NCBI GenBank assembly: GCA_023134135.1
Contig: JAGLVB010000004.1
Span: 24,233 to 88,232 of the forward strand
Origin: Candidatus Aenigmatarchaeota archaeon
GTDB lineage: Archaea > Aenigmatarchaeota > Aenigmatarchaeia > QMZS01
Direction: 5' to 3'
Length of the DNA stretch: 64,000 nucleotides
Shown: piece after piece, positions 1-64,000 of the stretch
Position numbering within the stretch: the first letter of the stretch is position 1
How the letters are laid out: each line of letters starts with the position of its first letter
Notes under the pieces: model-generated
What the model was told of the DNA's origin: nothing
The model's input: only the letters and a program-made list of their open reading frames with translations
The model's database searches: none
Program-made: the position numbers and the translations under genes

Positions 1-1
1 G

Positions 2-394
2 AATGAACTCAGGGAAAAATATGGTCCAGGAATTCTTGCAAAACTCGCGCTTGATAAAATAAAAGGGAAAAATAAAATTGCAATCGATAGTATAAGAAAT
101 CCTTATGAAATTGAAGAATTAAGAAAAAACAAGGATTTTATTTTGATTGGTATTGATGCTCCTGTCGAGTTAAGATATAAAAGAATTGTGGAAAGGAAAA
201 GGGTTGGAGAAAATATCAGTCTTGAACAATTTATTGAAATTGAAGAAAAAGAAAATTCAGATGATGAGAAAAAACAGCAATTGAATAAATGTCTTGAACT
301 GGCGGATAAGATAATTGAAAATGTTGGAGGGATTGGAGAATTGCATCAAAAGATTGATATTATTTTATTGATATACCCCGGGGCTCTGCCCTGA
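2..394 (+). CDS. C-terminal part of a P-loop nucleotide-kinase-like protein (UPF0200 / dephospho-CoA-kinase-like); the 5' end lies outside the window
   Basis: Frame 2 is open from base 2 and reads NELREKYGPGILAKLALDKIKGKNKIAIDSIRNPYEIEELRK..IGIDAPVELRYKRIVERKR. This resembles archaeal UPF0200 kinase-like proteins from memory. The last codons and the stop lie inside an IS200-type hairpin repeat. Confidence 0.5.
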   Translation, partial: NELREKYGPGILAKLALDKIKGKNKIAIDSIRNPYEIEELRKNKDFILIGIDAPVELRYKRIVERKRVGENISLEQFIEIEEKENSDDEKKQQLNKCLELADKIIENVGGIGELHQKIDIILLIYPGALP

Positions 395-397
395 TTG
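373..397 (-). repeat. Solo copy of the IS200/IS605-type subterminal hairpin repeat (GGGGC-AGA-GCCCC core)
   Basis: ataccccggggctctgccctgattg is the reverse complement, with one mismatch, of the 27-nt repeat flanking tnpA at 41376-41402 and 41869-41895. Confidence 0.65.
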
Positions 398-548
398 AAT
401 ATTTCATTAGATAAATTATATTTGTTTAGCAAAAACAAAGATTCTTTACCAGCATATTCCTGAGTTCTATTTTTAAGAAAATCCAGAATAATCATCTGCA
501 TTTCCATTAACTCCGAAATAATAAAATTCTAAATGAAAATAAACCTAA

Positions 549-707
549 TTACTGCTCTTTAATCGCCCATTTACCTTTCTTCCTTTTCATTGCAGAGTAC
601 TTTCTGCATTTTGATGAGCAAAAATGGAATATCTGCCCTTTATTGTTAATGAACATTATCCCTAAGCCTTTTTTTATGTTTTCCCCGCAATATGAACATT
701 TACTCAT
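549..707 (-). CDS. rpl24e: Ribosomal protein L24e
   Basis: 52-codon ORF below the ORF-track cutoff: MSKCSYCGENIKKGLGIMFINNKGQIFHFCSSKCRKYSAMKRKKGKWAIKEQ. It carries the CxxC...FCSSKC signature of L24e. Its ATG overlaps the rps28e stop (ATGA). Confidence 0.8.
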   Translation of the reverse strand: MSKCSYCGENIKKGLGIMFINNKGQIFHFCSSKCRKYSAMKRKKGKWAIKEQ

Positions 708-883
708 TGTACACCTTCCATTTCGGTTTCTTTCAAATACACAAAATCTCCAATTTTAATCTTTCCAATTACGGCTCTTTCCAGTATTTTGTGATTTCCG
801 TCCACTAGCTTGCATTTTATGAGACTTATCCCTTTTGGACCATCTCTTTTTACTATCTTGATGACTTCTGCTGCTTCTACCAT
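704..883 (-). CDS. rps28e: Ribosomal protein S28e
   Basis: 59-codon ORF below the track cutoff: MVEAAEVIKIVKRDGPKGISLIKCKLVDGNHKILERAVIGKIKIGDFVYLKETEMEGVQ. It fits the S28e pattern (..V.GP.K.GD...L.E.E). The rps28e-rpl24e pairing is conserved in archaea. Confidence 0.8.
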   Translation of the reverse strand: MVEAAEVIKIVKRDGPKGISLIKCKLVDGNHKILERAVIGKIKIGDFVYLKETEMEGVQ

Positions 884-908
884 TATAGAACTTTAAAAAA
901 AATTAATT

Positions 909-1607
909 ATGGCTAATGTAGATGAGTTGAGGAAGAAAATCGCCGGAGAAATAGTGCTTTCAGAAAATCCCGGGGAAACTATCAAGAAATGGAGGCAATT
1001 GTTCCAGATTTACCAGACAGACCTCTCAAAGGAACTTGGCATGAATACCTCAGTTATTTCGGATTACGAGTCAGGAAGGCGTAAATCCCCGGGCACAAAG
1101 ATGATAGAAAAGGTTGTAAATGCTCTGGTGGAAATAGATCTGGCAAAGGGCGGAAAGATTATCAAGGAATTTGTGGCTCTGTACAATATCCCGGATTTTG
1201 ATTCATTTATCCTTTTAAGAAAAGAATTTGAAAAACCAATAAAAATCAGCACTTTTTTAAAGAGAATTAATGGGAAACCCAGCTATGAATTCAAAAACAG
1301 ATTGATTTACGGTTTTTCTGTGATGGACAGCAAGAAAGCAATAATGAATTTCTCTCCTTTGGAATTGTCAAGATTATCTTCCATGATAAACCGCCATTGC
1401 ATTGTATTTACAAATCTCCAGAGAGGAAGATCTCCTCTTGTTGCGGTGAGACTTACAAACCTTGAACCTGGTTTGATTGTGTTGCATGGAATATTAAGGG
1501 TTGATGAGATTGCTTTGAGGATTGCAAAACTTGAGAATATTCCTCTTGCATTATCCTATGTTTCCACAACAGAAAATTTACTTATGAAACTGGGAAAATC
1601 AAGATAG
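909..1607 (+). CDS. XRE-type HTH transcriptional regulator with a C-terminal domain of unknown function
   Basis: The N-terminal helix-turn-helix segment IKKWRQLFQIYQTDLSKELGMNTSVISDYESGRR matches the HTH_3/XRE pattern. Divergent from the rps28e operon. Confidence 0.6.
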   Translation: MANVDELRKKIAGEIVLSENPGETIKKWRQLFQIYQTDLSKELGMNTSVISDYESGRRKSPGTKMIEKVVNALVEIDLAKGGKIIKEFVALYNIPDFDSFILLRKEFEKPIKISTFLKRINGKPSYEFKNRLIYGFSVMDSKKAIMNFSPLELSRLSSMINRHCIVFTNLQRGRSPLVAVRLTNLEPGLIVLHGILRVDEIALRIAKLENIPLALSYVSTTENLLMKLGKSR

Positions 1608-1922
1608 TTGTATTAAGAATTTATAAATTTATTATTAAATTATGAGAGGATATTCAAATAAGTATCAAATTATAGGCGGATTATCGAATAATGAAGAATT
1701 ACTAGAAGAAGGGTATAGAGAATAAGGATAATATTCATGCGGAAATACCCTACAAGGCTTTTGAGAATGGACCTTTAAAAATTACCTGTGATGAGTGCCA
1801 TCAAGGTTATAAAGTTACTGAGACTGGAGGTCATGCGCCAGTAAAATCACATACTAAACATGTTAGTTATCCTTGGTAAAGAATCTTCAAAGAACTTTAG
1901 TGAATTTTTATATTTAAAAATA

Positions 1923-2225
1923 TCAATAACAAACCTCAATTATCCTGAACTCGTCAACCCCGGAAACAACAAGATAATTAACAATTCTTTGGTCTTTGCA
2001 ATCAGAAGAAACTGAAACATCAAAACCAATAATTTTCTCAAGTTTGTTTTCCAAATTAGTATTGCTTACATCTAATCCATTATTAGATTCAATCAGTTCC
2101 AAACCTTTATATACTTTTTCGTTTCTGTTATCAATTTCCATTGGCTGACCGGTGATTGTGAGCAAGGGAAATAAAATCATCACCACAGCAATCAAAACTT
2201 CAAGAGAGAAAAAGTATCCTCGCAT
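1923..2225 (-). CDS. Small class III signal (type IV pilin-like) protein
   Basis: N-terminus MRGYFFSLEVLIAVVMILFPLLTI: a short basic leader ending in G followed by a hydrophobic helix. Confidence 0.4.
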   Translation of the reverse strand: MRGYFFSLEVLIAVVMILFPLLTITGQPMEIDNRNEKVYKGLELIESNNGLDVSNTNLENKLEKIIGFDVSVSSDCKDQRIVNYLVVSGVDEFRIIEVCY

Positions 2226-2280
2226 AATATAGTTACTTCAGTGTAATATAGATATTTCAGGAAATTTGCGTTAATTATCC

Positions 2281-2324
2281 AAAGATAATAACCTATTTAA
2301 AATTTAATTGAATTTTGTTTATGG
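2281..2324 (+). promoter_or_regulatory. 44-bp perfectly repeated upstream/5' region (copy 1), containing an A/T-rich TATA-like box and the start codon
   Basis: aaagataataacctatttaaaatttaattgaattttgtttatgg is identical at 2281-2324 and 4137-4180, although the downstream coding regions have diverged strongly. Confidence 0.5.
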
Positions 2325-3160
2325 GAGACGCAGAGGTAGGAAAATATTTTGCAGCCATTCACAGATTAGAAGAGAAATATGGTTTTAATAACTTAAATGT
2401 AGAAAATACTGGGTTAGATATAAGAAATACTGCTGGAGAAGAACCCCCAATTTCAGGTGAACAACTTGAAGCACTTTTTGAGAAGATGCCTAAACTTGTA
2501 ACAAATGCTTATCCTTCAAATTTTCAACCTGAATTAGAAGAAATGGTGGATAATATAGAAAATTATAATATCTCATCAAAGGTAAGAATAAGCGTTTATC
2601 CCCAGAAGATTGTCCCGGAAGGTCATCTAAAAACCGCAGAGATTGTTTTAGGTAAAGTTGCAAATCCTGTATCTGAATTGCATTTACCGGGTTACACAGA
2701 AGGTTCACTTAATGTAATAACCTTTCCTGAAAGGAAATTTAATCTTGTGGAATTAACTGAATATGGAAAAGAGAAGGTGGAAGACTTTCTTAAAAATATA
2801 TCTGATTTGGATAGTTTATTAGGAATAAATATGGAAGTAGATACGCGAATATATGGAGAAAGTGATAAAGGAAGCGGGAGTATAATTTATAATATAGAAG
2901 GTTATGGGAATCTTGATGGAACTAATTTTAGTCCAAAGGAAATAACAGGACATTCTCACGGCGCTGATGAAGGATTATGGGAAACACTTTATTATTTAGG
3001 AGATATGAAAGAAATAAAAAAACGCCCTCTTAGGAGAAATTCAGAGGATTCTTATCAGTCAGGTCGTATTTCATTTAAAGATGCGGTTAATCTTTGTGAA
3101 CTTGCAATGAAAGGGGATAAAGTAAAATTTGATAAATATTATACTGGTATAATACTTTAA
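2321..3160 (+). CDS. Hypothetical cytoplasmic protein, paralog X1 of 4177-4938
   Basis: ORF with an ATG at 2321 (the track starts at TTG 2315). Shares RLE.KYGFN.L, DKGS..I.YNI and GAD.GL blocks with the 4177-4938 product. No recognisable family. Confidence 0.5.
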   Translation: MGDAEVGKYFAAIHRLEEKYGFNNLNVENTGLDIRNTAGEEPPISGEQLEALFEKMPKLVTNAYPSNFQPELEEMVDNIENYNISSKVRISVYPQKIVPEGHLKTAEIVLGKVANPVSELHLPGYTEGSLNVITFPERKFNLVELTEYGKEKVEDFLKNISDLDSLLGINMEVDTRIYGESDKGSGSIIYNIEGYGNLDGTNFSPKEITGHSHGADEGLWETLYYLGDMKEIKKRPLRRNSEDSYQSGRISFKDAVNLCELAMKGDKVKFDKYYTGIIL

Positions 3161-3201
3161 ATTTATCACCAAATTTTATAATTCAAGTCCACAGTTTATC
3201 A

Positions 3202-3254
3202 GTAAATTAATAATGAAAATAGGTCTTGCGGGAAAAGCAAATTCTATAAATTAA
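3202..3254 (+). pseudogene. Duplicated 5' fragment of the GTPase gene (ghost start, MKIGLAGKANSIN*)
   Basis: gtaaattaataatgaaaataggtcttg at 3202-3228 is identical to 4985-5011, which holds the upstream region, start and first codons of the GTPase gene at 4996. Confidence 0.55.
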
Positions 3255-3275
3255 ATGAAAATAATGTGTTTAAAT

Positions 3276-4118
3276 ATGGATAACGAAGATAAGATAATTG
3301 TATTTGAAAATAAAAAAATCAGGAGACTTTGGCATAATGATGAATGGTGGTTTTCTGTTGTTGATGTTGTTGGGGCTTTAACAGACAGTTCAATTCCAAG
3401 GAGATATTGGTCTGATTTAAAACCCAAACTTAAAGAAGAAGGTTTTGAGTTGTACGAAAAAATCGTACAACTGAAATTGATATCTATAGACGGCAAAAAA
3501 TATGATACTGATTGTGCAAATACCAAATCGCTATTTAGGATAATACAATCAATTCCTTCTAAAAGAGCGGAGCCATTTAAACGATGGCTCGCAAAAGTCG
3601 GTTATGAAAGAATCCAGGAAATTGAAAATCCCGAACTTGCGCAGGATAGAGCAAAAGAATATTATGAACTTAAAGGATATCCCAAATCATGGATTGACAA
3701 AAGGCTCAGAGGAATTGCTGTAAGGCAGGAATTAACCGGGGAATGGAAAAACCGGGGAATTAAAAGAAAAAAAGATTTTGCAATTCTTACAAATGAGATT
3801 AGTAAAGCAACGTTTGATATCACGATTAACCAGCACAAGAAGTTCAAAGGATTAAATTCTAAATTCAAGAATCAGAATCTAAGAGATCATATGACCGACT
3901 TGGAATTGATATTTAATATGCTTGGAGAAAAAGTAACCACAGAAATTACAAAAAAAGAAGACTCGAAAGGATTTGTAAAATGCAAAGATTCAGCTAAAAG
4001 AGGAGGAAATGTTGCTAAAAAAGCCAGAGTTGAAGCAGAAAAAGAAATAGATAGAAAAGTTGTTAGTAAAGAGAATTATTTAGATTTGAAAGAGAAGAAG
4101 AAAAAGGAATTAAAGTGA
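3276..4118 (+). CDS. Bro-N domain protein (BRO/DinD-like), copy 1
   Basis: MDNEDKIIVFENKKIRRLWHNDEWWFSVVDVVGALT carries the Bro-N signature. The central block FRIIQSIPSKRAEPFKRWLAKVGYERIQEIENPELA is shared with copies at 12539 and 54098. Start chosen by alignment to the paralogs (the track starts at 3255). Confidence 0.7.
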   Translation: MDNEDKIIVFENKKIRRLWHNDEWWFSVVDVVGALTDSSIPRRYWSDLKPKLKEEGFELYEKIVQLKLISIDGKKYDTDCANTKSLFRIIQSIPSKRAEPFKRWLAKVGYERIQEIENPELAQDRAKEYYELKGYPKSWIDKRLRGIAVRQELTGEWKNRGIKRKKDFAILTNEISKATFDITINQHKKFKGLNSKFKNQNLRDHMTDLELIFNMLGEKVTTEITKKEDSKGFVKCKDSAKRGGNVAKKARVEAEKEIDRKVVSKENYLDLKEKKKKELK

Positions 4119-4136
4119 TTTTTGGTTTGACCATTA

Positions 4137-4180
4137 AAAGATAATAACCTATTTAAAATTTAATTGAATTTTGTTTATGG
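4137..4180 (+). promoter_or_regulatory. 44-bp perfectly repeated upstream/5' region (copy 2)
   Basis: Identical to 2281-2324. Confidence 0.5.
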
Positions 4181-4938
4181 CAAAACCTGAATTATATGGT
4201 TCCCCAGAATATAGAGATGCAATTGAAAGATTAGAGAAAAAATATGGTTTTAATGATTTATTTACGAATATGTTTCCAATTGAACTGCCTGATTATTATG
4301 AACGAATTGAAGCAGTTTTTGAGCAAGCGCCTGATGTTGTGAAAAAAGCTTATCTTGTAAATGTTAAATCTGAATTAGAAAAAATAGTGGATGATATCAG
4401 AAAATATAATATAAAATCAAATGCGCTGCTCGATGTTAGTACCCATATAGTTTTTCCATCATATCAAGGAAATGATTTTAAAGAGAGTTTAGGTAAAATT
4501 GTAAACCCTAAATCCCGTTTTGTTTTAAATGACAACTCAGCAGATTCGCTTAAAGAGAGGGAGTTTAGAGAAGTGGACGAACAAATGATGGATGAATTGG
4601 GAAGATTACATAAACTAATGTCTTATAAACCTAATTTATTGACTATTCAAGCAAAAATTGATACAAAAATAGAGGGAAGAACTGATAAGGGTAGCGCATT
4701 TATAAAATATAACATAACCTGTAGAGGGTTTCTTGATGATTGTAAATTTACTGTAAATAAGATAGGATCCTCATCATCTTACGGTGCGGATAGAGGATTA
4801 TATGAAATTGTTCCGGAGATAAATGGTGTTTTATATTATGGTCAAGGTGAGCTGGAATTTGGAGATGCTGTTAAAATTTTTGATGATGCTCTTAAAGGAG
4901 ATATTAAAGAAGTTGAAAAAGTCTGCACACGAATATAG
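4177..4938 (+). CDS. Hypothetical cytoplasmic protein, paralog X2 of 2321-3160
   Basis: Collinear with X1 at an estimated one third identity by eye. ATG at 4177. Confidence 0.5.
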   Translation: MAKPELYGSPEYRDAIERLEKKYGFNDLFTNMFPIELPDYYERIEAVFEQAPDVVKKAYLVNVKSELEKIVDDIRKYNIKSNALLDVSTHIVFPSYQGNDFKESLGKIVNPKSRFVLNDNSADSLKEREFREVDEQMMDELGRLHKLMSYKPNLLTIQAKIDTKIEGRTDKGSAFIKYNITCRGFLDDCKFTVNKIGSSSSYGADRGLYEIVPEINGVLYYGQGELEFGDAVKIFDDALKGDIKEVEKVCTRI

Positions 4939-4995
4939 CCTAAATTAATTCATTTTTTATAATTTAAGGTTTATCAATTTATCCGTAAATTAATA

Positions 4996-6138
4996 ATGAA
5001 AATAGGTCTTGTGGGGAAACCCAGTTCAGGAAAATCCACTTTCTTCAGGGCGGCAACGCTCCTTGACGCTAAAATAGGAAATTTCCCTTTTACAACAATC
5101 CAGCCAAATATAGGGTTTGGTTATGCCCGAGTGGATTGTGTTGAGAAATTCTTTAATGTAAAATGCAACCCCAGACAGGGATATTGCATTGATGGGAACA
5201 GGTTTGTTCCTGTTGAATTAATTGATGTTGCAGGCATTGTTCCCGGGGCTCATGAAGGGAGAGGAATGGGCAATAAATTCCTTGATGATTTAAGGCAGGC
5301 GGATTGTTTAATCCATGTTGTTGATGCAAGCGGCACAACCGACAGCGAGGGAAGAGAATGCATGGAACATAATCCAATGGAGGATATAGAGTTTCTTGAA
5401 TATGAAATAAATCACTGGTTTCTATCAATTCTTAACCGGAACTGGAAAAAGGTTACTGGGGTAAAAGAACTTGCAAAACAGTTTTCAGGATTAAGGGTGT
5501 CTGTTTCTGATATCCAGAACATATTAAAAACCCTTGAGCTCACGGAAAAAGTAACTAATTGGAATGATGAAGACAAAGAGAAGTTTATAAAAACTTTAAG
5601 GGAAAAAGGATTGCCAATAATAGTTGCGGCAAATAAAATTGATAAAGAAGAAGCAAAAAAATACATTCCTGATTTGATAAAACACGGCGCAATATTATGT
5701 TCTGCGGAAGCGGAACTTGCATTGAAGGAGGCAGCAAAACACAATTTGATAAAGTACATTCCCGGCGACAAAGGTTTTGAAATAATCGGTGAAGTAACTG
5801 ATAATCAACGAGAAGGTCTTGAAAAGATAAGAACTCTCCTGAAAAAATTCGAGGTTACCGGAGTTCAAAAAGTTATCAATGGCGCGGTTTTTGATATTCT
5901 AAAATATATTGCGGTTTTCCCCGGAGGCGTAAAAAAACTGGGGGATAAAGACGGGAATATTCTGCCTGATGTTTTTCTGATGCCCGAAGATTCCACTGCC
6001 CTGGATTTTGCTTATAAAATTCACGAAGACTTTGGAAAAAAATTCATCACAGCAATAGAGGTAAAAACAAAACAGAGGGTGGGGAAAGAGCATAAACTTA
6101 AGAACGGGGATGTGATTGAACTTGTTGCCGGGAGATAA
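4996..6138 (+). CDS. Obg/YchF-family GTPase with a C-terminal TGS domain
   Basis: G1 GKPSSGKST, G3 DVAGIV, G4 ANKID. The C-terminus KEHKLKNGDVIELVAGR is typical of a TGS domain. Confidence 0.8.
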   Translation: MKIGLVGKPSSGKSTFFRAATLLDAKIGNFPFTTIQPNIGFGYARVDCVEKFFNVKCNPRQGYCIDGNRFVPVELIDVAGIVPGAHEGRGMGNKFLDDLRQADCLIHVVDASGTTDSEGRECMEHNPMEDIEFLEYEINHWFLSILNRNWKKVTGVKELAKQFSGLRVSVSDIQNILKTLELTEKVTNWNDEDKEKFIKTLREKGLPIIVAANKIDKEEAKKYIPDLIKHGAILCSAEAELALKEAAKHNLIKYIPGDKGFEIIGEVTDNQREGLEKIRTLLKKFEVTGVQKVINGAVFDILKYIAVFPGGVKKLGDKDGNILPDVFLMPEDSTALDFAYKIHEDFGKKFITAIEVKTKQRVGKEHKLKNGDVIELVAGR

Positions 6139-6182
6139 ACCCATAATATTGGAGAAATAGTTAAATTTAAATTAAGTAATTT

Positions 6183-7574
6183 ATGACAAAGGGAGAAGAT
6201 GTGGAGATTTCATTTGATTTTTCAAAAGCAATTAAAACCCTAGTTAAACACAAAACAGCAATTTCTCTATTAATATTAATTGGAATTTTCTATTTAAGTC
6301 TTTCTGTTAGATTAGCGACTGTGGATGAGCCTTATTTGCTCGCTGCGGACCCTCATTACTGGTATAGAATGACTCTAAATCTGGTCGAAGGGGATGCGGG
6401 AATAGATTATTTAAGGCATTATCCGGAACCTCATAGTTTTGTTCATTCTTTCTTACCTTATTCCGCCGCCTATTCTTTTAAACTGGCAAATGCTTTGACA
6501 GGAATTGAATTTTATAGGTTTTTATTCTGGTTTCCCGCAATTATTGCGGCTCTTTCAGTTTTCCCCGCTTTCCTGATAGGAAGGGAATTATATTCAAATA
6601 AAGCAGGATTATTTACAGCATTTTTTATTGGTCTTACCCCTTCTTTTTTATCCCGTTCTCTTGCAGGATTTTTTGACACAGATTGCATGAATATTCTTTT
6701 ATCTTTAGTGGTTATTTCTTTATTCTTAGCAGCTTATAATAGGGTTGATGTTAATAATATCAGAAAGAAGAGTCCGGTTATATTGTCAATTCTCTCAGGA
6801 ATTTTCCTTGCAGCTTTTGCTTTGAATTGGGGCGGCGGTTTCGCTTATGTGCCTTGGGTTTTTATTGGATTATTTGGCAGTCATTGGTTTTACAGGATTT
6901 TAATTGCTAAAGGAAATAACCTCACAGAAAAATTAAAGCATAGTTGGTTTTTCTTTAGGGGACACTTATTGGTTTATGTAATTTTGTTTGCCACATTTTT
7001 CTGCTTCACATTTCCTTTTGTTGGAACTGCTCCGGCAAATAGTATTGTTGCGGTTACTTCTTTTTTCCAGACCGCAAAAGCCGAGGGGGGAATTTTTCCC
7101 AATGTGTGGATTTCAATTTCAGAAGAAATGAGCGCTTCTTTGGACAGTATAATTAGCAGGGTAACGCCCCCAATATTTTTCCTTAGTTTCTTTGGACTTT
7201 CCATGCTGTTAATGTTGTTTTTGAGAAACATAACTTCTTATGATAATTATGAAGGTTCTTATGGAATTGCATTTATTGGGTTTTTAATATTCTTTCTTTC
7301 ATTTTATTTAATATCTGCATCAACTATATATCCTCTGATTGCATTTTTGTTTTCAGTTTCAGGAATATTATTTGGTTTGGTCATAAAGAATAAAAAATTC
7401 TATGTGGAAACATTCTTATTTCTATTTGTGTGGATAGTTCCTACTTTTTATGGTAGTTTCTGGGCGGTAAGATTTACTTCAATGCTTGCGCTTCCAATGT
7501 CTATTTGCGCGGGAATTGCTTTAGGGATTTTATTTGATGTATGTATTAATGCGGTGAAAAAATATGGAAAATAA
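6183..7574 (+). CDS. aglB: Oligosaccharyltransferase AglB/STT3, N-terminal polytopic membrane part (split or frameshifted gene)
   Basis: Multi-TM protein with AADPHYWYR (DPYYH-like first-loop motif) and GFFDTDCMN (YYDTD-like motif). It ends 11 nt after the start of the next ORF, which carries the WWDYG-type motif. Confidence 0.65.
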   Translation: MTKGEDVEISFDFSKAIKTLVKHKTAISLLILIGIFYLSLSVRLATVDEPYLLAADPHYWYRMTLNLVEGDAGIDYLRHYPEPHSFVHSFLPYSAAYSFKLANALTGIEFYRFLFWFPAIIAALSVFPAFLIGRELYSNKAGLFTAFFIGLTPSFLSRSLAGFFDTDCMNILLSLVVISLFLAAYNRVDVNNIRKKSPVILSILSGIFLAAFALNWGGGFAYVPWVFIGLFGSHWFYRILIAKGNNLTEKLKHSWFFFRGHLLVYVILFATFFCFTFPFVGTAPANSIVAVTSFFQTAKAEGGIFPNVWISISEEMSASLDSIISRVTPPIFFLSFFGLSMLLMLFLRNITSYDNYEGSYGIAFIGFLIFFLSFYLISASTIYPLIAFLFSVSGILFGLVIKNKKFYVETFLFLFVWIVPTFYGSFWAVRFTSMLALPMSICAGIALGILFDVCINAVKKYGK

Positions 7575-8559
7575 AGAGAGCAACAGGGTTTATTTTTATA
7601 TTTCAATAATATTTTTAATCCTCTCAGTTGTTCTTGTTGCTAATTCATTATATTCCATTTATATGGCTTCTGACCAGATGTCAAAACAATATGGGACAGG
7701 GATTTCCGGCGGGTGGAGAGATTCAATGGCCTGGCTGAAAAACAACACTCCTGAATGCACGGTCATTGCGACTTACTGGGACCCGGGTTATTGGATTAAT
7801 GCGCTTTCAGAGAGGAGAACTATTTATGATGGTGGTTGCCAGCATGCAATTAGACACACCAAACTGGACGAATTAAATGGTCTTGATTGCATTGAAGACA
7901 GGGGTGGTTATCTGGAAGAAAAAGACGGAATTCAATATTGCGTAACTTCAAGGATGATGGATATGGCAGGTTGTTTATATACTTCAAATGAGACAAAAGC
8001 CGCAAAAATTCTTGAAAGTTATATAGGAAACTGTTCAGACCTTTATTTCCTTGCATCAAATGATTTAATTGGAAAATCCCAATGGTGGACTTATTTTTCA
8101 ACTTGGGACCCTGAACTTGGGAAAGGACAGGCTTATAATTATGCTATGGTGAGATTGGAAGACCAGAAACCTCTCAGGTACGAGAATGGCACAGCTTTTG
8201 TATACGGACCTTTTTATTTAAAAATTGTTTTTGAAAATGGCACCCAAAAGATAGAACCTTTGTTATATCAGCAGGGAAAATACCATAAGATTAAGACTTT
8301 AGTGTTAACGCAGAATAACACTCCTATGAAGATAACTTACGAGAATGCAACTGTTCCCGGAACTTTATGGGTTGATCCAAGTCTGCAACTCATAATTTAT
8401 ATGCCGCCGCAGACAGAAAATTCAATGTTTACCAGAATGTTTTTTTACGGTGGAGAGGGTTTGAATTATTTTGAATCCTCTTATGTAAATCAAGAAGTCA
8501 GGTTGTTCAAATTTAAGGTTGAGGAATTCAGAAAAGATTTGGAAGAGGGAATTATTTAA
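7564..8559 (+). CDS. aglB: Oligosaccharyltransferase AglB/STT3, C-terminal part (last TM helix plus the external catalytic/peptide-binding domain)
   Basis: One TM helix followed by WRDSMAWLKNNTPECTVIATYWDPGYWINALSERRTIYDGG, a WWDYG-motif variant in the expected context. Confidence 0.65.
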   Translation: MENKESNRVYFYISIIFLILSVVLVANSLYSIYMASDQMSKQYGTGISGGWRDSMAWLKNNTPECTVIATYWDPGYWINALSERRTIYDGGCQHAIRHTKLDELNGLDCIEDRGGYLEEKDGIQYCVTSRMMDMAGCLYTSNETKAAKILESYIGNCSDLYFLASNDLIGKSQWWTYFSTWDPELGKGQAYNYAMVRLEDQKPLRYENGTAFVYGPFYLKIVFENGTQKIEPLLYQQGKYHKIKTLVLTQNNTPMKITYENATVPGTLWVDPSLQLIIYMPPQTENSMFTRMFFYGGEGLNYFESSYVNQEVRLFKFKVEEFRKDLEEGII

Positions 8560-8665
8560 GGTTTAAGAATTTAGGAAATAGTTGGAAGGAGCAAATGTTT
8601 GTATTCAAATAATTCAGAAGAAGAATTATTTAGATTCTTTCATCATTTGTAAACTACAAATAATT

Positions 8666-9385
8666 CTAACTAAGAAATTTTCTTACAAAATCATTTTTTG
8701 GTTTTTTGAGAAATTCTTTTGGTTTTCCTTCCTGCAAAATTCTGCCTTCTTTCAGTATAACAATTTTGTCCGCAATATCAAAAATTTCAGAAGGATTGTG
8801 GGTAATATAGACAATTGTTAATTTCATTTTTTTCTGCAAACCGACAAGTTCTTTCTTCAGTTCTTTCTTCAACACAGGGTCTAAATTCGAAAAAGGTTCA
8901 TCAAGAAGCAGGATTTTTGAATCCTGCGCAAGAACCCTTGCAATTGCAAGTCTCTGTTTCTCGCCCCCGGATAGTTGGCGCGGGTATGATTTAATATATT
9001 TATCCAGATTAACAAGTTTAAGTATTTTTGTTATTTCTTTCTCTTTCTGCTCTGAATTGGTAATTCCTTTTGCGTCCAGAACAAAATCAAGATGTTCTTC
9101 AGCATTCATATGAGGCCATAATCCAAGGTCCTGAAAAACAAAACCAATATTTCTTTTTTCCGGCTCAACAAATATCTTTTCTGAACAAACGCATTTATTA
9201 TTTATGAAAATAGTTCCTTTATCAGGAATTTCCAACCCGGATATAATCCTGAGTAGAGTAGTTTTCCCGCTCCCGCTTGGACCCAGTATTCCCGTAATCT
9301 TATTTTTTTCAATTTCAAGGGAAATATCCGATAAAATTTCCTTTTCAAAATATTTTGAGATATTGCTAATTTTTATTTCTTCCAT
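8666..9385 (-). CDS. ABC transporter ATP-binding protein
   Basis: Walker A GPSGSGKTT, signature LSGGEKQRLAIARVL, Walker B ILLLDEP. Confidence 0.9.
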   Translation of the reverse strand: MEEIKISNISKYFEKEILSDISLEIEKNKITGILGPSGSGKTTLLRIISGLEIPDKGTIFINNKCVCSEKIFVEPEKRNIGFVFQDLGLWPHMNAEEHLDFVLDAKGITNSEQKEKEITKILKLVNLDKYIKSYPRQLSGGEKQRLAIARVLAQDSKILLLDEPFSNLDPVLKKELKKELVGLQKKMKLTIVYITHNPSEIFDIADKIVILKEGRILQEGKPKEFLKKPKNDFVRKFLS

Positions 9386-9495
9386 AATTATCTTTCTAAA
9401 AATAGAAGGGGAAATCTAAATACAATAATTTAGGTGTTTGTAGAATATTGACCCCTAAATTAATTATAGTCCATAAAAATAAAAAACAAAATAAA

Positions 9496-10524
9496 TTATC
9501 TTAAGAATATATTCTGCACAAATTCCCCTGAAATTTTTAGTTTTTCAAAAATCTGGTAATCATTAACGCTCATTCCTTTAATTTCGCTTAGTTTTGGAAC
9601 ATTTTTAGGGGTCTCAACATCTCTTGTTGGTATCTGGATTGCTTTTGTTTCTGAGAGTTTTTTCTCTACTTCTTTTGAAAGCAGGTAATCTATCAATATT
9701 TTCCCATTTTTTTCATTAGGCGCTCCTTTGATTAAAGCAACAGAATTTGGAATCACTAAAGTTCCAATTTGTTCATTGCCCTGGTCCGGGAATACAATTT
9801 TTACAGGCTTTTTATCTACAATTGCGTCATTTGCATCATCTGTGTCTGTAATTCCAACCCAGCACTCGCCCGCAACAACCTGATCCCTTACCATTGAATT
9901 GCTTGAAACAATCTGGATTTCATTTTCTTTTAAGTCCAGGAAAAATTGTTTTGCTTTTTCATCTCCAAACAAGGCAAATAAAGATGCTACATGAGTGCCT
10001 GTTGTTCCAAACAATGGGTTGGCAATGCATGTTTTTCCTTTCCATTTTTCATCCGCAAACTCAAGGAATGAATTTGGTTCTTCTTCTTCACTAACCAAAT
10101 TTGTATTGTATAAAATTACCCTTGCTCTTGCCGCAAAACCAGTCCAGTAACAGTTTCCATCTTTATATTGAGCTGGAATATCTATACTGCTTGGTGAACA
10201 ATATGGCTGAAACACATTTTCGTTTTTTAACTGTATTGACCTGCTGACTTCATTGTTCCAGAAAACATCTGCCCGCGGATTGCTTTTTTCCGCAATTAGT
10301 TTGTTTACTAATCCAACTGTTTTTGTTAGTTCTGTGTCGTACAAAATTTTTGTGGTTATTCCTGTTTCTCTTTCAAATTCTTTCAGGATAGGTTCGCTGT
10401 AATCCTGATCATGAGCAACATAAATCACAACTTCATTCTGTTGCTGGGAAGATTGCGCTGCCCAAAGTATACCTGCAATCACTGTTATCGCTATTATTCC
10501 TATTAAAATTTTTGTATTGTCCAT
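9496..10524 (-). CDS. ABC transporter periplasmic-type solute-binding protein (Fe3+/thiamine-like family)
   Basis: N-terminal TM/signal anchor, size and sequence pattern typical of family-1 SBPs. Sits between the permease and the ATPase. Confidence 0.65.
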   Translation of the reverse strand: MDNTKILIGIIAITVIAGILWAAQSSQQQNEVVIYVAHDQDYSEPILKEFERETGITTKILYDTELTKTVGLVNKLIAEKSNPRADVFWNNEVSRSIQLKNENVFQPYCSPSSIDIPAQYKDGNCYWTGFAARARVILYNTNLVSEEEEPNSFLEFADEKWKGKTCIANPLFGTTGTHVASLFALFGDEKAKQFFLDLKENEIQIVSSNSMVRDQVVAGECWVGITDTDDANDAIVDKKPVKIVFPDQGNEQIGTLVIPNSVALIKGAPNEKNGKILIDYLLSKEVEKKLSETKAIQIPTRDVETPKNVPKLSEIKGMSVNDYQIFEKLKISGEFVQNIFLR

Positions 10525-10599
10525 TATTATCTATTGGATATATATATGATGTTGCTTGTTAAAATATTTTTATACCAACAGGTTTTATTTCTTCCATAA

Positions 10600-12168
10600 T
10601 TATATTTTTGAAAGTAGTTCTTTCTTTGTCAATAATAACATAACGACTGGAATAAGAATCATAAGGATTAATATAATTGATAAAGAGGAAACCATTTCAG
10701 CATTACCATAGTGCATTAGTGTTTCTATTCTGCATGGCAGGGTCTGGATGCCAGGCGGAGAAACCAGTAAAGTGGTTCCGAGTTCTCTCAGACACAGAAC
10801 AAAACCAACAACAAAACCCGCGATTATTCCCTGTTTCGCAAGGGGCAGTTCAATTTTAAGTATTCTTTTCAGGAAACCAGCTCTTGCAAGTTTTGCGCTT
10901 TCTTCCGCAGAAGCCGATATTTGATTTAAAAAAGGTGAAAAAGTTTTGATAACAAATGGCAGGAATTGAATGAGATACCCGATAATAATAATTATAAATG
11001 TTGTGTAAATTAAATTTGCGCAGGGATTATTCCAGAAATAAATCAGCGAGATTCCTATAATTGATGAGGGGATGGCAATTGGCAGCAGGATAAACAAATC
11101 CATATATTTTGAATTCTTTGAGAAATAGGCAACAAAGAAAGCCGATATTGTCATTAACCCCGCTCCAAGAAGAGCAAGTCCCAATGAATTAAATATCTGG
11201 TTATGAGCAAGTATCAGGGCTTCTATCAATTTCAATTTTGATTCTATAAGGAGAATTGATAGAGGGATAAAAAATGCAAGGGTGATTACCGAGATAACGA
11301 ATACCAAACTGATAATTTTTTGTAATTTTGAAAGTTCAAGAAGATTGTTTTTTTTGTTTGAGTTGGTTGAAATAGTTACAAAGGATTTATCTTTTAACCA
11401 GAAATTGTAAATAGTAATTAATACCATCGCAAGAAATACTAAAGGCAATGATAATATAACCGCGCTTTCAAGGTTGAAGAATGCGCTGAACTGGGCAAAA
11501 ATTTCATTTGAATAAGTATTAATTCTTAACATACTTGGAACCCCGTATTCTGATAAAGTAAGAATAAAAACAAAAAATCCAGCAATTAATATTTGCGGTT
11601 TTATCAGAGGCAGAGTAATTTTGCTGAGAACCTTTTTTTTGCTGGTTACGAGATTTGCGGTTTCTTCAAGTTTGCTGTCAAGATTTCTTATTGCCAGGGA
11701 AGTCAGCAAGGTTATAATAGGAAACATTGACAGGGACATTATTATGATTGCTGTGTGCAGGTTATAGATGCTGAAAGGCAGACTGATGCTGACCAGATCT
11801 CCTCTTGCCCCGAGAAATTCCATCCATGCTATTGCAGAAATATATGGGGGAATCAAAAGCGGTAAATAGGAGATAATTTTTAGGAAAGATTTTCCGGGTA
11901 GATTGGTTCCTTCAAATAGAAAAGCCATTGGAACTCCTATGCACATGCACAATACCGCAGTCCCAAAAGCAAATACCAAAGTTCTTGCAAAAATAGTAAT
12001 TAATCTTGGGTCATAGAAGAAAGAGATATAGTTAACAAGAGATGTAATTGCTGAAGAATCATAGAGCAATTGAATGGAAAAGATGCTTGCGAACAAGTTC
12101 AGGATTGGAAGTATAATTATTATAAAGAACAGGGAGAATACAATAAATTTAAGGGATTTTTCGCTCAT
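10600..12168 (-). CDS. ABC transporter permease, fused two-domain type (FbpB/ThiP-like)
   Basis: 522-aa polytopic protein with two permease repeats. First gene of the permease-SBP-ATPase operon. Confidence 0.75.
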   Translation of the reverse strand: MSEKSLKFIVFSLFFIIIILPILNLFASIFSIQLLYDSSAITSLVNYISFFYDPRLITIFARTLVFAFGTAVLCMCIGVPMAFLFEGTNLPGKSFLKIISYLPLLIPPYISAIAWMEFLGARGDLVSISLPFSIYNLHTAIIIMSLSMFPIITLLTSLAIRNLDSKLEETANLVTSKKKVLSKITLPLIKPQILIAGFFVFILTLSEYGVPSMLRINTYSNEIFAQFSAFFNLESAVILSLPLVFLAMVLITIYNFWLKDKSFVTISTNSNKKNNLLELSKLQKIISLVFVISVITLAFFIPLSILLIESKLKLIEALILAHNQIFNSLGLALLGAGLMTISAFFVAYFSKNSKYMDLFILLPIAIPSSIIGISLIYFWNNPCANLIYTTFIIIIIGYLIQFLPFVIKTFSPFLNQISASAEESAKLARAGFLKRILKIELPLAKQGIIAGFVVGFVLCLRELGTTLLVSPPGIQTLPCRIETLMHYGNAEMVSSLSIILILMILIPVVMLLLTKKELLSKI

Positions 12169-12195
12169 AAAAAAGGTTGTTTTAAAAATAGGTTT
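12068..12195. repeat. Direct repeat DR1 (about 128 bp) covering the start, first ~33 codons and upstream region of the ABC permease gene
   Basis: Near-identical to 13429-13557 (offset 1361 bp) with only a few mismatches. Confidence 0.8.
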
Positions 12196-12205
12196 CTGTA
12201 ATTTT

Positions 12206-12460
12206 GTTTTTGAAAACAGGAAAATAAGAAGAGAGTGGCATATGATGGGTGGTATTTTTCCGTTGTTGATGTTGTTGAGGCTTTGACGGATAGTTCCGCT
12301 CCTCGTCAGTATTGAGGAGTATTGAAAAGCAGAGAAAATCAGTTGTTAACAATTTGTTTGTAACTGAAATTACAATCCTCAGACGGAAAATATTATTTTA
12401 CAGATTGCGCCAATACCGAAGGAATTTTTCGCATAATTCAATTAATCCCCTCTAAAAAAC
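12206..12460 (+). pseudogene. Degraded Bro-N gene fragment (ghost copy)
   Basis: Reads FENRKIRREWH..VVDVVEALTDSSAPRQY*..SSDGKYYFTDCANTEGIFRIIQLIPSKK across frames with stops and frameshifts. Collinear with residues ~10-100 of the intact copies. Confidence 0.7.
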
Positions 12461-12538
12461 AGAATATAAATGAACCGTACGATAAAATCGGACAGTTGAA
12501 ATATTTATAGGAATTAAAGAAGAATTTAAAAGTAAATT

Positions 12539-13399
12539 ATGGACTCTGATAAAGCGCTTGTGGTTTTTGAAGATAAAAAAATCAGGAGAATTTGGCATAA
12601 TGGTGAATGGTGGTTTTCTATTGTTGATGTTGTTAGAGCATTAACTGAGAGTATTGATGCAAAAGATTATTGGTATAGATTAAAAAAGAGGGAATTGGAA
12701 TCAAGCGGAATTGAGTTATCGACGTTTTGTCGACAACTTAAATTAATTTCAACAGATGGCAAGAAATATGTTACAGACTGCGCAAACACAGAATCCTTAT
12801 TTAGAATAGTTCAATCAATCCCTTCCAAAAAAGCCGAACCATTTAAAAGATGGCTTGCAAAAGTCGGTTACGAACGGGTGCAGGAAATAGAGAATCCAGA
12901 ATTAGCGCAAAAAAGGATGAAAGAAATTTATAAAGCAAAAGGTTATTCTGACAATTGGATTGAAAAAAGAGTGAGAGGAATTGCGATAAGAGATGAATTA
13001 ACCGGAGAGTGGAAAAATCGCGGAGTAAACAAAAACATAGAATACGCAATTCTTACAAACGAGATAAGCAAGGCAACATTTGGAAAGACCGTCGAAGAAT
13101 ACAAACAATTCAAGAAATTAAATAGAGAAAATTTAAGAGACCACATGAATGATTTGGAACTTATATTTACGATGCTCGGCGAGGCGTCCACTACAAAAAT
13201 AGCCAAAAACCTTGATGCGCAGGGATTTGAGAGAAACAAAACTGCCGCAAGAAAAGGCGGAAGAATAGCGGGAAATGCAAGAAAAGAATTGGAAGTAGAA
13301 TCAAAAGAAAAAATAGTTACTTCTGATAATTATCTTGAAGAGTCTGAAAAAATAAAAAGATTGGGAAAAAAGAGAGCTGAACTTGAGGACAAAATATAA
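12539..13399 (+). CDS. Bro-N domain protein (BRO/DinD-like), copy 2
   Basis: MDSDKALVVFEDKKIRRIWHNGEWWFSIVDVVRALT. Long stretches of nucleotide identity with copy 3 at 54098. Confidence 0.7.
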   Translation: MDSDKALVVFEDKKIRRIWHNGEWWFSIVDVVRALTESIDAKDYWYRLKKRELESSGIELSTFCRQLKLISTDGKKYVTDCANTESLFRIVQSIPSKKAEPFKRWLAKVGYERVQEIENPELAQKRMKEIYKAKGYSDNWIEKRVRGIAIRDELTGEWKNRGVNKNIEYAILTNEISKATFGKTVEEYKQFKKLNRENLRDHMNDLELIFTMLGEASTTKIAKNLDAQGFERNKTAARKGGRIAGNARKELEVESKEKIVTSDNYLEESEKIKRLGKKRAELEDKI

Positions 13400-13428
13400 G
13401 GAGATGTTATCAAGATAGTGTAACAGAT

Positions 13429-13557
13429 AATTGAATAGAAAAGATGCTTGCGAACAAGTTCAGGATTGGAAGTATAATTGTTATAAAGAACAGGGAGAAT
13501 ACAATAAGTTTAATGGATTTTTCGCTCATAAAAATATTTGTTTTAAAATAGAGTTTG
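13429..13557. repeat. Direct repeat DR2, an orphan duplicate of the permease 5' end
   Basis: Near-identical to 12068-12195. On the minus strand it encodes an orphan MSEKSIKLIVFSLFFITIILPILNLFASIFSIQL fragment. Confidence 0.8.
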
Positions 13558-13580
13558 GATAATCCTTCTAAAGCAAGGAT

Positions 13581-14372
13581 TTAAATATTTAATTCTGTAG
13601 CTGCCAGTACATAAAGTTTACATAAATCATTTGCAAATTTATCTTCCAGTTTTTCGCAAGTTTTAGTATCTTTGGATATAGTGCCTATGCACCGGGCTCT
13701 TTCCATTTTAGATAAAATAGAATCGCATAAATCAAGGTTATTTTCCATAACAGCTCGTTGACTATAACATGCATCGGTTCCGCAATAACTGGAATCTTCT
13801 GACATTATTGCGTCACACAGGTCTTTTTCCTGAGGTTCTGAGATAATTTCTTCGCAATAGGAAGAGTTATTTTTAACAACAGCTAAACAGGTATATTTTG
13901 CGCTTTCATGTCCAATATCATCACAATTTTCTTCAGCATATAGTTTGTAATATTTGTAGGGTATATACAGGAAGCAGGATTCCAAAAAAGTTGGCGATTC
14001 TATATATTCTTCGCATATTGATGGATTTTTTTCTTTTAAAGCAACATTTGAGAAACAGATTGTTCTTTGAAAAGGGTCATTGATTTGATTGCATAATTCA
14101 ATATTGGCATTTTTCATTGTGGAGAAACGCCAACAAATTGATCTTAAATTACCCGCAAGGTCGCAATAAGTTGAATTGCCGGTGAAAAAAGAATAACATA
14201 TTATTTTTGTTTCAGGGTGGCTGAAATTATCGCACATTTCAATTTTAGTTATAGGTTCTAAATTATTTTGGTTTTTATTAGAATTCAAAGTTATCAAAAC
14301 AATTGCAATAATTATCAGAATAATTGAAACATATAAAATGTTTTTGTTCCTTTTTTTTATATCCTTTGACAT
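13581..14372 (-). CDS. Membrane-anchored cysteine-repeat protein (island unit A, gene 4)
   Basis: N-terminal TM helix, then tandem degenerate repeats of the form C-x2-I/L-x(6-9)-C-aromatic-x3-aliphatic-x(5-8)-C, e.g. LCDSILSKMERARCIGTISKDTKTCEKLEDKFANDLCKLYVLA. Paralog of 14375-15136. Confidence 0.55.
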   Translation of the reverse strand: MSKDIKKRNKNILYVSIILIIIAIVLITLNSNKNQNNLEPITKIEMCDNFSHPETKIICYSFFTGNSTYCDLAGNLRSICWRFSTMKNANIELCNQINDPFQRTICFSNVALKEKNPSICEEYIESPTFLESCFLYIPYKYYKLYAEENCDDIGHESAKYTCLAVVKNNSSYCEEIISEPQEKDLCDAIMSEDSSYCGTDACYSQRAVMENNLDLCDSILSKMERARCIGTISKDTKTCEKLEDKFANDLCKLYVLAATELNI

Positions 14373-14374
14373 AA

Positions 14375-15136
14375 TTATTCATAAAATAAATCTAAGTCTT
14401 TTCCCATAAAGAATATTTTGCAAAGGTCTTTTTCATCTTCAAGTTCATTGCAGTTTTCTATTTTATCTGACGCAAATGCCACGCATTTTGCTCTTAAAAA
14501 TTCTGTTGGTTCTTCAAGACAATAATTCCAGTCGCTGTTTTTTGAGACCAGAATTGCGCATAATGGATTAAGGAAACCCTGCTCATCTTTGCACATTCCA
14601 ATATTTTTTGAAAACAATGCTTTGCAGGTGGTTCTTTCATAATAATCTTCTATCTGGTCGCAATATCCTAAATCTTTGGTGACTTTTGCCAGACAGGTAT
14701 ATTTATTATAATCAATTTTTATCAGATTGCAGGATTCTATAGTAGAATAGAAAAAATAACAGGAATCTTCTTCACATAAACTTAAATCACTTTTTGATTT
14801 TGCAAGTTTTCTAAGACATATATTTTTAATGGAGTTGTCTTTTATTTCATTGCAGAATATTTCATTAACACCTATTTTAGATAAAATAGCTTTTGCGCAA
14901 CCGCTTTTATATTTTCCACCAAAATCATTGCAAATATTTAAATCTTTTGAAAGGGTTGCATAACAGATAGTTCTTAATTTGGGATATACAAATTCATCGC
15001 AAATATTTATTTCATCCGCAGGTTCTTCATGAATTTCAATGTTTTGCAAGGGCGAATTTAATAAAGAAAGTCCAATTATAATAGATAAGGTTATACATAT
15101 TATTGCAATTGCGAGGTATTTTTTATCCATAATCAT
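14375..15136 (-). CDS. Membrane-anchored cysteine-repeat protein (island unit A, gene 3)
   Basis: Same architecture and repeat as 13581-14372 (YCDQIEDYYERTTCKALFSKNIGMCKD, NCNELEDEKDLCKIFF). Its ATG overlaps the upstream stop (ATGA at 15133-15136). Confidence 0.55.
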   Translation of the reverse strand: MIMDKKYLAIAIICITLSIIIGLSLLNSPLQNIEIHEEPADEINICDEFVYPKLRTICYATLSKDLNICNDFGGKYKSGCAKAILSKIGVNEIFCNEIKDNSIKNICLRKLAKSKSDLSLCEEDSCYFFYSTIESCNLIKIDYNKYTCLAKVTKDLGYCDQIEDYYERTTCKALFSKNIGMCKDEQGFLNPLCAILVSKNSDWNYCLEEPTEFLRAKCVAFASDKIENCNELEDEKDLCKIFFMGKDLDLFYE

Positions 15137-16329
15137 GTTTTTACCGAAACAACACTCGTGTTGTAAGTAAATTCAATATTATACATTCCTTTTTGGGTAA
15201 TGTTTTCAAAATTAATTGGAAAGGTGCAATCCAGATTTTTGCAACTGTTCAACATACATAATTGATTGCCCTGATATAATATAGGATAAGTAAAATACAT
15301 ATCTCTTGTAATTATAAGTGTTTCGCTTGGATTTCTTTCAGCTTTTGCGCAGATATCTTCAATTAAACTTGAGATTGTTTCAAGTTCTCCTTTTACAGCA
15401 GTTATTTTTATTATTCCTTCCCTCATGGTGGTTTCATTGTATCTAATTGTAATAGGAAGCACAATCTGGATTTCTTCTTCTTTTGCATCATGCGGAGAAA
15501 ATGAAGATATTCCGCTAACAGGTAGATATGCAAACCCCCAGGATTTTTGTTTAATATCTGATGTAAAATTCACTCCATAGGGTTCTCGACTTGCAGTTAT
15601 AGTAAGACCGCACCATGCATGAATATGTCTTATAGTTATTTCAGTGCAATTTGTCGCCGGGTCAATATTATAACATTCCATCATCCATGGATGTGAATTG
15701 CAGGTCTTCCTTACGCAGCAGGCCATTTCAGAAGTGCCTTCATAAATTTTTTCGCATTCCTCTGATGATTTTATATATTGCGAACAATCATAAGGCGTAC
15801 ACACAACACTGCGACCTCCGCAGTTTAAGGTTCTTGGAAAACGTCCATCCAGTTCACCACCACCACAGCAACCCTCCAAATTACCATCACAATGAATATA
15901 TATTGTTGGTTGTCCATGGAAAGCTATGCTCCAGTTTGAATTCTCCGGGTCGCATTCCTTTTCTTTTATTTGCATTCCCTGGTAAGTCCGGAAATTCTTT
16001 TCAAATTGGATTATCTCAATATTATAATCAAAATCCATGGCTTTTGCGTATTTTGGTTCAAGACCCTGATAACTATTATTAAAATCCAGAATTTTATTGA
16101 TATCAAGATTTCCTTTTTGCGTTACATTGTTATATTCATAAGCCAGGCATTCCTTGGTATTTATAAGTTTCTGCAGAATTTCCAGAGAATCCATCCTAAG
16201 TTCAGAACTTTCTTTTTCTTCGATAGTTGTGACTTTTGACATCTGCGAGATAAGGATAATTGATGTGAATGCCAGAACAGATATAACTATTAAAATCGCT
16301 TTAATAAAAAAGTTCATTTGACCTCTCAT
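15133..16329 (-). CDS. Class III signal (pilin-like) cysteine-rich secreted protein (island unit A, gene 2)
   Basis: Start moved to the internal ATG at 16329 (MRGQMNFFIKAILIVISVLAF), one nt after the upstream gene's stop. The track's longer N-terminus overlaps that upstream gene. Cys-rich core: CDGNLEGCCGGGELDGRFPRTLNCGGRSVVCTPYDC. Confidence 0.55.
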   Translation of the reverse strand: MRGQMNFFIKAILIVISVLAFTSIILISQMSKVTTIEEKESSELRMDSLEILQKLINTKECLAYEYNNVTQKGNLDINKILDFNNSYQGLEPKYAKAMDFDYNIEIIQFEKNFRTYQGMQIKEKECDPENSNWSIAFHGQPTIYIHCDGNLEGCCGGGELDGRFPRTLNCGGRSVVCTPYDCSQYIKSSEECEKIYEGTSEMACCVRKTCNSHPWMMECYNIDPATNCTEITIRHIHAWCGLTITASREPYGVNFTSDIKQKSWGFAYLPVSGISSFSPHDAKEEEIQIVLPITIRYNETTMREGIIKITAVKGELETISSLIEDICAKAERNPSETLIITRDMYFTYPILYQGNQLCMLNSCKNLDCTFPINFENITQKGMYNIEFTYNTSVVSVKT

Positions 16330-16330
16330 A

Positions 16331-17536
16331 TTAACATCCGCACCCTGGGCAAGGGCATGTAGTGCAACAGCGGCAGGGATCTCTCCAGAAAGCAATAGCC
16401 CCAACCCTGAAAATCATAGGAACAGGTCCTTTATCTGAAGGGACATGGAAATAATTATCTGTGCAGACATATTGGTGCGATGTGGCAAATCTTGCTTCAT
16501 AATGACATAAACAATAAGACTGTGCATGCACAACAGGCAAAAGATTTAAATCAATATTACTAAGATATTCATTGATTTTATCATAATATCCCTGCAGGAT
16601 TACATTAGGCGCAGGGCAAATGGATGATGTTGGAGGAGGAGGAACGCATTCATGTTCGCAGGATGAACTGCAATCATTATCCCAGGGCAGGCAACCGCAA
16701 GGATATCCGCAAATAGGTCCGATTCCTTGAGTGCAACAAAGGTAAGGTTTTGTTCTAATACATTCCACTTCAGTTTCATTAAATCTTCTTTGCAAATCAT
16801 CCAAGGCAAGTTCACCGCATCGTTCTGAAGCGACTATACAATCACCTGTGCATTCTTCTTCCCCTGAACGAGCATCGCAGGCACAGCCTAATAAAGCGCA
16901 AACACAAGGGGAATAAACATCGTCTTCAGCCCATTCATGGAAAATTCTATGAAGGTACCAGTATCGATTTCTGGTTATAAATTCATCTATATTCATATCA
17001 TCATTAACAGTTGCTCCGCCGCCGGATACAGAAACTAAAGCTTCGGTAATATTTACCCAGAAATTTCCTTCATCATAATATTTAGGGTCATAAACTCCAA
17101 CTGGATCTAAAACTTCATCCGGGTCAACATCATATTCACAGGATGAAAAATTTTTCTTTATTATAGTGATAGGCGTGTCCAAAACAGAATAATTGCCAAG
17201 ATAAACATTAGCATAATATAAAGTGTATTTTTCAAGACAATCTATTGAATCTTCAACAGGAAAATTATTTGGTCCATTGCAAATCCACTCCTGCGCTCCT
17301 ATCTGTCCTCCAAGGCAGGCATGTTCTCTTAAACTCTGATGAGCAGAATAAATATTTGCCTGCTTTGAATATCCTTTAAGTCTTTCTATTTCATTTCTTA
17401 ATGTATCCACAGTATATCTTTCAGAGATACTTTCCTCGTATTTTGTCCCGTAAAATGCATTGTAAAAAAAGTAACTTAATAATACACTTCCAATCAATAA
17501 TATTAGAAATATAATAGGGAGTAGTTGCGCTTTCAT
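16331..17536 (-). CDS. Extremely cysteine-rich secreted/anchored protein (island unit A, gene 1)
   Basis: N-terminal hydrophobic helix MKAQLLPIIFLILLIGSVLL. By hand count, 31 Cys in 401 aa, clustered as CVCALLGCACD, CCTQGIGPICGYPCGCLPWDNDCSSSCEHEC and a C-terminal CRCCTTCPCPGCGC. Confidence 0.55.
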   Translation of the reverse strand: MKAQLLPIIFLILLIGSVLLSYFFYNAFYGTKYEESISERYTVDTLRNEIERLKGYSKQANIYSAHQSLREHACLGGQIGAQEWICNGPNNFPVEDSIDCLEKYTLYYANVYLGNYSVLDTPITIIKKNFSSCEYDVDPDEVLDPVGVYDPKYYDEGNFWVNITEALVSVSGGGATVNDDMNIDEFITRNRYWYLHRIFHEWAEDDVYSPCVCALLGCACDARSGEEECTGDCIVASERCGELALDDLQRRFNETEVECIRTKPYLCCTQGIGPICGYPCGCLPWDNDCSSSCEHECVPPPPTSSICPAPNVILQGYYDKINEYLSNIDLNLLPVVHAQSYCLCHYEARFATSHQYVCTDNYFHVPSDKGPVPMIFRVGAIAFWRDPCRCCTTCPCPGCGC

Positions 17537-17559
17537 AAATATAATATAGTTTAAATATT

Positions 17560-17991
17560 ATGGATATATCCAGCATCAGGATAAAAGAACGGGTGGCTGA
17601 GGAGTTTTATGATAAATTTACCCGCAGTTATCAACAAAATGATTTGCGAGAAGCATCAAAGAATTTGTGGGACTGCCTTAAACATTTGGTTTTGGGGTTG
17701 GGTTTTTGCAAGAATAAGGAATTAGGTGATAAGGATTTTATGGATTTTTTAAACGAATTTGAAACAGAGATTACGAAAGATGACATAAATACTATAAAAG
17801 CGATTCATATAAATTCCCTGAGAGGTGCGATGGATTCTGGAATGTTTGATATTTACAAAAGAAAAGTTGATATGTTGAGGAATAAATTAAAAAATATGAT
17901 TAAAGATTATCTAAGTTCCGGGAGTGAGTTGGATTCTGGAGAGGATATAATGGAAACTTCCAGTGATGAGAGTTCAGAAAATCACTCATAA
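17560..17991 (+). CDS. Hypothetical helical cytoplasmic protein with an acidic/serine-rich tail
   Basis: ORF divergent from island unit A. No signal peptide. Weak resemblance to archaeal PaREP1-like helical proteins (LREASKNLWDCLKHLV). Confidence 0.4.
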   Translation: MDISSIRIKERVAEEFYDKFTRSYQQNDLREASKNLWDCLKHLVLGLGFCKNKELGDKDFMDFLNEFETEITKDDINTIKAIHINSLRGAMDSGMFDIYKRKVDMLRNKLKNMIKDYLSSGSELDSGEDIMETSSDESSENHS

Positions 17992-18161
17992 AAAAGGAAA
18001 ACTGGAAGTAAATAAAGTATTTATAGTTTAAATACAATTATCATAATCATGTTTCAACAATTTGTAAGCAGGAACTAAATTTTTTAAAGTGCGATTATAA
18101 TAATTATGAATAAACAAAGCGTTATTTGGTGTTGCCCACTATAAATAAATACTTTTATACC

Positions 18162-18208
18162 TTCAATTACTAATTATGAAGGGCACAGTGGATGTTTGGA
18201 TATGGATT
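18162..18208 (+). promoter_or_regulatory. 47-bp block (-14 to +33 around the ATG) duplicated perfectly at 21966-22012
   Basis: ttcaattactaattatgaagggcacagtggatgtttggatatggatt is identical in both places. An upstream aatactttt(a/g)ta TATA-like box is also conserved. Confidence 0.5.
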
Positions 18209-19792
18209 CTCGGAGGAGTCCTCGCAGGTTTATTAATTCTTGCAATCGCAAATTCTTATCTTACGCAGACCACAAAAACAATAGCTGAACAAAGGTCTAT
18301 TGAGCAGCATGATGAATTGCGAACGCAGATAAATGAACTTTGCTGGAGTTCTTCGGAAAATAAAAAACAATATGCAATAGATTTAAATGAAAATGTGCTT
18401 GGTGTTTATTTGACAGAAGACAAATATGTTGAATATGATGAAACCCAGTTTATAGATTTTATTCTTGATGAAAATGTTTCTTCAGGCAATCTTTTATGCA
18501 TGAAGATAAGAGACAAAAGATTACTGTGCGAACAACTTGATTGCAATGCAAGGATGACTTTTTTAGGTTCAGTCCCAACAGAATCTTCATTATCCGCTTT
18601 GATAGATAATATTATAGGAAATCCCGGGTCTTTTGAATATAAATTAAGTTTTAGCAAGTTTGGCAAGGAGGTTTTGATAAGTGTTGTTGGAGGGAAAGAA
18701 GTATTGCCTGTTTGCAATCTTGATGGTTTCTGCAATAAGGATGAATGCAGGGATGATTGCGAAGATTGTTATGGTCCTAGTCCGGTTTGCATTGGAGATG
18801 ATTTTTGCAATAGAGATATTGGAGAGGATTGCTTAACTTCTTTAGATTGCATATGCAATGCGAGCGAAGGATATAATTGTTGCAAAGAAGACCCTGCTTC
18901 AGATGATTCAGGTTGCGTTGATGAAACCAGACAGAATTTATCAAAAGGAGAAGAATGTTTTTGCCAAAATGAATGCAATATAACAGCGAATCTTGTTTGC
19001 AGTCCTGTGGCTGTTACTTATATAGGACTTATGAAATCTGCTTGTTGCGAGCCTGGTTATGGTTGGAATGGGAGTGATTGCGTTATGTTGGATCCCTGCC
19101 TTACTTTTTCTTCTAAAGGTCCCGGTGTTGTTTTTGCAGGGGTAGTAACCACATTTAGTATACAAAAATACAGTTCTAGTTCCCAAACAATTTCAATGAT
19201 GATGTCAATAGATAATGTTGTTGCAATAGCCCTCGCTGAAGGAGTTAATAATCATCCTGAATGGGGTGTTACAACACCCGATTCTTTAAATGCAACACAG
19301 AGATTGCAGGCGATATTTGAATGGGAAACCGCTAATGTTGGTTATTTATGCGATCAAGCTGGTACAGCGTGTCCTCACAATTGTCCTGAATGCGCTGGAA
19401 ATATGGTCTGTTCCTGTTTGGCGGGTTTTAATTGTGCTGGCGGAGATATCTGGTTGTCAGGAGAAGATACAATTACATTAACTCCTTCTTGTTGCAATGC
19501 AGGACCTTATCAATACCACGGGGACTGCGATGATTATGCTCATTTATATATTAGCATGGCGAGAACTGCAGGGGTATCAGAAGATTGCGTTGCATGGAAA
19601 TGCGGACCGGGTCATGCATTTAATGCAGCAAAAATTAATGGAAGGTGGGAATATGTGGATGCCCAGGGAGGTCAGGGTTTATCCTGGAACCAGATGATGC
19701 AGAGCACAGGTTTTATCCGGGGTTGCAGCGGATTTGGAGCCCCTCATAGCGGGTATACAGATTATAATTATATGGATATATGCGGTACTTAA
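18176..19792 (+). CDS. Pilin-like N-terminal module + Cys-rich stalk + C-terminal transglutaminase-like cysteine-protease-fold domain (island unit B, gene 1)
   Basis: MKGTVDVWIWILGGVLAGLLIL leader. Stalk: CNLDGFCNKDECRDDCEDCYGPSPVCIGDDFCNRDIGEDCL. C-terminus HGDCDDYAHLYISMARTAGVSEDCVAW..GHAFNAAKINGRWEYVDAQ fits the Cys/His/Asp core of the transglutaminase-like superfamily. Confidence 0.6.
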   Translation: MKGTVDVWIWILGGVLAGLLILAIANSYLTQTTKTIAEQRSIEQHDELRTQINELCWSSSENKKQYAIDLNENVLGVYLTEDKYVEYDETQFIDFILDENVSSGNLLCMKIRDKRLLCEQLDCNARMTFLGSVPTESSLSALIDNIIGNPGSFEYKLSFSKFGKEVLISVVGGKEVLPVCNLDGFCNKDECRDDCEDCYGPSPVCIGDDFCNRDIGEDCLTSLDCICNASEGYNCCKEDPASDDSGCVDETRQNLSKGEECFCQNECNITANLVCSPVAVTYIGLMKSACCEPGYGWNGSDCVMLDPCLTFSSKGPGVVFAGVVTTFSIQKYSSSSQTISMMMSIDNVVAIALAEGVNNHPEWGVTTPDSLNATQRLQAIFEWETANVGYLCDQAGTACPHNCPECAGNMVCSCLAGFNCAGGDIWLSGEDTITLTPSCCNAGPYQYHGDCDDYAHLYISMARTAGVSEDCVAWKCGPGHAFNAAKINGRWEYVDAQGGQGLSWNQMMQSTGFIRGCSGFGAPHSGYTDYNYMDICGT

Positions 19793-19794
19793 TA

Positions 19795-21333
19795 ATGGAG
19801 GTTGAAAGATTGCGGGACTTTGGAATATTAATAATATTTTTATCAATGTTTTTTACAATAAATACTGTTTATGCCGGACTATATTATACCGGAGATATAT
19901 CTCTTGAGAATGAAAATGTTTTGATTAAAGTTGAATATGGAGATAATGATGCTATTTTAATTGCTAATTCCAGCTATACCCTGAAAAATAATGGAGAAGA
20001 TCAGGAAATTGAATATGGGTATTATGTATTTGGTCAATTTATTAATGGAGGTATTTTAACTTTAAGTGCGGGGGAGGAGAAGATAATATTTTTTAATACT
20101 TCAAAAGTTTTGCAGGATTCTTATACAATAAATATGGATTTTAATCTGATGTTGAGTGGAAAATATATTGGAACAAAAACACAGGAAGGCGAATTTATAA
20201 TTAAATATCCTTCAAAACCAACAATCATTTCAATGAACCCGCAACCAACTCATTCAACGGATTTGGAATTAATATGGAGTAAGACAGATTATATCCCGGT
20301 TTTTAATATTCTTGTTAGCTGGGTAAAAGAAGAGATTAATGTTGATTTAAAAAAAGAGATTATTCCTTCAACTCTTCTGAAGAATGATGTTTTTACAGTT
20401 AAATCAATTATTAAAAATAATGATAATGTGGGTTATAAATATATTATTACGGATATTTACTCAACTGATTTTTATGAACCTGTAGATAAAACATATTTTG
20501 AGGAATTGATACCAGAAAGTCCCATGGAACCAAGTTACTGGAAATTTGAAAGAGAACTTGAAATTGGTTCCAATGAAGAAAAAGTTTTTGAATATCAGTT
20601 GGAATTTTTAGGGGCTAAAGGAATAAGCGAAATGGAGATACCCCCTTTTAATTTCTTTATTTCCGATAAAAACTTTTATAAATATTCAAATAAGGTGGGT
20701 GTGCTTGTAAATGTCTGCAATTTTAACAATATATGTGAAATTGAACTGGATGAATATTATCTAAATTGCCCTCAAGACTGCGTTTCAGGTTCAGTAGATG
20801 GATATTGCGATGGTATTGCGGATGGGATATGCGATGAAGATTGCTTAGCGCAGTCTATTCCCGAGTTAGATTCTGATTGTTCTTCATGCGGGGATGGCAA
20901 ATGCGATTTAGGAGAAACACGGGAAAACTGTTGCGTTGATTGCGGTTGCATTGGTGGAATGAAATGCCAGGACAATAAATGCGTTAAAACAGAAATATGC
21001 GGTGATGGAACCTGTTCAATACATGAAACTTATGAAAAATGCAAAGAGGATTGCCCTTCAGGCTCAAAAGATAATTATTGCGATAAAGTGGAAGATAATA
21101 TCTGCGACCCTGATTGCGCCCGAACCAGAGATGTGGATTGCTTGTGCAATAAAGATGGTATTTGCGAATCCAACTTTGAGACAAATTCAAATTGTCCCGA
21201 AGACTGTGAGTCAGATAACACCATAATATATTTAATCCTCGGATCAATTGCCCTAATTTCAATTATAATTTACTTAAGAAACCGTTCCAAAAAAACAAAA
21301 TGGAAGGAAATCTATGAGGAAACTTCAAACTAA
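19795..21333 (+). CDS. Secreted, C-terminally membrane-anchored protein with CARDB/DUF11-like beta domains and CGDGxC Cys-rich modules (island unit B, gene 2)
   Basis: Signal MEVERLRDFGILIIFLSMFFTINTVYA. Modules CGDGKCDLGETRENCCVDCGC, CGDGTCSIHETYEKCKEDC and CNKDGICESNFETNSNCPEDC. C-terminal TM IIYLILGSIALISIIIYL plus a basic tail. An alternative start at 19780 overlaps the upstream stop. Confidence 0.6.
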   Translation: MEVERLRDFGILIIFLSMFFTINTVYAGLYYTGDISLENENVLIKVEYGDNDAILIANSSYTLKNNGEDQEIEYGYYVFGQFINGGILTLSAGEEKIIFFNTSKVLQDSYTINMDFNLMLSGKYIGTKTQEGEFIIKYPSKPTIISMNPQPTHSTDLELIWSKTDYIPVFNILVSWVKEEINVDLKKEIIPSTLLKNDVFTVKSIIKNNDNVGYKYIITDIYSTDFYEPVDKTYFEELIPESPMEPSYWKFERELEIGSNEEKVFEYQLEFLGAKGISEMEIPPFNFFISDKNFYKYSNKVGVLVNVCNFNNICEIELDEYYLNCPQDCVSGSVDGYCDGIADGICDEDCLAQSIPELDSDCSSCGDGKCDLGETRENCCVDCGCIGGMKCQDNKCVKTEICGDGTCSIHETYEKCKEDCPSGSKDNYCDKVEDNICDPDCARTRDVDCLCNKDGICESNFETNSNCPEDCESDNTIIYLILGSIALISIIIYLRNRSKKTKWKEIYEETSN

Positions 21334-21365
21334 TTTAAATTTTGAAAGAGTTTATATTTAATGAG

Positions 21366-21928
21366 GGCCAAGAACTCACTGTGCTCTTGGCACAGGGCTG
21401 AATTGGCAACAGACGCAGAACTTTGCTAAAAAGATGCAGTAATTTTATGAAAGAAAAAAACGGGTTATGGCGTTGGTATCATAACATATCCGAATGTTAT
21501 TATCACCTACAAATCACGGTAAAATACAGGAAATCATTATTAGATAAAAGAACCGAGAAAATTATTCTTGAAACTCTAAAAGAATTCCCTGAGAGATATG
21601 ATATTGAAGTACAGGAAATTGGTTTTGATCAAAACCATGTGCATATATTATGCAGATTTTTACCGAAATATTCTGGAGGATAAATAATAAGAGTAATCAA
21701 AAGCAGAACAGCCCAAAATATATTCAGAGAAATCCCTGAAATAAAGAAGGAATTATGGGGAGGAGAATTTTGGACTGATGGTTATTACATAGCAACAATA
21801 AGCGGACGAGGGAACAAGAAAGTAATTGAGGAATATATAAGAAAACAGGGAAGAGAAGAAACTATAAAACAACTGAAATTGTTTGAGATTTAATTGGGAC
21901 GCCCTGTGCTCTTGGCACAGGGAATTTC
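21366..21928 (+). mobile_element. IS200/IS605-family element (tnpA only) with subterminal hairpins
   Basis: Hairpins ctgtgc-tcttg-gcacag at 21379-21397 and ccctgtgc-tcttg-gcacaggg at 21902-21922 bracket a Y1-transposase ORF. Confidence 0.7.
21447..21893 (+). pseudogene. tnpA: IS200-type Y1 transposase TnpA interrupted by an in-frame TAA
   Basis: MKEKNGLWRWYHNISECYYHLQITVKYRK...HVHILCRFLPKYSGG-TAA(21681-21683)-IIRVIKSRTAQNIFREIPEIKKELWGGEFWTDGYYIATISGRG. The same frame continues after the stop. Collinear with the intact TnpA at 41414-41845. Confidence 0.7.
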
Positions 21929-21979
21929 ACAATGAATTTTGAATTTAAGCAAATACTTTTGTATATTCAATTACTAATT

Positions 21980-22495
21980 ATGAAGGGCACAGTGGATGTT
22001 TGGATATGGATTGTTGCAGGTATTATAGCAGGCTTATTAATTTTAACTTTGGCTTATTCTTATTCACTCCAGATGATAAATACAACAATTGAACAAAATG
22101 TTTTAGAACAATATGATGAATTATACACACAAACAAATGAACTCTGTTGGAGTTATTTAGGAAACCAAAAAGAGTATAATCTGATTTTAAACAAAAACAT
22201 TCTTGGAATTTATTTAACCTCGAATCAATATTTGGAATACAATGGCTCGCAGTTAATAGATTATATTCTCGAAGAAAATGTCTCTTCAGGGAATTTTTTA
22301 TGCATAAAAATAAAAAATAAAAAAATCATCTGTAAACAATTTGATTGCAATGCGACGATGCCTTTTTTAGGCGCAGTCCCTATAGAATTTTCATTAAAAT
22401 CTCTAATTAATCAGATAAAAGGCAACCCGGAATCTTTTGAATATAATTTAGTGCTTAAAAGAGATAAGGTAGGTGTTAATATTTCCAAAAGATGA
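21980..22495 (+). CDS. Stand-alone pilin-like module, paralog of residues 1-170 of the 18176 product (island unit C, gene 1)
   Basis: MKGTVDVWIWIVAGIIAGLLILTL..NELCWS..ENVSSGNFLCIKIKNKKIICKQFDCNATMPFLGAVP is collinear with the N-terminus of the 18176 protein. Start set at the ATG shared by the 47-bp duplicated block (the track starts at 21932). Confidence 0.6.
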   Translation: MKGTVDVWIWIVAGIIAGLLILTLAYSYSLQMINTTIEQNVLEQYDELYTQTNELCWSYLGNQKEYNLILNKNILGIYLTSNQYLEYNGSQLIDYILEENVSSGNFLCIKIKNKKIICKQFDCNATMPFLGAVPIEFSLKSLINQIKGNPESFEYNLVLKRDKVGVNISKR

Positions 22496-22523
22496 ATTAA
22501 TATACATATATCCCAATTTATAT

Positions 22524-24362
22524 ATGGGGATTGATAATTATATCTTGATGATTGGTTCAATTTTGGTTGGCCTGATACTTTTCTTTGCGGCTCAGGTTTA
22601 TCTTACAGGCAGCGTTGATGAAACCGAGGGTTATATTGCAAAAGGATCTGCTGAAAGGATTGTGTCTGTGCTTGAAAAATTAACAGGAGAACCTTCATAT
22701 GCAAGTTATTGTTTCAACATTTCCCTTTCTGATTTGAAAGTTGAGAATGGTTACCTGACTTTCAGGCAGGGTGGAAAGGAATCTTTTTATCCGGTGCCAA
22801 AGGAAGCTAATAATGTTGATTTAAAAGAAATCGCAAGTGTTTGTTTTGTGCATTTGGCAGACGGGGAAATAATTATTTCTGAGGAACTTCCGGATTGCGA
22901 TATGAACACAATTTGCGCTGCTGATGAATGCTTTGAAAATTGTCCTGATTGTTATGGTCCGGATTTATTGTGTATTGGTGATGGGTTTTGCAATATAGAT
23001 ATAGGTGAAAATTGTCTAAATTCACCAGATTGTATTTGTAATGTTAGCGGTTCTAATCCAGTATGTTGCCCTGAGGACCCTTATTCAGATGAATCCGGTT
23101 GCGTTAATGAAACCCGACTTAACAGGTCGAAAGGCGAAGAATGTTTTTGCGACAATGAATGTAATATAACTCTTAACTGTAACCCCACTTCACCAACTTT
23201 TTATGGTTATGCTAAGGCATGTTGCGATCCAGGAAAGAGCTGGAATGGGACTAATTGTACTTGGGGTGGAGATGTTTTAATAGTTGCTTTAAAATCTAAT
23301 ATGGAAAGTGCTTATCCCGGACAATTAACCTTATTTGAAAACAAGATTAGAGCTTATCAGTCTGCATTGGGTGGTGATGGTCTTGGTTCAATCTTCCTTT
23401 ATCTTGACGAAGATGAAACTTCAGATATAATTGGAAGCAAAGTTACAAACCCAGATAACTGGAATAATATAGATGGCATTCTTGACCAGTTGATTCCAAA
23501 ATTAAATTCATCTTATCTTGTGATAATTGGAGGGTATGGTAGATTTATCCAACCTCATGCAGGATCTGCTTATGGGAAACCATTTGAATCAGATAATTTT
23601 TATGGGGATCTTACTGGAGACAATATATTGGATATTCCTGTTGGAAGATTTCCTGACCCGAATAATGGGGATTTGGATGTTATTTTGAATGCTTTGGATA
23701 CAAGTATTTCATTGCATAATTCTGGAGGGGTTGATATTTCAAACCATATTGCTCCAATAATGAGTTGCGGGGGTTTTGATAATCGGGCATGGACGAGTGG
23801 AAGATGTTTCTGTTCTGCGGTATGGGGTGGTTCTTGTTCTGCATGCGGCACTTGTTGCGGTTGCATATCTTTAGCTCCGCTTTCAGGAAAAGATTTTGTA
23901 ATGGTTCTTGCTCATGGACCTGGACCTTCAAGTGGCGATTTATTGCATGGAGGGTGTTTAAATACAAATCCAACTGGAGTTGCGGGGATTGATACTTCAA
24001 ATTCGGTTTGGATGTCCATGTCCTGCGGCGGGGGTCATTTAAGACTAAAATCATCAACTTCAGGTTCTATTGTTATGACATTTCTAAAGAATGACGGTGC
24101 AATCTATTTTGGGAGTACTGCTAACAACAGGGGAACTCTTGGTGGTGGGTGCCCTGTCCCTGGCGGAGATAGGCTTATAGGAACTTTATATACTTTGGTA
24201 GCAAACAATTTTCAGGTAAATATAGGAACCGGTGTTGGGAACAGGATTGGTGATTATTATATGGCAGGGAAAAATAGTTACTGGAGCGATTATGGCAATA
24301 GAGAATATATTATTAACTGTCTTTATGGAGACCCAACTTTGAAAATTAAGAATATGTGGTAA
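22524..24362 (+). CDS. TM/pilin-like N-terminus + Cys-rich stalk + C-terminal peptidase C25 (gingipain)-like clan CD domain (island unit C, gene 2)
   Basis: MGIDNYILMIGSILVGLILFFAA. Stalk CDMNTICAADECFENCPDCYGPDLLCIGDGFCNIDIGENCL is homologous to the 18176 stalk. C25-like blocks: YLVIIGGYGRFIQP, SDNFYGDLTGDNILDIPVGRFP, VMVLAHGPG (His) and WMSMSCGGG (Cys). An alternative start at 22473 would overlap the upstream gene. Confidence 0.55.
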   Translation: MGIDNYILMIGSILVGLILFFAAQVYLTGSVDETEGYIAKGSAERIVSVLEKLTGEPSYASYCFNISLSDLKVENGYLTFRQGGKESFYPVPKEANNVDLKEIASVCFVHLADGEIIISEELPDCDMNTICAADECFENCPDCYGPDLLCIGDGFCNIDIGENCLNSPDCICNVSGSNPVCCPEDPYSDESGCVNETRLNRSKGEECFCDNECNITLNCNPTSPTFYGYAKACCDPGKSWNGTNCTWGGDVLIVALKSNMESAYPGQLTLFENKIRAYQSALGGDGLGSIFLYLDEDETSDIIGSKVTNPDNWNNIDGILDQLIPKLNSSYLVIIGGYGRFIQPHAGSAYGKPFESDNFYGDLTGDNILDIPVGRFPDPNNGDLDVILNALDTSISLHNSGGVDISNHIAPIMSCGGFDNRAWTSGRCFCSAVWGGSCSACGTCCGCISLAPLSGKDFVMVLAHGPGPSSGDLLHGGCLNTNPTGVAGIDTSNSVWMSMSCGGGHLRLKSSTSGSIVMTFLKNDGAIYFGSTANNRGTLGGGCPVPGGDRLIGTLYTLVANNFQVNIGTGVGNRIGDYYMAGKNSYWSDYGNREYIINCLYGDPTLKIKNMW

Positions 24363-24363
24363 T

Positions 24364-25212
24364 ATGATTATGCAATATGATATTGGGGAAGAAAAAAATA
24401 TGAGAGAAATAAGCAAGAATCAATTCATTGCGGTTTTTATAATTATAGGTGTTATAGTAGCCATTTTTTTAATATTTAATTTTACAAGGGAATCCTGCGG
24501 AAACAGTATCTGTGAACAGGGAGAAAACTGTTTTGATTGTCCAAAGGATTGCAAATGCAATGAAGATAAATATTGCTCCTCAACAGAAAAGAAATGTATA
24601 AAACCAATCTGCGGAGATAAAACTTGTGAAAGGCTGGAAAATTGTTCCAATTGCCCTGTTGATTGCGGAGCTTGTAAGATTACTTCATTTTGCGGAGATA
24701 ATAAATGCGATGCAGATGAATTATGTTCAACATGTCCAAGGGATTGCGGTATCTGCCAATCGACATATATTTGCGGAAACAAGGTTTGTGAAAAAGAAGA
24801 AAATTGTTATGATTGTCCAAAGGATTGCAAGTGCGGAGTTGAAGAATATTGTTCTTCAACAGAAAAAAAGTGCTTAAAACCAACCTGTGGAAATGGTGAC
24901 TGCGAACCTTATGAAAATCCCGGTAATTGTTGTCTTGATTGCGCTTGTTATACTCCTGAGGAAATCTGCAATAAAGCAACCAAAAAATGCGAGTTGCAGA
25001 AGATGATTCTTACAGATGCAAGAGCGATTGAACTGGCGATTGAATATTTTGAGAATCAGAGTTTGGAGGTGATTTCCGCGGAGGTTATGGGGGTTAGTTC
25101 TTATAATCATAAATTGGTTAAAGAAGTTGGAGTTGAAATTACTGGAGAAGAATGGAATAGGTATATTGGAATTACTGAAGATGAAGAAATAACCGAATTT
25201 GTATTGCCTTAG
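24364..25212 (+). CDS. Membrane-anchored protein made of five CG(D/N)xxCE..EnC..CP.DC modules plus a C-terminal alpha/beta domain (island unit C, gene 3)
   Basis: CGNSICEQGENCFDCPKDCKC, CGDKTCERLENCSNCPVDCGAC, CGDNKCDADELCSTCPRDCGIC, CGNKVCEKEENCYDCPKDCKC, CGNGDCEPYENPGNCCLDCAC. There is an internal duplication of the first two modules. Confidence 0.6.
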   Translation: MIMQYDIGEEKNMREISKNQFIAVFIIIGVIVAIFLIFNFTRESCGNSICEQGENCFDCPKDCKCNEDKYCSSTEKKCIKPICGDKTCERLENCSNCPVDCGACKITSFCGDNKCDADELCSTCPRDCGICQSTYICGNKVCEKEENCYDCPKDCKCGVEEYCSSTEKKCLKPTCGNGDCEPYENPGNCCLDCACYTPEEICNKATKKCELQKMILTDARAIELAIEYFENQSLEVISAEVMGVSSYNHKLVKEVGVEITGEEWNRYIGITEDEEITEFVLP

Positions 25213-25313
25213 AATTGACCTGATATTTTAATATTAATTGAGTTGATTATTTTTATCCAACATTAATAAATATTTTGTGAGTGTTCTTATATATAAGGTA
25301 AGCATAATATATT

Positions 25314-26276
25314 ATGGCAAATATGAGTTTAGAAACTATTGTTGGTTTTATAATTTTACTCGTTGTTGCCGGAGTGATTATTAGCATGATTCTTACACGA
25401 ATCAGTCCAGATTCATTGCCTTATAAAGAAATTGAAATGCAGCAGATGGATTTTAAAAATAAATGCGATGCTTTGTGCACGGCCACTTCTTCATTGGATT
25501 ATTGCAGATCTTATTTTGAAGGCGGAGCAGACGGCACTGATTGGGATGGAAATGGTGGGAAGAATGAACTTATTTCAATTGGAGATTATGTTACCTGGGA
25601 TGTATGCGAGGAAAGGATTTATTGTTTTTCAATGGTTTCCTGCGACAGGAGATTTGGTTCAAGTCCTGCAAAAGGTTGCGCCAGCGCTTTATGTCAGGCT
25701 TATTTAGATAAATACAAAGGGAATGTTATAAAAGCAAATGAGGCGGTTTTGGACAAAGTAAAACCAGGAAATTGTCAATTACCCTCAGATATAGAGGATA
25801 ATTGGTTTGCGAAATATTTCCCTGCTGATGTTTGCGGTTGTGATTGTACTCCTTGGAATGATATAGGTTGTGGTTCTGTTTTTGGTTGTAATATTGGAGA
25901 AATGTATCAAAACAGAACATGTGCTCCTGATGGTTGTAGAGAAAATATAACCAGATGCATATCTCATCCTGATTGCATTCCAATTTTATCATTTTGCGCT
26001 TATGACAACATAGGTGATAATATTCTTTGCAATACAAATTGCAAAAATGCCACACCATCTTATACAAATATAACAGTAACTGATCAGGATGGTGATAGCG
26101 CCTCTGCATGGATAAATGGGGTTAGTATAGGGAGTATAACCTTTTTAACCAATCAAATAAATTTTTCTACATCTCCTCTACTTTCTACTTTGAATACAAC
26201 AAATACTTCATTATGGAATGTAACTTTAATTTGTGCTAATCCTATTGGAACTGCAATACTTACAGGAGTTAGTTAG
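25314..26276 (+). CDS. Class III signal (pilin-like) Cys-rich protein, paralog of 29523-30131 (island unit C, gene 4)
   Basis: MANMSLETIVGFIILLVVAGVIISMIL. The block CDALCTATSSLDYCRSYF..DWDGNGGKNELISIGDYVTWDVCEERIYCF..GCASALCQAY aligns with the 29523 product. Confidence 0.55.
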   Translation: MANMSLETIVGFIILLVVAGVIISMILTRISPDSLPYKEIEMQQMDFKNKCDALCTATSSLDYCRSYFEGGADGTDWDGNGGKNELISIGDYVTWDVCEERIYCFSMVSCDRRFGSSPAKGCASALCQAYLDKYKGNVIKANEAVLDKVKPGNCQLPSDIEDNWFAKYFPADVCGCDCTPWNDIGCGSVFGCNIGEMYQNRTCAPDGCRENITRCISHPDCIPILSFCAYDNIGDNILCNTNCKNATPSYTNITVTDQDGDSASAWINGVSIGSITFLTNQINFSTSPLLSTLNTTNTSLWNVTLICANPIGTAILTGVS

Positions 26277-26315
26277 GCTGGTTGTCTTTAAATATGAAAA
26301 ATACAAATAAAGATA

Positions 26316-26696
26316 ATGGGAAAAGAAAATTCAGGGAATTATTTAGTTTATGTAATTTTAATGGTTGTCGCCATATTTTTAGTTTATTTTTTAATGCAAT
26401 TTAGCGTAAACCATTCAACTGAATCTTTGGTTTTATCAGAGCCGGAAAAAACAGTTATAAAATATAGTTGTGAAAAATCAGGAGATAGTAAAGTTACCTG
26501 CAAATGGTCAGGGTGTTATGGCGATTCTGTAGTTGTATTGCAAAAAGGAGATCTGATTTATTCGTGGATGTTGGATACTTCTTCAGGAAAGCATGATTTT
26601 GATATTTTAGATTCTGGTAATTATAGGGTTGTCTTTGTTTGCGGCAATCAAACAAGAATAATGGAGAGTATTTATATAGAAAATGAATTAACTTAA
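26316..26696 (+). CDS. Small TM-anchored hypothetical protein (island unit C, gene 5)
   Basis: ORF with N-terminal helix NYLVYVILMVVAIFLVYFLM. Its stop abuts the next start. Confidence 0.45.
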   Translation: MGKENSGNYLVYVILMVVAIFLVYFLMQFSVNHSTESLVLSEPEKTVIKYSCEKSGDSKVTCKWSGCYGDSVVVLQKGDLIYSWMLDTSSGKHDFDILDSGNYRVVFVCGNQTRIMESIYIENELT

Positions 26697-26698
26697 TT

Positions 26699-28714
26699 AT
26701 GAAGATTAAAATTGTTTCAATGAAGTTAATTTTGGTTTCTCTATTATTTCTAATTCTTACAACCCCAACTTTTGCAAACAGTATCAATTGTTCCCAGTGT
26801 TCTATAAACCAACAATGCACCTGCGAATTAAAGTTGGATGAAGGAACCTGCACAGATGGTCTATGGATAGTTTTAAAAAGCGAAGGAAATCCGTTGCAAA
26901 TTCAGGTAGTCGCAGATATCCCTCCAATAAATATAAGTTTCACCCCAACCGGAGAAGGAAAAATAAAGATAAATGGTTACTGTTTCAGCACCCCAATGCC
27001 TGTTATTTTAGAAAAGGAAATTAATATCAAAGCTTCATTCCTCCAGTGTCCAACAACCTGTAAAATTGGAGACTCTTGTTCTTGTTCAGTAAACAATTGC
27101 ACTGATGGTCTATATGTAATAATTAACAAAGTAAACAATCCTGTTGATTATAATATTTATCCTTATTTAAGCACTATTGCAACTGACCCTTATATAAATA
27201 TTTTCAAAGCAAAAGAAAATGGGACCGTTGGAATTGTTGCAGCCTGCTTCAGCCCGTTGCCAACAAAATCCACAACTGCTGATATAATTATTGGCGGAGG
27301 TCAGGTTCAACAATGCACAACACATCAGGATTGTGATGATTCAAATCCCTGCACTTCAGATATTTGTGATTCTAATGGACAATGTTTAAATACACCGATA
27401 ACTGCATGTATCAACAGTGATGGATGTTGCCCTTCAGGTTGCACTTCCACGAATGATAATGATTGCAGTCCAAATCCTACTGAGATTTGCAATAATGGAA
27501 TAGATGATGATGGAGATGGATGTATTGATACAGTTGATTCAGATTGTGGTGGAACAGAAACTAATTGTACTGATGGAATTGATAATGATTGTGATGGACA
27601 AATAGATGGTACTGATTCTGATTGCAGTCCAACACCAACCTGTTCAATAAATTCAGACTGTGATGATTCAAATCCCTGCACTTCAGATATTTGTGATTCT
27701 AATGGACAATGTTTAAATACACCGATAACTGCATGTATCAACAGTGATGGATGTTGCCCTTCAGGTTGCACTTCATCAAATGATAATGATTGCCCGACGC
27801 AATGTAAATTTCAGTTAACTTCAGATTCAACTCTGCAGGACAGACCTTCTTTGATATATGATGGAGGTAATTATTATCTTGCTTATCAATCTTGGGAGAC
27901 TGGAGATTCATTCAATGGAGATATATTTATAAAGAAATTTGATTCTGGTTGGAATGAACTTAAAAAAGTTAGGGTTACTTCAGAGAGTTCTTATCAGGAT
28001 TCCCCTTCTTTAATTATTGTCAATAATACTATATATATTGCTTATGTTTCAAATGAGACAGGACTTTGGGATATTTTTGTTAAACAATATAACTTAGATT
28101 TTAATGAATTAAAAAAGAAAATATTGACAACAAATTTATCTAATCAGGATTTACCTTCTTTGATATATGATGGAGGTAATTATTATCTTGCTTATCAATC
28201 TTGGGAGACTGGAGATTCATTCAATGGAGATATATTTATAAAGAAATTTGATTCTGGTTGGAATGAACTTAAAAAAGTTAGGGTTACTTCAGAGAGTTCT
28301 TATCAAGATAGACCTTCATTGAGATTTATTGATGGGTTTTATTATATAGTTTATTATTCAAGTGAGGTAGGAAATTATGATATTTTTATAAAAAGACTGG
28401 GTTTAAATTTAAATTTAGATGCTTCTTTTAAAAAACAGATTACTTTAGATTCATCCAGTCAATCATTTCCTTCCATTTATTTTAATAAAAATTATGTGAT
28501 AACTTATGCATCTAATGAAAGGGGCACTTTAGGTATTTTTATGAAAACTTATGATATTAATTGGAATTTTATTAATAAATCCTTAGTAATAGATGATAAT
28601 TCTTTTCACGAGAGAAGATCCAATTCAATATTTAATGCACCTAATAGTTGGGTGGTTTATACAGCCAATAAATTAGGCAATTCTGACTGGAATTTGTTTG
28701 CTATAAAGATATAA
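26699..28714 (+). CDS. Secreted mosaic protein: beta-sandwich-like N-terminus, duplicated Cys-rich modules, CxDGxDxDCDG metal-binding-like motifs and a C-terminal PD40/TolB-like beta-propeller repeat region (island unit C, gene 6)
   Basis: Signal MKLILVSLLFLILTTPTFA. Modules CDDSNPCTSDICDSNGQCLNTPITACINSDGCCPSGC x2, CNNGIDDDGDGCIDTVDSDC and CTDGIDNDCDGQIDGTDSDC. About six ~50-aa repeats of the type QD.PSL....YY.AY.S.E.G..DIF.K. Confidence 0.6.
   Translation: MKIKIVSMKLILVSLLFLILTTPTFANSINCSQCSINQQCTCELKLDEGTCTDGLWIVLKSEGNPLQIQVVADIPPINISFTPTGEGKIKINGYCFSTPMPVILEKEINIKASFLQCPTTCKIGDSCSCSVNNCTDGLYVIINKVNNPVDYNIYPYLSTIATDPYINIFKAKENGTVGIVAACFSPLPTKSTTADIIIGGGQVQQCTTHQDCDDSNPCTSDICDSNGQCLNTPITACINSDGCCPSGCTSTNDNDCSPNPTEICNNGIDDDGDGCIDTVDSDCGGTETNCTDGIDNDCDGQIDGTDSDCSPTPTCSINSDCDDSNPCTSDICDSNGQCLNTPITACINSDGCCPSGCTSSNDNDCPTQCKFQLTSDSTLQDRPSLIYDGGNYYLAYQSWETGDSFNGDIFIKKFDSGWNELKKVRVTSESSYQDSPSLIIVNNTIYIAYVSNETGLWDIFVKQYNLDFNELKKKILTTNLSNQDLPSLIYDGGNYYLAYQSWETGDSFNGDIFIKKFDSGWNELKKVRVTSESSYQDRPSLRFIDGFYYIVYYSSEVGNYDIFIKRLGLNLNLDASFKKQITLDSSSQSFPSIYFNKNYVITYASNERGTLGIFMKTYDINWNFINKSLVIDDNSFHERRSNSIFNAPNSWVVYTANKLGNSDWNLFAIKI
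27332..27447 (+). repeat. 116-bp perfect intragenic direct repeat, copy 1 (copy 2 at 27659-27774)
   Basis: Identical sequence tgtgatgattcaaatccctgcacttcag...ccttcaggttgcacttc with an in-frame offset of 327 bp. Confidence 0.85.
27659..27774 (+). repeat. 116-bp perfect intragenic direct repeat, copy 2
   Basis: Identical to 27332-27447. Confidence 0.85.
27844..27996 (+). repeat. 153-bp perfect intragenic direct repeat, copy 1 (copy 2 at 28153-28305)
   Basis: accttctttgatatatgatggaggtaattattatcttgc...cagagagttcttatca is identical with an in-frame offset of 309 bp (two propeller-like repeat units). Confidence 0.85.
28153..28305 (+). repeat. 153-bp perfect intragenic direct repeat, copy 2
   Basis: Identical to 27844-27996. 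Confidence 0.85.
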
Positions 28715-28762
28715 CTCAATTTTTAATGAAACTATAGGAACAGAAATTTATTAAATAACTAA

Positions 28763-28921
28763 TCAAGGCAATGACAATGCTCTGGTTAGAATCAAACCCA
28801 ATAAAATAGACGCCATTAAAAAAACCGCATAAGGATTAATATTCATAAATTGAATTAAACCAATACTTATTAGAATAGTAATTATAGATATTGCCAATAA
28901 TATCTTATTTTTTTTATTCAT
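28763..28921 (-). CDS. Possible 52-aa two-helix membrane peptide
   Basis: Below the track cutoff: MNKKNKILLAISIITILISIGLIQFMNINPYAVFLMASILLGLILTRALSLP. Lies downstream and co-oriented with 29007-29492. Confidence 0.3.
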   Translation of the reverse strand: MNKKNKILLAISIITILISIGLIQFMNINPYAVFLMASILLGLILTRALSLP

Positions 28922-29006
28922 AATTATATTGTTTTGATAAATATACGGATAGTTTATGCAATCATAGAGGGTAATCTATTCTAATAAAGATAAGGGAATA
29001 TCAAAT

Positions 29007-29492
29007 CTATCCAAGATACAAAATCACCAACCCAATTCTTTGTTCAGGCACAGGTATTAGTTGTTTATAAACGTATAAGGGTTCTCCTGAAAGAAATCCA
29101 TATTCAACAGTCCTGTTTGGGGTAATCACTTCAAGTTTCCACTTACCGGGCAGATAATTTTCAAATAAAGAAGGAATTATTTCTGTATTATTAAGAGTCC
29201 CCACCCCAATTCCATAGAAAGTTTTGTATTGTTCTGTGGGATCGTTTTTGATATGTTTTGAAAGAACAGCATCTATAACTGTTTCTATATAAGGTTTCTC
29301 CACAAAATCAACTTTGTTATTGAATAAAGAAAAAATTGCAAGATTTCCTTCTTCTCTTAGGAACCTGAGACCAACAGTTTTTTCAGTTTCAGTCTCTTTC
29401 AATAAGCTTTGTGTGGTCAGAAATGCAAGTAATGTAAAAATGGCAAGAACAATCACAACCAGATACATAAACTCTTCAGAGATACCTTTCAT
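29007..29492 (-). CDS. Class III signal (pilin-like) protein (island unit D, gene 2)
   Basis: MKGISEEFMYLVVIVLAIFTLLAFL leader/helix followed by a beta-rich mature part. Confidence 0.45.
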   Translation of the reverse strand: MKGISEEFMYLVVIVLAIFTLLAFLTTQSLLKETETEKTVGLRFLREEGNLAIFSLFNNKVDFVEKPYIETVIDAVLSKHIKNDPTEQYKTFYGIGVGTLNNTEIIPSLFENYLPGKWKLEVITPNRTVEYGFLSGEPLYVYKQLIPVPEQRIGLVILYLG

Positions 29493-29522
29493 AATATAGT
29501 TTAAATAAATAGAAAATAAAAA

Positions 29523-30131
29523 TTAATTTTGGTAATAGTCGCAAAGAGGTACAGGTACATCGTGCGTGCCATTCCATTCTAATAGTGTTTCATTGAAATA
29601 TCTTGTGAACCAGTTTGATTCCGGAGGCAATGCATTCATATTCAGTCCGCATTCTATATCTTTTGTTGGCACTAAACCCAACTCATTTGTTACATAGTTT
29701 GTGGCAAGAGTAAAGTTTTCATATTTTGTATATCCTGCTTGGCATAACTGATTTGCGCAACCTTTCATTGGAACATCACCAAATCTTGCGCATGGCGCAA
29801 TAAGGAAACAGTATATTCTATCTTCGCATACATCCCATTGCACTTTTTTACCTATTGTTATCAATTCATTTTCTTCCCCGTCCCCGTCCCAGTCAACTCT
29901 GGAAACTGGTATATCTTTTCCAAAATAATCAGTGCAGTAGCTGAGACTTGAACTTTCTGTGCAGTATCCTTCGCATTTCTCTATGAATTCTCTCATTTCT
30001 AATTCTCCCGCAGCGCTGGGCATCCTGTCAGGACTTATATAATACAGCAATAGACTGATTATAACGCCTGCAACTACCAGCAGAATTACGAGTCCAATAA
30101 CCATTTCTAAACTCATTTGACCCTTTTTCAT
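29523..30131 (-). CDS. Class III signal (type IV pilin-like) Cys-rich protein (island unit D, gene 1)
   Basis: Textbook-looking archaeal prepilin N-terminus MKKGQMSLEMVIGLVILLVVAGVIISL. Paralog of 25314-26276. Confidence 0.6.
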   Translation of the reverse strand: MKKGQMSLEMVIGLVILLVVAGVIISLLLYYISPDRMPSAAGELEMREFIEKCEGYCTESSSLSYCTDYFGKDIPVSRVDWDGDGEENELITIGKKVQWDVCEDRIYCFLIAPCARFGDVPMKGCANQLCQAGYTKYENFTLATNYVTNELGLVPTKDIECGLNMNALPPESNWFTRYFNETLLEWNGTHDVPVPLCDYYQN

Positions 30132-30183
30132 AATATAACTCTTATTTATAAATAATATGGTACTTTGTAAAAACTAGTTAATT

Positions 30184-32262
30184 ATGGTTGAACCAAATCC
30201 ATTGCCAAAATCTGAATATTATAAAAGGTTTGAAAAAGTTGAAATTGAATTTTTTACTTTAGGTAAATATGAATCTTTTTGCAAGTTTTCCCGCAATTAT
30301 ATAAAATTAAGAGCTCCAAAGTTTTTAAGAAAAATATGGGATGATGCGATATTCATGTCTGGTCTTAAAGTTAATTCTGATGAGGTTTTTTCTGCTTTGA
30401 TTTTCTCAATAATTGTTTCATTTTTGTTTTTGTTTCCTTTTGCCGTCTTTCTGGAATCTCCCACTAACCTGCTTGTTGTAATGGGGATACCTTTATTTAT
30501 TGCTTATAATGTTTATTCTTATCCTAAATTTAATTCAGATGTTGTCCGTATAAGGGCTGGAAATGAAATGGTTGATATAATTTTGTATATGGTTATTTAT
30601 CTTTCTTTAAATCCTGTTTTTGAGAAGGCTGTTGAGTTTGCTGCAATGAATTGTTATGGACCTATAGGAGAAGATTACAAGAAGATTATCTGGGATGTGG
30701 ATATGGGTAAATATATCAGTATCAGGGAAGCGATTGGAGTGCATACACGGAAGTGGACGATATGGAATGAAGAATTTGTCACTTCTTTAATTACTCTGCA
30801 GATGGTTGGAATGACTTCTTCAGAGAAAAGAAAGCATGAGTTGCTGGAAGAAGCATTAGACAGGACATTAAAGAATACCTATACAAAGATGGAGGAATAT
30901 GCAATTGCTTTGAAAATGCCTTCCATGATGTTGATGTCTTTTGGGATTATATTGCCTTTGATGGGTTTGATAATGTTTCCTATTATAAGCGTTTTTTTGA
31001 CAGATTCAGTAAATCCAATATATATCATAGTTGGATATACAATAGTGTTGCCTTTTTTGCTGTGGTGGTATCTTTACAGATTAGTTTCGAGGCGTCCAAG
31101 CGCATTCTCGCATTCTTCAAAAACAGGAGGCATAAAACCAGCGAAGTTTATAGAAATAAGAAAATATAACCTAAAACTGCCAATAAAAATGACTGCTATA
31201 TTAATTGGAACTATTTTAATTATTCCAGGTCTTATGTATATTGGTCAGGTGATATTTGATCAACATTTTATATATGCAAATTATGAAGGGGATTATGCTG
31301 ATGATAAATGGAAAGAATACTGTCTGGCAAGATATGGGTCAGAATATATTTTATGGGATCTTTTAAGCGCTATGTTTATTATCTGGGGTATTGGAAGCGC
31401 GATAATTGTTTATACTTATTTTACAAGTAAGGATCGCTATCAACTTGAGGAATATATAAAAAAGACTGAGGCAAATATGATTGATGGTTTGTTTGAGTTG
31501 CAAAATCCTCTGGCTCAGAATATTCCAATAGAAGTTGCGTTGCCAAAAGTTCTTAATAAATATGACCGGATGAACCGGAAAAAAACGCCGGTTTATGAGT
31601 TTTTTAGCAAGATATTTAACAGCATTTCCCGCCTTTCAATGACTTTCAGGAGTTCTTTGTTTGATGAGAAGTATGGTTTAATGAAAGATTATCCTTCATC
31701 AACGATAAAAAATATAATGGGTATTATTGCTGATTCTCTGACGAAAGGACCTTTAATTGTTGCGGGCGCAATCAAAAATATTATTAGAAGCATGAAGAAA
31801 ACAGAGGAGATAGAGGCGAGGATAAGATATTTGCTTGAGGATGTTGTTACCAATCTAAAAACACAGACCACCTTTATCGCTCCTTTGATGGGGGGTATTT
31901 CTGCGGCCACAGGGGTTTTAATTGTTCAACTATTGCAGAGTATTGCTTTTGCTCTTTCAAAAGTGGAAAAGATGTATTCCAGCGGGGCAGGGAGTACGGT
32001 ATTTCAAGGTCTGGATTTAATAAAACTGGAAGAAGTGATGCCTCCAACAGTTCTTGAATTGACTATAGGAATTTATCTTATAGAAGTTGTGGTTATAATG
32101 TGTATATTTATTGTGGGAATTGACCGTGGGTTTGATGAAGTTTGCAGGGATTATACAATATCAAGAAATCTTACAATTGCTCTTATATTCTTTTCAGTAA
32201 TAATGATAATTATGGTTATGATATTCCAGCCAATTGTTTTGCAGATTTCGGCTTCAGTATGA
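30184..32262 (+). CDS. FlaJ/TadC/PilC-type (T2SS-F family) polytopic platform protein of a type IV filament system
   Basis: 692-aa protein with two membrane-embedded repeats. The cytoplasmic helical segment NEMVDIILYMVIYLSLNPVFEKAVEFAAMNCYGPIGEDYKKIIWDVDMGKYISIREAIG fits the T2SS-F pattern (G.sl..A......gP...e......i..G.s...A). Confidence 0.55.
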   Translation: MVEPNPLPKSEYYKRFEKVEIEFFTLGKYESFCKFSRNYIKLRAPKFLRKIWDDAIFMSGLKVNSDEVFSALIFSIIVSFLFLFPFAVFLESPTNLLVVMGIPLFIAYNVYSYPKFNSDVVRIRAGNEMVDIILYMVIYLSLNPVFEKAVEFAAMNCYGPIGEDYKKIIWDVDMGKYISIREAIGVHTRKWTIWNEEFVTSLITLQMVGMTSSEKRKHELLEEALDRTLKNTYTKMEEYAIALKMPSMMLMSFGIILPLMGLIMFPIISVFLTDSVNPIYIIVGYTIVLPFLLWWYLYRLVSRRPSAFSHSSKTGGIKPAKFIEIRKYNLKLPIKMTAILIGTILIIPGLMYIGQVIFDQHFIYANYEGDYADDKWKEYCLARYGSEYILWDLLSAMFIIWGIGSAIIVYTYFTSKDRYQLEEYIKKTEANMIDGLFELQNPLAQNIPIEVALPKVLNKYDRMNRKKTPVYEFFSKIFNSISRLSMTFRSSLFDEKYGLMKDYPSSTIKNIMGIIADSLTKGPLIVAGAIKNIIRSMKKTEEIEARIRYLLEDVVTNLKTQTTFIAPLMGGISAATGVLIVQLLQSIAFALSKVEKMYSSGAGSTVFQGLDLIKLEEVMPPTVLELTIGIYLIEVVVIMCIFIVGIDRGFDEVCRDYTISRNLTIALIFFSVIMIIMVMIFQPIVLQISASV

Positions 32263-32654
32263 AAGGAAACGAATATTCAGTGCAAACAATAATGTTTTTG
32301 GTTGCGAGTGTTTTTGCTGTGCTGGCGCTTATAACACTGGCAACTTCTTTTATTCCAGTGAATGATGGAAAGGAGTTTGAACTCAATGGCGATAAAGATG
32401 ATGTTATTCTGGATTTAAAGAATTATATCTATGATTGCGCTGAACAAAACAAAGGAAGTCATGACACTGTTCTTTGTTTTAAAATTTTTGCGAATTTTAC
32501 AGGCACAATAACCAAAACTGAAATGGTGCAGCGTCTTGACCCTCTCAGGATCGAATCAGGTGATTTGGAGATGGATGATTTAACAGGACCTGTTTATATA
32601 ATAATGAGTTGCGCCTTAGATAAAATAATTATAGAAAATAGATATTATGGGTAA
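32259..32654 (+). CDS. Class III signal (pilin-like) protein (island unit E, gene 2)
   Basis: Internal ATG overlapping the platform-gene stop (ATGA at 32259-32262) gives MKGNEYSVQTIMFLVASVFAVLALITL. The track's longer N-terminus overlaps the platform gene. Confidence 0.5.
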   Translation: MKGNEYSVQTIMFLVASVFAVLALITLATSFIPVNDGKEFELNGDKDDVILDLKNYIYDCAEQNKGSHDTVLCFKIFANFTGTITKTEMVQRLDPLRIESGDLEMDDLTGPVYIIMSCALDKIIIENRYYG

Positions 32655-33189
32655 GGGAATTGGCATTAATGTTGTTGTTGCTATGGTAGTTGCTCTTACA
32701 GGCGTATTATTATTTATGGGTCTTATTACAGGAACTCTGCAGGAGAGTCTTACAATGCTTTATTGCGGTTCTTATATAAGGATAGCCGGTATGATGCCTT
32801 CTTCGGAGAATCCTTCAATTCCTGATGTTTGCGTTTATGGAAGACCTTTAGAAACATTTAGGGTAGATGAGAGCGATAATAAGAAAGTATCCAGAATTAT
32901 ATTGTCTTACATAATCTCCTGTTGGGATAAAGTGGAAAATTTGCGTTTGGAAAAAGATTATGCTTGTTATGAATTAGCGCTTACTGAAACTGTGGCTAAT
33001 GTTGATGAAGGAAATGTGAGTCATATTCTGGTGAAAGAAGACCATTGCAGTTCTATAGAGAACTCTGACTATGGGTGCGGCGCAAAAGATCAAATCGTCT
33101 GGTCTGTGGATGGAGGTGTTATAAATACTCAAAAAGTATTATTAATATATTATGACTATGCGAATGATTGTATTATGGTGAAAGGATGA
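32647..33189 (+). CDS. Class III signal (pilin-like) Cys-containing protein (island unit E, gene 3)
   Basis: MGKGIGINVVVAMVVALTGVLLFMGLI. 8-nt overlap with the upstream gene. Confidence 0.5.
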   Translation: MGKGIGINVVVAMVVALTGVLLFMGLITGTLQESLTMLYCGSYIRIAGMMPSSENPSIPDVCVYGRPLETFRVDESDNKKVSRIILSYIISCWDKVENLRLEKDYACYELALTETVANVDEGNVSHILVKEDHCSSIENSDYGCGAKDQIVWSVDGGVINTQKVLLIYYDYANDCIMVKG

Positions 33190-33590
33190 AGAAGGGAGAT
33201 TTGGCATTGGACACAATAGTTAGTTGGATTATATTATTGGTTGTAGCCGGAGTTGTGATAGGGCTTATTTTTGGTTTTTCTGATCAAATTAAAGTAATAT
33301 TAAATCTTGAAAGTGAAGAAAAATCTTATGATACTGAATATATGACAAGCGCTTCTTTTTCAGAATCTCAAGTGGGAACTTACATAGAAATCTGCTGGTC
33401 AAAAACCGGAGAAAGATTTACAAAGGATTTCATATGTTATACTTTAGAGGGGAATATTTCTGCTGTAAATCCTGTTACTATTGCAGGCGCTTACGACGGT
33501 TATGTGGTGGAATCCAATTTTGATAATACAAAAGGAATATTGATAATAAGGTTTGAGGACATTGGAAACAAGATAATTTTGACAAATTAA
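33186..33590 (+). CDS. Class III signal (type IV pilin-like) protein (island unit E, gene 4)
   Basis: An ATGA overlap at 33186-33189 gives MKKGDLALDTIVSWIILLVVAGVVIGL, nearly the same helix as the 29523 and 25314 products. Confidence 0.55.
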   Translation: MKKGDLALDTIVSWIILLVVAGVVIGLIFGFSDQIKVILNLESEEKSYDTEYMTSASFSESQVGTYIEICWSKTGERFTKDFICYTLEGNISAVNPVTIAGAYDGYVVESNFDNTKGILIIRFEDIGNKIILTN

Positions 33591-33749
33591 CCAAGATAAC
33601 AAAATATATAATCTTTTGTTTTTAGTTTTAGGCAACTTATTTAAAATAATCTCAGACTATCTTTAGATATTTTTCTCCAAACAAAATAGCGGGGTATTAA
33701 GCAGTTCAGAGTAAATATCAAGGAATAAATTAAAAATAATTCTGTTAAT

Positions 33750-35666
33750 TTATTGAATAATCTTCTTAAGTTCCTCAACGCTCTCCGGGTTTGCAAGAGT
33801 GCTTAAATCTCCCATATCTTCCTTGGAGAATAATTTCCTCAAAATCCTCCTCATTATCTTTCCGCTTCTTGTTTTTGGAAGTTCTTTTACAAAATAAATT
33901 TCCGCGGGTCTTGCAATTTTACCAATTCCTTTTTCAACCTGTTGCACTATTTCTTTTTTCATTTCATCCCCGGGCTTTCCGGATTTTAGAACAACAAACG
34001 CTAATGGAACCTCTCCTTTAATTTCATGAGGAATTCCTATGACTGCGCATTCGCTTACTTTTTTGTAAGAATCAATTATATTTTCAAGTTCTCCTGTTGA
34101 GAGCCTATGACCTGCAACTTTAATCACATCATCCGCCCTTCCAACAATTCTTATCAAACCGTTTTTGTCTTTGTAAGCAACATCGCTTGTAAAATAGATT
34201 TTGTTTCCATAAGTTCCGAAATAAGTTTCCTGATATTTTTTTGGGTTTTTGTAAACTCCTCTCAACATTCCAGGGCTAAAAGGGGGAAGAATTACAAGGT
34301 TTCCTTTTTCATTGGCTTTCACTGGTTTACCTTCCTTGTTAAGTATGTCTGTTCTAATCCCTGGGAAAGGTATGCCTGTAAATGTTGGTTTAAATGGACC
34401 TATTCCCGGAAGACTTGTTATTAAAATACCTCCTGTTTCAGTCTGCCACCAAGTATCTAAAATAGGGCAGTTTCCTTTTCCAACCTGATTAAAATACCAT
34501 TTCCAGGCCTCTTCATCTATTGGTTCTCCCACAGAACTGATTAATTGCAGAGTGCTCATTTTTTCTTTTATTGTCCTCATTTCTTTTTCAAACATTCTTA
34601 TTGCTGTTGGGGCTGTGTAAAAAGTAGTTACTCCGTATTTCTCAATTGTTTTGCACCATTGGTTTGGTTCTGGGTACCCCGGCACTCCTTCATAAAGCAC
34701 AAATGTTGTCCCGTTTAATAAAGGACCGTAGCAGGAATAGGTGTGACCTGTTATCCAACCCAAATCAGCAGTGCTCCAGAATATATCATCGTCTTTTAAA
34801 TCAAAAATAAGTTTTGTGGTTGCATATGCCTGCACAGTGTAACCTCCGCATGTGTGGATTATTCCTTTTGGTTTCCCGGTTGAACCGCTTGTAAATAATA
34901 TGAATAAAGTATCTTCGGAATTCATCTTTGCGGCTTCGCAATGATCTTTCTGGTTTTCAGTTAATTCATTCCAATAGTAGTCTCTTCCTTTTTTGAATTT
35001 GATTTGATTGCCTGCTCTTTTTACAACCACAACTTTCTTTACATTTGTGCCTTTGATTCCTTCATCTGCGCTGTCTTTTAGGTTTACAATTTTTCCTCTC
35101 CTGTAATAACCATCCGCAGTTATAAGTATTTTTGCTTTTGTGCCTTCAAGCCTGATTTTTAATGCATTGGATGAGAAAGCGGAAAATACTACTGCGTGAA
35201 CCGCGCCGATTCTTGCGCACGCAAGCATTGCAATTATTGTTTCAGGGAGCATTGGCATATAGATTCCAACCACATCCCCTTTTTTAACCCCAAGTTGTTT
35301 AAGCGCATTTGAAAATTTATTTACCTGTCTGGATAATTCATAATAAGTAAGTATTCTTTCTCTTTCTTCCAAAGGTTCAGGCTCCCAGATTAAAGCAACT
35401 TTGTTTCTTCTTTCTTCAAGATTTTTATCAAGGCAATTATAACTAATATTAATTTTTCCTCCGGTGAACCACTGGAAGTATGGGGGCTTATGAACAAAAG
35501 TTTTTTTTGGTTTGTTGAACCAATATAATTCTTTAGCAATATCTGCCCAAAATTTTGTGGGATTTTTAAGCGCTTTTTTGTAGATTGAATTATTGTTTAT
35601 CAAAGCCTTTTTTTTGAATTCCTTGTCTGGGAAAAACATATTTTTTTTATTAATTATTTTACCCAT
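33750..35666 (-). CDS. acs: Acetyl-CoA synthetase (AMP-forming acetate--CoA ligase)
   Basis: 638 aa with typical Acs blocks FTSGSTGKPKG, WWQTETGG, DGYYRRGKIVN.., RADDVIKVAGHRLSTGE and KTRSGKIMRR. Confidence 0.9.
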   Translation of the reverse strand: MGKIINKKNMFFPDKEFKKKALINNNSIYKKALKNPTKFWADIAKELYWFNKPKKTFVHKPPYFQWFTGGKINISYNCLDKNLEERRNKVALIWEPEPLEERERILTYYELSRQVNKFSNALKQLGVKKGDVVGIYMPMLPETIIAMLACARIGAVHAVVFSAFSSNALKIRLEGTKAKILITADGYYRRGKIVNLKDSADEGIKGTNVKKVVVVKRAGNQIKFKKGRDYYWNELTENQKDHCEAAKMNSEDTLFILFTSGSTGKPKGIIHTCGGYTVQAYATTKLIFDLKDDDIFWSTADLGWITGHTYSCYGPLLNGTTFVLYEGVPGYPEPNQWCKTIEKYGVTTFYTAPTAIRMFEKEMRTIKEKMSTLQLISSVGEPIDEEAWKWYFNQVGKGNCPILDTWWQTETGGILITSLPGIGPFKPTFTGIPFPGIRTDILNKEGKPVKANEKGNLVILPPFSPGMLRGVYKNPKKYQETYFGTYGNKIYFTSDVAYKDKNGLIRIVGRADDVIKVAGHRLSTGELENIIDSYKKVSECAVIGIPHEIKGEVPLAFVVLKSGKPGDEMKKEIVQQVEKGIGKIARPAEIYFVKELPKTRSGKIMRRILRKLFSKEDMGDLSTLANPESVEELKKIIQ

Positions 35667-35714
35667 TATATACTAAGGTTATATATAATAAAAAATAAAA
35701 ATTAAAACTGGTAT

Positions 35715-35945
35715 TTACATTTCTTTTATTTTTGTTGCTATGAAGTTTATTAGTTCTTCGTTATCCACTGGAATCGCTATTGATTTCTTGTATCTTTTGG
35801 TTCCGTCTGGAAGAGAATAACCTCTTGAAATCTGCAAGAATTCATTTTCTCCATCTTCGCCTTTCGCTACTTTCTTTGATATCTCTATGAAGTTGTTTGT
35901 TCCGAATTTCATTTCTTCACTTTTCAGCGTTTCAAATTCTACCAT
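35715..35945 (-). CDS. Small hypothetical protein
   Basis: 76-aa ORF. Weak resemblance to PC4/YdbC-like ssDNA-binding folds, which I cannot substantiate. Confidence 0.35.
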   Translation of the reverse strand: MVEFETLKSEEMKFGTNNFIEISKKVAKGEDGENEFLQISRGYSLPDGTKRYKKSIAIPVDNEELINFIATKIKEM

Positions 35946-36180
35946 GTGTATATCACTAAACTAATTTGTCTTTAAATTATTTATTAAGGAATGGGTGTAT
36001 TTATTTGTGATTTTTAGGTTTAAAAGAGGGTTTGATTCTGCGGAATTTATTGTAAAGGTTTCCTGAAGGATTGACTTTTTTGACGGAAAAATAAAAATTA
36101 ACGACGAACGACTGAATATTATTCGTCAATTGTCTAACCTTATAAAAAAGCAGTATATAGTCTTTCACTAAAAAGTAGTT

Positions 36181-38418
36181 ATGAAAAGTGATTTGTTAGG
36201 TAAGGCAGAGGACCAAATAGCAGAAACAAACAGCTATTTAATGAAATTGGGAGAAAAGCCTATATCTGACCCAAGAGCAATTGAAATGGTGAGAGAAACC
36301 GGACAGTATGCAAAAAACAGCGGAGCGAATGTTTCAGATTATGTTTATATAAATCATGATATTAATCAATTAACAAGATTACTTGCAAAAGGCGCTTCAG
36401 AAAAATATTTAACAAAATTTTATGAAAATCCAATAAAAGATAATGTGGATTTGGATACAATGCCTGAAAATTATGAAGAATCTTTGAAGAGAACCGGAGA
36501 TTTTTTTAATTATCAAAAAAATGGAACTCCAGTAGAACCAGACCCTTATCAAAATATTAATCTTGAGAAATTCTTTGAACTTCCAACAGAAGAAAAAATC
36601 AGTTATCTCAGTAAACTTAAAAACTTTGGAAAAAAAGCGCTACCAGTCGCTCTTGCAGCGTCTTTAGTAGCAGCTCCTGTCGCGGGTTATGATTATATGG
36701 TGGATAAATTAGATTTCCCAGGAAATGAAACAAACAATTTTGAGGATACCAACCATTTTTTTAGTTTTGTGCATCCTTCTGAGTTATATGATAATTGTCT
36801 GGGATTTGACAGAGAATATAAGCTTCAGGAGGAATTAATAAAAACCCCTGATAAAACCACAGAAGATTTAAAAGCTGCTGTAAAATATACCTATGTTAAG
36901 AATGGAGGATTTGGGGACTTAGTTATAGATAATCAATTAGTGCATTTTGACCGTGTATCTGGTACAGAATTAGACCTTGGGGTATGGTTGGCTTCTTCAG
37001 CATCAGATCATCAGGATATGTCTCGTTATATGATTGGTTTGGATACAGATGGAGATGATAAAATAGAAACATTAGCTCCTATGTATAATCAGTATAAAGG
37101 GTCGGAGGACATAACTCCAATAAAAAATCATGCTTTGAAAGTTCCAAAAGTGCTTTATGATAATTATGGGAATAAACTTGAATTTGGAGATCTTTATCCT
37201 GCTTATGTTATAGATATTTTCAGTCAACCTAAAAATCCTGAAGACTTTAGCAGCGCTGAAATATTAGCTTACTGGAAAAACACTGATGGAATTAAAGTTA
37301 CAGATAAGGTAATCTATTACAGTGATATAATAGGGAAGAATTCAAGGATGCTTGGGTTAGACGAATATAATAATCCAAATGATGTATATTATAAAGGTGA
37401 TTTCGATGTGCATGGAGATGATGATAATTGGGGTTATCCTGATTGGTTTGAAGGAACAGAGACTGATACTATTTATGGAAATGATAATGCTTATAATCTA
37501 TTAGACCAAAATACTTTTACTGAGATCTTACGGTGTGTTAATGGTTTTGAAGAAGCTCCTTTGGATTTAAATGAATCAATACCAACTCCGGATAAAATTA
37601 ATCTGTTTATAATGAACAATATGTATGAAAACCGAACCTGTTTAATAGAAGATTATCAGGATGATGGCAGACTGGAAAAAGGAAAAATCCATCTACCTGA
37701 AACCTATCTTACTATGTGGGGACTTTCAGCCAGATATATAGAGAGACGGGGAATACTTCCGGAATTAGTTTATGTAAGTGTTGATGATGATCCCGAACCC
37801 GAACATTTGATTTCAGTAAAAAGAACAATACATAAATCAAAAGAAAATGATTTAACTAAAGCTTTGGGTGGACATGTTAAATTAGCCTATTTTCGCGAAG
37901 AAACTAATTCCAGAGGTAAAATAGTAGGTCCGTTTGCAAATTATTTGGTGAACTTACAGGACACCCAACCAGAATTTGAAAAATTAAAGAGAGGAATTCC
38001 AGTTGAAGGAACAAGAGATGAAGTATATGCTCCTCATTTATACATAGAAGATTATAAAAATGTAGTTATTTTTGGACCTGAAAGTGAATATCCTCCTATA
38101 GGTTTTAAAGAGTTGTATGATGAAGATAAAAAACAATTTAAAATACCAAGAGAATTGGGATTAACAGAAGATAATAGTCCTGAACCTGTGTTGAAAAAAC
38201 CTCTGGATGAATTTAATATGAATAAGGATTGTTCTGAATTCTTTCCGGAAGGCGGGGAATATAGACCTGAAAAAAGTGAAGATAAGATTCCTTTAGCAGG
38301 AATGTTTCCTGATGGAGTAGGTGCTTTGGAAGTTGGAGCAGGAATTGGAGCAGCACTGGCTGGCGCAGGAGCAATGCATTTCTACTCAAAAAGGAAATCA
38401 GGACCAACAGCAATATAA
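36181..38418 (+). CDS. Large hypothetical surface protein with a C-terminal Gly/Ala-rich TM anchor
   Basis: 745 aa. Internal hydrophobic segment LPVALAASLVAAPVAG, acidic Ca-binding-like motifs (DTDGDDKIE, DVHGDDDNWG), and C-terminal VGALEVGAGIGAALAGAGAMHFYSKRKSG. Confidence 0.5.
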   Translation: MKSDLLGKAEDQIAETNSYLMKLGEKPISDPRAIEMVRETGQYAKNSGANVSDYVYINHDINQLTRLLAKGASEKYLTKFYENPIKDNVDLDTMPENYEESLKRTGDFFNYQKNGTPVEPDPYQNINLEKFFELPTEEKISYLSKLKNFGKKALPVALAASLVAAPVAGYDYMVDKLDFPGNETNNFEDTNHFFSFVHPSELYDNCLGFDREYKLQEELIKTPDKTTEDLKAAVKYTYVKNGGFGDLVIDNQLVHFDRVSGTELDLGVWLASSASDHQDMSRYMIGLDTDGDDKIETLAPMYNQYKGSEDITPIKNHALKVPKVLYDNYGNKLEFGDLYPAYVIDIFSQPKNPEDFSSAEILAYWKNTDGIKVTDKVIYYSDIIGKNSRMLGLDEYNNPNDVYYKGDFDVHGDDDNWGYPDWFEGTETDTIYGNDNAYNLLDQNTFTEILRCVNGFEEAPLDLNESIPTPDKINLFIMNNMYENRTCLIEDYQDDGRLEKGKIHLPETYLTMWGLSARYIERRGILPELVYVSVDDDPEPEHLISVKRTIHKSKENDLTKALGGHVKLAYFREETNSRGKIVGPFANYLVNLQDTQPEFEKLKRGIPVEGTRDEVYAPHLYIEDYKNVVIFGPESEYPPIGFKELYDEDKKQFKIPRELGLTEDNSPEPVLKKPLDEFNMNKDCSEFFPEGGEYRPEKSEDKIPLAGMFPDGVGALEVGAGIGAALAGAGAMHFYSKRKSGPTAI

Positions 38419-38487
38419 TATGAAAATTGGGTAATTGTAAAATATTACTATTAAATCAACAATAATTATTTGAACTTATTAGGACAA

Positions 38488-38733
38488 CTATAAAAGACTT
38501 GTTCCTTCCACCTGAATTGAACCAATGCCTTCTACTGCTTCTATTTTCTTTTCAAGTTCTTCAATGCAGTTTGGCTTGTCTTCCATGACAAAAACCACTT
38601 TAAGCAGGGTTATCCCAAAACCAACATCTTCTTCCTGAATTTCTTTTGCTCCAATTTCAGTAAGTTTGCCTTTAATTTCATCTTTTTTATCTAATTCAGG
38701 ATTTATTTTATAAACAACAGCAACTTCTCCCAT
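38488..38733 (-). CDS. Translation elongation factor aEF-1 beta
   Basis: 81 aa. The pattern MGEVAVVYKINPE...EEDVGFGITLLKVVFVMEDK...EELEKKIEAVEGIGSIQVEGTSLL matches archaeal EF-1beta. Confidence 0.8.
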   Translation of the reverse strand: MGEVAVVYKINPELDKKDEIKGKLTEIGAKEIQEEDVGFGITLLKVVFVMEDKPNCIEELEKKIEAVEGIGSIQVEGTSLL

Positions 38734-38734
38734 A

Positions 38735-38899
38735 TTAAGGTCCTGTAAAACCGCATTTCCTGCAAATATATATCTTTGCGTTTTTTCTGCAAACTGAGCA
38801 TCTTATAATATCTTCTTTGTTGCATTCAGGGCATAGGAATCTTATAAATTTATCTCCTGTCACTCCTCTCCCGCAACTCGCGCAATATAGGTTTTCCAT
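38735..38899 (-). CDS. Zn-ribbon protein conserved upstream of aEF-1beta (DUF1610/COG2888-like)
   Basis: 54-codon ORF below the track cutoff: MENLYCASCGRGVTGDKFIRFLCPECNKEDIIRCSVCRKNAKIYICRKCGFTGP, with four CxxC pairs. Its stop lies 1 nt before the EF-1beta start. Confidence 0.7.
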   Translation of the reverse strand: MENLYCASCGRGVTGDKFIRFLCPECNKEDIIRCSVCRKNAKIYICRKCGFTGP

Positions 38900-38928
38900 T
38901 ATATTTCTTGTTAAAAATAAATAAGGAA

Positions 38929-39543
38929 CTAATCTCTTTTAATTAAAGGAACAAAGCTAAAACCGAAGAATTCTTCTTCTTCAAATCTGTTGGATTTTCT
39001 TATAATCAGGAAAATAGAGTTTTTTATAGGAATTACCAGTCTACCTTCTATTTTAAGTTGTTCTCTTAATTTGGATGGAATTTTATCTGCTGATGCTGAA
39101 ACAAGGATTTTGTCAAACGGAGCTTTTTCAGGAAGTCCTTTTGACCCGTCCACGCAAATAAATTTTGCAATTCCTTTCTCAACAAAATTATATTTTTCAG
39201 TGTTTTTTTCTCCAAATTCTTTTAATTTCCTAATTAATTCAATCCCGTAAACTTTCCCTGACTTTCCGACAATTTTAGATAATAATGAAGTTGTCCACCC
39301 TGACCCGGAACCAATATCCAGGATTTTATCTCCTTTTTTTGGTTGCAGGAGTTCAAGCATAATAGCAACAGTTAATGGTTGGGATATTGTCTGTTCATAT
39401 CCGATAGGAAGAGGTCCATTTAGTTCTGCAAATTGCTTTAATTCTTCAGGCAAAAAATCAATTCTTTTTATTTTCCTAAAAGCGAAAATTATTTCCGGGG
39501 TTTTCAGGCAACCTTGTTCCACCAGCACCTCAACAAGATTCAT
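38929..39543 (-). CDS. pcm: Protein-L-isoaspartate O-methyltransferase
   Basis: YEQTISQPLTVAIMLELL and ILDIGSGSGWTT motifs. Confidence 0.85.
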   Translation of the reverse strand: MNLVEVLVEQGCLKTPEIIFAFRKIKRIDFLPEELKQFAELNGPLPIGYEQTISQPLTVAIMLELLQPKKGDKILDIGSGSGWTTSLLSKIVGKSGKVYGIELIRKLKEFGEKNTEKYNFVEKGIAKFICVDGSKGLPEKAPFDKILVSASADKIPSKLREQLKIEGRLVIPIKNSIFLIIRKSNRFEEEEFFGFSFVPLIKRD

Positions 39544-39545
39544 AA

Positions 39546-39992
39546 TTACTTTTTTAAGTTCTTAATTAGTTTCTTTATTTCATCCAAATCTTTTTGAATA
39601 TCTTCAATTTCTCTCTCTGATTTTTTATCTATTAGATAGTCTCGTTCAATTTTTAGTTTTGATTTTTCTTCTTCTCTATTCTGGCTCATCAGTATAATCG
39701 GAGCTTCTATAGCCGCAAGACATGAAAGGACGAAGTTCAGTAAAATGAATGGATAAGGATCCCATTTAGCAAATATTCCATATAAGTTAATACTCATCCA
39801 TATAGCTATAAAAATAAACAGGAATATTATAAAAGTCCAGGAACCGCAAAATCTTGTTAATTTGTCAGATGCTTTCTGCCCGAAAGTTAATTTTCGTTTA
39901 TGGAGCAGGTGATTGTCTTTTTTAATTGTTTTGTCAATTCTTGAAAAATTCTGTTTTCCATTTGTCATAATATAAGCACTTTTTAAATGCAT
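39546..39992 (-). CDS. DUF1003-family membrane protein
   Basis: FGQKASDKLTRFCGSWTFIIF...WDPYPFILLNFVLSCLAAIEAPIILMSQNR matches the DUF1003 pattern. Start trimmed to an internal Met because the track ORF (to 40055) runs into the tRNA. 39968 is an alternative start. Confidence 0.6.
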   Translation of the reverse strand: MHLKSAYIMTNGKQNFSRIDKTIKKDNHLLHKRKLTFGQKASDKLTRFCGSWTFIIFLFIFIAIWMSINLYGIFAKWDPYPFILLNFVLSCLAAIEAPIILMSQNREEEKSKLKIERDYLIDKKSEREIEDIQKDLDEIKKLIKNLKK

Positions 39993-40001
39993 TAAGTTTA
40001 G

Positions 40002-40177
40002 TGTCGGGGGAGGGATTTGATTGAGGCGTTGTCCATATTTATATTTAAATGACAACGTACCCTCGATCTCTGCGTTTCTCAGCGCTAAATCATGGATTTC
40101 TCTCTTAGCTCAATTCACCTTCTCTTTGTAGGAAAGTAGTTATGAGCGCAGCGCCTTAGCCACTAGGCCACCCCGAC
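40002..40177 (-). tRNA. tRNA with anticodon CAU (elongator Met or Ile2) carrying two introns: 65 nt after position 37 and 38 nt inside the T-loop
   Basis: Hand fold of the reverse complement gives: acceptor GTCGGGG/CCCCGAC, D arm GCCT-AGTGGCTA-AGGC, anticodon arm CTGCG-CTCATAA-CGCAG interrupted at 40076-40140, variable AGATC, and T arm GAGGG-T[intron 40021-40058]TCAAAT-CCCTC. Exons sum to 73 nt. Confidence 0.7.
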
Positions 40178-40494
40178 ATAATTTTATAGAAAATTATTTC
40201 TTAATTAGCTGTATGCAAGGATATTAATATGTATTTTTGTGTTTTCATATCAAATTCCCCCTATTTAAATATACATGAAAATACCAATCAAGGGTTATTT
40301 TAATATTATAATATAAGACACAACAAATTACCCAAAAGCAATTAACATCTTTTTAAATAGATTGCAAATACCATAACATATATTTTTGTATGTACTTCAA
40401 GTCTTCATAAAAGAGGTCTAAATATTTATGTCTTCCACCATAACTTTACGGCAAAAACCAGCAGAGTTTAATTAACTTCTTCAAGGATAATAAA

Positions 40495-41311
40495 TTAAGG
40501 TGATTGGTGAAATTTCGTACCAAATTGTCTAAAAACTTCAACTAATATTGGATAAAGATCTTCGTTTTTATGATTAAACCTGAACTCCATTTCCTTAACA
40601 TACAAAGGATAATTCTTCTTTCTGATTCCATGATATTTGTGAAATCGTTCTTTAGCAAAACTCCAAAAACCTTCAATCCCGTTTATGTGGTTGTGACCCT
40701 TCCCAAAAGTTTTTGAATGTTTGACCCGATTGTGTTTTCCATATTGTTTCAAGTCTTTGTAAGACTTGAAATCATCAGTATAAAACACACTTCCTTTTTT
40801 GGTTTTCTTCTTTATAAATTCAAATAAAGTTTTCGCGGAAACATCTTCAACCACTGTTGCAAACACTCGTTGTTCCAACGGTGCCTCTTTCTGTTTCACA
40901 GAAAGAAGGAACTCTTCCATTTCGTTCTAAAATCCCGAATACCGCTTGTTTGTTAAATGCTCCTCTTCCGCGATTGCCTTTTCGTCTTCCACCAAAATAG
41001 GATTCATCCAATTCAATGTATCCGCTAAGTTTTGTAAAATTTTGCTCAGAGCTTTTTAATATGGACTTGCGAAACAGGGAATATTTTCTGGACACTGTGT
41101 TGTAACTCAATTTTAATTCCTTGGCGCACTTCCTTGCGCTGACCTCAAGATAAAAGTAATACAAAACATCCAAGTCACGCTTAAGTTTGTTAATGCTGTA
41201 AGGTCTTCTGCACAATTTGCATTTTATTCTCCCATCAGACAGTCTTATCAAACCATAATTTCCGCAAAACCAACACTTCCGACCATGTATGTACATTGCA
41301 TTTCCCTTCAT
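40495..41311 (-). pseudogene. IS1595-family (ISXO2-like) transposase split by a frameshift
   Basis: The upstream ORF has the Zn-ribbon/HTH part and ...ELDESYFGGRRKGNRGRGAFNKQAVFGILERNGRV. The downstream ORF in another frame continues with VFATVVEDVSAKTL..GSVFYTDDFKSYKDL..HNRVKHS..HINGIEGFWSFAKERF (DDE_Tnp_IS1595 pattern). The ORFs overlap at 40847-40920. Confidence 0.7.
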
Positions 41312-41375
41312 AATGCATTATACTTCATTAAAACATAAAAAAGGAGAAAGTGCTGGTACGGAATTTAATGAAATA

Positions 41376-41895
41376 CCCAATCGGGGCAGAGCCCCGGGGT
41401 ATCTATTAACGGATTAAAAATCGCATAGTTTCAACTGGTTCTTGTCTCTGCCCTGCTCCTCAACATATTTTTTGATTTTATCCAAACCGCCATATTCGCT
41501 TACTGTGTCTATATGTCCTCCAGCGCTCCAGAAATTTCCACCCCACAAAAATTCTTTAATGTCTGGATAATCCTGAAATATCTGTTTTGCTGTGATGCTC
41601 TTGACAATTCTCATTATATCTGAGGGTGAATTCCTGGGTGGTGATCCAACTACGATGTGAAGGTGATCTTCTTCAACTCCAATCGCTTCAAACTTAAACC
41701 AATATCTTTTCCCTATTTCTGAAATGAGTTGTTTAATATATTGCAAAGGCACTTTTTCCAGCAACATCTGTTTCCTATACTTTACCACGAAAACCATGTG
41801 ATACCTGATGCGATATGTGCAATGCGGTGCCCGTTCTATATCCATAACTTACATCAGAAACATTCTATCCCAATCGGGGCAGAGCCCCGGGGTAT
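41376..41895 (-). mobile_element. IS200/IS605-family element (tnpA only) bounded by a 27-nt perfect direct repeat containing a hairpin
   Basis: cccaatcggggcagagccccggggtat occurs at 41376-41402 and 41869-41895 in the same orientation. The GGGGC-AGA-GCCCC hairpin is typical of IS200/IS605 ends. Confidence 0.75.
41414..41845 (-). CDS. tnpA: IS200/IS605-family Y1 (HUH) transposase TnpA
   Basis: MDIERAPHCTYRIRYHMVFVVKYRKQML...EEDHLHIVVGSPPRNSPSDIMRIVKSITAKQIF...LWGGNFWSAGGHIDTV. Carries the HUH motif HLH and has the typical ~140 aa size. Confidence 0.85.
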   Translation of the reverse strand: MDIERAPHCTYRIRYHMVFVVKYRKQMLLEKVPLQYIKQLISEIGKRYWFKFEAIGVEEDHLHIVVGSPPRNSPSDIMRIVKSITAKQIFQDYPDIKEFLWGGNFWSAGGHIDTVSEYGGLDKIKKYVEEQGRDKNQLKLCDF

Positions 41896-41918
41896 ATTGA
41901 TAAAATCAATCACCTTAT

Positions 41919-42539
41919 TTAATATTCTTCTTTTCTTGCTTCAGAATAGTCAGGAGGTGTATTCTGCAGTTCCTCGTTAAATTCCTGCCATTCTCTTTCA
42001 GGACTTTTTGTTGGCTGTTCTTCTTTTATTTCTTGCGGTTTGTTTTCAGTTGGTTCCTTTTTTTTGACTTCAGTTTCTTTTTTATCTGATTTTATTTTAG
42101 GAGTTCCCTCCCCATTTGGCTCGTTTTCAATTTCATTTTTGATTTTTTCCGCGAGTTCAGGCAGTTTCTGTTTGTCAACTTCCATTCTTACCAGCCCCTG
42201 GATTGAGGATCCTTTATCCCCTTCAAATCTTGGGATTATGTGAAAATGAACATGAGGCACTTCCTGCCCCGCAAATTTCCCGTTATTTAATCCAATATTG
42301 CAGTCTGTTGTCCCAACAATTTCAGGAATTATTTTTACTAATTTGGTTATGACTGAAAATAATTCATTTATTTTTCCTTCAGGAATATCTTCAATTTTTT
42401 GGTAATGTTTCTTTGGAATTATAATTGTATGTCCTAAAGAACAGGGATTAACATCAAGGAAAGCCAATACTGAGGAATTTTCATAAACTTTAAGTGTTGG
42501 AATTTCACCTTTTACAATCTTGCAGAATAAACAATCCAT
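41919..42539 (-). CDS. HIT-family (histidine triad) nucleotide hydrolase/transferase with a Lys/Glu-rich C-terminal extension
   Basis: CLFCKIVKGEIP, LGHTIIIPKKH and HVHFHIIPR motifs, followed by a ~70-aa low-complexity K/E/P-rich tail. Confidence 0.8.
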   Translation of the reverse strand: MDCLFCKIVKGEIPTLKVYENSSVLAFLDVNPCSLGHTIIIPKKHYQKIEDIPEGKINELFSVITKLVKIIPEIVGTTDCNIGLNNGKFAGQEVPHVHFHIIPRFEGDKGSSIQGLVRMEVDKQKLPELAEKIKNEIENEPNGEGTPKIKSDKKETEVKKKEPTENKPQEIKEEQPTKSPEREWQEFNEELQNTPPDYSEARKEEY

Positions 42540-42560
42540 AAATCAATAATAAATAAATTA

Positions 42561-43091
42561 ATGAACACTGAGGTTTACGAGCCTGATGAGGACACTTATT
42601 TCCTGACAGAGCAGATAAAGAAACTGATTAAAAGCAGAAAATTTGAGAGTGTTTTGGAAATGGGGATTGGGTCTGGATATATTTCTTTGAGTATTGCGGA
42701 TAAAGTGAATAAGATTCTGGGGGTGGATATTAATCCAAAAGCCGTGGAATTTGCCGAGAAAAGCAGGAAAGAGCAGAAAATAGAGAATGTTGAGTTTAGA
42801 ATTAGCAATCTTTTTGAGAAGGTGGCAGGAAAGTTTGATTTAATTTTCTTTAACCCACCATATCTTCCCGGGAATGGTGATTTAAGCTGCGAGGGCGGCG
42901 AGAGGGGACAGGAACTCATCGAGAAATTCCTTTCTGAGGTCAGGAACCGCTTAAATGAAGGCGGAGTAGGGGTAATTTTGTTAAGTTCTTTTAATAATAT
43001 TTCTGAGCTAAAGAGAAGGTTTAATCTTGTAAAACTTGGTGAACTGGAATTGTTCTTTGAGACTTTGTATTGTTATAAACTCCTGAAATAA
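42561..43091 (+). CDS. HemK/Mtq2-type SAM-dependent (N5-glutamine) methyltransferase
   Basis: VLEMGIGSGYIS (motif I) and FFNPPYLP (NPPY motif). The short 176-aa form is typical of archaeal Mtq2 homologs. Confidence 0.65.
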   Translation: MNTEVYEPDEDTYFLTEQIKKLIKSRKFESVLEMGIGSGYISLSIADKVNKILGVDINPKAVEFAEKSRKEQKIENVEFRISNLFEKVAGKFDLIFFNPPYLPGNGDLSCEGGERGQELIEKFLSEVRNRLNEGGVGVILLSSFNNISELKRRFNLVKLGELELFFETLYCYKLLK

Positions 43092-43128
43092 GATTTTTAA
43101 GGCTTAAATTTAAAATTTTTGTTAAGTT

Positions 43129-43770
43129 ATGCAGGAAGGAGATTTCGTTGAAATAGACTATGTGGGGAAAATAAAGGATACAGATGAGATATTTGACCTC
43201 ACAGATGAGAAACTGGCAAAAGAGAAAGGGATATTCAATGAGAAATCAGATTATAAGCCAGTAAATATTATACTCGGAGAGAAATTTGTTGTTAAAGGTC
43301 TTGAGGAAATAATTAAACAAATGAGTGTTGGAGAAGAAAAAACTGAAACAATAAAACCCGAAGATGGTTTTGGGAACAGGGACGCAAAAATGATTAAAAC
43401 GGTTTCAGAATCAGAATTAAGGAAACAAAAAATAAATCCAATCCCTGGAATGATTCTTGACCTTGGAAATGTGAAAGCAAGAATCCAGTCTGTAAATTCA
43501 GGCAGAGTCAGGATTGATTTTAATCACCCTCTTGCTGGAAGGGATTTGGAATACAAAGTTAAGATAAACAAGAAAATCGATGACAACAATGAGAAAGCAA
43601 AAGCAATTGTTAAATTTCTCACTCAGGAAGAACTTGAAGCAAAAGTGGAAGATAAAAAAGTTATTGTGGAAGAAAAGAAATCAACTCCTGAAGAAGCAAA
43701 AAAGAAAATCGCAGAGTTGATGAAGAAATATTTGAAAGTGGAGAAAGTTGATTTTGTGCAGAGTTTCTAG
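43129..43770 (+). CDS. FKBP-type peptidyl-prolyl cis-trans isomerase (SlyD-like, long archaeal form)
   Basis: GDFVEIDYVGK...DEIFDLT...ILGEKFVVKGLEEIIKQMSVGEEK...NHPLAGRDLEYKVKI. Confidence 0.8.
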   Translation: MQEGDFVEIDYVGKIKDTDEIFDLTDEKLAKEKGIFNEKSDYKPVNIILGEKFVVKGLEEIIKQMSVGEEKTETIKPEDGFGNRDAKMIKTVSESELRKQKINPIPGMILDLGNVKARIQSVNSGRVRIDFNHPLAGRDLEYKVKINKKIDDNNEKAKAIVKFLTQEELEAKVEDKKVIVEEKKSTPEEAKKKIAELMKKYLKVEKVDFVQSF

Positions 43771-44028
43771 ATAATAATCGAATTTGTCATTTGTATAAAT
43801 TAAATAGATAAACTTATTGTGGTTAAGGTGGAAGTTATAAAGGAAATTTATTGCAAAAAATGCGGAGCCAATACAAAACACCAGTTCAAGTATCATATTA
43901 TGGATATTCAGGAAGAAAAGGAAGCGAATGAATTGGCTTTAAGGTCTGCATCCCAAACCTTTTTAGTCGAGGTTTTTGGAGTAAAACGACAAAAAAGTCG
44001 AGGCAACCCTTAAATAGATATATTAATT

Positions 44029-44430
44029 ATGGACAAAGAAAGAGAAATAAGGTATAAAGAAAAGCTGGTATTTGTTTCAGATAAAATTGAAAGTATTCCT
44101 GAAAACCCGGAAACCTCGGTTGAGAAAGATGCAACTTTTTACAGGATTCAGGTTGCTATAGAGAGCGCTACAGATTTGGTTGCAATGGTGGTTAAGGATT
44201 TGGGCAAAACTGTGGGAGACGATTACCATAATCTGGAAATTCTACAGGAAGAAAAGGTAATTGATAAGAAACTTTCAGATGAATTAAAAAAGTTAAATGG
44301 ATTAAGAAATGTATTGGTTCATAAATATAATAAGATTGAAGAAAAACTTATTTTTGATGATATGAATAATATTATAAGGATTGTATCTAAATTATTGGAG
44401 TTGGTGGAAGATGTTATCAAAAAACTTTGA
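44029..44430 (+). CDS. hepT: HepT-type HEPN toxin (DUF86)
   Basis: GLRNVLVHKYNKI matches the R-x4-H / RNxxxHxY HEPN catalytic motif. ~130 aa size. Confidence 0.7.
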   Translation: MDKEREIRYKEKLVFVSDKIESIPENPETSVEKDATFYRIQVAIESATDLVAMVVKDLGKTVGDDYHNLEILQEEKVIDKKLSDELKKLNGLRNVLVHKYNKIEEKLIFDDMNNIIRIVSKLLELVEDVIKKL

Positions 44431-44821
44431 GGAAATTAAACAGGATCTAAAAGAACTAAACAAATATGAGGTTGTTGTTTTTGGAGGTTATCTTTCCGGA
44501 AATTACAGGGACATAGATATTTGCGTAATTACGAGAGAAAAATCAAAAGAAAAAAATTTAGAGATATGGAAAAAGGTTATTGAGGAATCCCCGTATGATA
44601 TAAAGGTTTTTGAACTCCTGCCTTTAAACCTGAAATGGAGCGTTATAAAAAATTACAACGTTTTGTTTGGGGACGAAGTTGAGATTTCAGAGTATTTTTA
44701 TTTTTTCAGGAAATTGTGGGAGGATTCCAAACACAGGATTTTTGATAATCAGTTTGAAAGTCTTAAAGAGCAGAAAGAAAAAAGAGAGAACTGGATAAAA
44801 GTAAAACAACAAATTATTTAA
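44411..44821 (+). CDS. mntA: MntA-type minimal nucleotidyltransferase antitoxin
   Basis: VVVFGGYLSGNYRDIDICVI fits the G[SG]-x(9-10)-D-x-D nucleotidyltransferase motif. Start set at an internal ATG overlapping the hepT 3' end (the track starts at 44381). Confidence 0.6.
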   Translation: MLSKNFEEIKQDLKELNKYEVVVFGGYLSGNYRDIDICVITREKSKEKNLEIWKKVIEESPYDIKVFELLPLNLKWSVIKNYNVLFGDEVEISEYFYFFRKLWEDSKHRIFDNQFESLKEQKEKRENWIKVKQQII

Positions 44822-44824
44822 ATT

Positions 44825-45370
44825 ATGCTAACAGGAAAAGTTATTGAGGAATCAAAGATTGGAAATTATTCTGTAAAATTCAGGTATCCAAAATTTGAAG
44901 ATTTAGAAGATATATTAAAATATATAAATTCTCTTGTTGAGGAAAGAGTTTACATAAATATGCAGAAAAAAATCAGTAAAAAAGAAGAACTTGAATTCCT
45001 GACTGATTTGCTGAAAAATGTTGAAAATAAGGAAGCGGTTTCTCTTGTTGCTGAGGTTAATGGAAAAGTTGGAGGACTTGCAAATATAAATAAAAAGAGA
45101 AATGCAGAAAGCCATATAGGAAATTTTGGAATTAGTTTAAGGAAAGATCTTAGGGGGAAAGGAATCGGCAAGAGACTTACGGAGTTAGTAATCAAAGAAG
45201 CAGTAAAAAACCTGAAAATTGAGATTGTTGAACTTGAGGTTTTTGCTGAAAATAAAGTTGCTTTAAATCTCTACAAAAAATCTGGATTTAAGAAAGTCGG
45301 GGTTATTAAAAAGGGTTTAAAGAAAGATGGAAAATATTCTGACCATGTTTTTATGGTAAAATATTTATAA
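44825..45370 (+). CDS. GNAT-family N-acetyltransferase
   Basis: LRGKGIGKRLTELVIKEA (acetyl-CoA-binding Q/RxxGxG/A motif) ...ALNLYKKSGFKKVG. Confidence 0.8.
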   Translation: MLTGKVIEESKIGNYSVKFRYPKFEDLEDILKYINSLVEERVYINMQKKISKKEELEFLTDLLKNVENKEAVSLVAEVNGKVGGLANINKKRNAESHIGNFGISLRKDLRGKGIGKRLTELVIKEAVKNLKIEIVELEVFAENKVALNLYKKSGFKKVGVIKKGLKKDGKYSDHVFMVKYL

Positions 45371-45382
45371 GGTACCGGTATT

Positions 45383-45619
45383 TTATCTTTTTAGTAATAA
45401 GTCAACCACAACACAAAATATTAATGTTAATATTCCTAAGAAGACCCATATCAAGAAAAATCCAAAAGGATTTGAGCAAAAAGGAATATAAGGCAACAAA
45501 CCAAAATTATTGCAATACCAATTTAAATCTGAAAAGTAATAAACAAAAACTGTGACTGCAAAGCTTATAAAAATAAGAAAACTTAAAAGGTATAAAAAGA
45601 ATTTCATAAAACCTTTCAT
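45383..45619 (-). CDS. Small hypothetical membrane protein
   Basis: 78-aa ORF with two or three hydrophobic helices. Confidence 0.35.
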   Translation of the reverse strand: MKGFMKFFLYLLSFLIFISFAVTVFVYYFSDLNWYCNNFGLLPYIPFCSNPFGFFLIWVFLGILTLIFCVVVDLLLKR

Positions 45620-45627
45620 AATTTTAT

Positions 45628-46563
45628 CTAATCACGAATCCCGTCTTCAGTAACTTTGAAAATTGCTTCAGAATCCGGTAATGAAGGAGAGTCAATTAAT
45701 TTAACAATTCTTTTCTGTTCCCTGCTTTTTCTTAAGTACATCCTGAATGTTGCGGCGTGTCCTAATATATGACCACCAATTGCTGTGGTTGGGTCTCCGA
45801 ACATCACTGCGGGATTTGACATTACCTGATTGGTAACATAAACAGCAAGATTCGAAACTTCTGATAATTTTTGCAGTTCATGAAGATGTCTGTTTAATTT
45901 TTGCTGTCTTGGGGCTAATTCACCTCTTCCAGAATAATCTGTTCTGAACATTGAAGTTAAAGAGTCAACAATAAGGACTTTTACATTTTTTTCTTTGATT
46001 ATATCTTTTGCTTTGTCAACAAGCAATATCTGATGGTCGGAATTGTAAGCCCTTGCAACAAATATATTTTTTAAAGCCTCTTCAGGATCAAGACCCGCGG
46101 CTTTTGCCATCTGTTCAACTCTTTCAGGTCTGAACGTGTTTTCTGTATCTATAAAAACAGCCGATCCTTCCAAACCTCCTTGATCTAAAGGCAATTGTAC
46201 ATTCACAGCTAATTGAAATGCTAATTGCGATTTTGATGAACCAAAAGCCCCATGGGCTTCTGTAATGCATCCAGTTTCAAATCCCCCGCCAAGCAAGTCA
46301 TCCAATGCTGTTGATCCTGTTGTAATTTTGCCTATCTGTTTCCTTTTCTCATAAACAGCTTCTGCTGTTTCAAAACCCATATTTATTCCATTTCTTGCGC
46401 TTTCAATAATTTTCTCGGCGGTTCCTTCGCCAACTTCAATTGCATCGCAGATTTCTCCTTTGGATGCGGCAGCAATAGCCATTAAATCTTCATATCCCGC
46501 TTCTCTGAGTTTTTCAGCGGTTTTCTCACCAACTCCGGCAAGGTTTTTTAATTTATCCACCAT
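45628..46563 (-). CDS. radA: DNA repair and recombination protein RadA
   Basis: N-terminal Hh[18 protein letters not shown], Walker [11 protein letters not shown], Walker B LIVDSLT. Confidence 0.9.
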
Positions 46564-46604
46564 AATGTTATTAATAATTAATAAAAGAAATAGGTTTATA
46601 ATTT

Positions 46605-47630
46605 CTATCCATTCAATTCTTTTAGGGTTTCTATTTCAGACCCTTTGTTTGATTTTACTTCAGAAATGCTAAATAAAATATAAGAAAAAATCCCCGCAAC
46701 AGGCGCAAACAGGAAACTTTTGAAGAATTCAAGAGAAACCCAGATTGTAATGCTCATCATTATCGGAAACCAGATTAAAAGGGATTTTATCAAAGGGGAA
46801 TTTTCAATTTCATTAGATACAGTTTCAGTAATATTAAATCCAAGGTCGCTGACTTCAAAGGAATTGGCTTTTTCAATTATATTATCCCTTAGTTCAACTT
46901 CAATCTGTGAATATTGTTCTTCAGTGAAGTCTGGGTATTCTTCCCTGAGTTTTTGCATCTGTTCTTTAATAGTCCTGTTGATTATTTCTTCGGATAATTT
47001 GGAGTCTCCCCCTGGAGCAAAATTTGAGATTTCACCCCAAATAATATTTGACAGACTTTCTGCGGTTGCGGTCATATAATTTTGGGAATAAGAATCATCA
47101 GTATAAAAGGAAACGAGCGAGCCAATGAATATGAATATAAACATAACAAGAAGCGCGTGGGATACAGCATTGCTGCCTATTCGGAATTTCTTCCATTTTT
47201 TTAATTCCTGTTGGTATGTTTCTCCGAGAGGAATTACGTAGAGGGAAGCAAGAAATAAACCCATAGCAAGAAACAGGAACATGGTTGAGAAATTAAATAA
47301 TATCCCTGAACAAAGAATCGGCGCAACCAGAAAGTATTTTATCTTACTTGGTTTTTTTACTGCAAGAAATGATAATCCAAGGCAAAACATTGTAAAGCCA
47401 AGCAGAGCAATAAAAATTCCGGAGAATGTGTTTATTATAACCTCAAATATAGAATTTTCAAGCACCCCTAAAACAAATATCTCAAGGAATTTTGCCTGCA
47501 GACTTGTTAATGAATTTAATGTAACTTTGCTGATATACAAAACGCAAAATCCCCCAAAAAATAAGATTGAAACAAACAAAAATTCAAGAAGTTCACCAAA
47601 TTCTTTTGGATTCTCTGGTTTATTCACCAT
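46605..47630 (-). CDS. Hypothetical polytopic membrane protein
   Basis: 341-aa ORF with about six hydrophobic helices and a central soluble loop. No recognisable family. Confidence 0.45.
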
Positions 47631-47631
47631 A

Positions 47632-50600
47632 TTAATATTTTCTTTTTTTTGTTTCCTGTTTATACCATTTCTTCCATTCTATTAATTTTTTCTTTCTTAA
47701 ATGTTCTTCCTCGCTTTTTTTTACGCCTAATTTTTTAAAGATATTTTTTATTGATTGTTCCAGTTCATTTTTTTTGCTCATCATTGTGTATCCTTTACCT
47801 GGAGTGTATCCTTTTTTTGGCAGGAAGGTGTAAGCAACAATAATCCCTGCAAGTATTATTGAAAAAGCAACAACAGCCATTATTAACAGAGCGGAGCCGG
47901 TGTTCATTGTTTCAAGGTTTTCAAATTCCAATGACATTGAATTAAGTTCTGTATCTAGGTTGGCTATCAGGCTTTTTGCTTCCGCATAATTTCCGTTTGA
48001 AATATATTTTTCTATTTGGGCTAAAGTAAAGTTAGCGCTTTCAATTCCTGAAATAATTGAAGAAATATTTTTGTTTTCATTTTTGGCTTTTTCAAGTTTG
48101 TTAAGGATAACTTTTAATTGAGCCACCAGTTCCTCATAATTGTTGTTTATTGTTAATTTTTCTTCTTCAGAGGGTATTATGGTGAGAGTTAATTGTTCTG
48201 AAATGTTTATTTCATCAGAGGAAATGGCCAAATTAATTTCTTTTGCTCCAATATTTTCGGTTTTTGGGATTGTAAATTTTATTGCGTAATACTTTACGTC
48301 ATCTTGGTATAGGGTAATTTTATCTGATGAATTAATTTCAAATAAATCGCTTGAAATTCCTGTTAAAGCAGGGTATATATTATGCAATGTTGCTTCACCA
48401 GTATTTTTAATATAAAATGTCAGGGTTCCTATTTCCCCTTGGGTGATGTTAAGGTCTGTTACTTCATAAACTTGAAGGTCTGTTTGTTTAACTGTTAAGG
48501 TGATTGAATCTTCTTTGTCTTTCTCGTCAGAACTTGCTTCTAAAGTTAAATCATAATTATTTGCTTCAAAGTCATCGGGAATTGAGAAATGAATCGTGTA
48601 TTCCCGTGTGCTTCCTGAACTTAAATCATCTTCCACAGAGGGAGTAATTGAATAATAATCCGAGTCCAGCCCTGATAAAGTTAAATATAAATCATTTAGT
48701 TTTGCGTTTCCTGTGTTTTTTAATTCTACCTCCAGATCATAAGTTCCACCCTGCGCAATGTAGAAAGATGAAGATGTTGGTTTTAGGAATGAAAGTCCGT
48801 AATAAGTGGTTGTTCCAGAATTATCAGAAGAACTATCATCATCACTGGTTGGTGTGTTTATATTAACATTTTCTGAATTCGTATTTAGTGTTGCATTATT
48901 TCCTGTTGCTGTTACTTCTATTTCATTATCGTCTCTTACTTTTATTGGTTTTAAATACCAATAGCAACTGCTGCAACTACCTCCTGCAGCTATTGTATCG
49001 CAGTCAGCACACGAAATATTATCGCCAGATGTTTTTGTAAAATATGTTGATGAATAAGTGATATTTACAAGAACGCCTGTAACATTTAAATTTCCTGTGT
49101 TATTTACATAAACTTTTACATAAAATTCAGAATCTTTATCAACATCGGTTGGAGGTTCTGTTTTCCATGTTACAACTAAAGTTCCATATCTAACAACAAC
49201 TTCCTGTTGTTTAGTATAATTAAATCTCCCGTCTTCTGAATAAACAGTTATATTTACTGTGTAATTTGCTTTATTGTATCCGGTAAAATTCCATGTTGCC
49301 AAACCCGAATTTGTGATGTTAATATTCCCAATAGAAGTGCAGTTGCTTGAATTTGAATGGTTAAGTCCGCTTCCTGACCAATCTAAACAAACACTTACAT
49401 TTTCAGCAGTGAAATTGCCGAGTTTTGAAACATTTACTGTGAAATCAAAAGGAAATCCTTTTACTATTGAAGTTAAATCACTGGTAACTATTGGGTTTAA
49501 ATTATGCAGTAATTCAAAACTTGAATTAATTTCCACAATATTCCCAATTTCATCAGTTGTGTTCCCCAAAAGAGTGTAATTTCCTTCGCTTAGGTTTGTT
49601 GTGTTTATGTTTGCTGAAAATAATCCATTTGAATCAACAGAAAATGAAATATTCTGAACAACAATTCCTGTTAAATTTTTCAGTGTGAAATTATAATCTT
49701 TGGAAGTGTTCCATGAATTATCAATTAAGGTCTGGTTGTCATAGGAATAAACTTCAAAAGTTACTGGTGTTAAATTTGTTGAATCATTAATGTAGTAAAT
49801 ATTATTTACAAGATTTAATCTTGGCAGGGTCTGATTTGTAACAATGATGTTTAGTGTAAGGTTCAGATAATTATAAGGTTCCCCATTTGAAGAATTCAAA
49901 TAAATCCATCCTGTGTAATTGCCAAGATAAGAAGAATCTGTTGGTGGCTCAATCGTGATATTTAGATAACCAAGTCCTCCCGCAGAAATATTATTGGAAA
50001 GCGCAATACTAGTGAAATTTAATACAAAGGAATTGTTGGCTGTGTTTGTAAGATTTGTTGAGTTGATTTGCGTCAAATTTATTAAAGTTGAGGTTCCTGT
50101 GTTGTTGATTATAAAACTCAAAGTCTTGGTCTGGTTTAAATTTATAAATAATCTTCTGGAAGTATTATAGATTTCTGTTTCTCCAACATCCAGAGATTGA
50201 TTTCCAATATAACCGTAATCTTTCCATGCAGGTCTTAATTTTAAAACCGGGGCTGAAAAATTAATGTTTGCTGTTAATTCCTGGGTTCCATCGGGTGTTG
50301 TAAAAATCAAATCCGTTTTGTAATCTTCGCCCACAACCAGATTTTCCGGAGATGTGAGATTAAAGGTAATTAAAGAATAGCTTTCATTTGTTAAGTTTCC
50401 CAGTTTTGTTATATTATTTCCTGTCAGACTAATTGTCAGATTGTAAGTAAAATTTGTTGTGAGGTTTGTGTTGTTTATTGAAATAGTCCAGTAACCTCCA
50501 CTCAAGTTGGTTGTGGAAACTAAGGCAGATCCATTGGTAGTATTTGTTGAATTAATTATAGTTCCAGTGGAATTATGAAGGGATAAATTTATATAAGTTG

Positions 50601-51222
50601 AAGCATTTGAATTTAGAGAAATATTTATTACCTCAACAGAATCTTCAACATAAAAAGTAAGGTTTTCAACTGTGTTGTTTTCAATTGTTTTATTTTCAAA
50701 GTTGTGATTTATTTCTGTGAAATTTATTTTAAATCTATTATCTAAAAAGTAGATTGTAAGATTGAAGGTTTCAGTTCCGGAAACATTCTCGCCAAAAACT
50801 GTTGCTTTCCATACACCATATTTTGTCTCTGAGATATTTAGATTTATTGTGGAATAATTCCCCCCCGAAGTATTTTCAAAATATTCATTAATTCTTAGAT
50901 TTGTTAAATTAAAAGTCAGATTATTTGTTGAGTTTGTCCAGTTTAATTTTGCGGACAGATTTGAAGAGAAAGGGATTATAAATGTAAAATTTTTGTAAGT
51001 TGCGTTTGAGATGACTTGATTTTCCCAGTTATAGACCAAATTAAAATCATCATAACTTAAATTGACTTCTTCAGTTGTATTTGTGCGGAAATTAAAATTT
51101 TCTGATGTTGAATTGTTTGGCGTAAGGGACAACTCAAGATTCTGACCTAAATCCAAATGCGCAAATACTGCGGTTGTCAATAGGAATGTAAAGAATAAAC
51201 TTAAGAATACCTTTGCCCTCAT
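47632..51222 (-). CDS. Giant N-glycosylation-sequon-rich surface protein (S-layer/adhesin candidate) with a C-terminal TM anchor and a basic cytoplasmic tail
   Basis: Signal MRAKVFLSLFFTFLLTTAVFA. By hand count, about 85 N-x-S/T sequons in 1196 aa (e.g. NWTNSTNNLTFNLTNL, NSTNTTNGS). CARDB-like segments (YDLEVELKNTGNAKLNDLYLTLSG). TM ALLIMAVVAFSIILAGIIVAYTF followed by a K-rich tail. Confidence 0.65.
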   Translation of the reverse strand: MRAKVFLSLFFTFLLTTAVFAHLDLGQNLELSLTPNNSTSENFNFRTNTTEEVNLSYDDFNLVYNWENQVISNATYKNFTFIIPFSSNLSAKLNWTNSTNNLTFNLTNLRINEYFENTSGGNYSTINLNISETKYGVWKATVFGENVSGTETFNLTIYFLDNRFKINFTEINHNFENKTIENNTVENLTFYVEDSVEVINISLNSNASTYINLSLHNSTGTIINSTNTTNGSALVSTTNLSGGYWTISINNTNLTTNFTYNLTISLTGNNITKLGNLTNESYSLITFNLTSPENLVVGEDYKTDLIFTTPDGTQELTANINFSAPVLKLRPAWKDYGYIGNQSLDVGETEIYNTSRRLFINLNQTKTLSFIINNTGTSTLINLTQINSTNLTNTANNSFVLNFTSIALSNNISAGGLGYLNITIEPPTDSSYLGNYTGWIYLNSSNGEPYNYLNLTLNIIVTNQTLPRLNLVNNIYYINDSTNLTPVTFEVYSYDNQTLIDNSWNTSKDYNFTLKNLTGIVVQNISFSVDSNGLFSANINTTNLSEGNYTLLGNTTDEIGNIVEINSSFELLHNLNPIVTSDLTSIVKGFPFDFTVNVSKLGNFTAENVSVCLDWSGSGLNHSNSSNCTSIGNINITNSGLATWNFTGYNKANYTVNITVYSEDGRFNYTKQQEVVVRYGTLVVTWKTEPPTDVDKDSEFYVKVYVNNTGNLNVTGVLVNITYSSTYFTKTSGDNISCADCDTIAAGGSCSSCYWYLKPIKVRDDNEIEVTATGNNATLNTNSENVNINTPTSDDDSSSDNSGTTTYYGLSFLKPTSSSFYIAQGGTYDLEVELKNTGNAKLNDLYLTLSGLDSDYYSITPSVEDDLSSGSTREYTIHFSIPDDFEANNYDLTLEASSDEKDKEDSITLTVKQTDLQVYEVTDLNITQGEIGTLTFYIKNTGEATLHNIYPALTGISSDLFEINSSDKITLYQDDVKYYAIKFTIPKTENIGAKEINLAISSDEINISEQLTLTIIPSEEEKLTINNNYEELVAQLKVILNKLEKAKNENKNISSIISGIESANFTLAQIEKYISNGNYAEAKSLIANLDTELNSMSLEFENLETMNTGSALLIMAVVAFSIILAGIIVAYTFLPKKGYTPGKGYTMMSKKNELEQSIKNIFKKLGVKKSEEEHLRKKKLIEWKKWYKQETKKRKY

Positions 51223-51315
51223 TAGTATATTATAAATTATATTTAAGTTTTGAAATATAACCGCATAATCCTTGAATTCTGCGGATAAATCTCGATTTTA
51301 TCAGAATGGTTTTAT

Positions 51316-52830
51316 TTAACAGATCTCAACATCAACGAAAATCGGAGCTGCTATTTTTATTTCTTTTTTCTGGTCTGTCATATATCTGGAAATGGATTTA
51401 TCTATTTTAAGGTTGATTGATGGCAGTGTATCAGCATATTTTACAGTCAATACTCCTTTCTTGCCTTTTTCCGCATTATAAGCAAAATAATTTGAGATTG
51501 TGTCAAGGAAAGAGCAGACTTTTACCCCATTTTCAATGATTTCCTCGTATTTTTTATCCCCAGGCTTTACTCCAAAAATATTTCCCTGATAAACATAAAT
51601 TTCATTTAATCCCCCGGGTCCGAGCAGTTTCTTGCCTTCTTCCGGTTCAAGAACATAAACTTTTGCGGAGTCCTCATATATTTTCTCTCTGACAATTCCT
51701 AGAGAATCTTTATGTTCAATAATTCCTTTTTTAATTGCTTCTGCAATCTCCTTGTTTCCGGGTTTTTTGTCTATTTCTATGCCCGCGGCAATCTGTTCGT
51801 CTGACAATTCCTGTCCTGAACTGTAATATAATTCCCGGATATCTTCGATATTTTCAAGAGCCATTACAATTCTCCCAAGTCCGGGTCCTGAGTTAAATAC
51901 CGGATATTTTATTTTGTAGTTTGCAAGCGAGACCGGCGAGTACATACCGATTTCAGAAACTTCAATCCATCCGATTTTTGGGTGTTTTACAAATACTTCA
52001 AAGTTGGTTCCGGGTGCGTAATAAGTTGGCTGGTTTGGTTTTACCTCAAATTTCACTTCTTTAAACCCAAGTTTCTTAAAGAATGTTTCTGTGAGTTTTT
52101 TCCCATTTTCTATTTTGAAATTCTCGTCCATGATAACAAGAGATAAATTTAGGTGAGCTTTTAGGTGTCTTGAATCCTCTTTTTGTTCTCTCCTAAATCT
52201 CCATACTAGAGAAAAAAGCATTATTGGGTGCTTTTTTTTGTCCTGTAATTTTGCTAATATAGGGAACCATGCTGTTGTTGCGTGGGAGATTAAGGTTTGG
52301 TTTGATGCTTCTGGTTTTAATTCTGTTAATTCTTTGAAAACTTCATTAATTAGGTAAACTGAGTCCGAGGTTGAGATATTTAGTTCTGAGACAAGTATTT
52401 CTGTGAAATCTTCTCCTCCTTCAATTTCTTCCCTCTTGTATCTTTTAAGGATGTCCTGCAATTCTGTGAATTTCTTGAAGTCAGGGATTTTTTTTAAGAT
52501 TAATTCCTTTTTTTCATTTGACAGCCCAATATCAGGTCTTGGGATTGTGGATATATAATATACCCGGTCCATTATTGCTCCAGCTTCAGGACCATATTGT
52601 TTTTTTATTTCTTCATCTGATTGGATTGGATTAAGGATAATCTCGTCAAAACCCAACTCCAACAGAGCTTTTCTAATATTAAGCGCATATTTCCACAATA
52701 AATGTTCTGAGCCTTTTTTTTGATTGAGCTGGAAATCCCCTTTTCCTGTTACCGACTCTGCGGTTCTTTTCCATTCTCCTTCCCAATCCTTTTTTGCGTT
52801 ATCTTTTATTTTTTCAGGGTCAAATACCAT
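51316..52830 (-). CDS. sepS: O-phosphoseryl-tRNA(Cys) synthetase (SepRS)
   Basis: Blocks recalled from methanogen SepRS: QYGPEAGAIMDRVYYISTIPRPDIGLS, LISHATTAWF, LFSLVWRFRREQKEDSRHL, EVSEIGMYSPVSL, GPGLGRIVM, LLGPGGLNEIYVYQGNIFGV. The length of 504 aa is in range. Confidence 0.8.
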   Translation of the reverse strand: MVFDPEKIKDNAKKDWEGEWKRTAESVTGKGDFQLNQKKGSEHLLWKYALNIRKALLELGFDEIILNPIQSDEEIKKQYGPEAGAIMDRVYYISTIPRPDIGLSNEKKELILKKIPDFKKFTELQDILKRYKREEIEGGEDFTEILVSELNISTSDSVYLINEVFKELTELKPEASNQTLISHATTAWFPILAKLQDKKKHPIMLFSLVWRFRREQKEDSRHLKAHLNLSLVIMDENFKIENGKKLTETFFKKLGFKEVKFEVKPNQPTYYAPGTNFEVFVKHPKIGWIEVSEIGMYSPVSLANYKIKYPVFNSGPGLGRIVMALENIEDIRELYYSSGQELSDEQIAAGIEIDKKPGNKEIAEAIKKGIIEHKDSLGIVREKIYEDSAKVYVLEPEEGKKLLGPGGLNEIYVYQGNIFGVKPGDKKYEEIIENGVKVCSFLDTISNYFAYNAEKGKKGVLTVKYADTLPSINLKIDKSISRYMTDQKKEIKIAAPIFVDVEIC

Positions 52831-52893
52831 AATATAATTAAATAATTCAGTGTTTGAGATTAAATCTTTCTAATAAATTATTTCAGTAATACT

Positions 52894-53940
52894 ATGATGT
52901 ATGACTACGTGATAGTGGGCGGAGGCGTTGCAGGATTGAATTTAGCGGCAAAACTCAGGAATAAACAGGTTTTGCTCATAGAGGAACACAAAAACCTTGG
53001 TCCGCGAAGATGCAGCGGTCTTATTTCAGACAGGATAAACAAATTTTTTGATTTGCCAAAATCCATTGTTGAAAGGGAAATTTACAAAGCACATCTTTGC
53101 TGCGGGGAGGCTTCAGCTCAGATTAATTTAAATTCAGTTGTTCTTGATAAGGAGAAATTTGAAACTTTTTTGTTGAGGAAAGCTGAGAAAAATGTTGAGG
53201 TTAAATATGAGAGGGTGATTAAAGTATCTGATGATTATCATGGGGTTGTGGTCACCACATCACAGGGAGTTTACAGGACAAAATATGTTATAGGGTGCGA
53301 CGGCGCAAACTCTTTTGTTAGAAAAACTTTTGTTGAGGATGAGCCAAAAAAATTCTTTTTCGGAAAATTCTGTTATTCAAATGAAAAACCTTCTGATGAA
53401 TACAAGGTGTTCTTTGATTCAAAATATTCTGATTTATTTGCGTGGACTGCCCCCCGAAGAAACAAAGTTGAGTATGGGATGATTTGCGAGAAAAATCTTA
53501 GCAATAAGTATGATACTTTTATGAGGGCGAAAAATCCAAAAGAAACCTCTGAAGATTATTTTGGAGTAATTCCAACAGGTCTCTGCAAGTGTTCTTTTTC
53601 AAAGGGAATTTTGGTTGGGAACTCCGCGGGAATGACAAAACCCCTGACCGGAGGCGGAGTAATTTATTCTTTGATTGCGGGCAAAATTGCGGCAAGGGAA
53701 TTAAACAAAGATGAACCTGATTTCAGAAACTATGAGAAAAAGTGCGTTGAAACTTTAGGTAAGGAAATAAAAAAACAGTTGTTTGCGAGAAGAATTTATT
53801 CAAAACTGAGCGACCGGAGAAAACAGAAAATGATAAACTCAATTAAGAGAGAGAGATTTAGCATTGATATGGATTTCCCGATGACAGATATTCTTAAGGA
53901 TAAAAAAATGAAGATTTTGAAGAGTTTTTTTGGGAGATAG
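52894..53940 (+). CDS. FAD-dependent oxidoreductase of the geranylgeranyl reductase family
   Basis: YDYVIVGGGVAGL dinucleotide-binding motif, IGCDGANSFVR, and GNSAGMTKPLTGGG. Confidence 0.65.
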   Translation: MMYDYVIVGGGVAGLNLAAKLRNKQVLLIEEHKNLGPRRCSGLISDRINKFFDLPKSIVEREIYKAHLCCGEASAQINLNSVVLDKEKFETFLLRKAEKNVEVKYERVIKVSDDYHGVVVTTSQGVYRTKYVIGCDGANSFVRKTFVEDEPKKFFFGKFCYSNEKPSDEYKVFFDSKYSDLFAWTAPRRNKVEYGMICEKNLSNKYDTFMRAKNPKETSEDYFGVIPTGLCKCSFSKGILVGNSAGMTKPLTGGGVIYSLIAGKIAARELNKDEPDFRNYEKKCVETLGKEIKKQLFARRIYSKLSDRRKQKMINSIKRERFSIDMDFPMTDILKDKKMKILKSFFGR

Positions 53941-54097
53941 GAATTGAAGTGTATCCATTTTGTGTACAACTGAAATAGAAAGAATTGAGATGGTTACGAT
54001 TTGTAACCAACTGAAATTAATTTCTCTAAGGGTAAATATTATTTGACTAATGTGGCGATAAATTTATAGGAATTAAAGAAGTGTTTGGTAATAAATT

Positions 54098-54922
54098 ATG
54101 GACTCTGATAAAGCGCTTGTGGTTTTTGAAGATAAAGAAATCAGGAGAATTTGGCATAATTATGAATGGTATTTTTCTGTATCAGATATTATTGCAGTAT
54201 TGACAGACAGTAAGGATTCTAAAGCTTATTGGAGAAAATTAAAAGAGAGAGAACCCCAGATCGTGACAATTTGTCACGAACTGAAATTGCCATCTTCAGA
54301 TGGTAAATTTTATAATTCTGATTGTGCAACCACAAAAAACGCATTCCGGTTAATCCAGTCAATCCCCTCTAAAAAAGCAGAACCTTTTAAGCAATGGCTG
54401 GCTCAAGTGGGTTATGAAAGAATACAGGAAATAGAGAACCCTGAATTGGTGCAAAAAAGAATGAAAGAAATATACAAGGCAAAAGGTTATTCTGAGGCTT
54501 GGATTGAAAAAAGAGTAAGAGGGATTGCGATAAGAGACGAATTAACAGGGGAATGGAAAAATCGCGGAGTAAACAAAAATATAGAATATGCGATTCTTAC
54601 AAATGAAATTAGCAAAGCAACCTTCGGGAAGACTGTTGAGGAATACAAACAATTCAAGAAATTAAATCGAGAAAACTTAAGAGATCACATGACCGACTTG
54701 GAACTGATTTTTACAATGCTTGGCGAAGCTTCTACAACAGAAATTGCAAAAAATAAAGATGCCAAAGGTTTTGTGGAAAATAAAACTGTTGCAAAGAAAG
54801 GCGGCAAGATTGCGGGTGATGCAAGAAAAAACCTTGAAATAGAATCCGGAAAAGATGTGACAACTGATGAAAATTATCTGGAAAAACCCGAAAGCGTTAA
54901 GAGACTTGAAAAGAAGAAATAA
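54098..54922 (+). CDS. Bro-N domain protein (BRO/DinD-like), copy 3
   Basis: MDSDKALVVFEDKEIRRIWHNYEWYFSVSDIIAVLT. The first ~45 nt and upstream atttataggaattaaagaag are shared with copy 2. The C-terminal two thirds are highly similar to copy 2 at nucleotide level. Confidence 0.7.
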   Translation: MDSDKALVVFEDKEIRRIWHNYEWYFSVSDIIAVLTDSKDSKAYWRKLKEREPQIVTICHELKLPSSDGKFYNSDCATTKNAFRLIQSIPSKKAEPFKQWLAQVGYERIQEIENPELVQKRMKEIYKAKGYSEAWIEKRVRGIAIRDELTGEWKNRGVNKNIEYAILTNEISKATFGKTVEEYKQFKKLNRENLRDHMTDLELIFTMLGEASTTEIAKNKDAKGFVENKTVAKKGGKIAGDARKNLEIESGKDVTTDENYLEKPESVKRLEKKK

Positions 54923-55000
54923 ATAAATCCTTTTTTGGGTGAGTGGAAATCCTGATAATTTTCCAGACAAAACATTAAAGATTTTTTTCAGTTGATATTT

Positions 55001-55321
55001 ATGTTGGAATTAGTGGGAAAATATGATCCTTTTGGGGTTAGCTATACTCCGTATGATTATGGGGTTTGTTCAGAATGTGGAGGTGAATTGGTGCTTGTGA
55101 GGTATCCAAAGGGATTTGTTAACGGTGAAAATAGGATTTTTTATATGGAAGAAATGGATTTTCTTTGTCTGGTTTGCGGAACAAGTGTTACAGAAAAAAA
55201 AGGAGAAGAAATTAGTTATGATAAAAAAGCCTTGATGTTAGAAATTAATGGCAAGGTGAGTGAACTCAATCCAAAAAAACGGGATAAATGGTGGGTTGAT
55301 AAGAGTTATAATTTGGGTTGA
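55001..55321 (+). CDS. Hypothetical Zn-ribbon protein
   Basis: CSECGG...CLVCG cysteine pairs. ATG at 55001 (the track starts at TTG 54992). Confidence 0.4.
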   Translation: MLELVGKYDPFGVSYTPYDYGVCSECGGELVLVRYPKGFVNGENRIFYMEEMDFLCLVCGTSVTEKKGEEISYDKKALMLEINGKVSELNPKKRDKWWVDKSYNLG

Positions 55322-55331
55322 GCGCGAGGAT

Positions 55332-55715
55332 TTATATTTTTAGAACCAAATTATTTTTTATCTTTTTAGTTAATGAAAAATTGGTTAATTTAGAAGATTT
55401 ATGTTGAAAAACATCAAATCCTTTTTCATTATATCTTGGAACTAAATGCCAATGAACCTGATTTGCTTCATCCATGTAAATTAAATAAACTTTTTTTACT
55501 TTCAAAGTTTTAAGCAACGCATTTCTAATTTCATCAACTTTATCCATCAAATATTCATAATCTTTTTTTGAAAGTAAATGCAAATCAGAAACAGATTTTT
55601 TCCAGATTATAACTGTATGACCTTTAACTATTGGATAATTTGCCAAGCAAGCATACAATTTTGAATCTTCATAGATTATTGCTTCGTCAAATGGTTTGGG
55701 TAATTTAGTTCTCAT
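55332..55715 (-). CDS. HIT-like (histidine triad superfamily) protein
   Basis: PIVKGHTVIIWKK and QVHWHLVPRY motifs. Start trimmed to MRTKLPKPFDEAIIYED because the track's N-terminal extension runs antisense through the thioredoxin-like gene. Confidence 0.6.
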   Translation of the reverse strand: MRTKLPKPFDEAIIYEDSKLYACLANYPIVKGHTVIIWKKSVSDLHLLSKKDYEYLMDKVDEIRNALLKTLKVKKVYLIYMDEANQVHWHLVPRYNEKGFDVFQHKSSKLTNFSLTKKIKNNLVLKI

Positions 55716-55789
55716 AAAATTAAATAAATTCCTATATAACTTTAGGCGGGATGGATTTTTTGAGAAGTAATTAGACTTGATAGATATAT

Positions 55790-56104
55790 ATGGAAGCCCA
55801 TCTTTTGCTGTTTGTTTCATCGCATTGTTCTCATTGTCCGGTGGCAGAGAGCGTAGTTGAAAAGATTGCCCCAAGTTATAAAGAGTTTGGTTTGTCTTAC
55901 AGAAAAATAAGAATAAAAACCGAGGAAGGCAAAAAGTTGTCCTCAAAATACAATATAATGGGAATCCCCGCCCTGTTGTTTTTAGATAATGAAAGGAATG
56001 AAATAAAACGAATAGTTGGCGCTCCGAGCGAAGATAATTTGAAGAGCAATATTGAAAAAGTTCTTGGGTTGAAGAAGTCTTTCTTTAGTCGGTTTTTTGG
56101 TTGA
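55790..56104 (+). CDS. Thioredoxin/glutaredoxin-like protein
   Basis: LLFVSSHCSHCPVAE (CxxC active site) and IMGIPALLF (cis-Pro loop region), in a ~100-aa Trx-fold-sized protein. Confidence 0.7.
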   Translation: MEAHLLLFVSSHCSHCPVAESVVEKIAPSYKEFGLSYRKIRIKTEEGKKLSSKYNIMGIPALLFLDNERNEIKRIVGAPSEDNLKSNIEKVLGLKKSFFSRFFG

Positions 56105-56255
56105 TATGGCGAGGGTTAAAGATAATTATGAATTGGGTTGAGGATAAGGATTTGTGTCTAATTTATATTAAAATTATATTTATTTTGTAGTTATAATAGG
56201 TTTATCTTGTGGTATTACTAGATAATGATATATAATCTATTTTTAATATTAACTC

Positions 56256-57002
56256 ATGGAAGATAAAATTTTAGCTGGTTTTAAAAAAGATTTTTCTGTG
56301 ATAAAATTGAAAGGGTTTGTAAAATCGCATAGATTACATAATACAGGAATTGGTAAAACCTTTGAGGATTTAATTGGAATTACTGAGAATAATAATTTTT
56401 TGGCTGATTATAAAAATGTTTTGGAATTAAAATCGTCAAGAGAATTATCAAATAGCATGGTAACTTTATTTACCAAAGCCCCACATCCAAAAGGAGTAAA
56501 TTCAATTATAAGAGAAATATATGGAGAATCGGACAAAGAAACCGGAGGATTAAAAATAATTCATACAACCGTTTCAACATTAAAATTTAATAATTTCTTT
56601 GGAAAGTTTGGATTCAAATTAAGAATCGACGAAGATAAAAGAAGAATATATCTTTTAATAAAGGATTTAGAAAAAGACAAAATTGAGAATATTGAAATTT
56701 ATTATGATTTTGAGGATATACAAAAAATAGTTGAAAAGAAATTAGATTATATTGCTTATATTAAAGCAGAAACAAAAATAGAAAAAGGAAAAGAATTTTT
56801 TAAATTTAAAAAAGCTACTTTATTAAATGGTTTAACTTTTGATAAGTTTATCCAATTTATAAAAGAAGGTTTGATTCTTTATGACATTAGACTCGGTGTT
56901 TTTAGGAGTGGAAAAAAAGAAGGCAAAACCCATGATCACGGCTCTGGTTTTAGGATTTTAAAAAATAACCTTGATAAGGTGTTTAAAGTTCAAGAATTTT
57001 AA
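56256..57002 (+). CDS. Type II restriction endonuclease of the MvaI/BcnI family
   Basis: TGIGKTFEDLIGITENNNFLADYKNVLELKSS...VTLFTKAP and C-terminal THDHGSGFRILKNNLDKVF resemble BcnI blocks recalled from memory (GQILERQFGVQENN..ELKG..LTLFHKKP; HDRGPHLRI). Confidence 0.65.
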   Translation: MEDKILAGFKKDFSVIKLKGFVKSHRLHNTGIGKTFEDLIGITENNNFLADYKNVLELKSSRELSNSMVTLFTKAPHPKGVNSIIREIYGESDKETGGLKIIHTTVSTLKFNNFFGKFGFKLRIDEDKRRIYLLIKDLEKDKIENIEIYYDFEDIQKIVEKKLDYIAYIKAETKIEKGKEFFKFKKATLLNGLTFDKFIQFIKEGLILYDIRLGVFRSGKKEGKTHDHGSGFRILKNNLDKVFKVQEF

Positions 57003-57005
57003 TCA

Positions 57006-57263
57006 TTATTTTTTTATTTCTATAATTTTTCCTAAAGAGATTATGTATTTATCTTTACCTTTTTTCAATCCTTTCCATTCTACTTTCATAAAAGGGGCAT
57101 TTTTGTTGTATCCATTTTTGAAGTAGATTTCATCAAAAGAATTTCCAATTAATCGTTTAGTCCAATATGGTTTGATTTCCCTATATTCTTCTATTTTTTT
57201 GCCACATGCAATTAAATCAAACCATTTTTTTAATAAAGTTAAATGTAAAATTCTTTTTTTCAT
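57006..57263 (-). CDS. ASCH-domain (PUA-like fold) protein
   Basis: HLTLLKKWFDLIACGKKIEEYREIKPYW fits the ASCH pattern (..w...I..GkKt.E.R). 85 aa. Immediately downstream of the methyltransferase in the same operon. Confidence 0.55.
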   Translation of the reverse strand: MKKRILHLTLLKKWFDLIACGKKIEEYREIKPYWTKRLIGNSFDEIYFKNGYNKNAPFMKVEWKGLKKGKDKYIISLGKIIEIKK

Positions 57264-57270
57264 TTTGAAT

Positions 57271-58557
57271 TTATTGTTTTTCTAAAATAACTATCCATTC
57301 TTCATTCATTGTAACTGCATGATTCCCAGTTATATTTGTAGGACTATTCAATTTAGGCATTCTTTTGTGAGGGATGTTCCTTATAAATGTGTTATGATGT
57401 TTATAATTATTTTTTGCTTGGAACAATTCTAAAACAATTTCATCTGTTGGTATCTGAGTGCCTTTCACTGTTCTATTACCAACGACAAAACACAAGAAGG
57501 CACCTTTCTTAGTGACTCTATGAAGTTCTTCTACACATTTATCAAAATCAACATAAAAACTTAATACATCTTTTGCCCTTCTAGGATCAATTTTTGAAAT
57601 TTTATTTAATGTTTTTTTCAAAGTTGGCGAACTTAAATAATTCTTTAAATCTTTGGTTGGTATCCCTCCTAAACTGATTTTGTCAATATCTGAAACTGTT
57701 TGTTTGTCATAATCCAACCATTGTAAAGCAAGTCTAGAGAATTGACCATAAGCAACTGTTGTTCCACTGTCTCCGTAAGGAGGGGAGGTAATAATCAAAT
57801 CAACAGAATTATCTTGAAGAGATGTTTTATATCTTGTATCTTCATCAAGGATATGAACTTTACAGTTGTATTTTTCTTTAATAAATTCTTCCATGCCATA
57901 AATATTTTTCTTTGCTTTATTCCTAAATTCTTCTATTGTTTTAGGATTATGTTTTTTTAATGCTTCTGGATTCAATCTATATAATTTATATTCTCTTTTT
58001 CTTGTATTAGAAACATTTCTAACAGTTTCGGAAAATACAATTAAGAAGAAATTTTTAATGTCTTTATTCTTGATTTTTTCAATGTTATTTTTTATTAGTG
58101 TTAAATCTATTATTGCTTCTGGTTTAAACCAGAAATCAATATTAAAAAATTTTGGGGTTTCTATTTTTTTCTGTTTAAAACTGACTTCATTTTTGTCAGA
58201 CAAATAATTTTTAACTAATTTGTGATATTCATCCCATAATTGTTGTGGTTCAATAGGGGTTATTTTAACTTTAGAAATCAATAATGCTAAGGGATTTATA
58301 TCTATTCCATAAACTTCTTTGAATTGAGAATGCAAAATTCCTTCTAATAAAGCAGTTCCAGAACCCATAAATGGATCTAATAATATGTTTGCATTTTTTC
58401 CATAACTTCTAATTAATCTTCGTGCTATCTGAGGAATCATCATTGCGGGATATGTATGATAACCATGAGTAATAGATTTGGTATACTCTTTACGAAAATC
58501 CCATGAAGTATCAATAAACTTCTTTTCCCCCAGATTATTCAACTTTTGCGATAGCAT
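57271..58557 (-). CDS. DNA methyltransferase, probably N4-cytosine-specific (alpha-type motif order)
   Basis: Motif I LDPFMGSGTALLEG near residue 60 and motif IV ITSPPYGD near residue 255. SPPY is the variant typical of m4C enzymes, consistent with MvaI/BcnI-type partners. Confidence 0.75.
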   Translation of the reverse strand: MLSQKLNNLGEKKFIDTSWDFRKEYTKSITHGYHTYPAMMIPQIARRLIRSYGKNANILLDPFMGSGTALLEGILHSQFKEVYGIDINPLALLISKVKITPIEPQQLWDEYHKLVKNYLSDKNEVSFKQKKIETPKFFNIDFWFKPEAIIDLTLIKNNIEKIKNKDIKNFFLIVFSETVRNVSNTRKREYKLYRLNPEALKKHNPKTIEEFRNKAKKNIYGMEEFIKEKYNCKVHILDEDTRYKTSLQDNSVDLIITSPPYGDSGTTVAYGQFSRLALQWLDYDKQTVSDIDKISLGGIPTKDLKNYLSSPTLKKTLNKISKIDPRRAKDVLSFYVDFDKCVEELHRVTKKGAFLCFVVGNRTVKGTQIPTDEIVLELFQAKNNYKHHNTFIRNIPHKRMPKLNSPTNITGNHAVTMNEEWIVILEKQ

Positions 58558-58795
58558 ATTTACCTAATTTTGTTAATTGATATAAACGACCTTTTTTAGC
58601 ATCTTCATTAAGACATTCAATTAAACCCTTCTTTTTTAATTCTTGAAGAAATGTGCTGACATGGTTTAATCTAATGTCAATTTTTTTTGAAATTTCGGAA
58701 GGCATTATAATATCATCACCAATTGCTTTTAATATTTTAAATCGATATTCACTAGATTTTATCAATGATATTGCTTGTATCATATTTTGGTCCAT
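58535..58795 (-). CDS. Winged-helix (ArsR/MarR-like) transcriptional regulator, candidate controller of the RM operon
   Basis: EYRFKILKAIGDDIIMPSEISKKIDIRLNHVSTFLQELKKKGLIECL..GRLYQLTKLG. 23-nt overlap with the methyltransferase start. Confidence 0.6.
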   Translation of the reverse strand: MDQNMIQAISLIKSSEYRFKILKAIGDDIIMPSEISKKIDIRLNHVSTFLQELKKKGLIECLNEDAKKGRLYQLTKLGKYAIAKVE

Positions 58796-58936
58796 AAAGT
58801 TATATTAAATACCATAATATATAATATTATTACATTATTAATACAACTTAAGTACATTTAAAGTTTTAATTTTCAATGTTTTTGCGAAGCAAAAAGATTT
58901 AGGTATCAGAGGAAGAATAATTATTAATCAATCTTT

Positions 58937-59560
58937 TTAAGTTCTATTAACCCCTTCCAAACACCTCTCAATACCCCGATAAAATTCCTCGGGTTTTTGC
59001 GAACCTATGAGAAGACGTTTCCCGTTTTTAAATTCCATCTGAATCCCAAGATTTCCGCTCACATTGTAGGCTTTTCCTTTAAGTCCGTATCGAATACCCC
59101 AGCCCCCGTATTCCAATATGGGATTGTATTTTCTGATTTCATATTTTTTCAGTCTTTCAAAACCTATTCTTTTGAATTTTAGTTGAAGAGGAAAGAAACG
59201 AACATAGATTCCATTTTTTCGCACCTCAGTTGTTAATTTTAATTTATAGAAAAATATTGGGAAAAGTATCCCGAAAACTATCCACAATATAATCATCACA
59301 GAATCTGCCACAGGTTTACTCCCAATAGGATGATTAAATAAAATCTGCTGGATGGTTGAAGACCACACAATAACAGAAGTAATCACAATTAAAACCCAGA
59401 TCCAGGTCTGACGAAATTGTTGTTCCTCTCTAAATATCCGAGTATTTCCTTTTGTCCAGCCCCATTTTTCCATAATTTCTATTGCTCGATTTTTAAGTAT
59501 TAGTTTTGAGAATAAAATGGATTTTTGAATATTATTCCTGAGATTAAAATATATTTTCAA
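58937..59560 (-). CDS. Hypothetical membrane protein with a PH-like C-terminal domain
   Basis: Two TM helices (TWIWVLIVITSVIVW, IILWIVFGILFPIFFY) followed by a beta-rich domain. A more likely start is MEKWGW at 59473. Confidence 0.4.
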   Translation of the reverse strand: MKIYFNLRNNIQKSILFSKLILKNRAIEIMEKWGWTKGNTRIFREEQQFRQTWIWVLIVITSVIVWSSTIQQILFNHPIGSKPVADSVMIILWIVFGILFPIFFYKLKLTTEVRKNGIYVRFFPLQLKFKRIGFERLKKYEIRKYNPILEYGGWGIRYGLKGKAYNVSGNLGIQMEFKNGKRLLIGSQKPEEFYRGIERCLEGVNRT

Positions 59561-59626
59561 GTATAGGTCCTGATATAATTTTCAAATATCAATCAAAATA
59601 AAATTCCCTGCGCAAAAATAACAAAT

Positions 59627-60121
59627 TTATTCCTCCACAGGTTTAATCTCCATAAATTTCTCAAGATTGGTTTTCTCAGGTTCCTGCCCAAAATAATCAA
59701 CAAACAATTTAGTGGTTTTTAATATTTTTGTTCTTCCCATCCTATTCGCCGATATCAATCCTCTTTTTTCAAGTTCATGAGCGTATTCATAAGTCCGGTT
59801 CCCGATTGTGTTCACAAGAATATTTTGTTTTACCGGACCTTTGAAAGCAATAATTGAAAGAGCTTTTAGCAACCCCGGGGATAAATCTTTGTAAGGTGCA
59901 AGTTTTTTGACATCAGGAAGAACCCCGGGATTAACAATTAGCTGGTAGGATTCATTTGCTTCAATCAGTTTTATCCCGCTTTCTTCTCCGTATTTTCCCT
60001 TTAAATCAATAATAAAATTCTTAATTTCTTCTGATGAAATCTGCGTTAATTCAATCAATTCAGCCAGTTCCATGGGTTTTGACTTCAAAAACAAGGCTGC
60101 TTCAACAATCTCTTTTGACAT
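59627..60121 (-). CDS. scpB: Segregation and condensation protein B (ScpB)-like protein
   Basis: IVEAALFLKSKPMELAELIELTQ and a second winged-helix LKALSIIAFKGPVKQNILVNTIGNRTYEYAHELEKRGLI, as in ScpB. Confidence 0.65.
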   Translation of the reverse strand: MSKEIVEAALFLKSKPMELAELIELTQISSEEIKNFIIDLKGKYGEESGIKLIEANESYQLIVNPGVLPDVKKLAPYKDLSPGLLKALSIIAFKGPVKQNILVNTIGNRTYEYAHELEKRGLISANRMGRTKILKTTKLFVDYFGQEPEKTNLEKFMEIKPVEE

Positions 60122-60147
60122 AATATCTTACTGCAAATATAAAAGAA

Positions 60148-61674
60148 TCAGAAGAAATACAGGAATGCAATTATTATAATCAAACTCAACAACCCTTCCA
60201 ATATATGAACTACTCCAATAGATTTCTTCTCTGGGTCAAGAAGTTCTGAAGTGTAAGGCATCCAGATGATTGCAAGGGCAAAGAACAAAAAGGAATAAAC
60301 ACTCATGAAATATAAACTCCAGAACCCAAACACAATAAACATTGATATGAAAAATATCCTGACAATTCCTTTCAACCCAATGGGACCTTTTTTGTAGAAA
60401 AACATTCCCTTGGGAATATTGATTTTAAATTTCTTCTTTTCTTCAGGTTCTTCCTCTTCATCAGAATCTTCATCATCCTCATATTCTTCTTCCTCTTCAT
60501 TAGAATCTTCTTCAACTTCTTCCTCATCAACTATTTCTTCAACTTCTTCTTTTTTCTTCTCTTCTTTTTTCGGAGGCAGTGTTTTTTTATCTTCTTTTTT
60601 TGAAGATTCTTCCTCACCATTTTTTTTCACTTTTTTCTTTTCCGCTTCTTCATCTTTCTTCCGGTCTTTCAAAAGAATTATCTTGATTTTTTCCGGTCTT
60701 TCTTTTCTTGAGAACTTTACATACCCAAGCCCGGGCTCAATTAAGTTTTTTACTTTTCTCGGTTCAAGATTTAATTGCCTTGCTATGAATTTTGCGTCTT
60801 TGTCAAGACTGCACTGGAAACTCAGAATCCCCCCAACATTTGCAAGAACAGTTTCATTAAAATCCGATGGTCTCTGGGATGCAAGGATAACACCTATGCC
60901 ATATTTTCTTGATTCTCTAAGAAGTCTGTTAAGCGGGGAATTATCATACATCAGCCTGTGAGCCTCATCAATAACGCAGAATAATCTTAGTTTCTTGATT
61001 TTTTCAAGAGAATACAAATAATAGGAAAGTTTGCTCAAAAAGAATTCAGCGATTGTTGATTTTACGGTTTCTGTTGGGAAATCCATAAGTTCAACCACAG
61101 TGGTTTCTTCAAGTATCTCTTTGAAGGAGATATTTGTTTTGGATTTAAAAACATCAAGTTCAAATAAAGGTTCTATCCTGCTAATCAGGGAGCCTATTGA
61201 GGTCTTGTTTTTTGAATCTTCCTGCCTGTAAATATTTGCCTCAACATCAGAGAAATTTGGGTAATCTGAGAAAGGACCTTTTTTCTTAAGGTCAATTCCA
61301 TAATCAAGATAACTTTGCCTTATTGCATGCCTTAAAATGGCTTCCTGTATTTCCCCGAGCTGGAATATTTTTTTTATAATATCCGAGATTTCATACACAA
61401 CATTCTCAGGTCTTGATTCCCCGCTGATTTCAAGAGGATTAATGCTAACTTCCCTCAGATTCAAAACATTCTTGGCCAAATCCCCAAATTCATTGTGGAA
61501 GTCTATTATCATGCTCGGCACTTTATTAAGGTTAATCTCATGAATTATAGATTTCAGTGTTTCTGTCTTCCCTGAACCTGATGTTCCGAGAACAACCATA
61601 TGCGAGTTTTTCTCTTTATCAGTGTTCCAGTAAAATGGTTTATCTATTACATTTTTTCCAAGCAGGATTTTCAT
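60148..61674 (-). CDS. HerA/FtsK-superfamily (DUF87-like) P-loop ATPase with an acidic/basic low-complexity linker and C-terminal TM helices
   Basis: Walker A VLGTSGSGKT, Walker B LFCVIDEAHRL, and GVILASQRPSDF. This is followed by ~90 aa of K/E/D repeats and three hydrophobic helices at the C-terminus. Confidence 0.65.
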   Translation of the reverse strand: MKILLGKNVIDKPFYWNTDKEKNSHMVVLGTSGSGKTETLKSIIHEINLNKVPSMIIDFHNEFGDLAKNVLNLREVSINPLEISGESRPENVVYEISDIIKKIFQLGEIQEAILRHAIRQSYLDYGIDLKKKGPFSDYPNFSDVEANIYRQEDSKNKTSIGSLISRIEPLFELDVFKSKTNISFKEILEETTVVELMDFPTETVKSTIAEFFLSKLSYYLYSLEKIKKLRLFCVIDEAHRLMYDNSPLNRLLRESRKYGIGVILASQRPSDFNETVLANVGGILSFQCSLDKDAKFIARQLNLEPRKVKNLIEPGLGYVKFSRKERPEKIKIILLKDRKKDEEAEKKKVKKNGEEESSKKEDKKTLPPKKEEKKKEEVEEIVDEEEVEEDSNEEEEEYEDDEDSDEEEEPEEKKKFKINIPKGMFFYKKGPIGLKGIVRIFFISMFIVFGFWSLYFMSVYSFLFFALAIIWMPYTSELLDPEKKSIGVVHILEGLLSLIIIIAFLYFF

Positions 61675-62033
61675 AATATTAGAGAAATATTATCTTTTAT
61701 CCTGAAATTTGTTGCTGGAATAAGCTGCATATATTCTTTCAGCAGACCTTCTGTAAAAATCTTTTATTTTTTAGAGGATTCTTCATCAAATATACCTTCT
61801 TTAAAAGGTAAGTATCCAGCACTGCCCTGAACTTTTGAAACATTATCTCCTAATTGTTTAAGATTATCTTTAAGTGGGTCCGAACCTACCAATAGAACAA
61901 AAAAAGAATGCATTAAATATAAAATTGACACAAACTATGTTTTTCCAAAAGGAGAGAATTTCTATTAAATGTAGAATAGGGTTGCTAGTTTCAATTAAGA
62001 AAACGGGTTTTACTTCTACTAGGTTCTTAGGCT

Positions 62034-62735
62034 TTAATCTTTATAAGCCACTTCATTAAATTTTACTAGTTTTAATCTTCCTTCTTCTGCTTTAGAAGTG
62101 TCTATTCTATATTCTTGTATTCCACAATTAGGAGTATCTTCTAAAGCTAAAACACTTTCTTCATCAAGATGTTCAAATAATGCTCGAAATATTTTATAGG
62201 GTACTTGATGTGTAACAACCAAAACATTTTTCCCCCCATAATCTCGAGCTAACTTATCCAAAAAACTATGGACTCTATCTTCAACATCAGGATAATTTTC
62301 ACCACGGGGAAGTCTATACCAATATTTCCCGTCTCTTTTTCGATCTTCAAATTCTTCAGGATATAGATCCTTTATTTCATCAGTCTTAAAACCATGAAGT
62401 CTTCCAAATTCTTTTTCCCTTAAACGGTTTTCTTTGAAGATTCTTAAGTCATATCCTAGATTACTAATTACTTCTTCTGAAGTTTGCAGTGTTCTTCTAT
62501 ATGGAGAAGAGAAACAGATATCAAATGCTTCATAATGTGCTAAGTGTAGCCCTGTTTGCTGTGCTTGCCAAAGTCCTATTGGTGTTAATTGGGCATCCGC
62601 ATCCCTAATCCTTTTTTGTTGTTCTAGTAATTCTTCTAGATTATCCTCTAACAAATCTAACGCAACATTCTGTTCTGATTGACCATGTCTGATAACTACC
62701 AAGCTACTTGGCCATTTTAATTTAAGTTTCTCCAT
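62034..62735 (-). CDS. Histidine phosphatase family protein (phosphoglycerate-mutase-like)
   Basis: LVVIRHGQSEQN (RHG catalytic motif) and VLVVTHQVP (second His). Confidence 0.75.
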   Translation of the reverse strand: MEKLKLKWPSSLVVIRHGQSEQNVALDLLEDNLEELLEQQKRIRDADAQLTPIGLWQAQQTGLHLAHYEAFDICFSSPYRRTLQTSEEVISNLGYDLRIFKENRLREKEFGRLHGFKTDEIKDLYPEEFEDRKRDGKYWYRLPRGENYPDVEDRVHSFLDKLARDYGGKNVLVVTHQVPYKIFRALFEHLDEESVLALEDTPNCGIQEYRIDTSKAEEGRLKLVKFNEVAYKD

Positions 62736-62816
62736 ATATCTAAGAAGTAAATAAATTATTTATAACAGGTATTTGTTACTATTTCACAGTTAAGATAAAA
62801 AAGAATAATATTATCT

Positions 62817-62939
62817 CGGGCTCCATAGAAATCCTCTAAAAAAATCTTTGTTTCTAGATAAAATTTTCAAAAATTGGTAAGTCTCTAAGATTCAATTTAC
62901 CATAAAAAATCATTTTTGGATAAGATTTCTATGGAACCC
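62817..62939. repeat. 16-bp imperfect inverted repeat arms separated by ~90 nt in an intergenic region
   Basis: gggctccatagaaatc (62817-62832/33) and gatttctatggaaccc (62924-62939) are reverse complements at 15 of 16 positions. Confidence 0.5.
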
Positions 62940-63058
62940 TATTTTCACAACAATTTCTGCGGTAATGGTGAATTGAAGAGTTTGAGATACAAACTTGGTT
63001 TTTTGTAAAATATTGATTTTCTGATTAATTTGTAAATATTTTAATCTATCTGTAATTT

Positions 63059-63916
63059 ATGGTGAAATATCTAATTGTTGGGGATTTGCATGGGAATAAA
63101 CCAAAAATCCATTATAAAGATTTTGATGCCATAATCGCTCCCGGGGATTTTTGTTCAGATGCCCCAAGAAAATATATGTTTCAGGCATTGAAAGAACAAT
63201 TGGAGAATCCAGATTCTAAGATCAAATGGCAGGATTTAGTTGGAAAAAGAGAAGCTAAAAGAATGATTAAAAAATCTCTTGTTGATGGAAAAGAAATTCT
63301 GGAACAACTAAATTCTTTTGAAGTTCCTGTTTATATTGTCCCCGGAAACTGGGATTGGACAAAAGACAAAAATTCTGATTGGAATTTTCTAAAGCAAAAT
63401 CATTACAAAAAATTAGTAAATGGACTTTCAAATATTGTTGATGTTCATCATAAAATTGTTGATATTGGCGATTATCAGATAATTGGGTATGGAATTTCTT
63501 CCGGTCCTGAATATCCGCAATACAAAGAAGATTTAGAAAGATTGAAACCAAAAAAGTTAACAAAAACAAAAAAAGATTATGAAAGATATTTTAAGAAAAT
63601 TGCTTCTCTTTTTGAAAAGGCATCAAAACCAACAATATTTCTTTCCCATAATGTTCCGTTTAACACAACTCTTGATAAAATCACAGATGAAAAATCACCA
63701 AGATACGGATACCACTATGGTTCACTGATTGCAAGGGAAATAATTGAAAAATATCAGCCATTGATTTGTATTGGAGGGCATATGCATGAACATTTTGGCA
63801 AGTGCAAAATAGAAAAAACAATTTGCGTAAATGCGGGTTTTGGTTCATATGTAAATACCTGGTTGGAACTTGAAAATAATAAAATCAGCAAACTGGAATT
63901 TTATAGAGAAAAATAG
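63059..63916 (+). CDS. Calcineurin-like metallophosphoesterase
   Basis: YLIVGDLHGN, GDF.., VPGNWD and GGHMHE motifs. Confidence 0.75.
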   Translation: MVKYLIVGDLHGNKPKIHYKDFDAIIAPGDFCSDAPRKYMFQALKEQLENPDSKIKWQDLVGKREAKRMIKKSLVDGKEILEQLNSFEVPVYIVPGNWDWTKDKNSDWNFLKQNHYKKLVNGLSNIVDVHHKIVDIGDYQIIGYGISSGPEYPQYKEDLERLKPKKLTKTKKDYERYFKKIASLFEKASKPTIFLSHNVPFNTTLDKITDEKSPRYGYHYGSLIAREIIEKYQPLICIGGHMHEHFGKCKIEKTICVNAGFGSYVNTWLELENNKISKLEFYREK

Positions 63917-64000
63917 GCCTAACATTGCTTTCTGCGAAGTGGAGTAAATATAATATTTAATAAACTCTTTTCTTTATGAAACCAGCAATTGTTATAATTG

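Follow-up and report, generated by a model that had tools for sequence, protein, structure and literature searches.

The region between positions 13581 and 33590 of the window (the whole 64-kb stretch of DNA that was analyzed), in which ORF calls place about 20 secreted or membrane proteins, probably supplies the pilins and the platform of a type IV filament (type IV pilus-like) system in an Aenigmatarchaeote, one of the tiny symbiotic-type DPANN archaea. A preliminary description of this DNA had proposed a surface filament-type locus, and this proposal is borne out by a T2SS-F platform gene among many genes for prepilin-like proteins. We hypothesize that about ten proteins would use a hydrophobic N-terminal helix to insert into the membrane, that the few-residue basic leader in front of this helix (M-K/R-G/A as a rule) would be removed by a prepilin (class III) peptidase encoded elsewhere, and that the 692-aa platform, powered by a T2SSE (FlaI/PilB-type) ATPase also encoded elsewhere, would pull the helices from the membrane and stack them into a filament. 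Such a filament might be used in attachment to a host or surface.

ORF calling recovers the island genes and the five transcription units described earlier at the same positions, namely 17536 to 13581 (minus strand), 18176 to 21333 (plus), 21980 to 28714 (plus), 30131 to 28763 (minus) and 30184 to 33590 (plus). The tight coupling attributed to them is found at many junctions, with 4-nt ATGA-type overlaps at 15133/15136, 32259/32262 and 33186/33189, an 8-nt overlap at 32647/32654, and gaps of 1–2 nt at 14372/14375, 16329/16331, 24362/24364 and 26696/26699, but not at others, which have gaps of 28–101 nt (22495/22524, 25212/25314, 26276/26316, 29492/29523, 28921/29007) or a 13-nt overlap (19780/19792).

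The platform gene (30184..32262, plus strand) has no adjacent ATPase gene and encodes a 692-aa polytopic protein, which is a diverged T2SS-F platform of the FlaJ-TadC-PilC type, as had been suggested. The window protein alone falls below the cutoff of the Pfam T2SSF model (E 0.0076, 16.7 bits, cutoff 25.2 bits), and 13 of 30 platform homologues match this model (best E 6.4e-8). Its N- and C-terminal halves align with each other (hhalign E 1.3e-4 over 198 columns), indicating an internal duplication, and its dN/dS of 0.05–0.09 points to strong purifying selection. It is on these matches, the half-to-half alignment, the selection and the adjacency of ATPase genes in 26 loci that the assignment rests; in a remote homologue, P0056, the platform gene and the end of a T2SSE ATPase gene overlap (Pfam E 2e-21 for the ATPase). 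The AlphaFold2 (AF2) model is all-helical (pLDDT 79), and a Foldseek search of the PDB with it gave no significant match, the best pilus-related one being PilC (3jc8_Ca, E 2.2).

Comparison with 86 related loci showed that the gene set is syntenic across Aenigmatarchaeota, with L019 nearly collinear. A T2SSE ATPase gene lies about 1–3.6 kb from the platform gene, usually upstream, in 26 of the 86. In loci of sister Aenigmatarchaeota and of Nanohaloarchaeota, the same platform and pilin genes are accompanied by a T2SSE ATPase gene and another platform gene; in five of them (L028, L043, L063, L050, L070) the order is platform-2 <- ATPase <-|-> platform-1 -> 32647-like gene -> KGQMSLE-type pilin, the 32647-like gene being present in 3/5 and the pilin in 4/5. 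No ATPase lies within 10 kb in any locus whose platform shares 42% identity or more with the window's. The ATPase and prepilin peptidase that the preliminary description had singled out as missing did not turn up nearby: searches of the 64-kb window for a T2SSE ATPase, a second platform gene or an A24-type prepilin peptidase were negative, as were those of the flanks (9 kb on the upstream and 10 kb on the downstream side, about 19 kb in all), and none of the 86 loci has a prepilin peptidase candidate. We propose that the motor ATPase and signal peptidase of this system are encoded elsewhere. T2SSE ATPases are encoded in Aenigmatarchaeota MAGs, the same ATPase search returned a stand-alone T2SSE gene in an uncultured-archaeon MAG (L091), and ATPase/TadC modules and pilin sets often occupy separate loci (PMC4858521).

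The sister-lineage loci with ATPase and second platform have the layout of the archaeal type IV filament "system 1", a two-platform arrangement (clade 1, Epd-like) reported in DPANN (bioRxiv 10.64898/2026.04.22.720090). Further, transglutaminase-family surface peptidases have been linked to clade 1 pili, archaeal type IV pili are accompanied by vWA proteins and cysteine-rich components (PMC4858521), and DPANN pilus islands of unrecognizable "dark-matter" pilins were predicted earlier (PMC6393860). Given these precedents, the same genes beside an ATPase and second platform in sister loci, and the Epd-like signature described below, the view that the gene combination is without precedent was not sustained; the island encodes a known machine in an unusual form rather than a new kind.

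In nine to eleven island proteins, a hydrophobic helix follows a short, basic N-terminal leader whose last two residues fit [KR][GA]. A relaxed class III test (leader of at most 16 residues ending in [KR][GA], then an uncharged hydrophobic 18-mer) was passed by 8/21 island ORFs compared with 4/50 outside (Fisher p = 0.004), and by 249/1084 ORFs of the 86 related loci, so that class III-like starts are approximately three- to five-fold enriched beside the platform gene both here and there. Three further ORFs are class III-like by homology: 21980, in which MKG at an internal Met is the true start by orthology, 25314 (MA|NMSLE; MNKGQMSLE in the L012 orthologue) and 22524 (MG|IDNY; MKGSTVSEY in the L024 orthologue). 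The earlier count of at least eleven prepilin-type N-termini is thus reached (about 11) by the relaxed test plus homology, but standard class III predictors mostly fail on them: the strict FlaFind hexamer motif occurs at the expected cleavage site in only two (29523 and 33186), and the class III and pilin models of Pfam and NCBIfam match no island protein. A third match to the FlaFind expression, in 15133 (KAILIV at residue 10), was rejected because it falls within the hydrophobic helix instead of at the MRG|Q site. Orthologues in the 86 loci keep the [KR][GA] junction while leader length varies, the commonest leader being three residues (M-K/R-G/A). Some orthologues begin MPE... or ME..., without a basic leader, and at least these could be plain membrane anchors.

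The major pilin subunit is likely the 202-aa protein at 29523..30131 (minus strand), in which the leader and helix start MKKG|QMSLE, carrying the FlaFind motif, precede a Cys-rich, mainly helical head. The family comprises 365 representatives and occurs in 33 related loci; leaders are mostly 2–8 residues long and end in [KR][GA] (a few are longer or mis-called), S, L and E of QMSLE are invariant (E at +5), position +1 is usually Gln, and ten Cys are invariant. Its sequence bears the signature of the EppA-processed Epd pilins of Methanococcus, in which the leader ends in G and is followed by Gln at +1 and Glu at +5 (PMC3875500). The AF2 model (pLDDT 88.5) has an N-terminal helix (residues 8–32), a Pro-rich kink and a second helix packed on a compact, confidently modelled head, which matches no PDB entry by fold or sequence and resembles no solved pilin; the earlier remark that the mature heads are unlike known pilins is accurate for this family. 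A 320-aa paralogue (25314..26276, plus strand; 48% identity over 179 aa) adds a C-terminal Cys-rich/beta domain and has a degenerate leader, MA|NMSLE, with no in-frame start upstream.

Four smaller proteins are likely priming or minor pilins. Three are encoded by genes translationally coupled to the platform gene on the plus strand, the first of which (32259..32654, 131 aa, MKG|NEYSV) overlaps it by 4 nt, passes the relaxed test, has orthologues immediately behind the platform gene in 14 loci, with MKG kept in most, and shows a dN/dS of 0.18–0.20. The second (32647..33189, 180 aa, MGKG|IGINV) is the most conserved platform partner, 49 related loci having a homologue about 2–2.5 kb past the start of the platform gene; K3 and G4 are nearly invariant and four Cys invariant in its alignment (A4), and it matched no PDB sequence. 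The third (33186..33590, 134 aa, MKKG|DLALD) carries the FlaFind motif, is present in 23 loci and has an N-terminus related to that of the 29523 pilin. The fourth protein, encoded on the minus strand (29007..29492), is Cys-free, 161 aa long and starts MKG|ISEEF; it passes the relaxed test, it has orthologues in 17 loci, with M-K/R-G and an acidic +3/+4 residue conserved, and its dN/dS is 0.05–0.08. Across the platform and pilin-like genes, dN/dS ranges from 0.05 to 0.22.

The larger pilin-like proteins, with their C25-type peptidase domain, transglutaminase-like domain or Cys-rich inserts (vWA in relatives), are likely to be modular pilins of low abundance or tip/adhesin components, stabilized by disulfides. 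The Cys-richness noted previously is real, ten island proteins containing 18, 19, 19, 31, 39, 28, 34, 36, 22 and 39 Cys. The 538-aa protein at 18176..19792 (plus strand, MKG|TVDVWIW) joins a pilin-like N-domain of about 175 aa, which is a stand-alone 167–196-aa gene in 22–24 loci, through a Cys-rich linker to a C-domain with no homologue in other related loci; a stand-alone 171-aa paralogue of the N-domain (MKG|TVDVWIW, 59% identity over 161 aa) is encoded at 21980..22495 (plus). The 612-aa protein at 22524..24362 (plus; dN/dS 0.08) has an MG|IDNYILMIG hydrophobic helix, the Cys-rich linker that it shares with 18176 and a C25 (gingipain-type, clan CD) peptidase-like domain; it is 42% identical to its L003 orthologue over 506 aa, with the LxHG His and the hydrophobic-strand Cys conserved. 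Of the two cysteine-protease-fold domains noted earlier, both on proteins with pilin-like N-termini, the C25-like one is above the Pfam cutoff (Peptidase_C25 E 2e-9, 37.6 bits vs. 23), but the transglutaminase-like one in 18176-19792 stays below it (Transglut_core E 5e-4, 20.7 bits vs. 23), a Cys/His/Asp pattern (GDC...GHAF...YVDA) being legible in the sequence.

On the minus strand, a 398-aa pilin-like scaffold (15133..16329, MRG|QMNFF) contains an inserted Cys-rich module; its segments N (1–118) and C (250–398) are conserved in 16 loci and +1 Gln in most orthologues, while the middle is a VWA_2 domain in L001, L007 and L024 and is missing from orthologues of 248–255 aa. Usually adjoining this family in the 14 loci that have it is a 401-aa protein with 31 Cys (16331..17536, minus), whose start MKA|QLLPI is class III-like by the relaxed test and whose orthologues begin MKGQLIPF or MKAQLIPF. 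Two paralogous, N-terminally anchored proteins of 263 and 253 aa (13581..15136, minus; 18–19 Cys, 27% mutual identity) match no family; in L018, L019, L022 and L023 they neighbor the platform or a member of the 15133 family. An accessory role at the surface is proposed for the Cys-rich proteins that are of Sec type or C-terminally anchored. These include a 517-aa S-layer-like protein (19780..21333, plus; in 11 loci) with an N-terminal signal/anchor, a C-terminal TM anchor and CGDGxC-type modules, which it shares with a 282-aa membrane-anchored protein of 36 Cys (24364..25212, plus; repeated CG[DN]xxC...CPxDC modules, no Pfam match), and a 671-aa Sec-type secreted protein (26699..28714, plus; N-terminus MKIKIVSMKLILVSLLFLILTTPTFANS; in 11 loci) with Cys-rich modules and CxDGxDxDCDG motifs. 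The beta-propeller-like region reported earlier corresponds to C-terminal repeats of the latter, but its Pfam GH43 score (30.6 bits) is under the 32.2-bit cutoff.

As an alternative to a filament, the class III-type proteins might be processed and assembled by the platform and ATPase into a short cell-surface structure without a long pilus, a bindosome-like or pseudopilus-like display that would retain at the envelope the C25-type and transglutaminase-like peptidases together with the Cys-rich binding modules, in the way that Sulfolobus retains its sugar-binding proteins. The evidence for the machinery is identical in both cases, many class III-like proteins have a large size (398–612 aa) and globular or enzymatic domains that would be hard to pack along a filament, and in Sulfolobales class III signals occur on non-pilin proteins and a bindosome is served by type IV pilus-type machinery (PMC4858521). 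However, such a display is unlikely given a small, highly conserved and always syntenic pilin family of an abundant type with Epd-like +1 Gln and +5 Glu, and three small platform-coupled genes that resemble a minor-pilin set; moreover, no island protein resembles substrate-binding proteins in Pfam or NCBIfam.

It is also conceivable, if improbable, that there is no filament system, the N-termini being uncleaved signal anchors of Cys-rich surface or secreted proteins and the T2SS-F-like protein being a stand-alone membrane protein repurposed after losing its ATPase. This would fit the absence of both ATPase and peptidase from window and flanks, and of any ATPase within 10 kb throughout the window's subclade, as well as the failure of standard class III models and the orthologues that lack a basic leader. 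By contrast, leaders of variable length with conserved [KR][GA] and +1/+5 residues are unexpected for simple anchors, and the enrichment of class III-like starts beside the platform gene, the purifying selection on the platform, its orthologues adjoining a T2SSE ATPase and the same pilin genes in sister lineages, the T2SSE ATPases in Aenigmatarchaeota MAGs and the stand-alone gene in L091 all argue for the type IV filament module. An archaellum (motility) locus or remnant is suggested by the fact that FlaJ and the platform belong to the same T2SS-F family, but it is effectively refuted by the absence of archaellin or FlaF/G/H/C/D/E-type families in Pfam and NCBIfam, by the +1 Gln/+5 Glu signature, which is that of Epd pilins and not archaellins (PMC3875500), and by a Cys-rich adhesin- and peptidase-like gene content.

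Four minor features complete the region. A 126-aa N-terminally anchored protein (26316..26696, plus strand) is found in only three related loci, and a tentative 52-aa two-helix membrane ORF (28763..28921, minus) has tblastn matches in only four close loci. Two others are absent from the preliminary description: a 143-aa acidic cytoplasmic ORF between divergent units (17560..17991, plus), with no TM segment, no family match and no match in related loci, and a truncated IS200-type transposase fragment (21423..21683, plus; Pfam Y1_Tnp E 5.8e-13), which spans profile positions 2–64 of 121 and is outside the pilus system.

The region at 13581-33590 probably encodes a type IV filament related to the Epd/system 1 pili, with the platform and the pilins at this locus and the ATPase and the prepilin peptidase elsewhere. 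The surrounding window carries archaeal genes (RadA, AglB/STT3, an archaeal PheRS and PCMT), has a GC content of about 33% throughout, and its proteins have relatives labelled Candidatus Aenigmatarchaeota, a DPANN lineage. It corresponds roughly to positions 159,747-223,746, reversed, of a metagenomic scaffold of 248,009 bp (ENA ERZ23498525 scaffold_10), and the NCBI MAG GCA_030631635.1 represents it as well. As in the preliminary description, which was made from the sequence alone, the region is flanked by an ABC transporter/Bro-N cassette and acs, every ORF is present where that description placed it, and the cysteine content is extreme, with ten proteins carrying 18-39 Cys each. Its picture of tightly coupled genes holds for many junctions (4-nt and 8-nt overlaps, gaps of 1-2 nt) but not for others, which have gaps of 28-101 nt. 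A 143-aa cytoplasmic ORF in the region is not conserved. A mobile island was considered and rejected in view of the uniform GC, the lack of a tRNA and the differing contexts in which the locus is found among relatives. A bacterial promoter and terminator scan was uninformative, the organism being archaeal.

The 692-aa platform protein (30184-32262 (+)) on its own remains under the cutoff of the Pfam T2SSF family (PF00482; E 0.0076, 16.7 bits against 25.2 bits), while 13 of 30 members of its family match, the best with an E of 6.4e-8. The family comprises 56 close homologues, and 127 relatives were found among GTDB species representatives, mostly Aenigmatarchaeota but also Nanohaloarchaeota, Woesearchaeota, Undinarchaeota, Parvarchaeota and Iainarchaeum. 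Alignment of the N-terminal with the C-terminal half gave an hhalign E of 1.3e-4 over 198 columns with 84 sequences (E 0.31, not significant, with the first 30-sequence alignment), indicating a two-repeat architecture. The gene for P0056, the most distant homologue, begins within the end of a clear T2SSE ATPase gene (E 2e-21), and in 26 loci a T2SSE ATPase is found about 1-3.6 kb from the platform gene, usually upstream. Taken together, the family-level Pfam matches, the two repeats and the ATPase adjacency bear out the proposed T2SS-F assignment. The AF2 model of the platform is all-helical (pLDDT 79), and a Foldseek search of it against the PDB gave nothing significant, with PilC 3jc8_Ca ranking ninth (E 2.2); this search is uninformative because the protein is a long helical membrane protein. 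The dN/dS of 0.05-0.09 against two close relatives indicates that the gene is no decaying remnant.

Among related loci, the cluster behaves as a conserved module: a 180-aa gene (32647-33189) lies downstream of the platform in 49 loci, about 33 loci have a KGQMSLE pilin, and the other pilin-like families are found in 14-24. Sequence and profile searches of the PDB gave no meaningful match for the 32647 family. Locus L019, whose platform is 46% identical to that of the window, is nearly collinear with the whole region and has a second platform paralogue at its end. In sister lineages, with platforms 29-36% identical, a T2SSE ATPase and then a second platform gene lie on one side, and the first platform gene diverges from them and is followed by a 32647-like gene and/or a pilin; alternatively, the first platform gene, a 32647-like gene, the ATPase and the second platform gene follow one another in that order. 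The ATPase of these loci (for example L070:7049-9283 and L028:2300-4585) is about 750 aa long with an N-terminal CxxC-rich domain, and in L028 and L070 the second platform beside it is about 700 aa long. Seven sister loci (L028, L043, L050, L063, L070, L041 and L048) have two platform genes with one ATPase, an arrangement regarded as a hallmark of archaeal clade 1 or "system 1" pili in methanogens and DPANN (preprint 10.64898/2026.04.22.720090; PMC4858521). The window itself has a single platform gene.

Neither a T2SSE ATPase nor a second platform gene was found in the window or in the adjoining 9 kb upstream and 10 kb downstream (about 83 kb in all), and among the roughly 18 loci whose platforms share 42% or more identity with the window platform, none has an ATPase within 10 kb. 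Two ATPases, P0085 and P0174, were rejected as that of this genome, as they come from other MAGs. Aenigmatarchaeota MAGs do encode T2SSE ATPases, and some have a separate canonical pair of an ATPase and a 600-aa platform (L008, L009). In L091 (GCA_964457955.1, an uncultured archaeon reached through the ATPase search), a stand-alone T2SSE ATPase (4077-6029) has small ORFs and a MinD/ParA-like ATPase (7723-8499) nearby and no platform gene within 6 kb. Given the absence of an ATPase near the closest platforms and the presence of ATPases elsewhere, having the ATPase apart from the platform-plus-pilin module seems to be a derived trait that is stable in the subclade to which the window belongs. 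Two other kinds of ATPase were seen. A HerA/FtsK/TrwB-like protein with three C-terminal TM segments (60148-61674 (-)) adjoins ScpB and is not of T2SSE type. Upstream of the window, 5-6.6 kb before its position 1, L089:2454-3977 encodes two tandem 235-aa KaiC-like (PF06745) ATPases. A regulatory role in archaeal type IV pili has been proposed for KaiC/FlaH-like ATPases, but the cluster is about 20 kb away from this pair.

A prepilin peptidase (A24; GxGD-type, polytopic) was likewise not detected when all six reading frames of the window were scanned for GxGD[hydrophobic][KR] and proteins were screened by TM count, and the 86 related loci gave one doubtful candidate only, in L057. The 8-TM protein at 46605-47630 was rejected as a peptidase because it has no GxGD. 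It belongs to 46605-51222 (-), where a 1196-aa secreted or anchored surface protein with an NPCBM_assoc match is followed by this 8-TM protein with a weak DUF3810/TGL (transglutaminase-like) match, which looks like another surface-protein pair without sequence relation to the pilus region.

The pilin-like N-termini were assessed by a relaxed class III test, requiring a leader of at most 16 residues that ends in [KR][GA], and then a hydrophobic stretch free of charged residues. Of the 21 ORFs in the region 8 passed, against 4 of the 50 ORFs in the rest of the window (p = 0.004), and three more proteins of the region fit after comparison with orthologues, which agrees with the initial count of at least eleven. 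However, the class III layout did not carry over to stricter predictors: the strict FlaFind hexamer was present at the expected cleavage site in only 2 of these approximately 11 proteins, and no class III or pilin model was matched by Pfam on the N-terminal 52-mers or by NCBIfam on the full proteins (the only N-terminal Pfam match, TadE/G-like PF13400, was weak and sub-threshold at E 0.11). In the related loci, the relaxed test selects 249 of 1084 ORFs, most commonly with a 3-residue leader, and across orthologues the [KR][GA] junction and the residues after it are kept while the leader length varies. We regard this conservation of the junction behind variable leaders as the decisive point in favor of putative pilin-like N-termini. 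Some MKG-type orthologues lack the basic leader, starting with MPE or ME and entering the hydrophobic helix at once (orthologues of 21980-22495 in L039, L057, L036, L045, L047, L049 and L037; of the 22524 N-domain in L016 and L002), and may be leaderless pilin-like proteins or mis-called starts. Outside the region, class III-like starts were seen in a 100-aa ORF at 1923-2225 (-), with MRG followed by YFFSLEVLIAVV, and in a 78-aa ORF at 45383-45619 (-), with MKG followed by FMKFFLYLL; these may be stand-alone pilin-like genes.

The candidate for the major pilin is the 202-aa protein at 29523-30131 (-). All 35 sequences compared from the 29523/25314 family keep the S, L and E of Q-M-S-L-E, giving the pattern [KR][GA] then Q-[MA]-S-L-E, with +5 Glu throughout and +1 Gln in most members; +1 Gln also occurs in the 15133 and 16331 families. 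Pilins of Methanococcus maripaludis processed by EppA have a signal peptide ending in Gly with conserved +1 Gln and +5 Glu (PMC3875500), and the 29523-30131 family thus carries the signature of TFF system 1/Epd-type pilins. The AF2 model built from 35 sequences (pLDDT 88.5) has an N-terminal helix (residues 8-32) separated by a Pro-rich kink from a second helix, and a compact head predicted to be mainly helical, with ten invariant Cys. Neither Foldseek with this model nor a profile search found a solved relative in the PDB, in line with the original remark that the mature parts are unlike known archaeal pilins or archaellins. With 365 representatives among 1.84 billion cluster representatives, the family is small and lineage-restricted and has no Pfam or NCBIfam coverage.

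Several other proteins of the region appear to combine pilin-like N-termini with functional domains. Of the two cysteine-protease-fold domains proposed initially, the one in 22524-24362 is a Peptidase_C25 domain above threshold (PF01364, clan CD, gingipain-type; 37.6 bits against 23 bits, E 2e-9), whereas the transglutaminase-like domain in 18176-19792 stays below the cutoff (PF01841; 20.7 bits against 23 bits, E 5e-4). The C25-like protein shares 42% identity with an orthologue whose own genome has a platform only 35% identical to that of the window, and the pair keeps LAHG/LMHG and MSC/MPC, His-Gly and Cys positions each after a hydrophobic strand, as expected for the C25 family; we read this His and Cys as candidate catalytic residues. 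In the transglutaminase-like domain, a Cys/His/Asp pattern, GDC...GHAF...YVDA, is readable, and no orthologue of the domain was found in other loci. Phmmer searches of the PDB with both proteins gave no match. The MKGTVDVWIW domain stands alone in 21980-22495 and its 167-196-aa orthologues, and is fused to a Cys-rich linker and the transglutaminase-like domain in 18176-19792. Reading 21980-22495 and 22524-24362 as one frameshifted gene was rejected, since relatives have the same two separate genes. In the 15133 family, conserved N- and C-terminal segments surround a swappable insert: the window has a Cys-rich one, L001, L007 and L024 have a VWA_2 domain, and orthologues of 248-255 aa have none. 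The 15133, 18176/21980 and C25-like proteins are best described as modular pilin-like proteins, whose entry into the filament is putative. The beta-propeller-like region proposed in 26699-28714 corresponds to a GH43-like match just under the Pfam cutoff. This protein (+ strand) also contains near-identical pairs of a Cys-rich module of about 50 aa and of a propeller-blade-like unit of about 50 aa beginning SLIYDGGNYYLAYQSWETG, which suggests recent internal duplication.

With clade 1 (system 1) pili such as Epd of M. maripaludis, the locus shares the T2SS-F platform, many minor pilin-like genes and a linked peptidase of the transglutaminase family, here a candidate domain (PMC4858521); such pili have also been reported in Methanobacteriales, Thermococcales and DPANN. 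By contrast, neither an ATPase nor an EppA-type peptidase accompanies the single platform gene within 83 kb, the peptidases are not separate proteins but domains joined to pilin-like N-termini, the leaders are mostly just M-K-G, and the 202-aa pilin candidate has a predicted helical head with five disulfides, whereas the Epd pilin is about 70 aa long and headless. The DPANN type IV pilus islands with "dark matter" pilins (Makarova, Wolf & Koonin 2019; PMC6393860, Fig. 2A) are similar in that recognizable pilus components lie among unannotatable signal-peptide proteins predicted as diverse pilins. However, the description of those islands depends on both FlaI and TadC, whereas the ATPase is absent from the locus throughout the subclade of the window, and it is not known to cover a Cys-rich head pilin, C25 or transglutaminase fusions or a scaffold with a swappable insert. 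The locus is almost certainly not an archaellum, as no Pfam or NCBIfam family of archaellin, FlaF/FlaG/FlaH, FlaC/D/E or FlaX was found among the proteins of the region.

Modular type IV pilins are known in bacteria, such as PilB and PilC of Streptococcus sanguinis and the Tad pseudopilin TadG with its vWA domain. The likeness is that a pilin N-terminal module bears a fused or inserted functional domain (VWA_2 in the 15133 family), but there is no significant sequence or fold similarity, and the proteins here are archaeal, predicted to be disulfide-rich, and carry C25, transglutaminase-like or Cys-rich modules. In Thermoproteales pili of clades 4E and 4G, nearly all components have conserved Cys with predicted disulfides, large secreted adhesin-like and C-terminally anchored S-layer-like proteins occur as here, and there are pilin loci without ATPase and TadC (PMC4858521). 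However, there is no detectable sequence relation, and the platform travels with the ATPase there but stays with the pilins here.

Transglutaminase-family peptidases, vWA proteins, cysteine-rich components, S-layer-like anchored proteins and split loci are all known pilus associations (PMC4858521). The gene combination, which the preliminary description did not recognize from any characterized archaeal type IV filament locus, is thus not unprecedented: the kind of system is known, its presence in DPANN was already predicted (preprint 10.64898/2026.04.22.720090, and PMC6393860 in its treatment of DPANN islands), and the locus does not point to a machine of a new kind. What appears to be new is the clade-wide platform-without-ATPase arrangement, the modeled disulfide-rich pilin head without a structural match, the C25 and transglutaminase-like domains on pilin-like N-termini, and the insert-swapping scaffold. 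The main rival to a filament, a bindosome-like surface display, would use the same machinery, and we consider it rather unlikely. That the locus makes no filament at all is highly improbable, as the conserved cleavage-site layout, the ATPase synteny in sister lineages and the purifying selection on the platform argue against it.

DPANN archaea are thought to live on host cells, and their means of attachment are largely obscure; pili are a standing candidate, although DPANN pilins have so far been invisible to annotation. For Aenigmatarchaeota, the locus provides a concrete, conserved parts list, with a platform, a likely major pilin with an unmatched five-disulfide head, a set of minor pilins, and pilin-like proteins with peptidase or adhesion modules. 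The clade-wide separation of platform and ATPase would escape locus-based detection tools that need both genes together. A putative host-contact role of the predicted pilus would agree with how DPANN pilins are currently viewed (preprint 10.1101/2025.08.05.668663). We also entertain, as a doubtful possibility, an "enzymatic pilus", in which modular pilins would carry two active peptidases, one C25-type and one transglutaminase-like, together with swappable binding modules (Cys-rich or vWA), either at the tip of a disulfide-stabilized fiber of the novel pilin head fold or along its length. The Aenigmatarchaeote could then grip its host and break down the S-layer or envelope of that cell locally, and the ATPase would act in trans, shared with a second, canonical pilus locus.

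Other features of the window include a truncated IS200-type Y1 transposase fragment inside the pilus region (21423-21683 (+)) and, about 20 kb from it, a full-length IS200-like TnpA and a Zn-ribbon/transposase-like pair (41414-41845 (-); 40495-41311 (-)). Three proteins with a Bro-N domain are found at separate places in the window (3255-4118, 12539-13399 and 54098-54922 (+)); they and the IS200 fragment look incidental to the pilus region. One Bro-N gene adjoins a paralogous pair of unannotated proteins of about 250-280 aa (2321-3160 and 4177-4938 (+)), and a restriction-modification pair, consisting of an MvaI/BcnI-family endonuclease and an N4/N6 DNA methylase, is located at 56256-58557.

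Follow-up and report, generated by a model that had tools for sequence, protein, structure and literature searches.

Background

Type IV pilins can be modular and carry a vWA module, as in PilB of Streptococcus sanguinis. The Sulfolobus bindosome (Bas) links a pilus-type assembly system genetically to the binding proteins of ABC transporters. Secreted alpha/alpha-repeat solenoids are represented by the Helicobacter cysteine-rich proteins (Hcp) and their Sel1-like relatives, in which each repeat bears two cysteines and a disulfide clamps the helix pair. Dense CxC, CC and CxxC patterns are typical of metallothioneins. DPANN archaea rely on imported metabolites. Their pilus islands are rich in unannotated signal-bearing proteins, predicted to be divergent pilins (PMC6393860), and 'System 1' of the type IV filaments, which has numerous pilins and accessory proteins, is found in DPANN (10.64898/2026.04.22.720090). 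In CPR bacteria, type IV pili occur with an MdbA-like oxidoreductase and VKOR, and pilin folding needs disulfide formation (10.1101/335083).

A conserved operon of four cysteine-rich genes

The locus analysed here lies in a 64-kb stretch of DNA (the window) from an uncultured member of the Aenigmatarchaeota (DPANN), obtained from a cold seep metagenome. The initial annotation had proposed an operon of four cysteine-rich genes. All four ORFs are present at 13581-17536 on the minus strand. They are tightly packed: g1 and g2 lie 1 nt apart, g2 and g3 overlap by 4 nt, and 2 nt separate g3 from g4:

g1, 16331-17536, minus strand: 401 aa, 31 Cys (7.7%); putative pilin-like protein with an MKAQ class III-type signal, a long N-terminal helix and an alpha/beta head
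g2, 15133-16329, minus strand: 398 aa counted from the conserved MRGQ ATG, 19 Cys; putative modular pilin-like protein
g3, 14375-15136, minus strand: 253 aa, 19 Cys (one inside the membrane anchor); predicted exoplasmic solenoid of nine two-Cys units
g4, 13581-14372, minus strand: 263 aa, 18 Cys; paralogue of g3

The motifs quoted previously (CVCALLGCACD, CCTQGIGPICGYPCGCLPWDNDCSSSCEHEC, the CRCCTTCPCPGCGC tail and MRGQ) were all found, and the hand count of 31 Cys in the 401 residues of g1 was reproduced. Cysteine accounts for 4.8-7.7% of the four ORFs, compared with a background of 0.89% (101/11311 residues in ORFs of at least 150 aa outside 13.5-33.7 kb), with binomial tail probabilities of 2e-19 to 6e-9. 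The four genes are thus indeed cysteine-rich, but so are about 13 of the 15 large ORFs of the surrounding island (13.5-33.7 kb; mean Cys 5.48%). Each protein has one N-terminal hydrophobic segment, in line with the extracytoplasmic location proposed for the set. The suggestion that such a set would be unusual for archaea was gauged inside the window, where other exported proteins are cysteine-poor, for example with 0.5% in a 1196-aa protein (47632-51222) and 1.2% in the solute-binding protein of an ABC transporter.

Homologues of g1 and g2 form 53 and 26 clusters, respectively, with full-length coverage down to 32-38% identity. The order g1-g2-g3-g4 recurs in the related loci L001-L013 and persists down to about 33-38% identity; the exceptions are L008, L009 and L013, which hold one g3/g4-type gene only, and L012, where g1 and a g2 paralogue were the only ones seen and the ORFs end at g1. 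The same island gene set, which includes small pilins, pilin-fused hydrolases and a T2SSF-like platform protein, surrounds the four genes throughout these 13 loci, and those bearing organism titles belong to Aenigmatarchaeota. The lack of conservation considered in the initial annotation was therefore not encountered, while its statement that none of the four belongs to a named family agrees with searches of Pfam, NCBIfam and PDB, which gave no match. This missing annotation is the only argument for spurious or decaying ORFs; against it stand dozens of full-length homologues, the kept gene order, invariant cysteines and confident fold predictions, so that the chance of such an artefact is close to nil. 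The conservation data already refute it, and g1-g4 are genuine, conserved genes whose operon is conserved inside an island. They represent new families inside a known kind of system, the DPANN type IV filament island.

Pilin-like features of g1

In the N-terminal signal of g1 (17456..17536, minus strand), a hydrophobic stretch of roughly 23 residues comes after MKAQ, and a putative cut behind Ala3 would place Gln at +1; a single hydrophobic segment was detected, at residues 5-23. A [KR][GAS]Q start is found in 44 of the 49 g1 family members, Q4 being nearly invariant, and both Q4 and the K/R-G/A pair are kept across orthologues at 38-90% identity. The prepilin-like start that had been assigned to g2, where MRGQ is indeed present, is therefore not peculiar to that protein. 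In the AlphaFold2 model of g1 (pLDDT 85.2), a 73-residue N-terminal helix (residues 2-74) precedes the head; this predicted helix-plus-head arrangement is confident, with low confidence at the C-terminal tail. Similarity between the g1 and g2 profiles is limited to their first 50 residues, as it is between pilins, which suggests a pilin-like character.

Family searches gave no further assignment. The Pfam search with g1 returned no match above cut-off, a precomputed Pfam domain occurred in none of its 53 homologue clusters, and the Pfam pilin models (Class_IIIsignal and the archaeal Pilin_N) matched neither g1 nor g2 at E<=1. No structural relative of g1 was found in PDB or BFVD, and neither the g1 nor the g4 model matched a solved pilin in Foldseek.

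The C-terminal tail of g1 (16334..16375, minus strand) packs 8 Cys into 14 residues. The short CxCCxxCxCxxCxC form is present in 11 of the 49 homologues, and 28 more carry a different cysteine-rich tail.

An exchangeable module in the g2 scaffold

Of the 20 g2 members, 12 have a [KR][GAS]Q start, and most of the others begin at internal start calls. The TTG start at 16404, called mechanically for g2, was rejected as it has no support among homologues.

Most of the g2 cysteines (14 of 19) fall within a hypervariable insert (15556..15975, minus strand; residues ~119-258), whose length and Cys count vary over the family alignment, while the N- and C-terminal scaffold is conserved and common to vWA-bearing relatives. 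In one of these, P0068, residues 1-118 and 259-398 of g2 are matched at 65% and 57% identity, respectively, with a vWA domain in between; P0072, L010:8501-9925 and L012:8009-9517 display the same scaffold and vWA domain. In four g2 relatives, the vWA domain thus occupies the site of the cysteine-rich insert, and in L010 the vWA and cysteine-rich versions adjoin. The initial reading of the cysteine-rich stretch was incomplete, since this stretch is a swappable insert, and its replacement by vWA suggests that g2 is a modular pilin-like adhesin. Like PilB-type pilins, g2 would be a pilin-type scaffold onto which an adhesive module has been grafted. It differs from them in the position of the module, which separates the N-terminal from the C-terminal half of the scaffold, in carrying a cysteine-rich knot here, in its archaeal host and in showing no detectable sequence relationship.

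Predicted solenoids g3 and g4

The paralogy previously proposed for g3 and g4 was confirmed (27% identity, E 3e-22). Their repeat regions extend over approximately 14402-15007 and 13608-14240, respectively, and comprise nine two-Cys units each. The unit spans about 21-30 aa, with Cys-to-Cys steps mostly of 10-15, rather than the 18-20 aa initially estimated. The predicted helical nature was borne out by the AlphaFold2 model of g4, which is all-alpha (pLDDT 83.6): a membrane helix (residues 3-32) is followed by alternating short and long helices, with one Cys in or beside every helix. According to this confident model, g3 and g4 are each a single-anchor alpha-solenoid. The class III motif is clearly missing from both. 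Their 18 cysteines are invariant and near-fixed in spacing in orthologues of about 25% identity.

The repeat had been considered novel. It is not confined to these two proteins but belongs to a large unnamed superfamily: the g3/g4 units are compact forms of a 26-residue repeat that occurs in 1524 representative clusters (E<=1e-3) and is absent from both Pfam and NCBIfam. In this wider family, loss of a single Cys almost never occurs and extra residues are nearly always located in the loop between the two cysteines of a unit. Foldseek returned for g4 only a weak, insignificant alpha-solenoid resemblance (best E 0.17). The predicted g3 and g4 architecture resembles Hcp/Sel1 in being a secreted solenoid of alpha/alpha repeats that each bear two Cys, but its unit is shorter (21-30 aa, C-x11-C-x13, versus 36-44 aa) and the Sel1/TPR Pfam search gave no match at E<=1.

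The filament island and the ABC transporter

The four genes had been viewed as a free-standing set of envelope proteins. They belong instead, as one module, to a type IV filament (pilus-like) island, described from N-termini, hydrophobic segments and weak Pfam matches, with an ABC transporter alongside (Pfam, NCBIfam):

8666..12168, minus strand: ABC transporter, with ATPase (8666-9385), solute-binding protein (9496-10524) and double-domain permease (10600-12168)
18176..33590, mixed strands: rest of the island, pilin-like and cysteine-rich exoproteins, comprising all ORFs below except the platform gene
18176-19792: pilin-type N-domain and weak transglutaminase-like match
19780-21333, 21932-22495, 25314-26276, 26316-26696 and 26699-28714: further island ORFs
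22524-24362: Peptidase_C25 (E 1.8e-9, above cut-off)
24364-25212: ORF with 12.8% Cys
29007-29492, minus strand: island ORF
29523-30131, minus strand: small pilin (MKKGQMSLE...)
30184..32262, plus strand: platform protein (PilC/TadC/FlaJ-like), polytopic, about 8 hydrophobic segments, Pfam T2SSF
32259-32654, 32647-33189 and 33186-33590: last island ORFs

T2SSF matches five of the six platform orthologues (best E 2.1e-5; 0.0076 for the window copy), and a platform orthologue is the next gene after g4 in both L008 and L010 and is found nearby in L011. Pilin-type N-domains of the island are fused to enzyme domains: in the window these match Peptidase_C25 above cut-off and, weakly, transglutaminase-like and GH43-like families, and in relatives Peptidase_M28 and, weakly, a Reprolysin-like domain. 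A search of the window and 10 kb on each side (~84 kb) revealed neither a prepilin peptidase (Peptidase_A24) nor a T2SSE-type assembly ATPase.

The locus resembles archaeal type IV pilin and 'System 1' (Epd-like) loci and DPANN pilus islands in the basic K/R-G/A leader, Gln at +1 and hydrophobic helix, in subunit similarity confined to the N-terminus and in divergent pilin genes clustered with a T2SSF-type platform gene. Unlike the usual pilins, g1 and g2 are about 400 aa long (several-fold the normal size), hyper-cysteine-rich and without a pilin Pfam match. Further differences are the embedded ABC transporter and the lack of any ATPase or peptidase gene among those seen around the island.

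In 12 of the 13 related loci the transporter lies next to g1-g4, an adjacency kept through inversions and reshuffling. Its group is the broad iron, thiamine, phosphonate and molybdate-type one, every equivalog score being below cut-off. An adhesive role leaves this persistent adjacency unexplained.

Proposed role and alternatives

On balance, we lean towards reading g1-g4 as one conserved part of an archaeal pilus-like (type IV filament) island with a role in attachment. The account that follows is inferred where it concerns cleavage of the signals, entry into a filament, the chemistry of the disulfides, a stator function of g3/g4 and the target of adhesion. g1 and g2 would be exported via class III (prepilin-type) signals, and a prepilin peptidase would probably cleave after Gly/Ala, so that Gln would stand at +1. 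Through their long hydrophobic N-terminal helices, both could be held by the platform machinery, or assembled by it, as minor or tip subunits, with large heads stabilised by many disulfides. The g2 scaffold would accept a binding module at an insertion site; this module is here a fast-evolving cysteine-rich knot and in relatives a vWA adhesin domain. The exoplasmic part of g3 and g4 would form a rigid alpha-solenoid of nine short-helix/long-helix units, probably with one disulfide clamp per unit, and the two proteins most likely give the filament a scaffold or stator close to the membrane, in the manner of PilN/PilO or FlaF/FlaG. Overall, the island probably serves attachment, to a host cell or a surface.

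An uptake or 'feeding' apparatus, bindosome-like or akin to a type II secretion pseudopilus, would instead have surface binding proteins and hydrolases feed the ABC importer, with g1-g4 as substrate-capture or scaffold parts. The adjacency of solute-binding protein, permease and ATPase, the pilin-type N-domains fused to enzyme domains and the dependence of DPANN on imported metabolites point this way, and the island shares with Bas the linkage of pilus-type assembly genes to an ABC-transporter binding protein. Unlike in Bas, the solute-binding protein (N-terminus MDNTKILIGIIAIT...) has no [KR][GA] class III motif and no BasE-like ATPase was seen; in addition, the vWA swap suggests adhesion, and synteny in small, related genomes may be plain inheritance. 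We consider this apparatus unlikely as a replacement for an adhesion pilus, although uptake is compatible with adhesion. A generic envelope or S-layer-associated structural role unrelated to filament machinery, with the MK[GA]Q starts as ordinary signal anchors, is improbable. It would be consistent with the unmatched pilin family models and folds, the missing class III motif of g3 and g4 and the peptidase and ATPase unseen nearby, but not readily with the signal residues conserved among orthologues, the length of the modelled g1 helix or the position of g1-g4 among pilins and beside a platform gene.

Disulfide bonds or metal coordination

Several g1 cysteines are gained or lost in pairs. Over 49 members, and uncorrected for phylogeny, C74/C307 are both present in 39 and both absent in 8 (1 and 1 with a single Cys), C86/C293 in 37 and 10 (1 and 1), and C280 (core)/C388 (tail) in 18 and 31 (0 and 0). 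These three distant pairs behave independently of one another. In g2, C358/C363 are both present in 13 members and both absent in 7 (0 and 0, likewise uncorrected for phylogeny). The Cys count is even in 39 of the 49 g1 members and in 11 of the 20 g2 members (no excess), the window copies being odd (31 and 19). Pairwise co-variation together with the even-count excess favours disulfides over metal sites, at least in g1. For g3 and g4, the invariant cysteines and, in the wider repeat family, the near-absence of single-Cys losses and the confinement of extra residues to the loop within a unit point the same way, and g1-g4 are probably braced by disulfide bonds.

The disulfide-forming machinery whose search had been proposed was not encountered: the window and 10 kb on each side revealed no exported DsbA, MdbA or VKOR-type oxidase, and the sole thioredoxin in the window (55790-56104, CSHC) has no signal. 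The parallel with CPR bacteria (10.1101/335083), ultrasmall symbionts whose pili are regarded as central for host contact, lacks an MdbA/VKOR counterpart in this region, where only a cytoplasmic thioredoxin was seen. Cold seeps are typically anoxic and sulfidic, which would disfavour disulfide formation.

Cysteines kept reduced in a sulfidic seep could instead bind Zn, Cu, Fe or Fe-S, foremost in the metallothionein-like g1 tail and the g3/g4 Cys ladders, and g1-g4 would then serve metal scavenging, storage or redox contact with the host. Besides the habitat and the exported thiol oxidase unseen within ~84 kb, the CxC, CC and CxxC patterns of the tail, the occurrence of some cysteine-rich tail in 39 of the 49 g1 homologues, the odd counts in the window and the group of the adjoining ABC system are in favour of such coordination. 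We nevertheless judge it rather improbable, as the variable g1 cysteines co-vary by twos where metal sites would be expected as threes or fours, even counts prevail in g1, CxxCH and ferredoxin-type motifs are absent and no His or Asp co-conserved with Cys was noted. Moreover, each helix pair of g3 and g4 bears two Cys, as is known from disulfide clamps. As for the tail, it resembles metallothioneins in its cysteine density, but no metallothionein family match was obtained for g1, and it is a C-terminal appendage of an exported protein of about 390 aa whose first tail Cys, C388, co-varies with the core C280, which suggests a tethering disulfide.

Four adjacent cysteine-rich genes with conserved order

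ORF calling recovered the four minus-strand genes of the initial annotation, g1 to g4, exactly at the coordinates claimed for them:

g1, 16331-17536, minus strand, 401 aa, 31 Cys
g2, 15133-16329, minus strand, 398 aa, 19 Cys
g3, 14375-15136, minus strand, 253 aa, 19 Cys
g4, 13581-14372, minus strand, 263 aa, 18 Cys

The mechanical ORF list opens g2 at a TTG (16404); the ATG at 16329 matches the M-K/R-G-Q start of its homologues. A single nucleotide separates g1 from g2, g2 and g3 overlap by 4 nt, and g3 and g4 are 2 nt apart, an operon-like spacing. Cysteine makes up 4.8-7.7% of the four products versus 0.89% in ORFs of at least 150 aa outside 13.5-33.7 kb (binomial P 2e-19 to 6e-9). The cysteine-rich set was found to be larger than the four genes first proposed, since the enrichment extends over 15 large ORFs within 13.5-33.7 kb, hereafter the island, which average 5.48% Cys with a maximum of 12.8% at 24364-25212. 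This gene, the most cysteine-dense of the island, specifies an anchored product of 282 aa that includes 36 Cys and has no family match. Exported proteins elsewhere in the window, namely a solute-binding protein and a 1196-aa protein (47632-51222), are cysteine-poor, so that cysteine richness is a trait of the island and not of the whole exoproteome.

Homologues of g1 form 53 clusters (38-87% identity, near full length, none with a precomputed Pfam domain) and those of g2 form 26, all of them unnamed metagenomic proteins. A scan of species-representative genomes located g1 relatives in Aenigmatarchaeota genome bins, the nearest at 92% identity. The window itself comes from a 248-kb scaffold of a cold-seep metagenome, and the public sequencing runs containing the locus comprise one cold-seep DNA run and no RNA run. 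The order g1-g2-g3-g4 (~400, 400, 250 and 260 aa) is kept across 13 related loci, with exceptions: a single g3/g4-type gene is present in 3 of the 13, and L012, where the ORFs end at g1, contributes just g1 and a g2 paralogue. The abundance of homologues and the conserved gene order rule out spurious or decaying ORFs, the possibility that the initial annotation had set against its own reading. Its failure to assign any of the four to a named family was borne out, as Pfam and NCBIfam scans gave no match above noise and PDB searches with g1 and g3/g4 profiles returned no meaningful match. No description of these families was found in a literature search.

A pilin-like layout of g1

The g1 protein begins with MKAQ followed by LLPIIFLILLIGSVLL. 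A start of the form M-K/R-G/A/S-Q plus a hydrophobic stretch is shared by 44 of 49 family members, with Gln4 nearly invariant, and corresponds to a predicted class III (prepilin) pattern. Euryarchaeal EppA-type substrates typically have Gln at +1. Both g1 and g2 have a single hydrophobic segment, of ~20 residues, preceded by a charged leader ending in [KR][GA].

A confident AlphaFold2 model of g1, built from 49 sequences (pLDDT 85.2, pTM 0.76), places residues 2-74 in one helix, which is followed by an alpha/beta head bearing long hairpins. Region 200-300, dense in Cys, is among the most confidently modeled parts; uncertainty is limited to a linker rich in proline (305-339) and to the final residues. 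The modeled architecture, an extended N-terminal helix carrying a globular head, is that expected of a pilin. Foldseek retrieved no relative of the model in the PDB (best E 0.5, a non-pilin) or in BFVD. Sixteen g1 cysteines are at least 90% conserved. The C-terminal tail occurs in a short form, CxCCxxCxCxxCxC, in 11 of 49 members, and 28 more have a longer, different Cys-rich tail. The family is unnamed and could be defined by curators; no solved structure is related to its fold.

A modular scaffold in g2

The g2 protein starts with MRGQ followed by MNFFIKAILIVISVLAF, and the start motif is present in 12 of 20 homologues. The N- and C-terminal thirds of the family are conserved, and the hypervariable middle (~119-258) holds 14 of the 19 Cys. 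A vWA domain was detected in the middle of the same scaffold in two g2-related proteins, P0068 (locus L013) and P0072, and at L010:8501-9925 and L012:8009-9517 (E 2e-11 to 1e-13). P0068 is 65% identical to g2 over residues 1-118 and 57% over 259-398, and in L010 a vWA version and a Cys-rich version flank g1, one on each side. No vWA domain was matched by Pfam in g2 itself, which carries the Cys-rich insert instead. Since vWA modules on pilus subunits act as adhesins in well-studied bacteria, the g2 insert would, by analogy, sit in a binding-module slot. We thus regard g2 as a predicted pilin-type scaffold onto which a binding module has been grafted, built like the vWA-type modular pilins but with a Cys-rich module in place of vWA. 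When the g1 and g2 profiles were compared by local hhalign, similarity was confined to the first 50 residues, as is usual among pilins.

g3 and g4, compact members of a widespread cysteine-repeat family

The g3 and g4 proteins are paralogous (27% identity, E 3e-22), and each has one N-terminal anchor lacking the class III motif. In orthologues of ~25% identity, 18 Cys are kept at near-fixed spacing (12-11-10-15-12-14...) with little else conserved, each unit having two invariant Cys. The AlphaFold2 model of g4, derived from only 7 sequences (pLDDT 83.6), is an all-alpha solenoid of nine short-helix plus long-helix units with one Cys in or beside each helix, in agreement with the helical appearance first ascribed to the repeat. 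A Foldseek search of the PDB showed only insignificant similarity of the model to solenoids of the HEAT, armadillo and TPR types (best E 0.17).

Searching 1.84 billion cluster representatives with a combined g3 and g4 profile returned 1524 proteins at E<=1e-3, 199 of which passed E<=1e-10. Lengths of 400-1000 aa with 4-8 matched stretches are frequent among them. The consensus unit has 26 residues, CEKIKDxxxKDxCYxxVAxxxKDPSL (C-x11-C-x13), with 778 occurrences in 144 of the 149 top proteins, in which lipoprotein-like or anchor N-termini are common. Ten long repeat proteins had no match in Pfam or NCBIfam, nor to Sel1 or TPR at E<=0.1; g3 and g4 had none to Sel1 (PF08238) or TPR at E<=1. The units of ~21-30 aa are also shorter than the 36-44 aa of Sel1-like, Helicobacter cysteine-rich proteins. 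The repeat described as novel in the initial annotation is therefore real and unnamed in Pfam and NCBIfam, but it is widespread and not special to g3 and g4, which are compact, pilus-island-associated members of a repeat superfamily. With more than 1500 protein clusters containing it, this alpha-solenoid repeat with its Cys ladder is a family that curators could define.

Two genomic contexts of the superfamily were examined, and both have archaeal-type neighbours. An unrelated contig whose neighbouring genes are archaeal in type (L014:1-75) has a DsbD_TM (CcdA-like) gene ~6 kb from a 927-aa protein with the 26-residue repeat, a possible lead to thiol-redox machinery serving the repeat family.

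A probable type IV filament island

The neighbours are alike in every related locus: a polytopic membrane protein, small pilin-like proteins, proteins with a shared N-domain and an ABC transporter. The filament-related neighbours in the window are:

30184-32262, polytopic membrane protein with ~8 hydrophobic segments; Pfam T2SSF in orthologues
32259-33590 and 29007-30131, three or four small proteins whose N-termini are of the pilin type

Pfam T2SSF matches 5 of 6 orthologues of the polytopic protein (best E 2.1e-5), and together with the hydrophobic segments this identifies it as the predicted platform protein of a type IV filament system. Neither an assembly ATPase nor a prepilin peptidase (Peptidase_A24) was found in the window plus 10 kb on either side, and PDB sequence searches with the platform protein and with a 745-aa protein (36181-38418) gave no matches. 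The shared pilin-type N-domain (MKGTVDVWIW..., ~160 residues) is found both by itself and joined to different enzyme-like domains; in the window it is encoded at 18176-19792 and 21932-22495, with a fusion to a weak transglutaminase-like domain. Fusions in relatives involve Peptidase_M28 and a weak Reprolysin-like domain (L001:15961-17388, L003:15303-16670), and related loci repeatedly encode a Peptidase_C25-bearing protein that has an N-terminal anchor of its own. These fusions suggest that hydrolases may be displayed or secreted via the filament system.

The divergent Cys-rich gene at 18176-19792 was considered as a g1 homologue and rejected, as comparison revealed no homology. The product of the adjoining gene at 19780-21333 is rich in Cys and anchored at its C-terminus; its repeated motifs, of the type CGDGxC...E...C..DC, presumably resemble Cys-rich repeats in other microbial surface proteins.

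An ABC transporter adjoins g1-g4 in 12 of the 13 loci, an adjacency reminiscent of bindosome-like (Bas) systems; unlike in Bas, the N-terminus of its solute-binding protein lacks [KR][GA]. Every NCBIfam equivalog score for the transporter substrate was far below the cut-off. The composition of the island fits two descriptions of DPANN archaea: pilus islands crowded with unannotated proteins that bear signals and are predicted divergent pilins, reported by Makarova and co-workers (PMC6393860), and the type IV filament 'System 1' with its many pilins and accessory proteins (10.64898/2026.04.22.720090).

Probable pairing of the cysteines

Variable cysteines of the g1 family come and go strictly in twos. 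The co-variation of g1 and g2 cysteines, as raw counts with no phylogenetic correction, is as follows.

Presence of co-varying cysteines among family members
g1 C74/C307: both 39, first only 1, second only 1, neither 8
g1 C86/C293: both 37, first only 1, second only 1, neither 10
g1 C280/C388: both 18, first only 0, second only 0, neither 31
g2 C358/C363: both 13, first only 0, second only 0, neither 7

The three g1 pairs are lost in differing sets of sequences, and such independent paired loss fits disulfide partners 100-230 residues apart, not three- or four-ligand metal sites. Because C388, the first tail Cys, co-varies with C280, the tail seems to be tethered to the head. Even Cys counts are found in 39 of 49 g1 members, the window protein being odd with 31, and are not in excess in the g2 family. 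In the repeat superfamily, where units have two Cys, even counts are trivial; every detected 26-residue unit keeps both, so that co-loss gives no information on their pairing, and non-canonical units interrupting the arrays confound a test based on array termini. Loss of a single Cys is almost never seen, and extra residues lengthen the loop joining a unit's two Cys in 17 cases versus 2, which fits a disulfide-closed loop. A putative clamp of this kind would make g3 and g4 work like the Hcp-type disulfide-clamped solenoids.

The search for disulfide-forming machinery proposed at the outset, covering the window and 10 kb on either side, yielded one cytoplasmic thioredoxin and no exported oxidase. 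The former, a small leaderless CSHC protein (55790-56104), is the sole thioredoxin-fold gene within ~84 kb; in CPR bacteria, by contrast, pili are accompanied by MdbA-like oxidoreductases and VKOR (10.1101/335083). The puzzle is how a reduced-genome anaerobe makes, or does not need, dozens of extracellular disulfides. Elsewhere in the window, 51316-52830 combines a class II tRNA synthetase core with a SepRS C-terminal domain and is likely an O-phosphoseryl-tRNA synthetase of the tRNA-dependent Cys route, in a genome that makes heavy use of cysteine.

Proposed role and alternatives

We consider it somewhat probable that g1 and g2 are disulfide-braced pilin-like subunits and g3 and g4 a solenoid scaffold, together serving host or surface contact, as expected of DPANN. 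In this scheme g1 and g2 would be large subunits of the island's filament system, with g2, and perhaps g1 too, acting as an adhesin with an exchangeable binding module. The paralogous, anchored g3 and g4 would form rigid solenoids in a membrane-proximal scaffold, which we liken to PilN/PilO or FlaF/FlaG pairs by analogy only. In its workings the whole would resemble a type IV pilus island whose adhesin pilins are modular. DPANN archaea are believed to live attached to hosts, with attachment hardware that is mostly unannotated, and a pilin-like scaffold that swaps a Cys-rich knot for a vWA binding module offers candidates for attachment in Aenigmatarchaeota. Unannotated pilins in DPANN pilus islands were already anticipated as a general picture; new here are four unnamed families within such a type IV filament island.

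An uptake or 'feeding' pseudopilus would accord with the near-constant adjacency of the ABC transporter and with the enzyme fusions of the island; such a function, which can coexist with adhesion, appears unlikely as the main explanation. Metal-thiolate binding, chiefly by the g1 tail, we hold to be quite improbable. The dense CxC/CC/CxxC pattern is metallothionein-like, but the tail matches no metallothionein family, is not a small dedicated protein, and includes the co-varying C388. Cold seeps are typically anoxic and sulfidic, and such a habitat, with no exported thiol oxidase nearby, could leave part of the cysteines reduced. A bolder version, in which reduced Cys of the g1 tail and of the solvent-facing g3/g4 ladders bind metal or metal-sulfide and turn a pilus-like organelle of a DPANN symbiont into a metal-thiolate contact, is highly speculative; if true, the contact might serve scavenging or electron exchange with a host, perhaps tied to the adjoining ABC importer. 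We think it very unlikely that the four are envelope proteins unrelated to the filament machinery, with coincidental N-terminal motifs. On that reading's side, g1 and g2 fall outside the curated pilin families: Class_IIIsignal (PF04021) and the archaeal Pilin_N (PF07790) match neither at E<=1, and the g1 fold is unmatched. On the side of pilin-like subunits, the platform gene lies directly after g4 in L008 and L010 and a few genes away in L011.

Other features of the window

Downstream of g4, a 135-nt direct repeat (12068-12202 and 13429-13563, 90% identity) brackets a Bro-N gene (12539-13399). Its second copy, directly after g4, is the duplicated 5' end of an ABC permease gene. In the close relatives L005 and L007 the permease directly follows g4, so the window appears to carry an inserted Bro-N cassette together with a long duplication. 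At 12206-12294 there is also a short remnant resembling Bro-N. Three paralogous Bro-N genes are scattered over the window (3255-4118, 12539-13399 and 54098-54922), the first lying between a pair of genes similar to each other (2321-3160 and 4177-4938), and could represent a cassette family of mobile or viral origin. Transposase genes comprise a truncated IS200-like Y1 inside the island (21447-21683) and, elsewhere, a full Y1 copy (41414-41845) and a split IS1595-type gene (40495-41311). Finally, an MvaI/BcnI-family restriction endonuclease and an N4/N6 DNA methylase, encoded side by side at 56256-57002 and 57271-58557, constitute a type II restriction-modification pair.

Follow-up and report, generated by a model that had tools for sequence, protein, structure and literature searches.

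Polymorphic toxin systems of the CdiA/Rhs/MafB type were reportedly set out by Zhang, Aravind and colleagues in 2012. Archaeal examples of polymorphic toxins are mentioned in passages of PMC6393860. Modular type IV pilins offer another close comparison: passages of Raynaud et al. 2021 (PMC8179133) describe many architectures, including one class with a peptidase domain, and name Streptococcus sanguinis PilB and PilC, which carry a vWA and a lectin module, respectively. For archaea, passages of Makarova et al. 2016 (PMC4858521) link transglutaminase-family surface peptidases (arCOG02164, arCOG09555 and arCOG03450) to type IV pilus (T4P) loci and propose that they process or degrade pilins.

In the window (the whole 64,000-nucleotide stretch of Candidatus Aenigmatarchaeota DNA analysed here) two genes encode proteins of three parts each, and both open reading frames were confirmed. 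Gene A (18176–19792, + strand, 538 aa) comprises a D-type pilin-like module (aa 1 to ~165, nt 18176–18670), a Cys-rich stalk (aa 176–302, nt 18701–19081) and a transglutaminase-like head (aa 303–538, nt 19082–19792), an architecture which the original prediction had proposed and which is borne out by homology, Pfam and an invariant putative triad. Gene E (22524–24362, + strand, 612 aa) comprises an E-type pilin-like module (aa 1–120, nt 22524–22883), a stalk (aa 121–245, nt 22884–23258) and a peptidase C25/gingipain-fold head (aa 246–612, nt 23259–24362). As had been claimed, the two stalks are homologous: the stalk region is 52% identical between A (aa 165–305) and E (aa 115–245; E = 1e-45), and the stalk alone 61% identical by tblastn. 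These are the only two copies in the window. The stalk spans ~120 residues with 20 invariant cysteines in register and several N-x-S/T sequons. With 90 clusters among 1.84 billion representatives the family is rare, and it was seen in Aenigmatarchaeota genomes only, which account for 12 of the 12 recovered loci. In GTDB species representatives, 11 stalk loci have the order small pilin, pilin-stalk-head gene, partner gene, with upstream neighbours that differ.

The small pilin of the window is gene D (21980–22495, + strand, 171 aa, N-terminus MKG/TVDVWIWI...), correctly predicted to be a stand-alone paralog of A's pilin-like module: residues 1–161 of the two align without gaps at 59% identity (E = 3e-63), and no other D-type module occurs in the window. 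E is a different matter. D and E had been taken for the arrangement of A in split form, but E has a complete and different pilin-like module of its own, which is remotely related to the D/A type (hhalign probability 94.8%, in the helix region only). In most related loci a D-type gene (N-terminus MK[GA]/...) lies immediately 5' of the stalk-bearing gene. A small pilin followed by a pilin-stalk-head gene is the widespread arrangement, and A is a derived, lineage-specific chimera that joins a D-type module to a stalk. AF2 models give the E N-terminus a helix (3–54) and strands (60–119) at pLDDT of about 78–93, and the A N-terminus a helix (5–56) and a beta-sheet in a model with an overall pLDDT of 58. 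Among PDB sequences the E-family profile matches the type IV pilin PilE1 best, though marginally (E = 0.043). Distant family members begin with canonical class III leaders (MKNKG/SMSEYIIVAG, NKG/VSTLGEF); E and its close relatives (MG/IDNY..., MSSTEF...) have no charged leader, and given this they might be simple signal-anchored proteins.

A and D also share, exactly as originally reported, an identical tract of 47 nt on the + strand (18162–18208 and 21966–22012), made up of 14 nt 5' of the gene and its first 33 nt. Since the neighbouring DNA is about 65–72% identical, this run is not due to chance. In two related genomes the longest identical runs of the A/D pair are 16 and 13 nt; the 47-nt run is specific to this genome, and here A's first 33 nt and upstream DNA resemble the D-type genes of relatives and not A-type orthologs. 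From this pattern we read the tract as a short gene conversion from a D-type gene to A. Between B, the gene that follows A, and D lies an IS200/IS605-type insertion (21363–21949, + strand), whose TnpA (Y1_Tnp) frame (21423–21893) contains an in-frame TAA at 21681–21683 and is bracketed by direct repeats with hairpins (21374–21397 and 21899–21922). L001 and L004, which are syntenic, lack the insertion, and it is no part of the pilin-head system.

For the head of E, sequence and model confirm the proposed gingipain-fold peptidase C25 with a predicted His/Cys dyad. It scores 37.8 bits against Pfam Peptidase_C25 (cut-off 23), its AF2 model has a pLDDT of 88, and its top Foldseek matches are RgpB (4ief, E = 2.7e-12), Kgp (4rbm) and 1cvr, with probability 1.00. 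The proposed dyad is H464 (23913–23915, + strand) and C501 (24024–24026, + strand): neither the H464-G465 pair nor C501 varies among 40 sequences (E and 39 homologs), and a predicted beta-strand precedes each of them in the model. All the motifs quoted earlier are present (YLVIIGG at 331, SDNFYGD at 356, DIPVGRFP at 370, VLAHGPG at 461 and SMSCGGG at 498). Less firmly than for C25, the head of A can be assigned by sequence comparison to a transglutaminase-like protease domain with a putative Cys/His/Asp triad: C451 (19526–19528), H480 (19613–19615) and D495 (19658–19660), all on the + strand. Against Pfam Transglut_core this head reaches 20.7 bits (E = 5e-4), just under the cut-off of 23, and the 63% identical head of the Altiarchaeota protein P0007 passes it with 24.5 bits. 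The three residues are invariant in six of six aligned sequences of this head type, A included, and align with the C, H and D of the top PDB sequence match, the transglutaminase-like protein 9crn_A. The motifs given for A were likewise found (GDCDDYA at 449, GHAFNA at 479, YVDAQ at 493), and NCBI labels a protein identical to A 'transglutaminase domain-containing protein [Candidatus Aenigmarchaeota archaeon]'. In the low-confidence AF2 model of A (pLDDT 58) the Cys lies at a helix start and the His and Asp on subsequent strands; a fold search with so poor a model was uninformative.

The same carriers bear many other heads. A survey of related genomes for further variants found papain C1 domains, many HExxH zincins and additional transglutaminase-like types, three in all, beside C25. 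The predicted logic of conserved pilin-like/stalk carriers with swappable enzymatic heads therefore extends more widely than first proposed, to further head types and to exchange at a single locus. At A's own locus, near-identical strains (flanks 94–99% identical) carry transglutaminase, C1 or zincin cassettes. Homology between the window and L001 stops exactly at nt 19080 and restarts at 20747; L004 and L005 have flanks 96.9% and 98.6% identical around an unrelated centre; and L010 holds a third cassette, which matches that of L008 at 67%, between flanks 94–97% identical. One breakpoint falls where the stalk ends (CC.PG..WNG[ST].C), the other within the Cys-rich repeats of the partner gene, showing that near-identical strains differ by replacement of the head together with the N-domain of the downstream partner, as a single cassette. 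Three independent assemblies contain the transglutaminase cassette and two the C1 cassette, each time with both junctions. The protease heads have no prodomain in cis; the C1 heads lack an I29 propeptide because their mature-domain motif (LPDDFDWR...) opens directly after the stalk.

The partner of A's transglutaminase head is gene B (19780–21333, + strand, 517 aa, with a signal peptide). Its beta-rich N-domain of ~310 aa (nt 19780 to ~20746) is head-specific and adjoins transglutaminase heads only (window and L004), and its C-terminal third (nt ~20747–21333), which holds conserved Cys-rich repeats and ends in a TM anchor, is common to the partners of other heads. Gene F (24364–25212, + strand, 282 aa), the partner 3' of C25 heads, combines an N-terminal TM segment with Cys-rich repeats that are internally duplicated (24496–24618 and 24772–24894) and a small C-terminal alpha/beta domain of ~80 aa; in L001, L002 and L004 too it comes after the C25 gene. 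A DUF333 protein lies 3' of C1 heads in eight of eight loci and 3' of no other head. All these partners are membrane-anchored and Cys-rich (190–517 aa). Across 12 partner proteins the N-domains group by head type alone, that is, the partner N-domain co-varies strictly with the head. This co-variation, which had no place in the original prediction, strengthens the analogy with polymorphic effectors. Searches of the PDB and the literature on DUF333 and the other partner domains gave no matches, and for that reason we infer an inhibitor role purely from context.

The locus is dense in genes with pilin-type N-termini, at least eight beyond those described above. Downstream, gene G (25314–26276, + strand, 320 aa) encodes a Cys-rich pilin-like protein (MANMSLETIVGFIILL...) whose L002 ortholog begins MNKG/QMSLETIVGF. 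Canonical class III (prepilin-type) N-termini mark two small genes at 29007–30131 on the - strand (29007–29492, MKG/ISEEFMYLVV...; 29523–30131, MKKG/QMSLEMVIGLV...), and two further small pilin-like genes lie at 32647–33590 on the + strand (MGKG/IGINVVVAM... and MKKG/DLALDTIVSW...). Between these pairs, a polytopic protein of 692 aa (30184–32262, + strand, ~8 TM segments predicted by hydropathy) matches T2SSF (PF00482) over its full length but weakly (E = 0.0076, 16.7 bits, under the cut-off of 25.2); it is kept beside the locus in L002 and L006 and is a candidate TadC/FlaJ-like pilus platform protein. Upstream, four Cys-rich secreted or pilin-like genes (13581–17536, - strand) form a block inverted relative to L001, in which 16331–17536 begins MKA/QLLPIIF and 15133–16404 has an internal MRG/QMNFFIKAIL. 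Neither a type IV pilus ATPase (T2SSE) nor a prepilin peptidase was found in the 64-kb window.

We interpret A and E, with a probability of roughly 0.6, as archaeal modular pilin-like proteins of three exchangeable parts: pilin-like module, disulfide-knotted stalk and protease head. They are most likely proteases displayed on the surface or on a pilus, which cassette exchange has diversified; each would have a cognate partner, possibly an inhibitor. The pilin-like module (a hydrophobic alpha-1 helix of ~50 residues and a small beta-sheet) would anchor the protein in the membrane and would probably let it join the small D-type pilin in a short filament resembling a type IV pilus, within the filament or at its tip; we infer both this filament assembly and the role of the partner. 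A glycosylated stalk would keep the protease at a distance from the cell, where the head may cut proteins in the surroundings or on a host surface; this uncultured, reduced-genome DPANN archaeon might use it to scavenge or to interact with a host. The C-terminally anchored partner would bind its cognate head, and its most plausible role would be that of an inhibitor or guard acting in trans, in place of the missing prodomain; recombination at the conserved flanks would shuffle head-partner cassettes to give strain-level polymorphism.

It is possible, though less probable, that the proteins form no filament and are signal-anchored ectoproteases, the helix being a type II membrane anchor and the beta-domain and stalk an S-layer spacer, with heads still exchanged. 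The leaderless E-type proteins of this clade and the want of a pilus ATPase and prepilin peptidase in the window fit this, as do class III-type signals on proteins that form no filament, for example the Sulfolobus bindosome (a passage of PMC4858521 cites it). Against it stand the pilin 'lollipop' that AF2 gives E at good confidence (alpha-1 of ~52 residues and a beta-sheet), the canonical prepilin leaders of distant members, the conserved D-type pilin gene immediately 5', and the density of pilin-type genes together with a T2SSF-like protein. An unlikely reading is a true polymorphic toxin/immunity system between archaea, in which a pilus would deliver toxin heads and the partner would be an immunity protein protecting kin. 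The constant N-terminal carrier, variable C-terminal enzyme, exchange at a conserved junction, strictly co-varying downstream gene and several alleles of one locus among near-identical strains all suit it. Yet the heads (C25, C1, metzincin-like) are of families that typify secreted, degradative proteases and are not typical toxin domains, the partners are large and extracellular where small cytoplasmic immunity proteins would be expected, no orphan head or immunity cassettes lie downstream in the window, and known polymorphic-toxin delivery machinery is absent. Of the likeness to polymorphic toxins originally drawn, the logic therefore stands, while neither toxin function nor a small immunity protein nor orphan cassettes were found. 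Decidedly improbable is action on the cell's own surface, the heads processing, cross-linking (transglutaminase) or turning over pilins or S-layer with the partner as substrate or scaffold: the head genes sit within a pilin cluster, and passages of Makarova et al. 2016 (PMC4858521) connect transglutaminase-family peptidases with T4P loci, but housekeeping maturation predicts neither the swapping of at least four unrelated protease families at one locus of near-identical strains nor the same heads on unrelated Altiarchaeota scaffolds. That the similarity is chance Cys-rich low complexity, or that chimeric assemblies were joined at the repeated stalk, is hardly credible and already largely refuted: every sequence does come from MAGs or metagenomes and the stalk is a repeated element in each genome, but E-values run from 1e-43 to 1e-63 with the cysteines in register, paralogous stalks are 71–80% identical in DNA and thus too divergent for k-mer mis-joins, the cassettes recur in independent assemblies, and flanks 94–99% and not 100% identical indicate different populations.

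Modular pilin-like proteases of the A/E kind share with bacterial modular pilins a functional module grafted via a linker onto a small N-terminal pilin module. They differ in being archaeal (the survey in PMC8179133, as its passages define it, covered the bacterial IPR012902 signature only), in having a dedicated 20-Cys stalk between pilin module and effector, in effectors that are all proteases, of at least four families, and in the exchange of heads at a single locus, in cassettes that include part of the gene 3' of them; their incorporation into filaments is predicted. With polymorphic toxins they share a conserved N-terminal carrier followed by a C-terminal enzymatic domain that is hypervariable, recombination that joins at a conserved motif, strain-level allelic diversity and, directly 3', a gene that co-varies. 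Instead of nucleases, deaminases or pore formers, however, their heads are secretory-type peptidases. The partner is large and surface-anchored, orphan cassette arrays were not found, and delivery would be via a pilin-like scaffold. The E head has the fold of the gingipains RgpB and Kgp (MEROPS C25, clan CD; Porphyromonas gingivalis; Foldseek E = 1e-10 to 3e-12) and their conserved His-Gly...Cys pair, but at ~12–15% sequence identity; it is archaeal, fused to a pilin-like carrier, and without the N-terminal prodomain, T9SS C-terminal domain and haemagglutinin/adhesin domains. Like A, the arCOG peptidases associate a transglutaminase-core Cys/His/Asp domain genomically with archaeal T4P genes; they are separate proteins of methanogens, while in A the domain is in cis with the pilin-like module and stalk, and swappable. 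Pilin-type N-termini serve surface localisation or assembly, as proposed for A and E, in the Sulfolobus bindosome and in further non-pilin proteins that have class III signals, but bindosome proteins are sugar-binding, without stalk or protease, and cassette polymorphism is undescribed there. Finally, heads clearly homologous to those of A and E occur in Altiarchaeota (transglutaminase, P0007–P0009, 62–65% identical to A's; C25, P0049, P0052 and P0056) on wholly different carriers with a Sec signal, a T4SS_pilin (TrbC/VirB2-like) domain and PKD domains and without the 20-Cys stalk, which shows that heads pass from one scaffold, and one phylum, to another.

The reading frames of A, D and E are all present as originally described, and each motif cited for their products was found at the expected position. 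A (18176-19792) encodes a 538-aa protein, D (21980-22495) a small stand-alone pilin-like protein, and E (22524-24362) a pilin-like module followed by a stalk and a C-terminal head. NCBI has an entry 100% identical to the product of A; it is named 'transglutaminase domain-containing protein [Candidatus Aenigmarchaeota archaeon]' and is encoded on a 248-kb contig. The window, part of a Candidatus Aenigmarchaeota (DPANN) MAG, has a G+C content of ~33%. Among its genes are those of the archaeal markers RadA, AglB/STT3, a SepRS/PheRS-like synthetase and a YchF-type GTPase; searches for tRNAs and Rfam RNAs were negative. Residues 1-161 of A align without gaps to D (171 aa) at 59% identity (E=3e-63), and residues 165-305 align to residues 115-245 of E (612 aa) at 52% identity (E=1e-45); taken by itself, the stalk is 61% identical between A and E. 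The original observation of alternative heads on a pilin-like module and Cys-rich stalk is confirmed, and its interpretation is supported with two corrections: the C25 copy is not split, and the likeness to toxins is one of logic only. No additional head or stalk copies beyond A and E were found in the window.

The C25 head proposed for E was borne out. Pfam Peptidase_C25 (PF01364, cut-off 23 bits) matched at 37.8 bits with E=1.8e-9, and homologs of E carry the C25 annotation. When the AF2 model of E (28 homologs, mean pLDDT 88) was searched with Foldseek, the best matches of the C-terminal 367 residues were the gingipains RgpB and Kgp (E=2.7e-12 to 9e-10, probability 1.00; RgpB 4ief at 2.7e-12, Kgp 4rbm at 7e-11 and 1cvr at 3e-10), followed at lower rank by other clan CD enzymes (separase, CHAT/Craspase, legumain and caspases). 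A phmmer search of E against PDB sequences gave no match. The clan CD signature is a catalytic His, in a His-Gly pair, and a catalytic Cys, each placed behind a hydrophobic beta-strand. The residues His464-Gly465 and Cys501 of E do not vary across 40 sequences (E and 39 homologs); H464 and C501 come after beta-strands predicted at 458-462 and 495-498. On Pfam score, predicted fold and invariant residues, the E head is a peptidase C25 of gingipain fold with H464/C501 as putative catalytic residues; in RgpB the catalytic pair is His211/Cys244.

The transglutaminase (TGase)-like head proposed for A is supported less firmly, by sequence. Pfam Transglut_core (PF01841) scored 20.7 bits (E=5e-4), just under the cut-off of 23, and the head of the homolog P0007, 63% identical to the A head, scored 24.5 bits and so exceeded it. 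All six aligned sequences with this head type (A included; one is only 27% identical) keep Cys451, His480 and Asp495, and the best PDB sequence match of the head profile was the TGase-like 9crn_A, with C/H/D aligned, though only at E=0.14. The assignment rests on sequence, since the AF2 model of A, built from a shallow 13-sequence alignment, is poor (pLDDT 58) and a Foldseek search returned OB-fold noise alone (E>0.008) and was uninformative. A TGase-like core has its Cys where a helix begins and its His and Asp on the strands after that helix. The model of A has this topology, with the Cys first in helix 451-464 and the other two residues on strands that come next, at a local pLDDT of 40-64. 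NCBIfam has no model for any protein of this system.

The N-terminus of E had been described as merely hydrophobic. AF2 instead predicts a complete pilin-like module, in which residues 3-54 form a 52-residue alpha-1 helix and residues 60-119 a sheet of five strands (pLDDT 78-93). The predicted A module follows the same plan (helix 5-56, then strands within 63-176 with gaps between them; pLDDT 62-85). An alpha-1 helix of ~50 residues standing out from a small antiparallel beta-sheet domain is the 'lollipop' of type IV pilins. Between the D/A-type and E-type modules the relationship is only remote and confined to the helix region (hhalign probability 94.8%, E=5e-8). A class III leader is short and charged, ends in Gly/Ala and is followed by ~20 hydrophobic residues. 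D and A begin MKG/TVDVWIWI..., fitting a class III leader, D-type proteins begin MK[GA]/[TVI].[ED].W, and textbook class III leaders occur in distant members of the stalk family (MKNKG/SMSEYIIVAG; NKG/VSTLGEFIVLIG; KKG/ATLTNFVLLIG). In E and its closest relatives, MG/IDNY or MSSTEF stands ahead of the hydrophobic stretch and the charged leader has been lost. We also noted that in E-type modules (22524-22560; P0013, P0015, P0054, P0057, P0062-64) MG or MS.. comes straight before an E-[FY] hydrophobic stretch. The E-type proteins of this clade may be leaderless pilins that do not need a prepilin peptidase, or plain signal anchors.

In the PDB, the E-family profile matched the type IV pilin PilE1 best, though only marginally (E=0.043); the match is consistent with pilin identity and not proof of it. 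The D-type module profile had no match there. At least eight further genes with pilin-type N-termini lie between 13.5 and 33.6 kb (for example MKKG/QMSLEMVIG, 29523-30131, minus strand). A candidate TadC/FlaJ platform protein is encoded at 30184-32262 (692 aa, 8 TM), with a full-length but weak T2SSF match below cut-off (E=0.0076). A pilus ATPase and a prepilin peptidase were looked for in the 64-kb window and are absent from it. From structure prediction and gene context, we infer that the N-terminal modules of A and E are pilins. A P-loop ATPase with a hydrophobic C-terminal region is encoded at 60148-61674 (minus strand); it is of the HerA/DUF87, TrwB/FtsK-like type and does not belong to the T2SSE-type ATPases of pili.

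Fourteen aligned stalks share 20 invariant cysteines within ~120 residues and a conserved closing motif, CC.PG..WNG[ST].C, right behind which the head junction invariably lies. The stalk profile, run against 1.84 billion representative proteins, matched only 90 clusters (28 at E<=1e-30), with two tandem stalks in some of the proteins, and in a pattern-limited GTDB scan the stalk occurred in Aenigmatarchaeota genomes only (12/12 loci). N-x-S/T sequons, several of them conserved, are found in the stalks of both genes (CN[AVT]S, NLS/NRS, CNIT, WNG[ST]; 18701-19081 and 22884-23258), and an AglB/STT3 oligosaccharyltransferase gene lies at 6183-7574, 11 kb upstream of the stalk gene. The stalk is probably N-glycosylated. 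Its C-terminal ~45 aa form a unit (GEEC.C...C...L.CNP....ACCP.G..WNG..C) that recurs as 6-10 tandem repeats in large secreted non-pilin proteins (P0106, P0112, P0118), the last of which ends in an A-type TGase head. Because this unit is tandemly repeated in other proteins, the stalk seems to have been built from an older repeat module.

A wide range of heads is found behind the stalk. A-type carriers bear TGase (A, P0002, P0003), papain-like C1 (P0004, P0005; Pfam E=1e-29 to 1e-34) or HExxH zincin heads (P0006), and E-type carriers bear C25, C1 (P0054, P0062), a second TGase-like type (P0063) or two zincin types (P0064; P0057 and P0066). Across the 90 stalk clusters the heads comprise C1, many HExxH variants, three TGase-like types and C25. 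All of these heads are peptidase-like and lack a prodomain in cis; in the C1 type, the domain starts with the mature-enzyme motif right behind the stalk.

The limits of the exchanged segment emerged from comparisons between related loci. L001 (GCA_030614705.1) is syntenic with the window and has a C1 head in the gene at the position of A; the 79% nucleotide homology between the two ends exactly at nt 19080, the last stalk codon, and restarts at 20747, inside the downstream partner gene B (19780-21333). The flanks of L004 (TGase) and L005 (C1) match at 96.9% and 98.6% identity; the 1.3-1.8 kb between them are unrelated. L010 has a third allele (zincin-1) between flanks that are 94-97% identical, and its cassette is 67% homologous to one on an E-type carrier in L008. 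The unit of exchange thus comprises the head and, from the gene that follows, the N-terminal domain; its borders are the end of the stalk and the conserved Cys-rich repeats of the partner (CP.DCPSG..DGYCDG..DGICDPDC). Chimeric assembly of the cassette junctions was rejected on the grounds of independent assemblies and of divergent paralogous stalks, which share 71-80% DNA identity. Modular exchange of heads is well supported.

In all loci examined, the partner consists of a signal peptide, a variable N-domain, the Cys-rich repeats and a C-terminal TM anchor, with a protein of the type of F (24364-25212) instead after C25 heads. In an all-against-all BLAST, partner N-domains group strictly by the type of the upstream head, regardless of the pilin module. 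A DUF333 (PF03891) protein follows C1 heads in 8/8 loci (L001, L002, L005, L009, L011, L014, L016, L017) and is found in none of the TGase, zincin or C25 loci. Searches of B and of the DUF333 domain against the PDB gave nothing meaningful; the literature on DUF333 function yielded only DUF333x look-alikes and incidental mentions, and no description of a DUF333-C1 link was found in the searchable literature. Given the coupling of head and partner, the absence of prodomains and the anchoring on the producer's own surface, the most economical hypothesis is that the partner is a cognate binder or inhibitor of its head; DUF333 is possibly a C1 inhibitor or binder. F itself contains an internal duplication (24496-24618 and 24772-24894, 79% identical). 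The C25 partner measures 282 aa in the window and 190 aa in L004 (5767-6339), a difference indicating that the number of Cys-rich repeats varies. By eye the C-terminal domain of F resembles PepSY, a resemblance that Pfam did not bear out.

The order small pilin-like gene (~116-185 aa), pilin-stalk-head gene, partner gene recurs in 11 stalk loci of GTDB species representatives and again in several contigs from metagenomes. In five loci (L004, L006, L008, L009, L011) a check showed the small gene to be of D-type; exceptions to the order are a divergently oriented small gene in L006/L007 and a non-adjacent one in L015. The original prediction had read D and E as a second copy of A in split form. 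Its homologous stalk and C25 head hold; the split does not, because E has its own pilin-like module. That D and E are a broken copy of A was rejected, as the E module is complete and well predicted and the order D then E is kept in distant genomes. Only close relatives (at least 71% identity) have the A-type architecture, in which the stalk is fused straight onto a D-type module, and the D-E-partner order is widespread. The best reading of A is therefore a lineage-specific chimera that arose from a duplicated operon, with aa 1-161 of a D copy (D') joined to the stalk of an E'-type gene. In other genomes, P0065 and P0067 link a D-type module to a C25 head by a Thr-rich linker and lack the stalk, implying that N-modules are shuffled too.

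The 47-nt identity originally noted between A and D is exact (18162-18208 = 21966-22012). The longest identical A/D run in relatives is 16 nt (L004) or 13 nt (L001), and the first 33 nt of A with the promoter-proximal region upstream (18120-18208 vs 21946-22012) resemble D-type genes and not A-type orthologs. The run is specific to this genome and is a short gene-conversion tract. An IS200/IS605-type element lies between B and D (21363-21949), bracketed by direct repeats with a hairpin (CTGTGCTCTTGGCACAG; 21374-21397 and 21899-21922), and is missing from the syntenic L001 and L004. Its Y1 TnpA frame (21423-21893) has an in-frame TAA (21681-21683), which could mark a pseudogene or a recoded stop.

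Other differences and repeats were seen around these genes. Compared with L001 (3765-9883), the block 10600-17991 is inverted. It contains an ABC permease, four Cys-rich pilin-like genes and, additionally in the window, a solute-binding protein gene and a Bro-N gene. Three paralogous Bro-N proteins are encoded in the window (3255-4118, 12539-13399, 54098-54922); the Bro-N domain usually belongs to viruses and mobile elements. Close to the third copy, a restriction endonuclease of the MvaI/BcnI type is encoded at 56256-57002 and a DNA methylase at 57271-58557. In a secreted 671-aa protein (26699-28714), a Cys-rich unit (QCTTHQDCDDSNPCTSDICDSNGQCLNTPITACINSDGCCPSGCTS) and a beta-propeller-like unit each occur as two near-identical internal repeats. 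It has a weak GH43-like match (30.6 bits, below the cut-off of 32.2); its orthologs are far longer (1311 aa in L002, 1178 aa in L004).

DPANN archaea have tiny genomes and depend obligately on other cells. A pilin-anchored, glycosylated, disulfide-rich stalk with interchangeable proteases would be a candidate apparatus for host interaction or nutrient scavenging in DPANN, and the same would hold for the locus-specific exchange of cassettes between near-identical strains. Tentatively, with a probability of roughly 30%, Aenigmatarchaeota (DPANN) may display strain-variable proteases on type IV pilus-like filaments, each exchanged with a cognate membrane-anchored trans-inhibitor ('immunity') domain, as an archaeal polymorphic ecto-protease/immunity system attacking or remodelling host or competitor surfaces. 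Filament assembly, the substrates of the heads and the role of the partners are points that we infer. If this ecto-protease/immunity reading were true, DUF333 would be a previously unrecognised inhibitor family for propeptide-less papain-like C1 peptidases; the domain gains a functional hypothesis, that of a cognate binder or inhibitor of such proteases.

In the searchable literature on Aenigmarchaeota pilin proteases, DPANN polymorphic toxins and Cys-rich pilus proteins we found no description of the system, nor one of the stalk family or of pilin-protease fusions in DPANN. The same heads occur in Altiarchaeota (TGase P0007-P0009, 62-65% identical to the A head; C25 P0049, P0052, P0056) on a different carrier, made of a Sec signal, a Cys-rich region, a TrbC/VirB2-like T4SS_pilin and PKD domains. 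Head modules appear to move between DPANN and Altiarchaeota lineages and between two kinds of 'pilin' carrier. TGase-family surface peptidases have been linked to archaeal T4P loci, a link left unexplained (Makarova et al. 2016, PMC4858521). Modular pilins are known in bacteria, from a survey that used a bacterial signature and listed no more than one peptidase class (Raynaud et al. 2021, PMC8179133); A and E, as modelled, likewise combine an N-terminal pilin module, a linker and a functional module foreign to pilus biology.

The resemblance to polymorphic toxins drawn in the original prediction holds for the logic. With them A and E share a conserved N-terminal carrier, alternative C-terminal enzymes joined at a conserved motif, and an immediately downstream gene that co-varies with the C-terminal domain, co-variation alone being observed here. 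What defines such systems, a toxin with a small immunity protein, is not present here, nor are the orphan cassettes that often lie downstream in polymorphic toxins and of which the window has none. Proteases of the secretory type make up the heads, and the partners, 190-517 aa long, are extracellular proteins anchored in the membrane. The system works like polymorphic toxins in its logic only and should not be filed among them. It is a variant of modular pilins and polymorphic effectors, taking the concept of modular pilins beyond bacteria into archaea and beyond adhesion modules to a full set of proteases, and carrying the polymorphic-effector logic of a variable head with a co-varying neighbour outside the classical toxin families.
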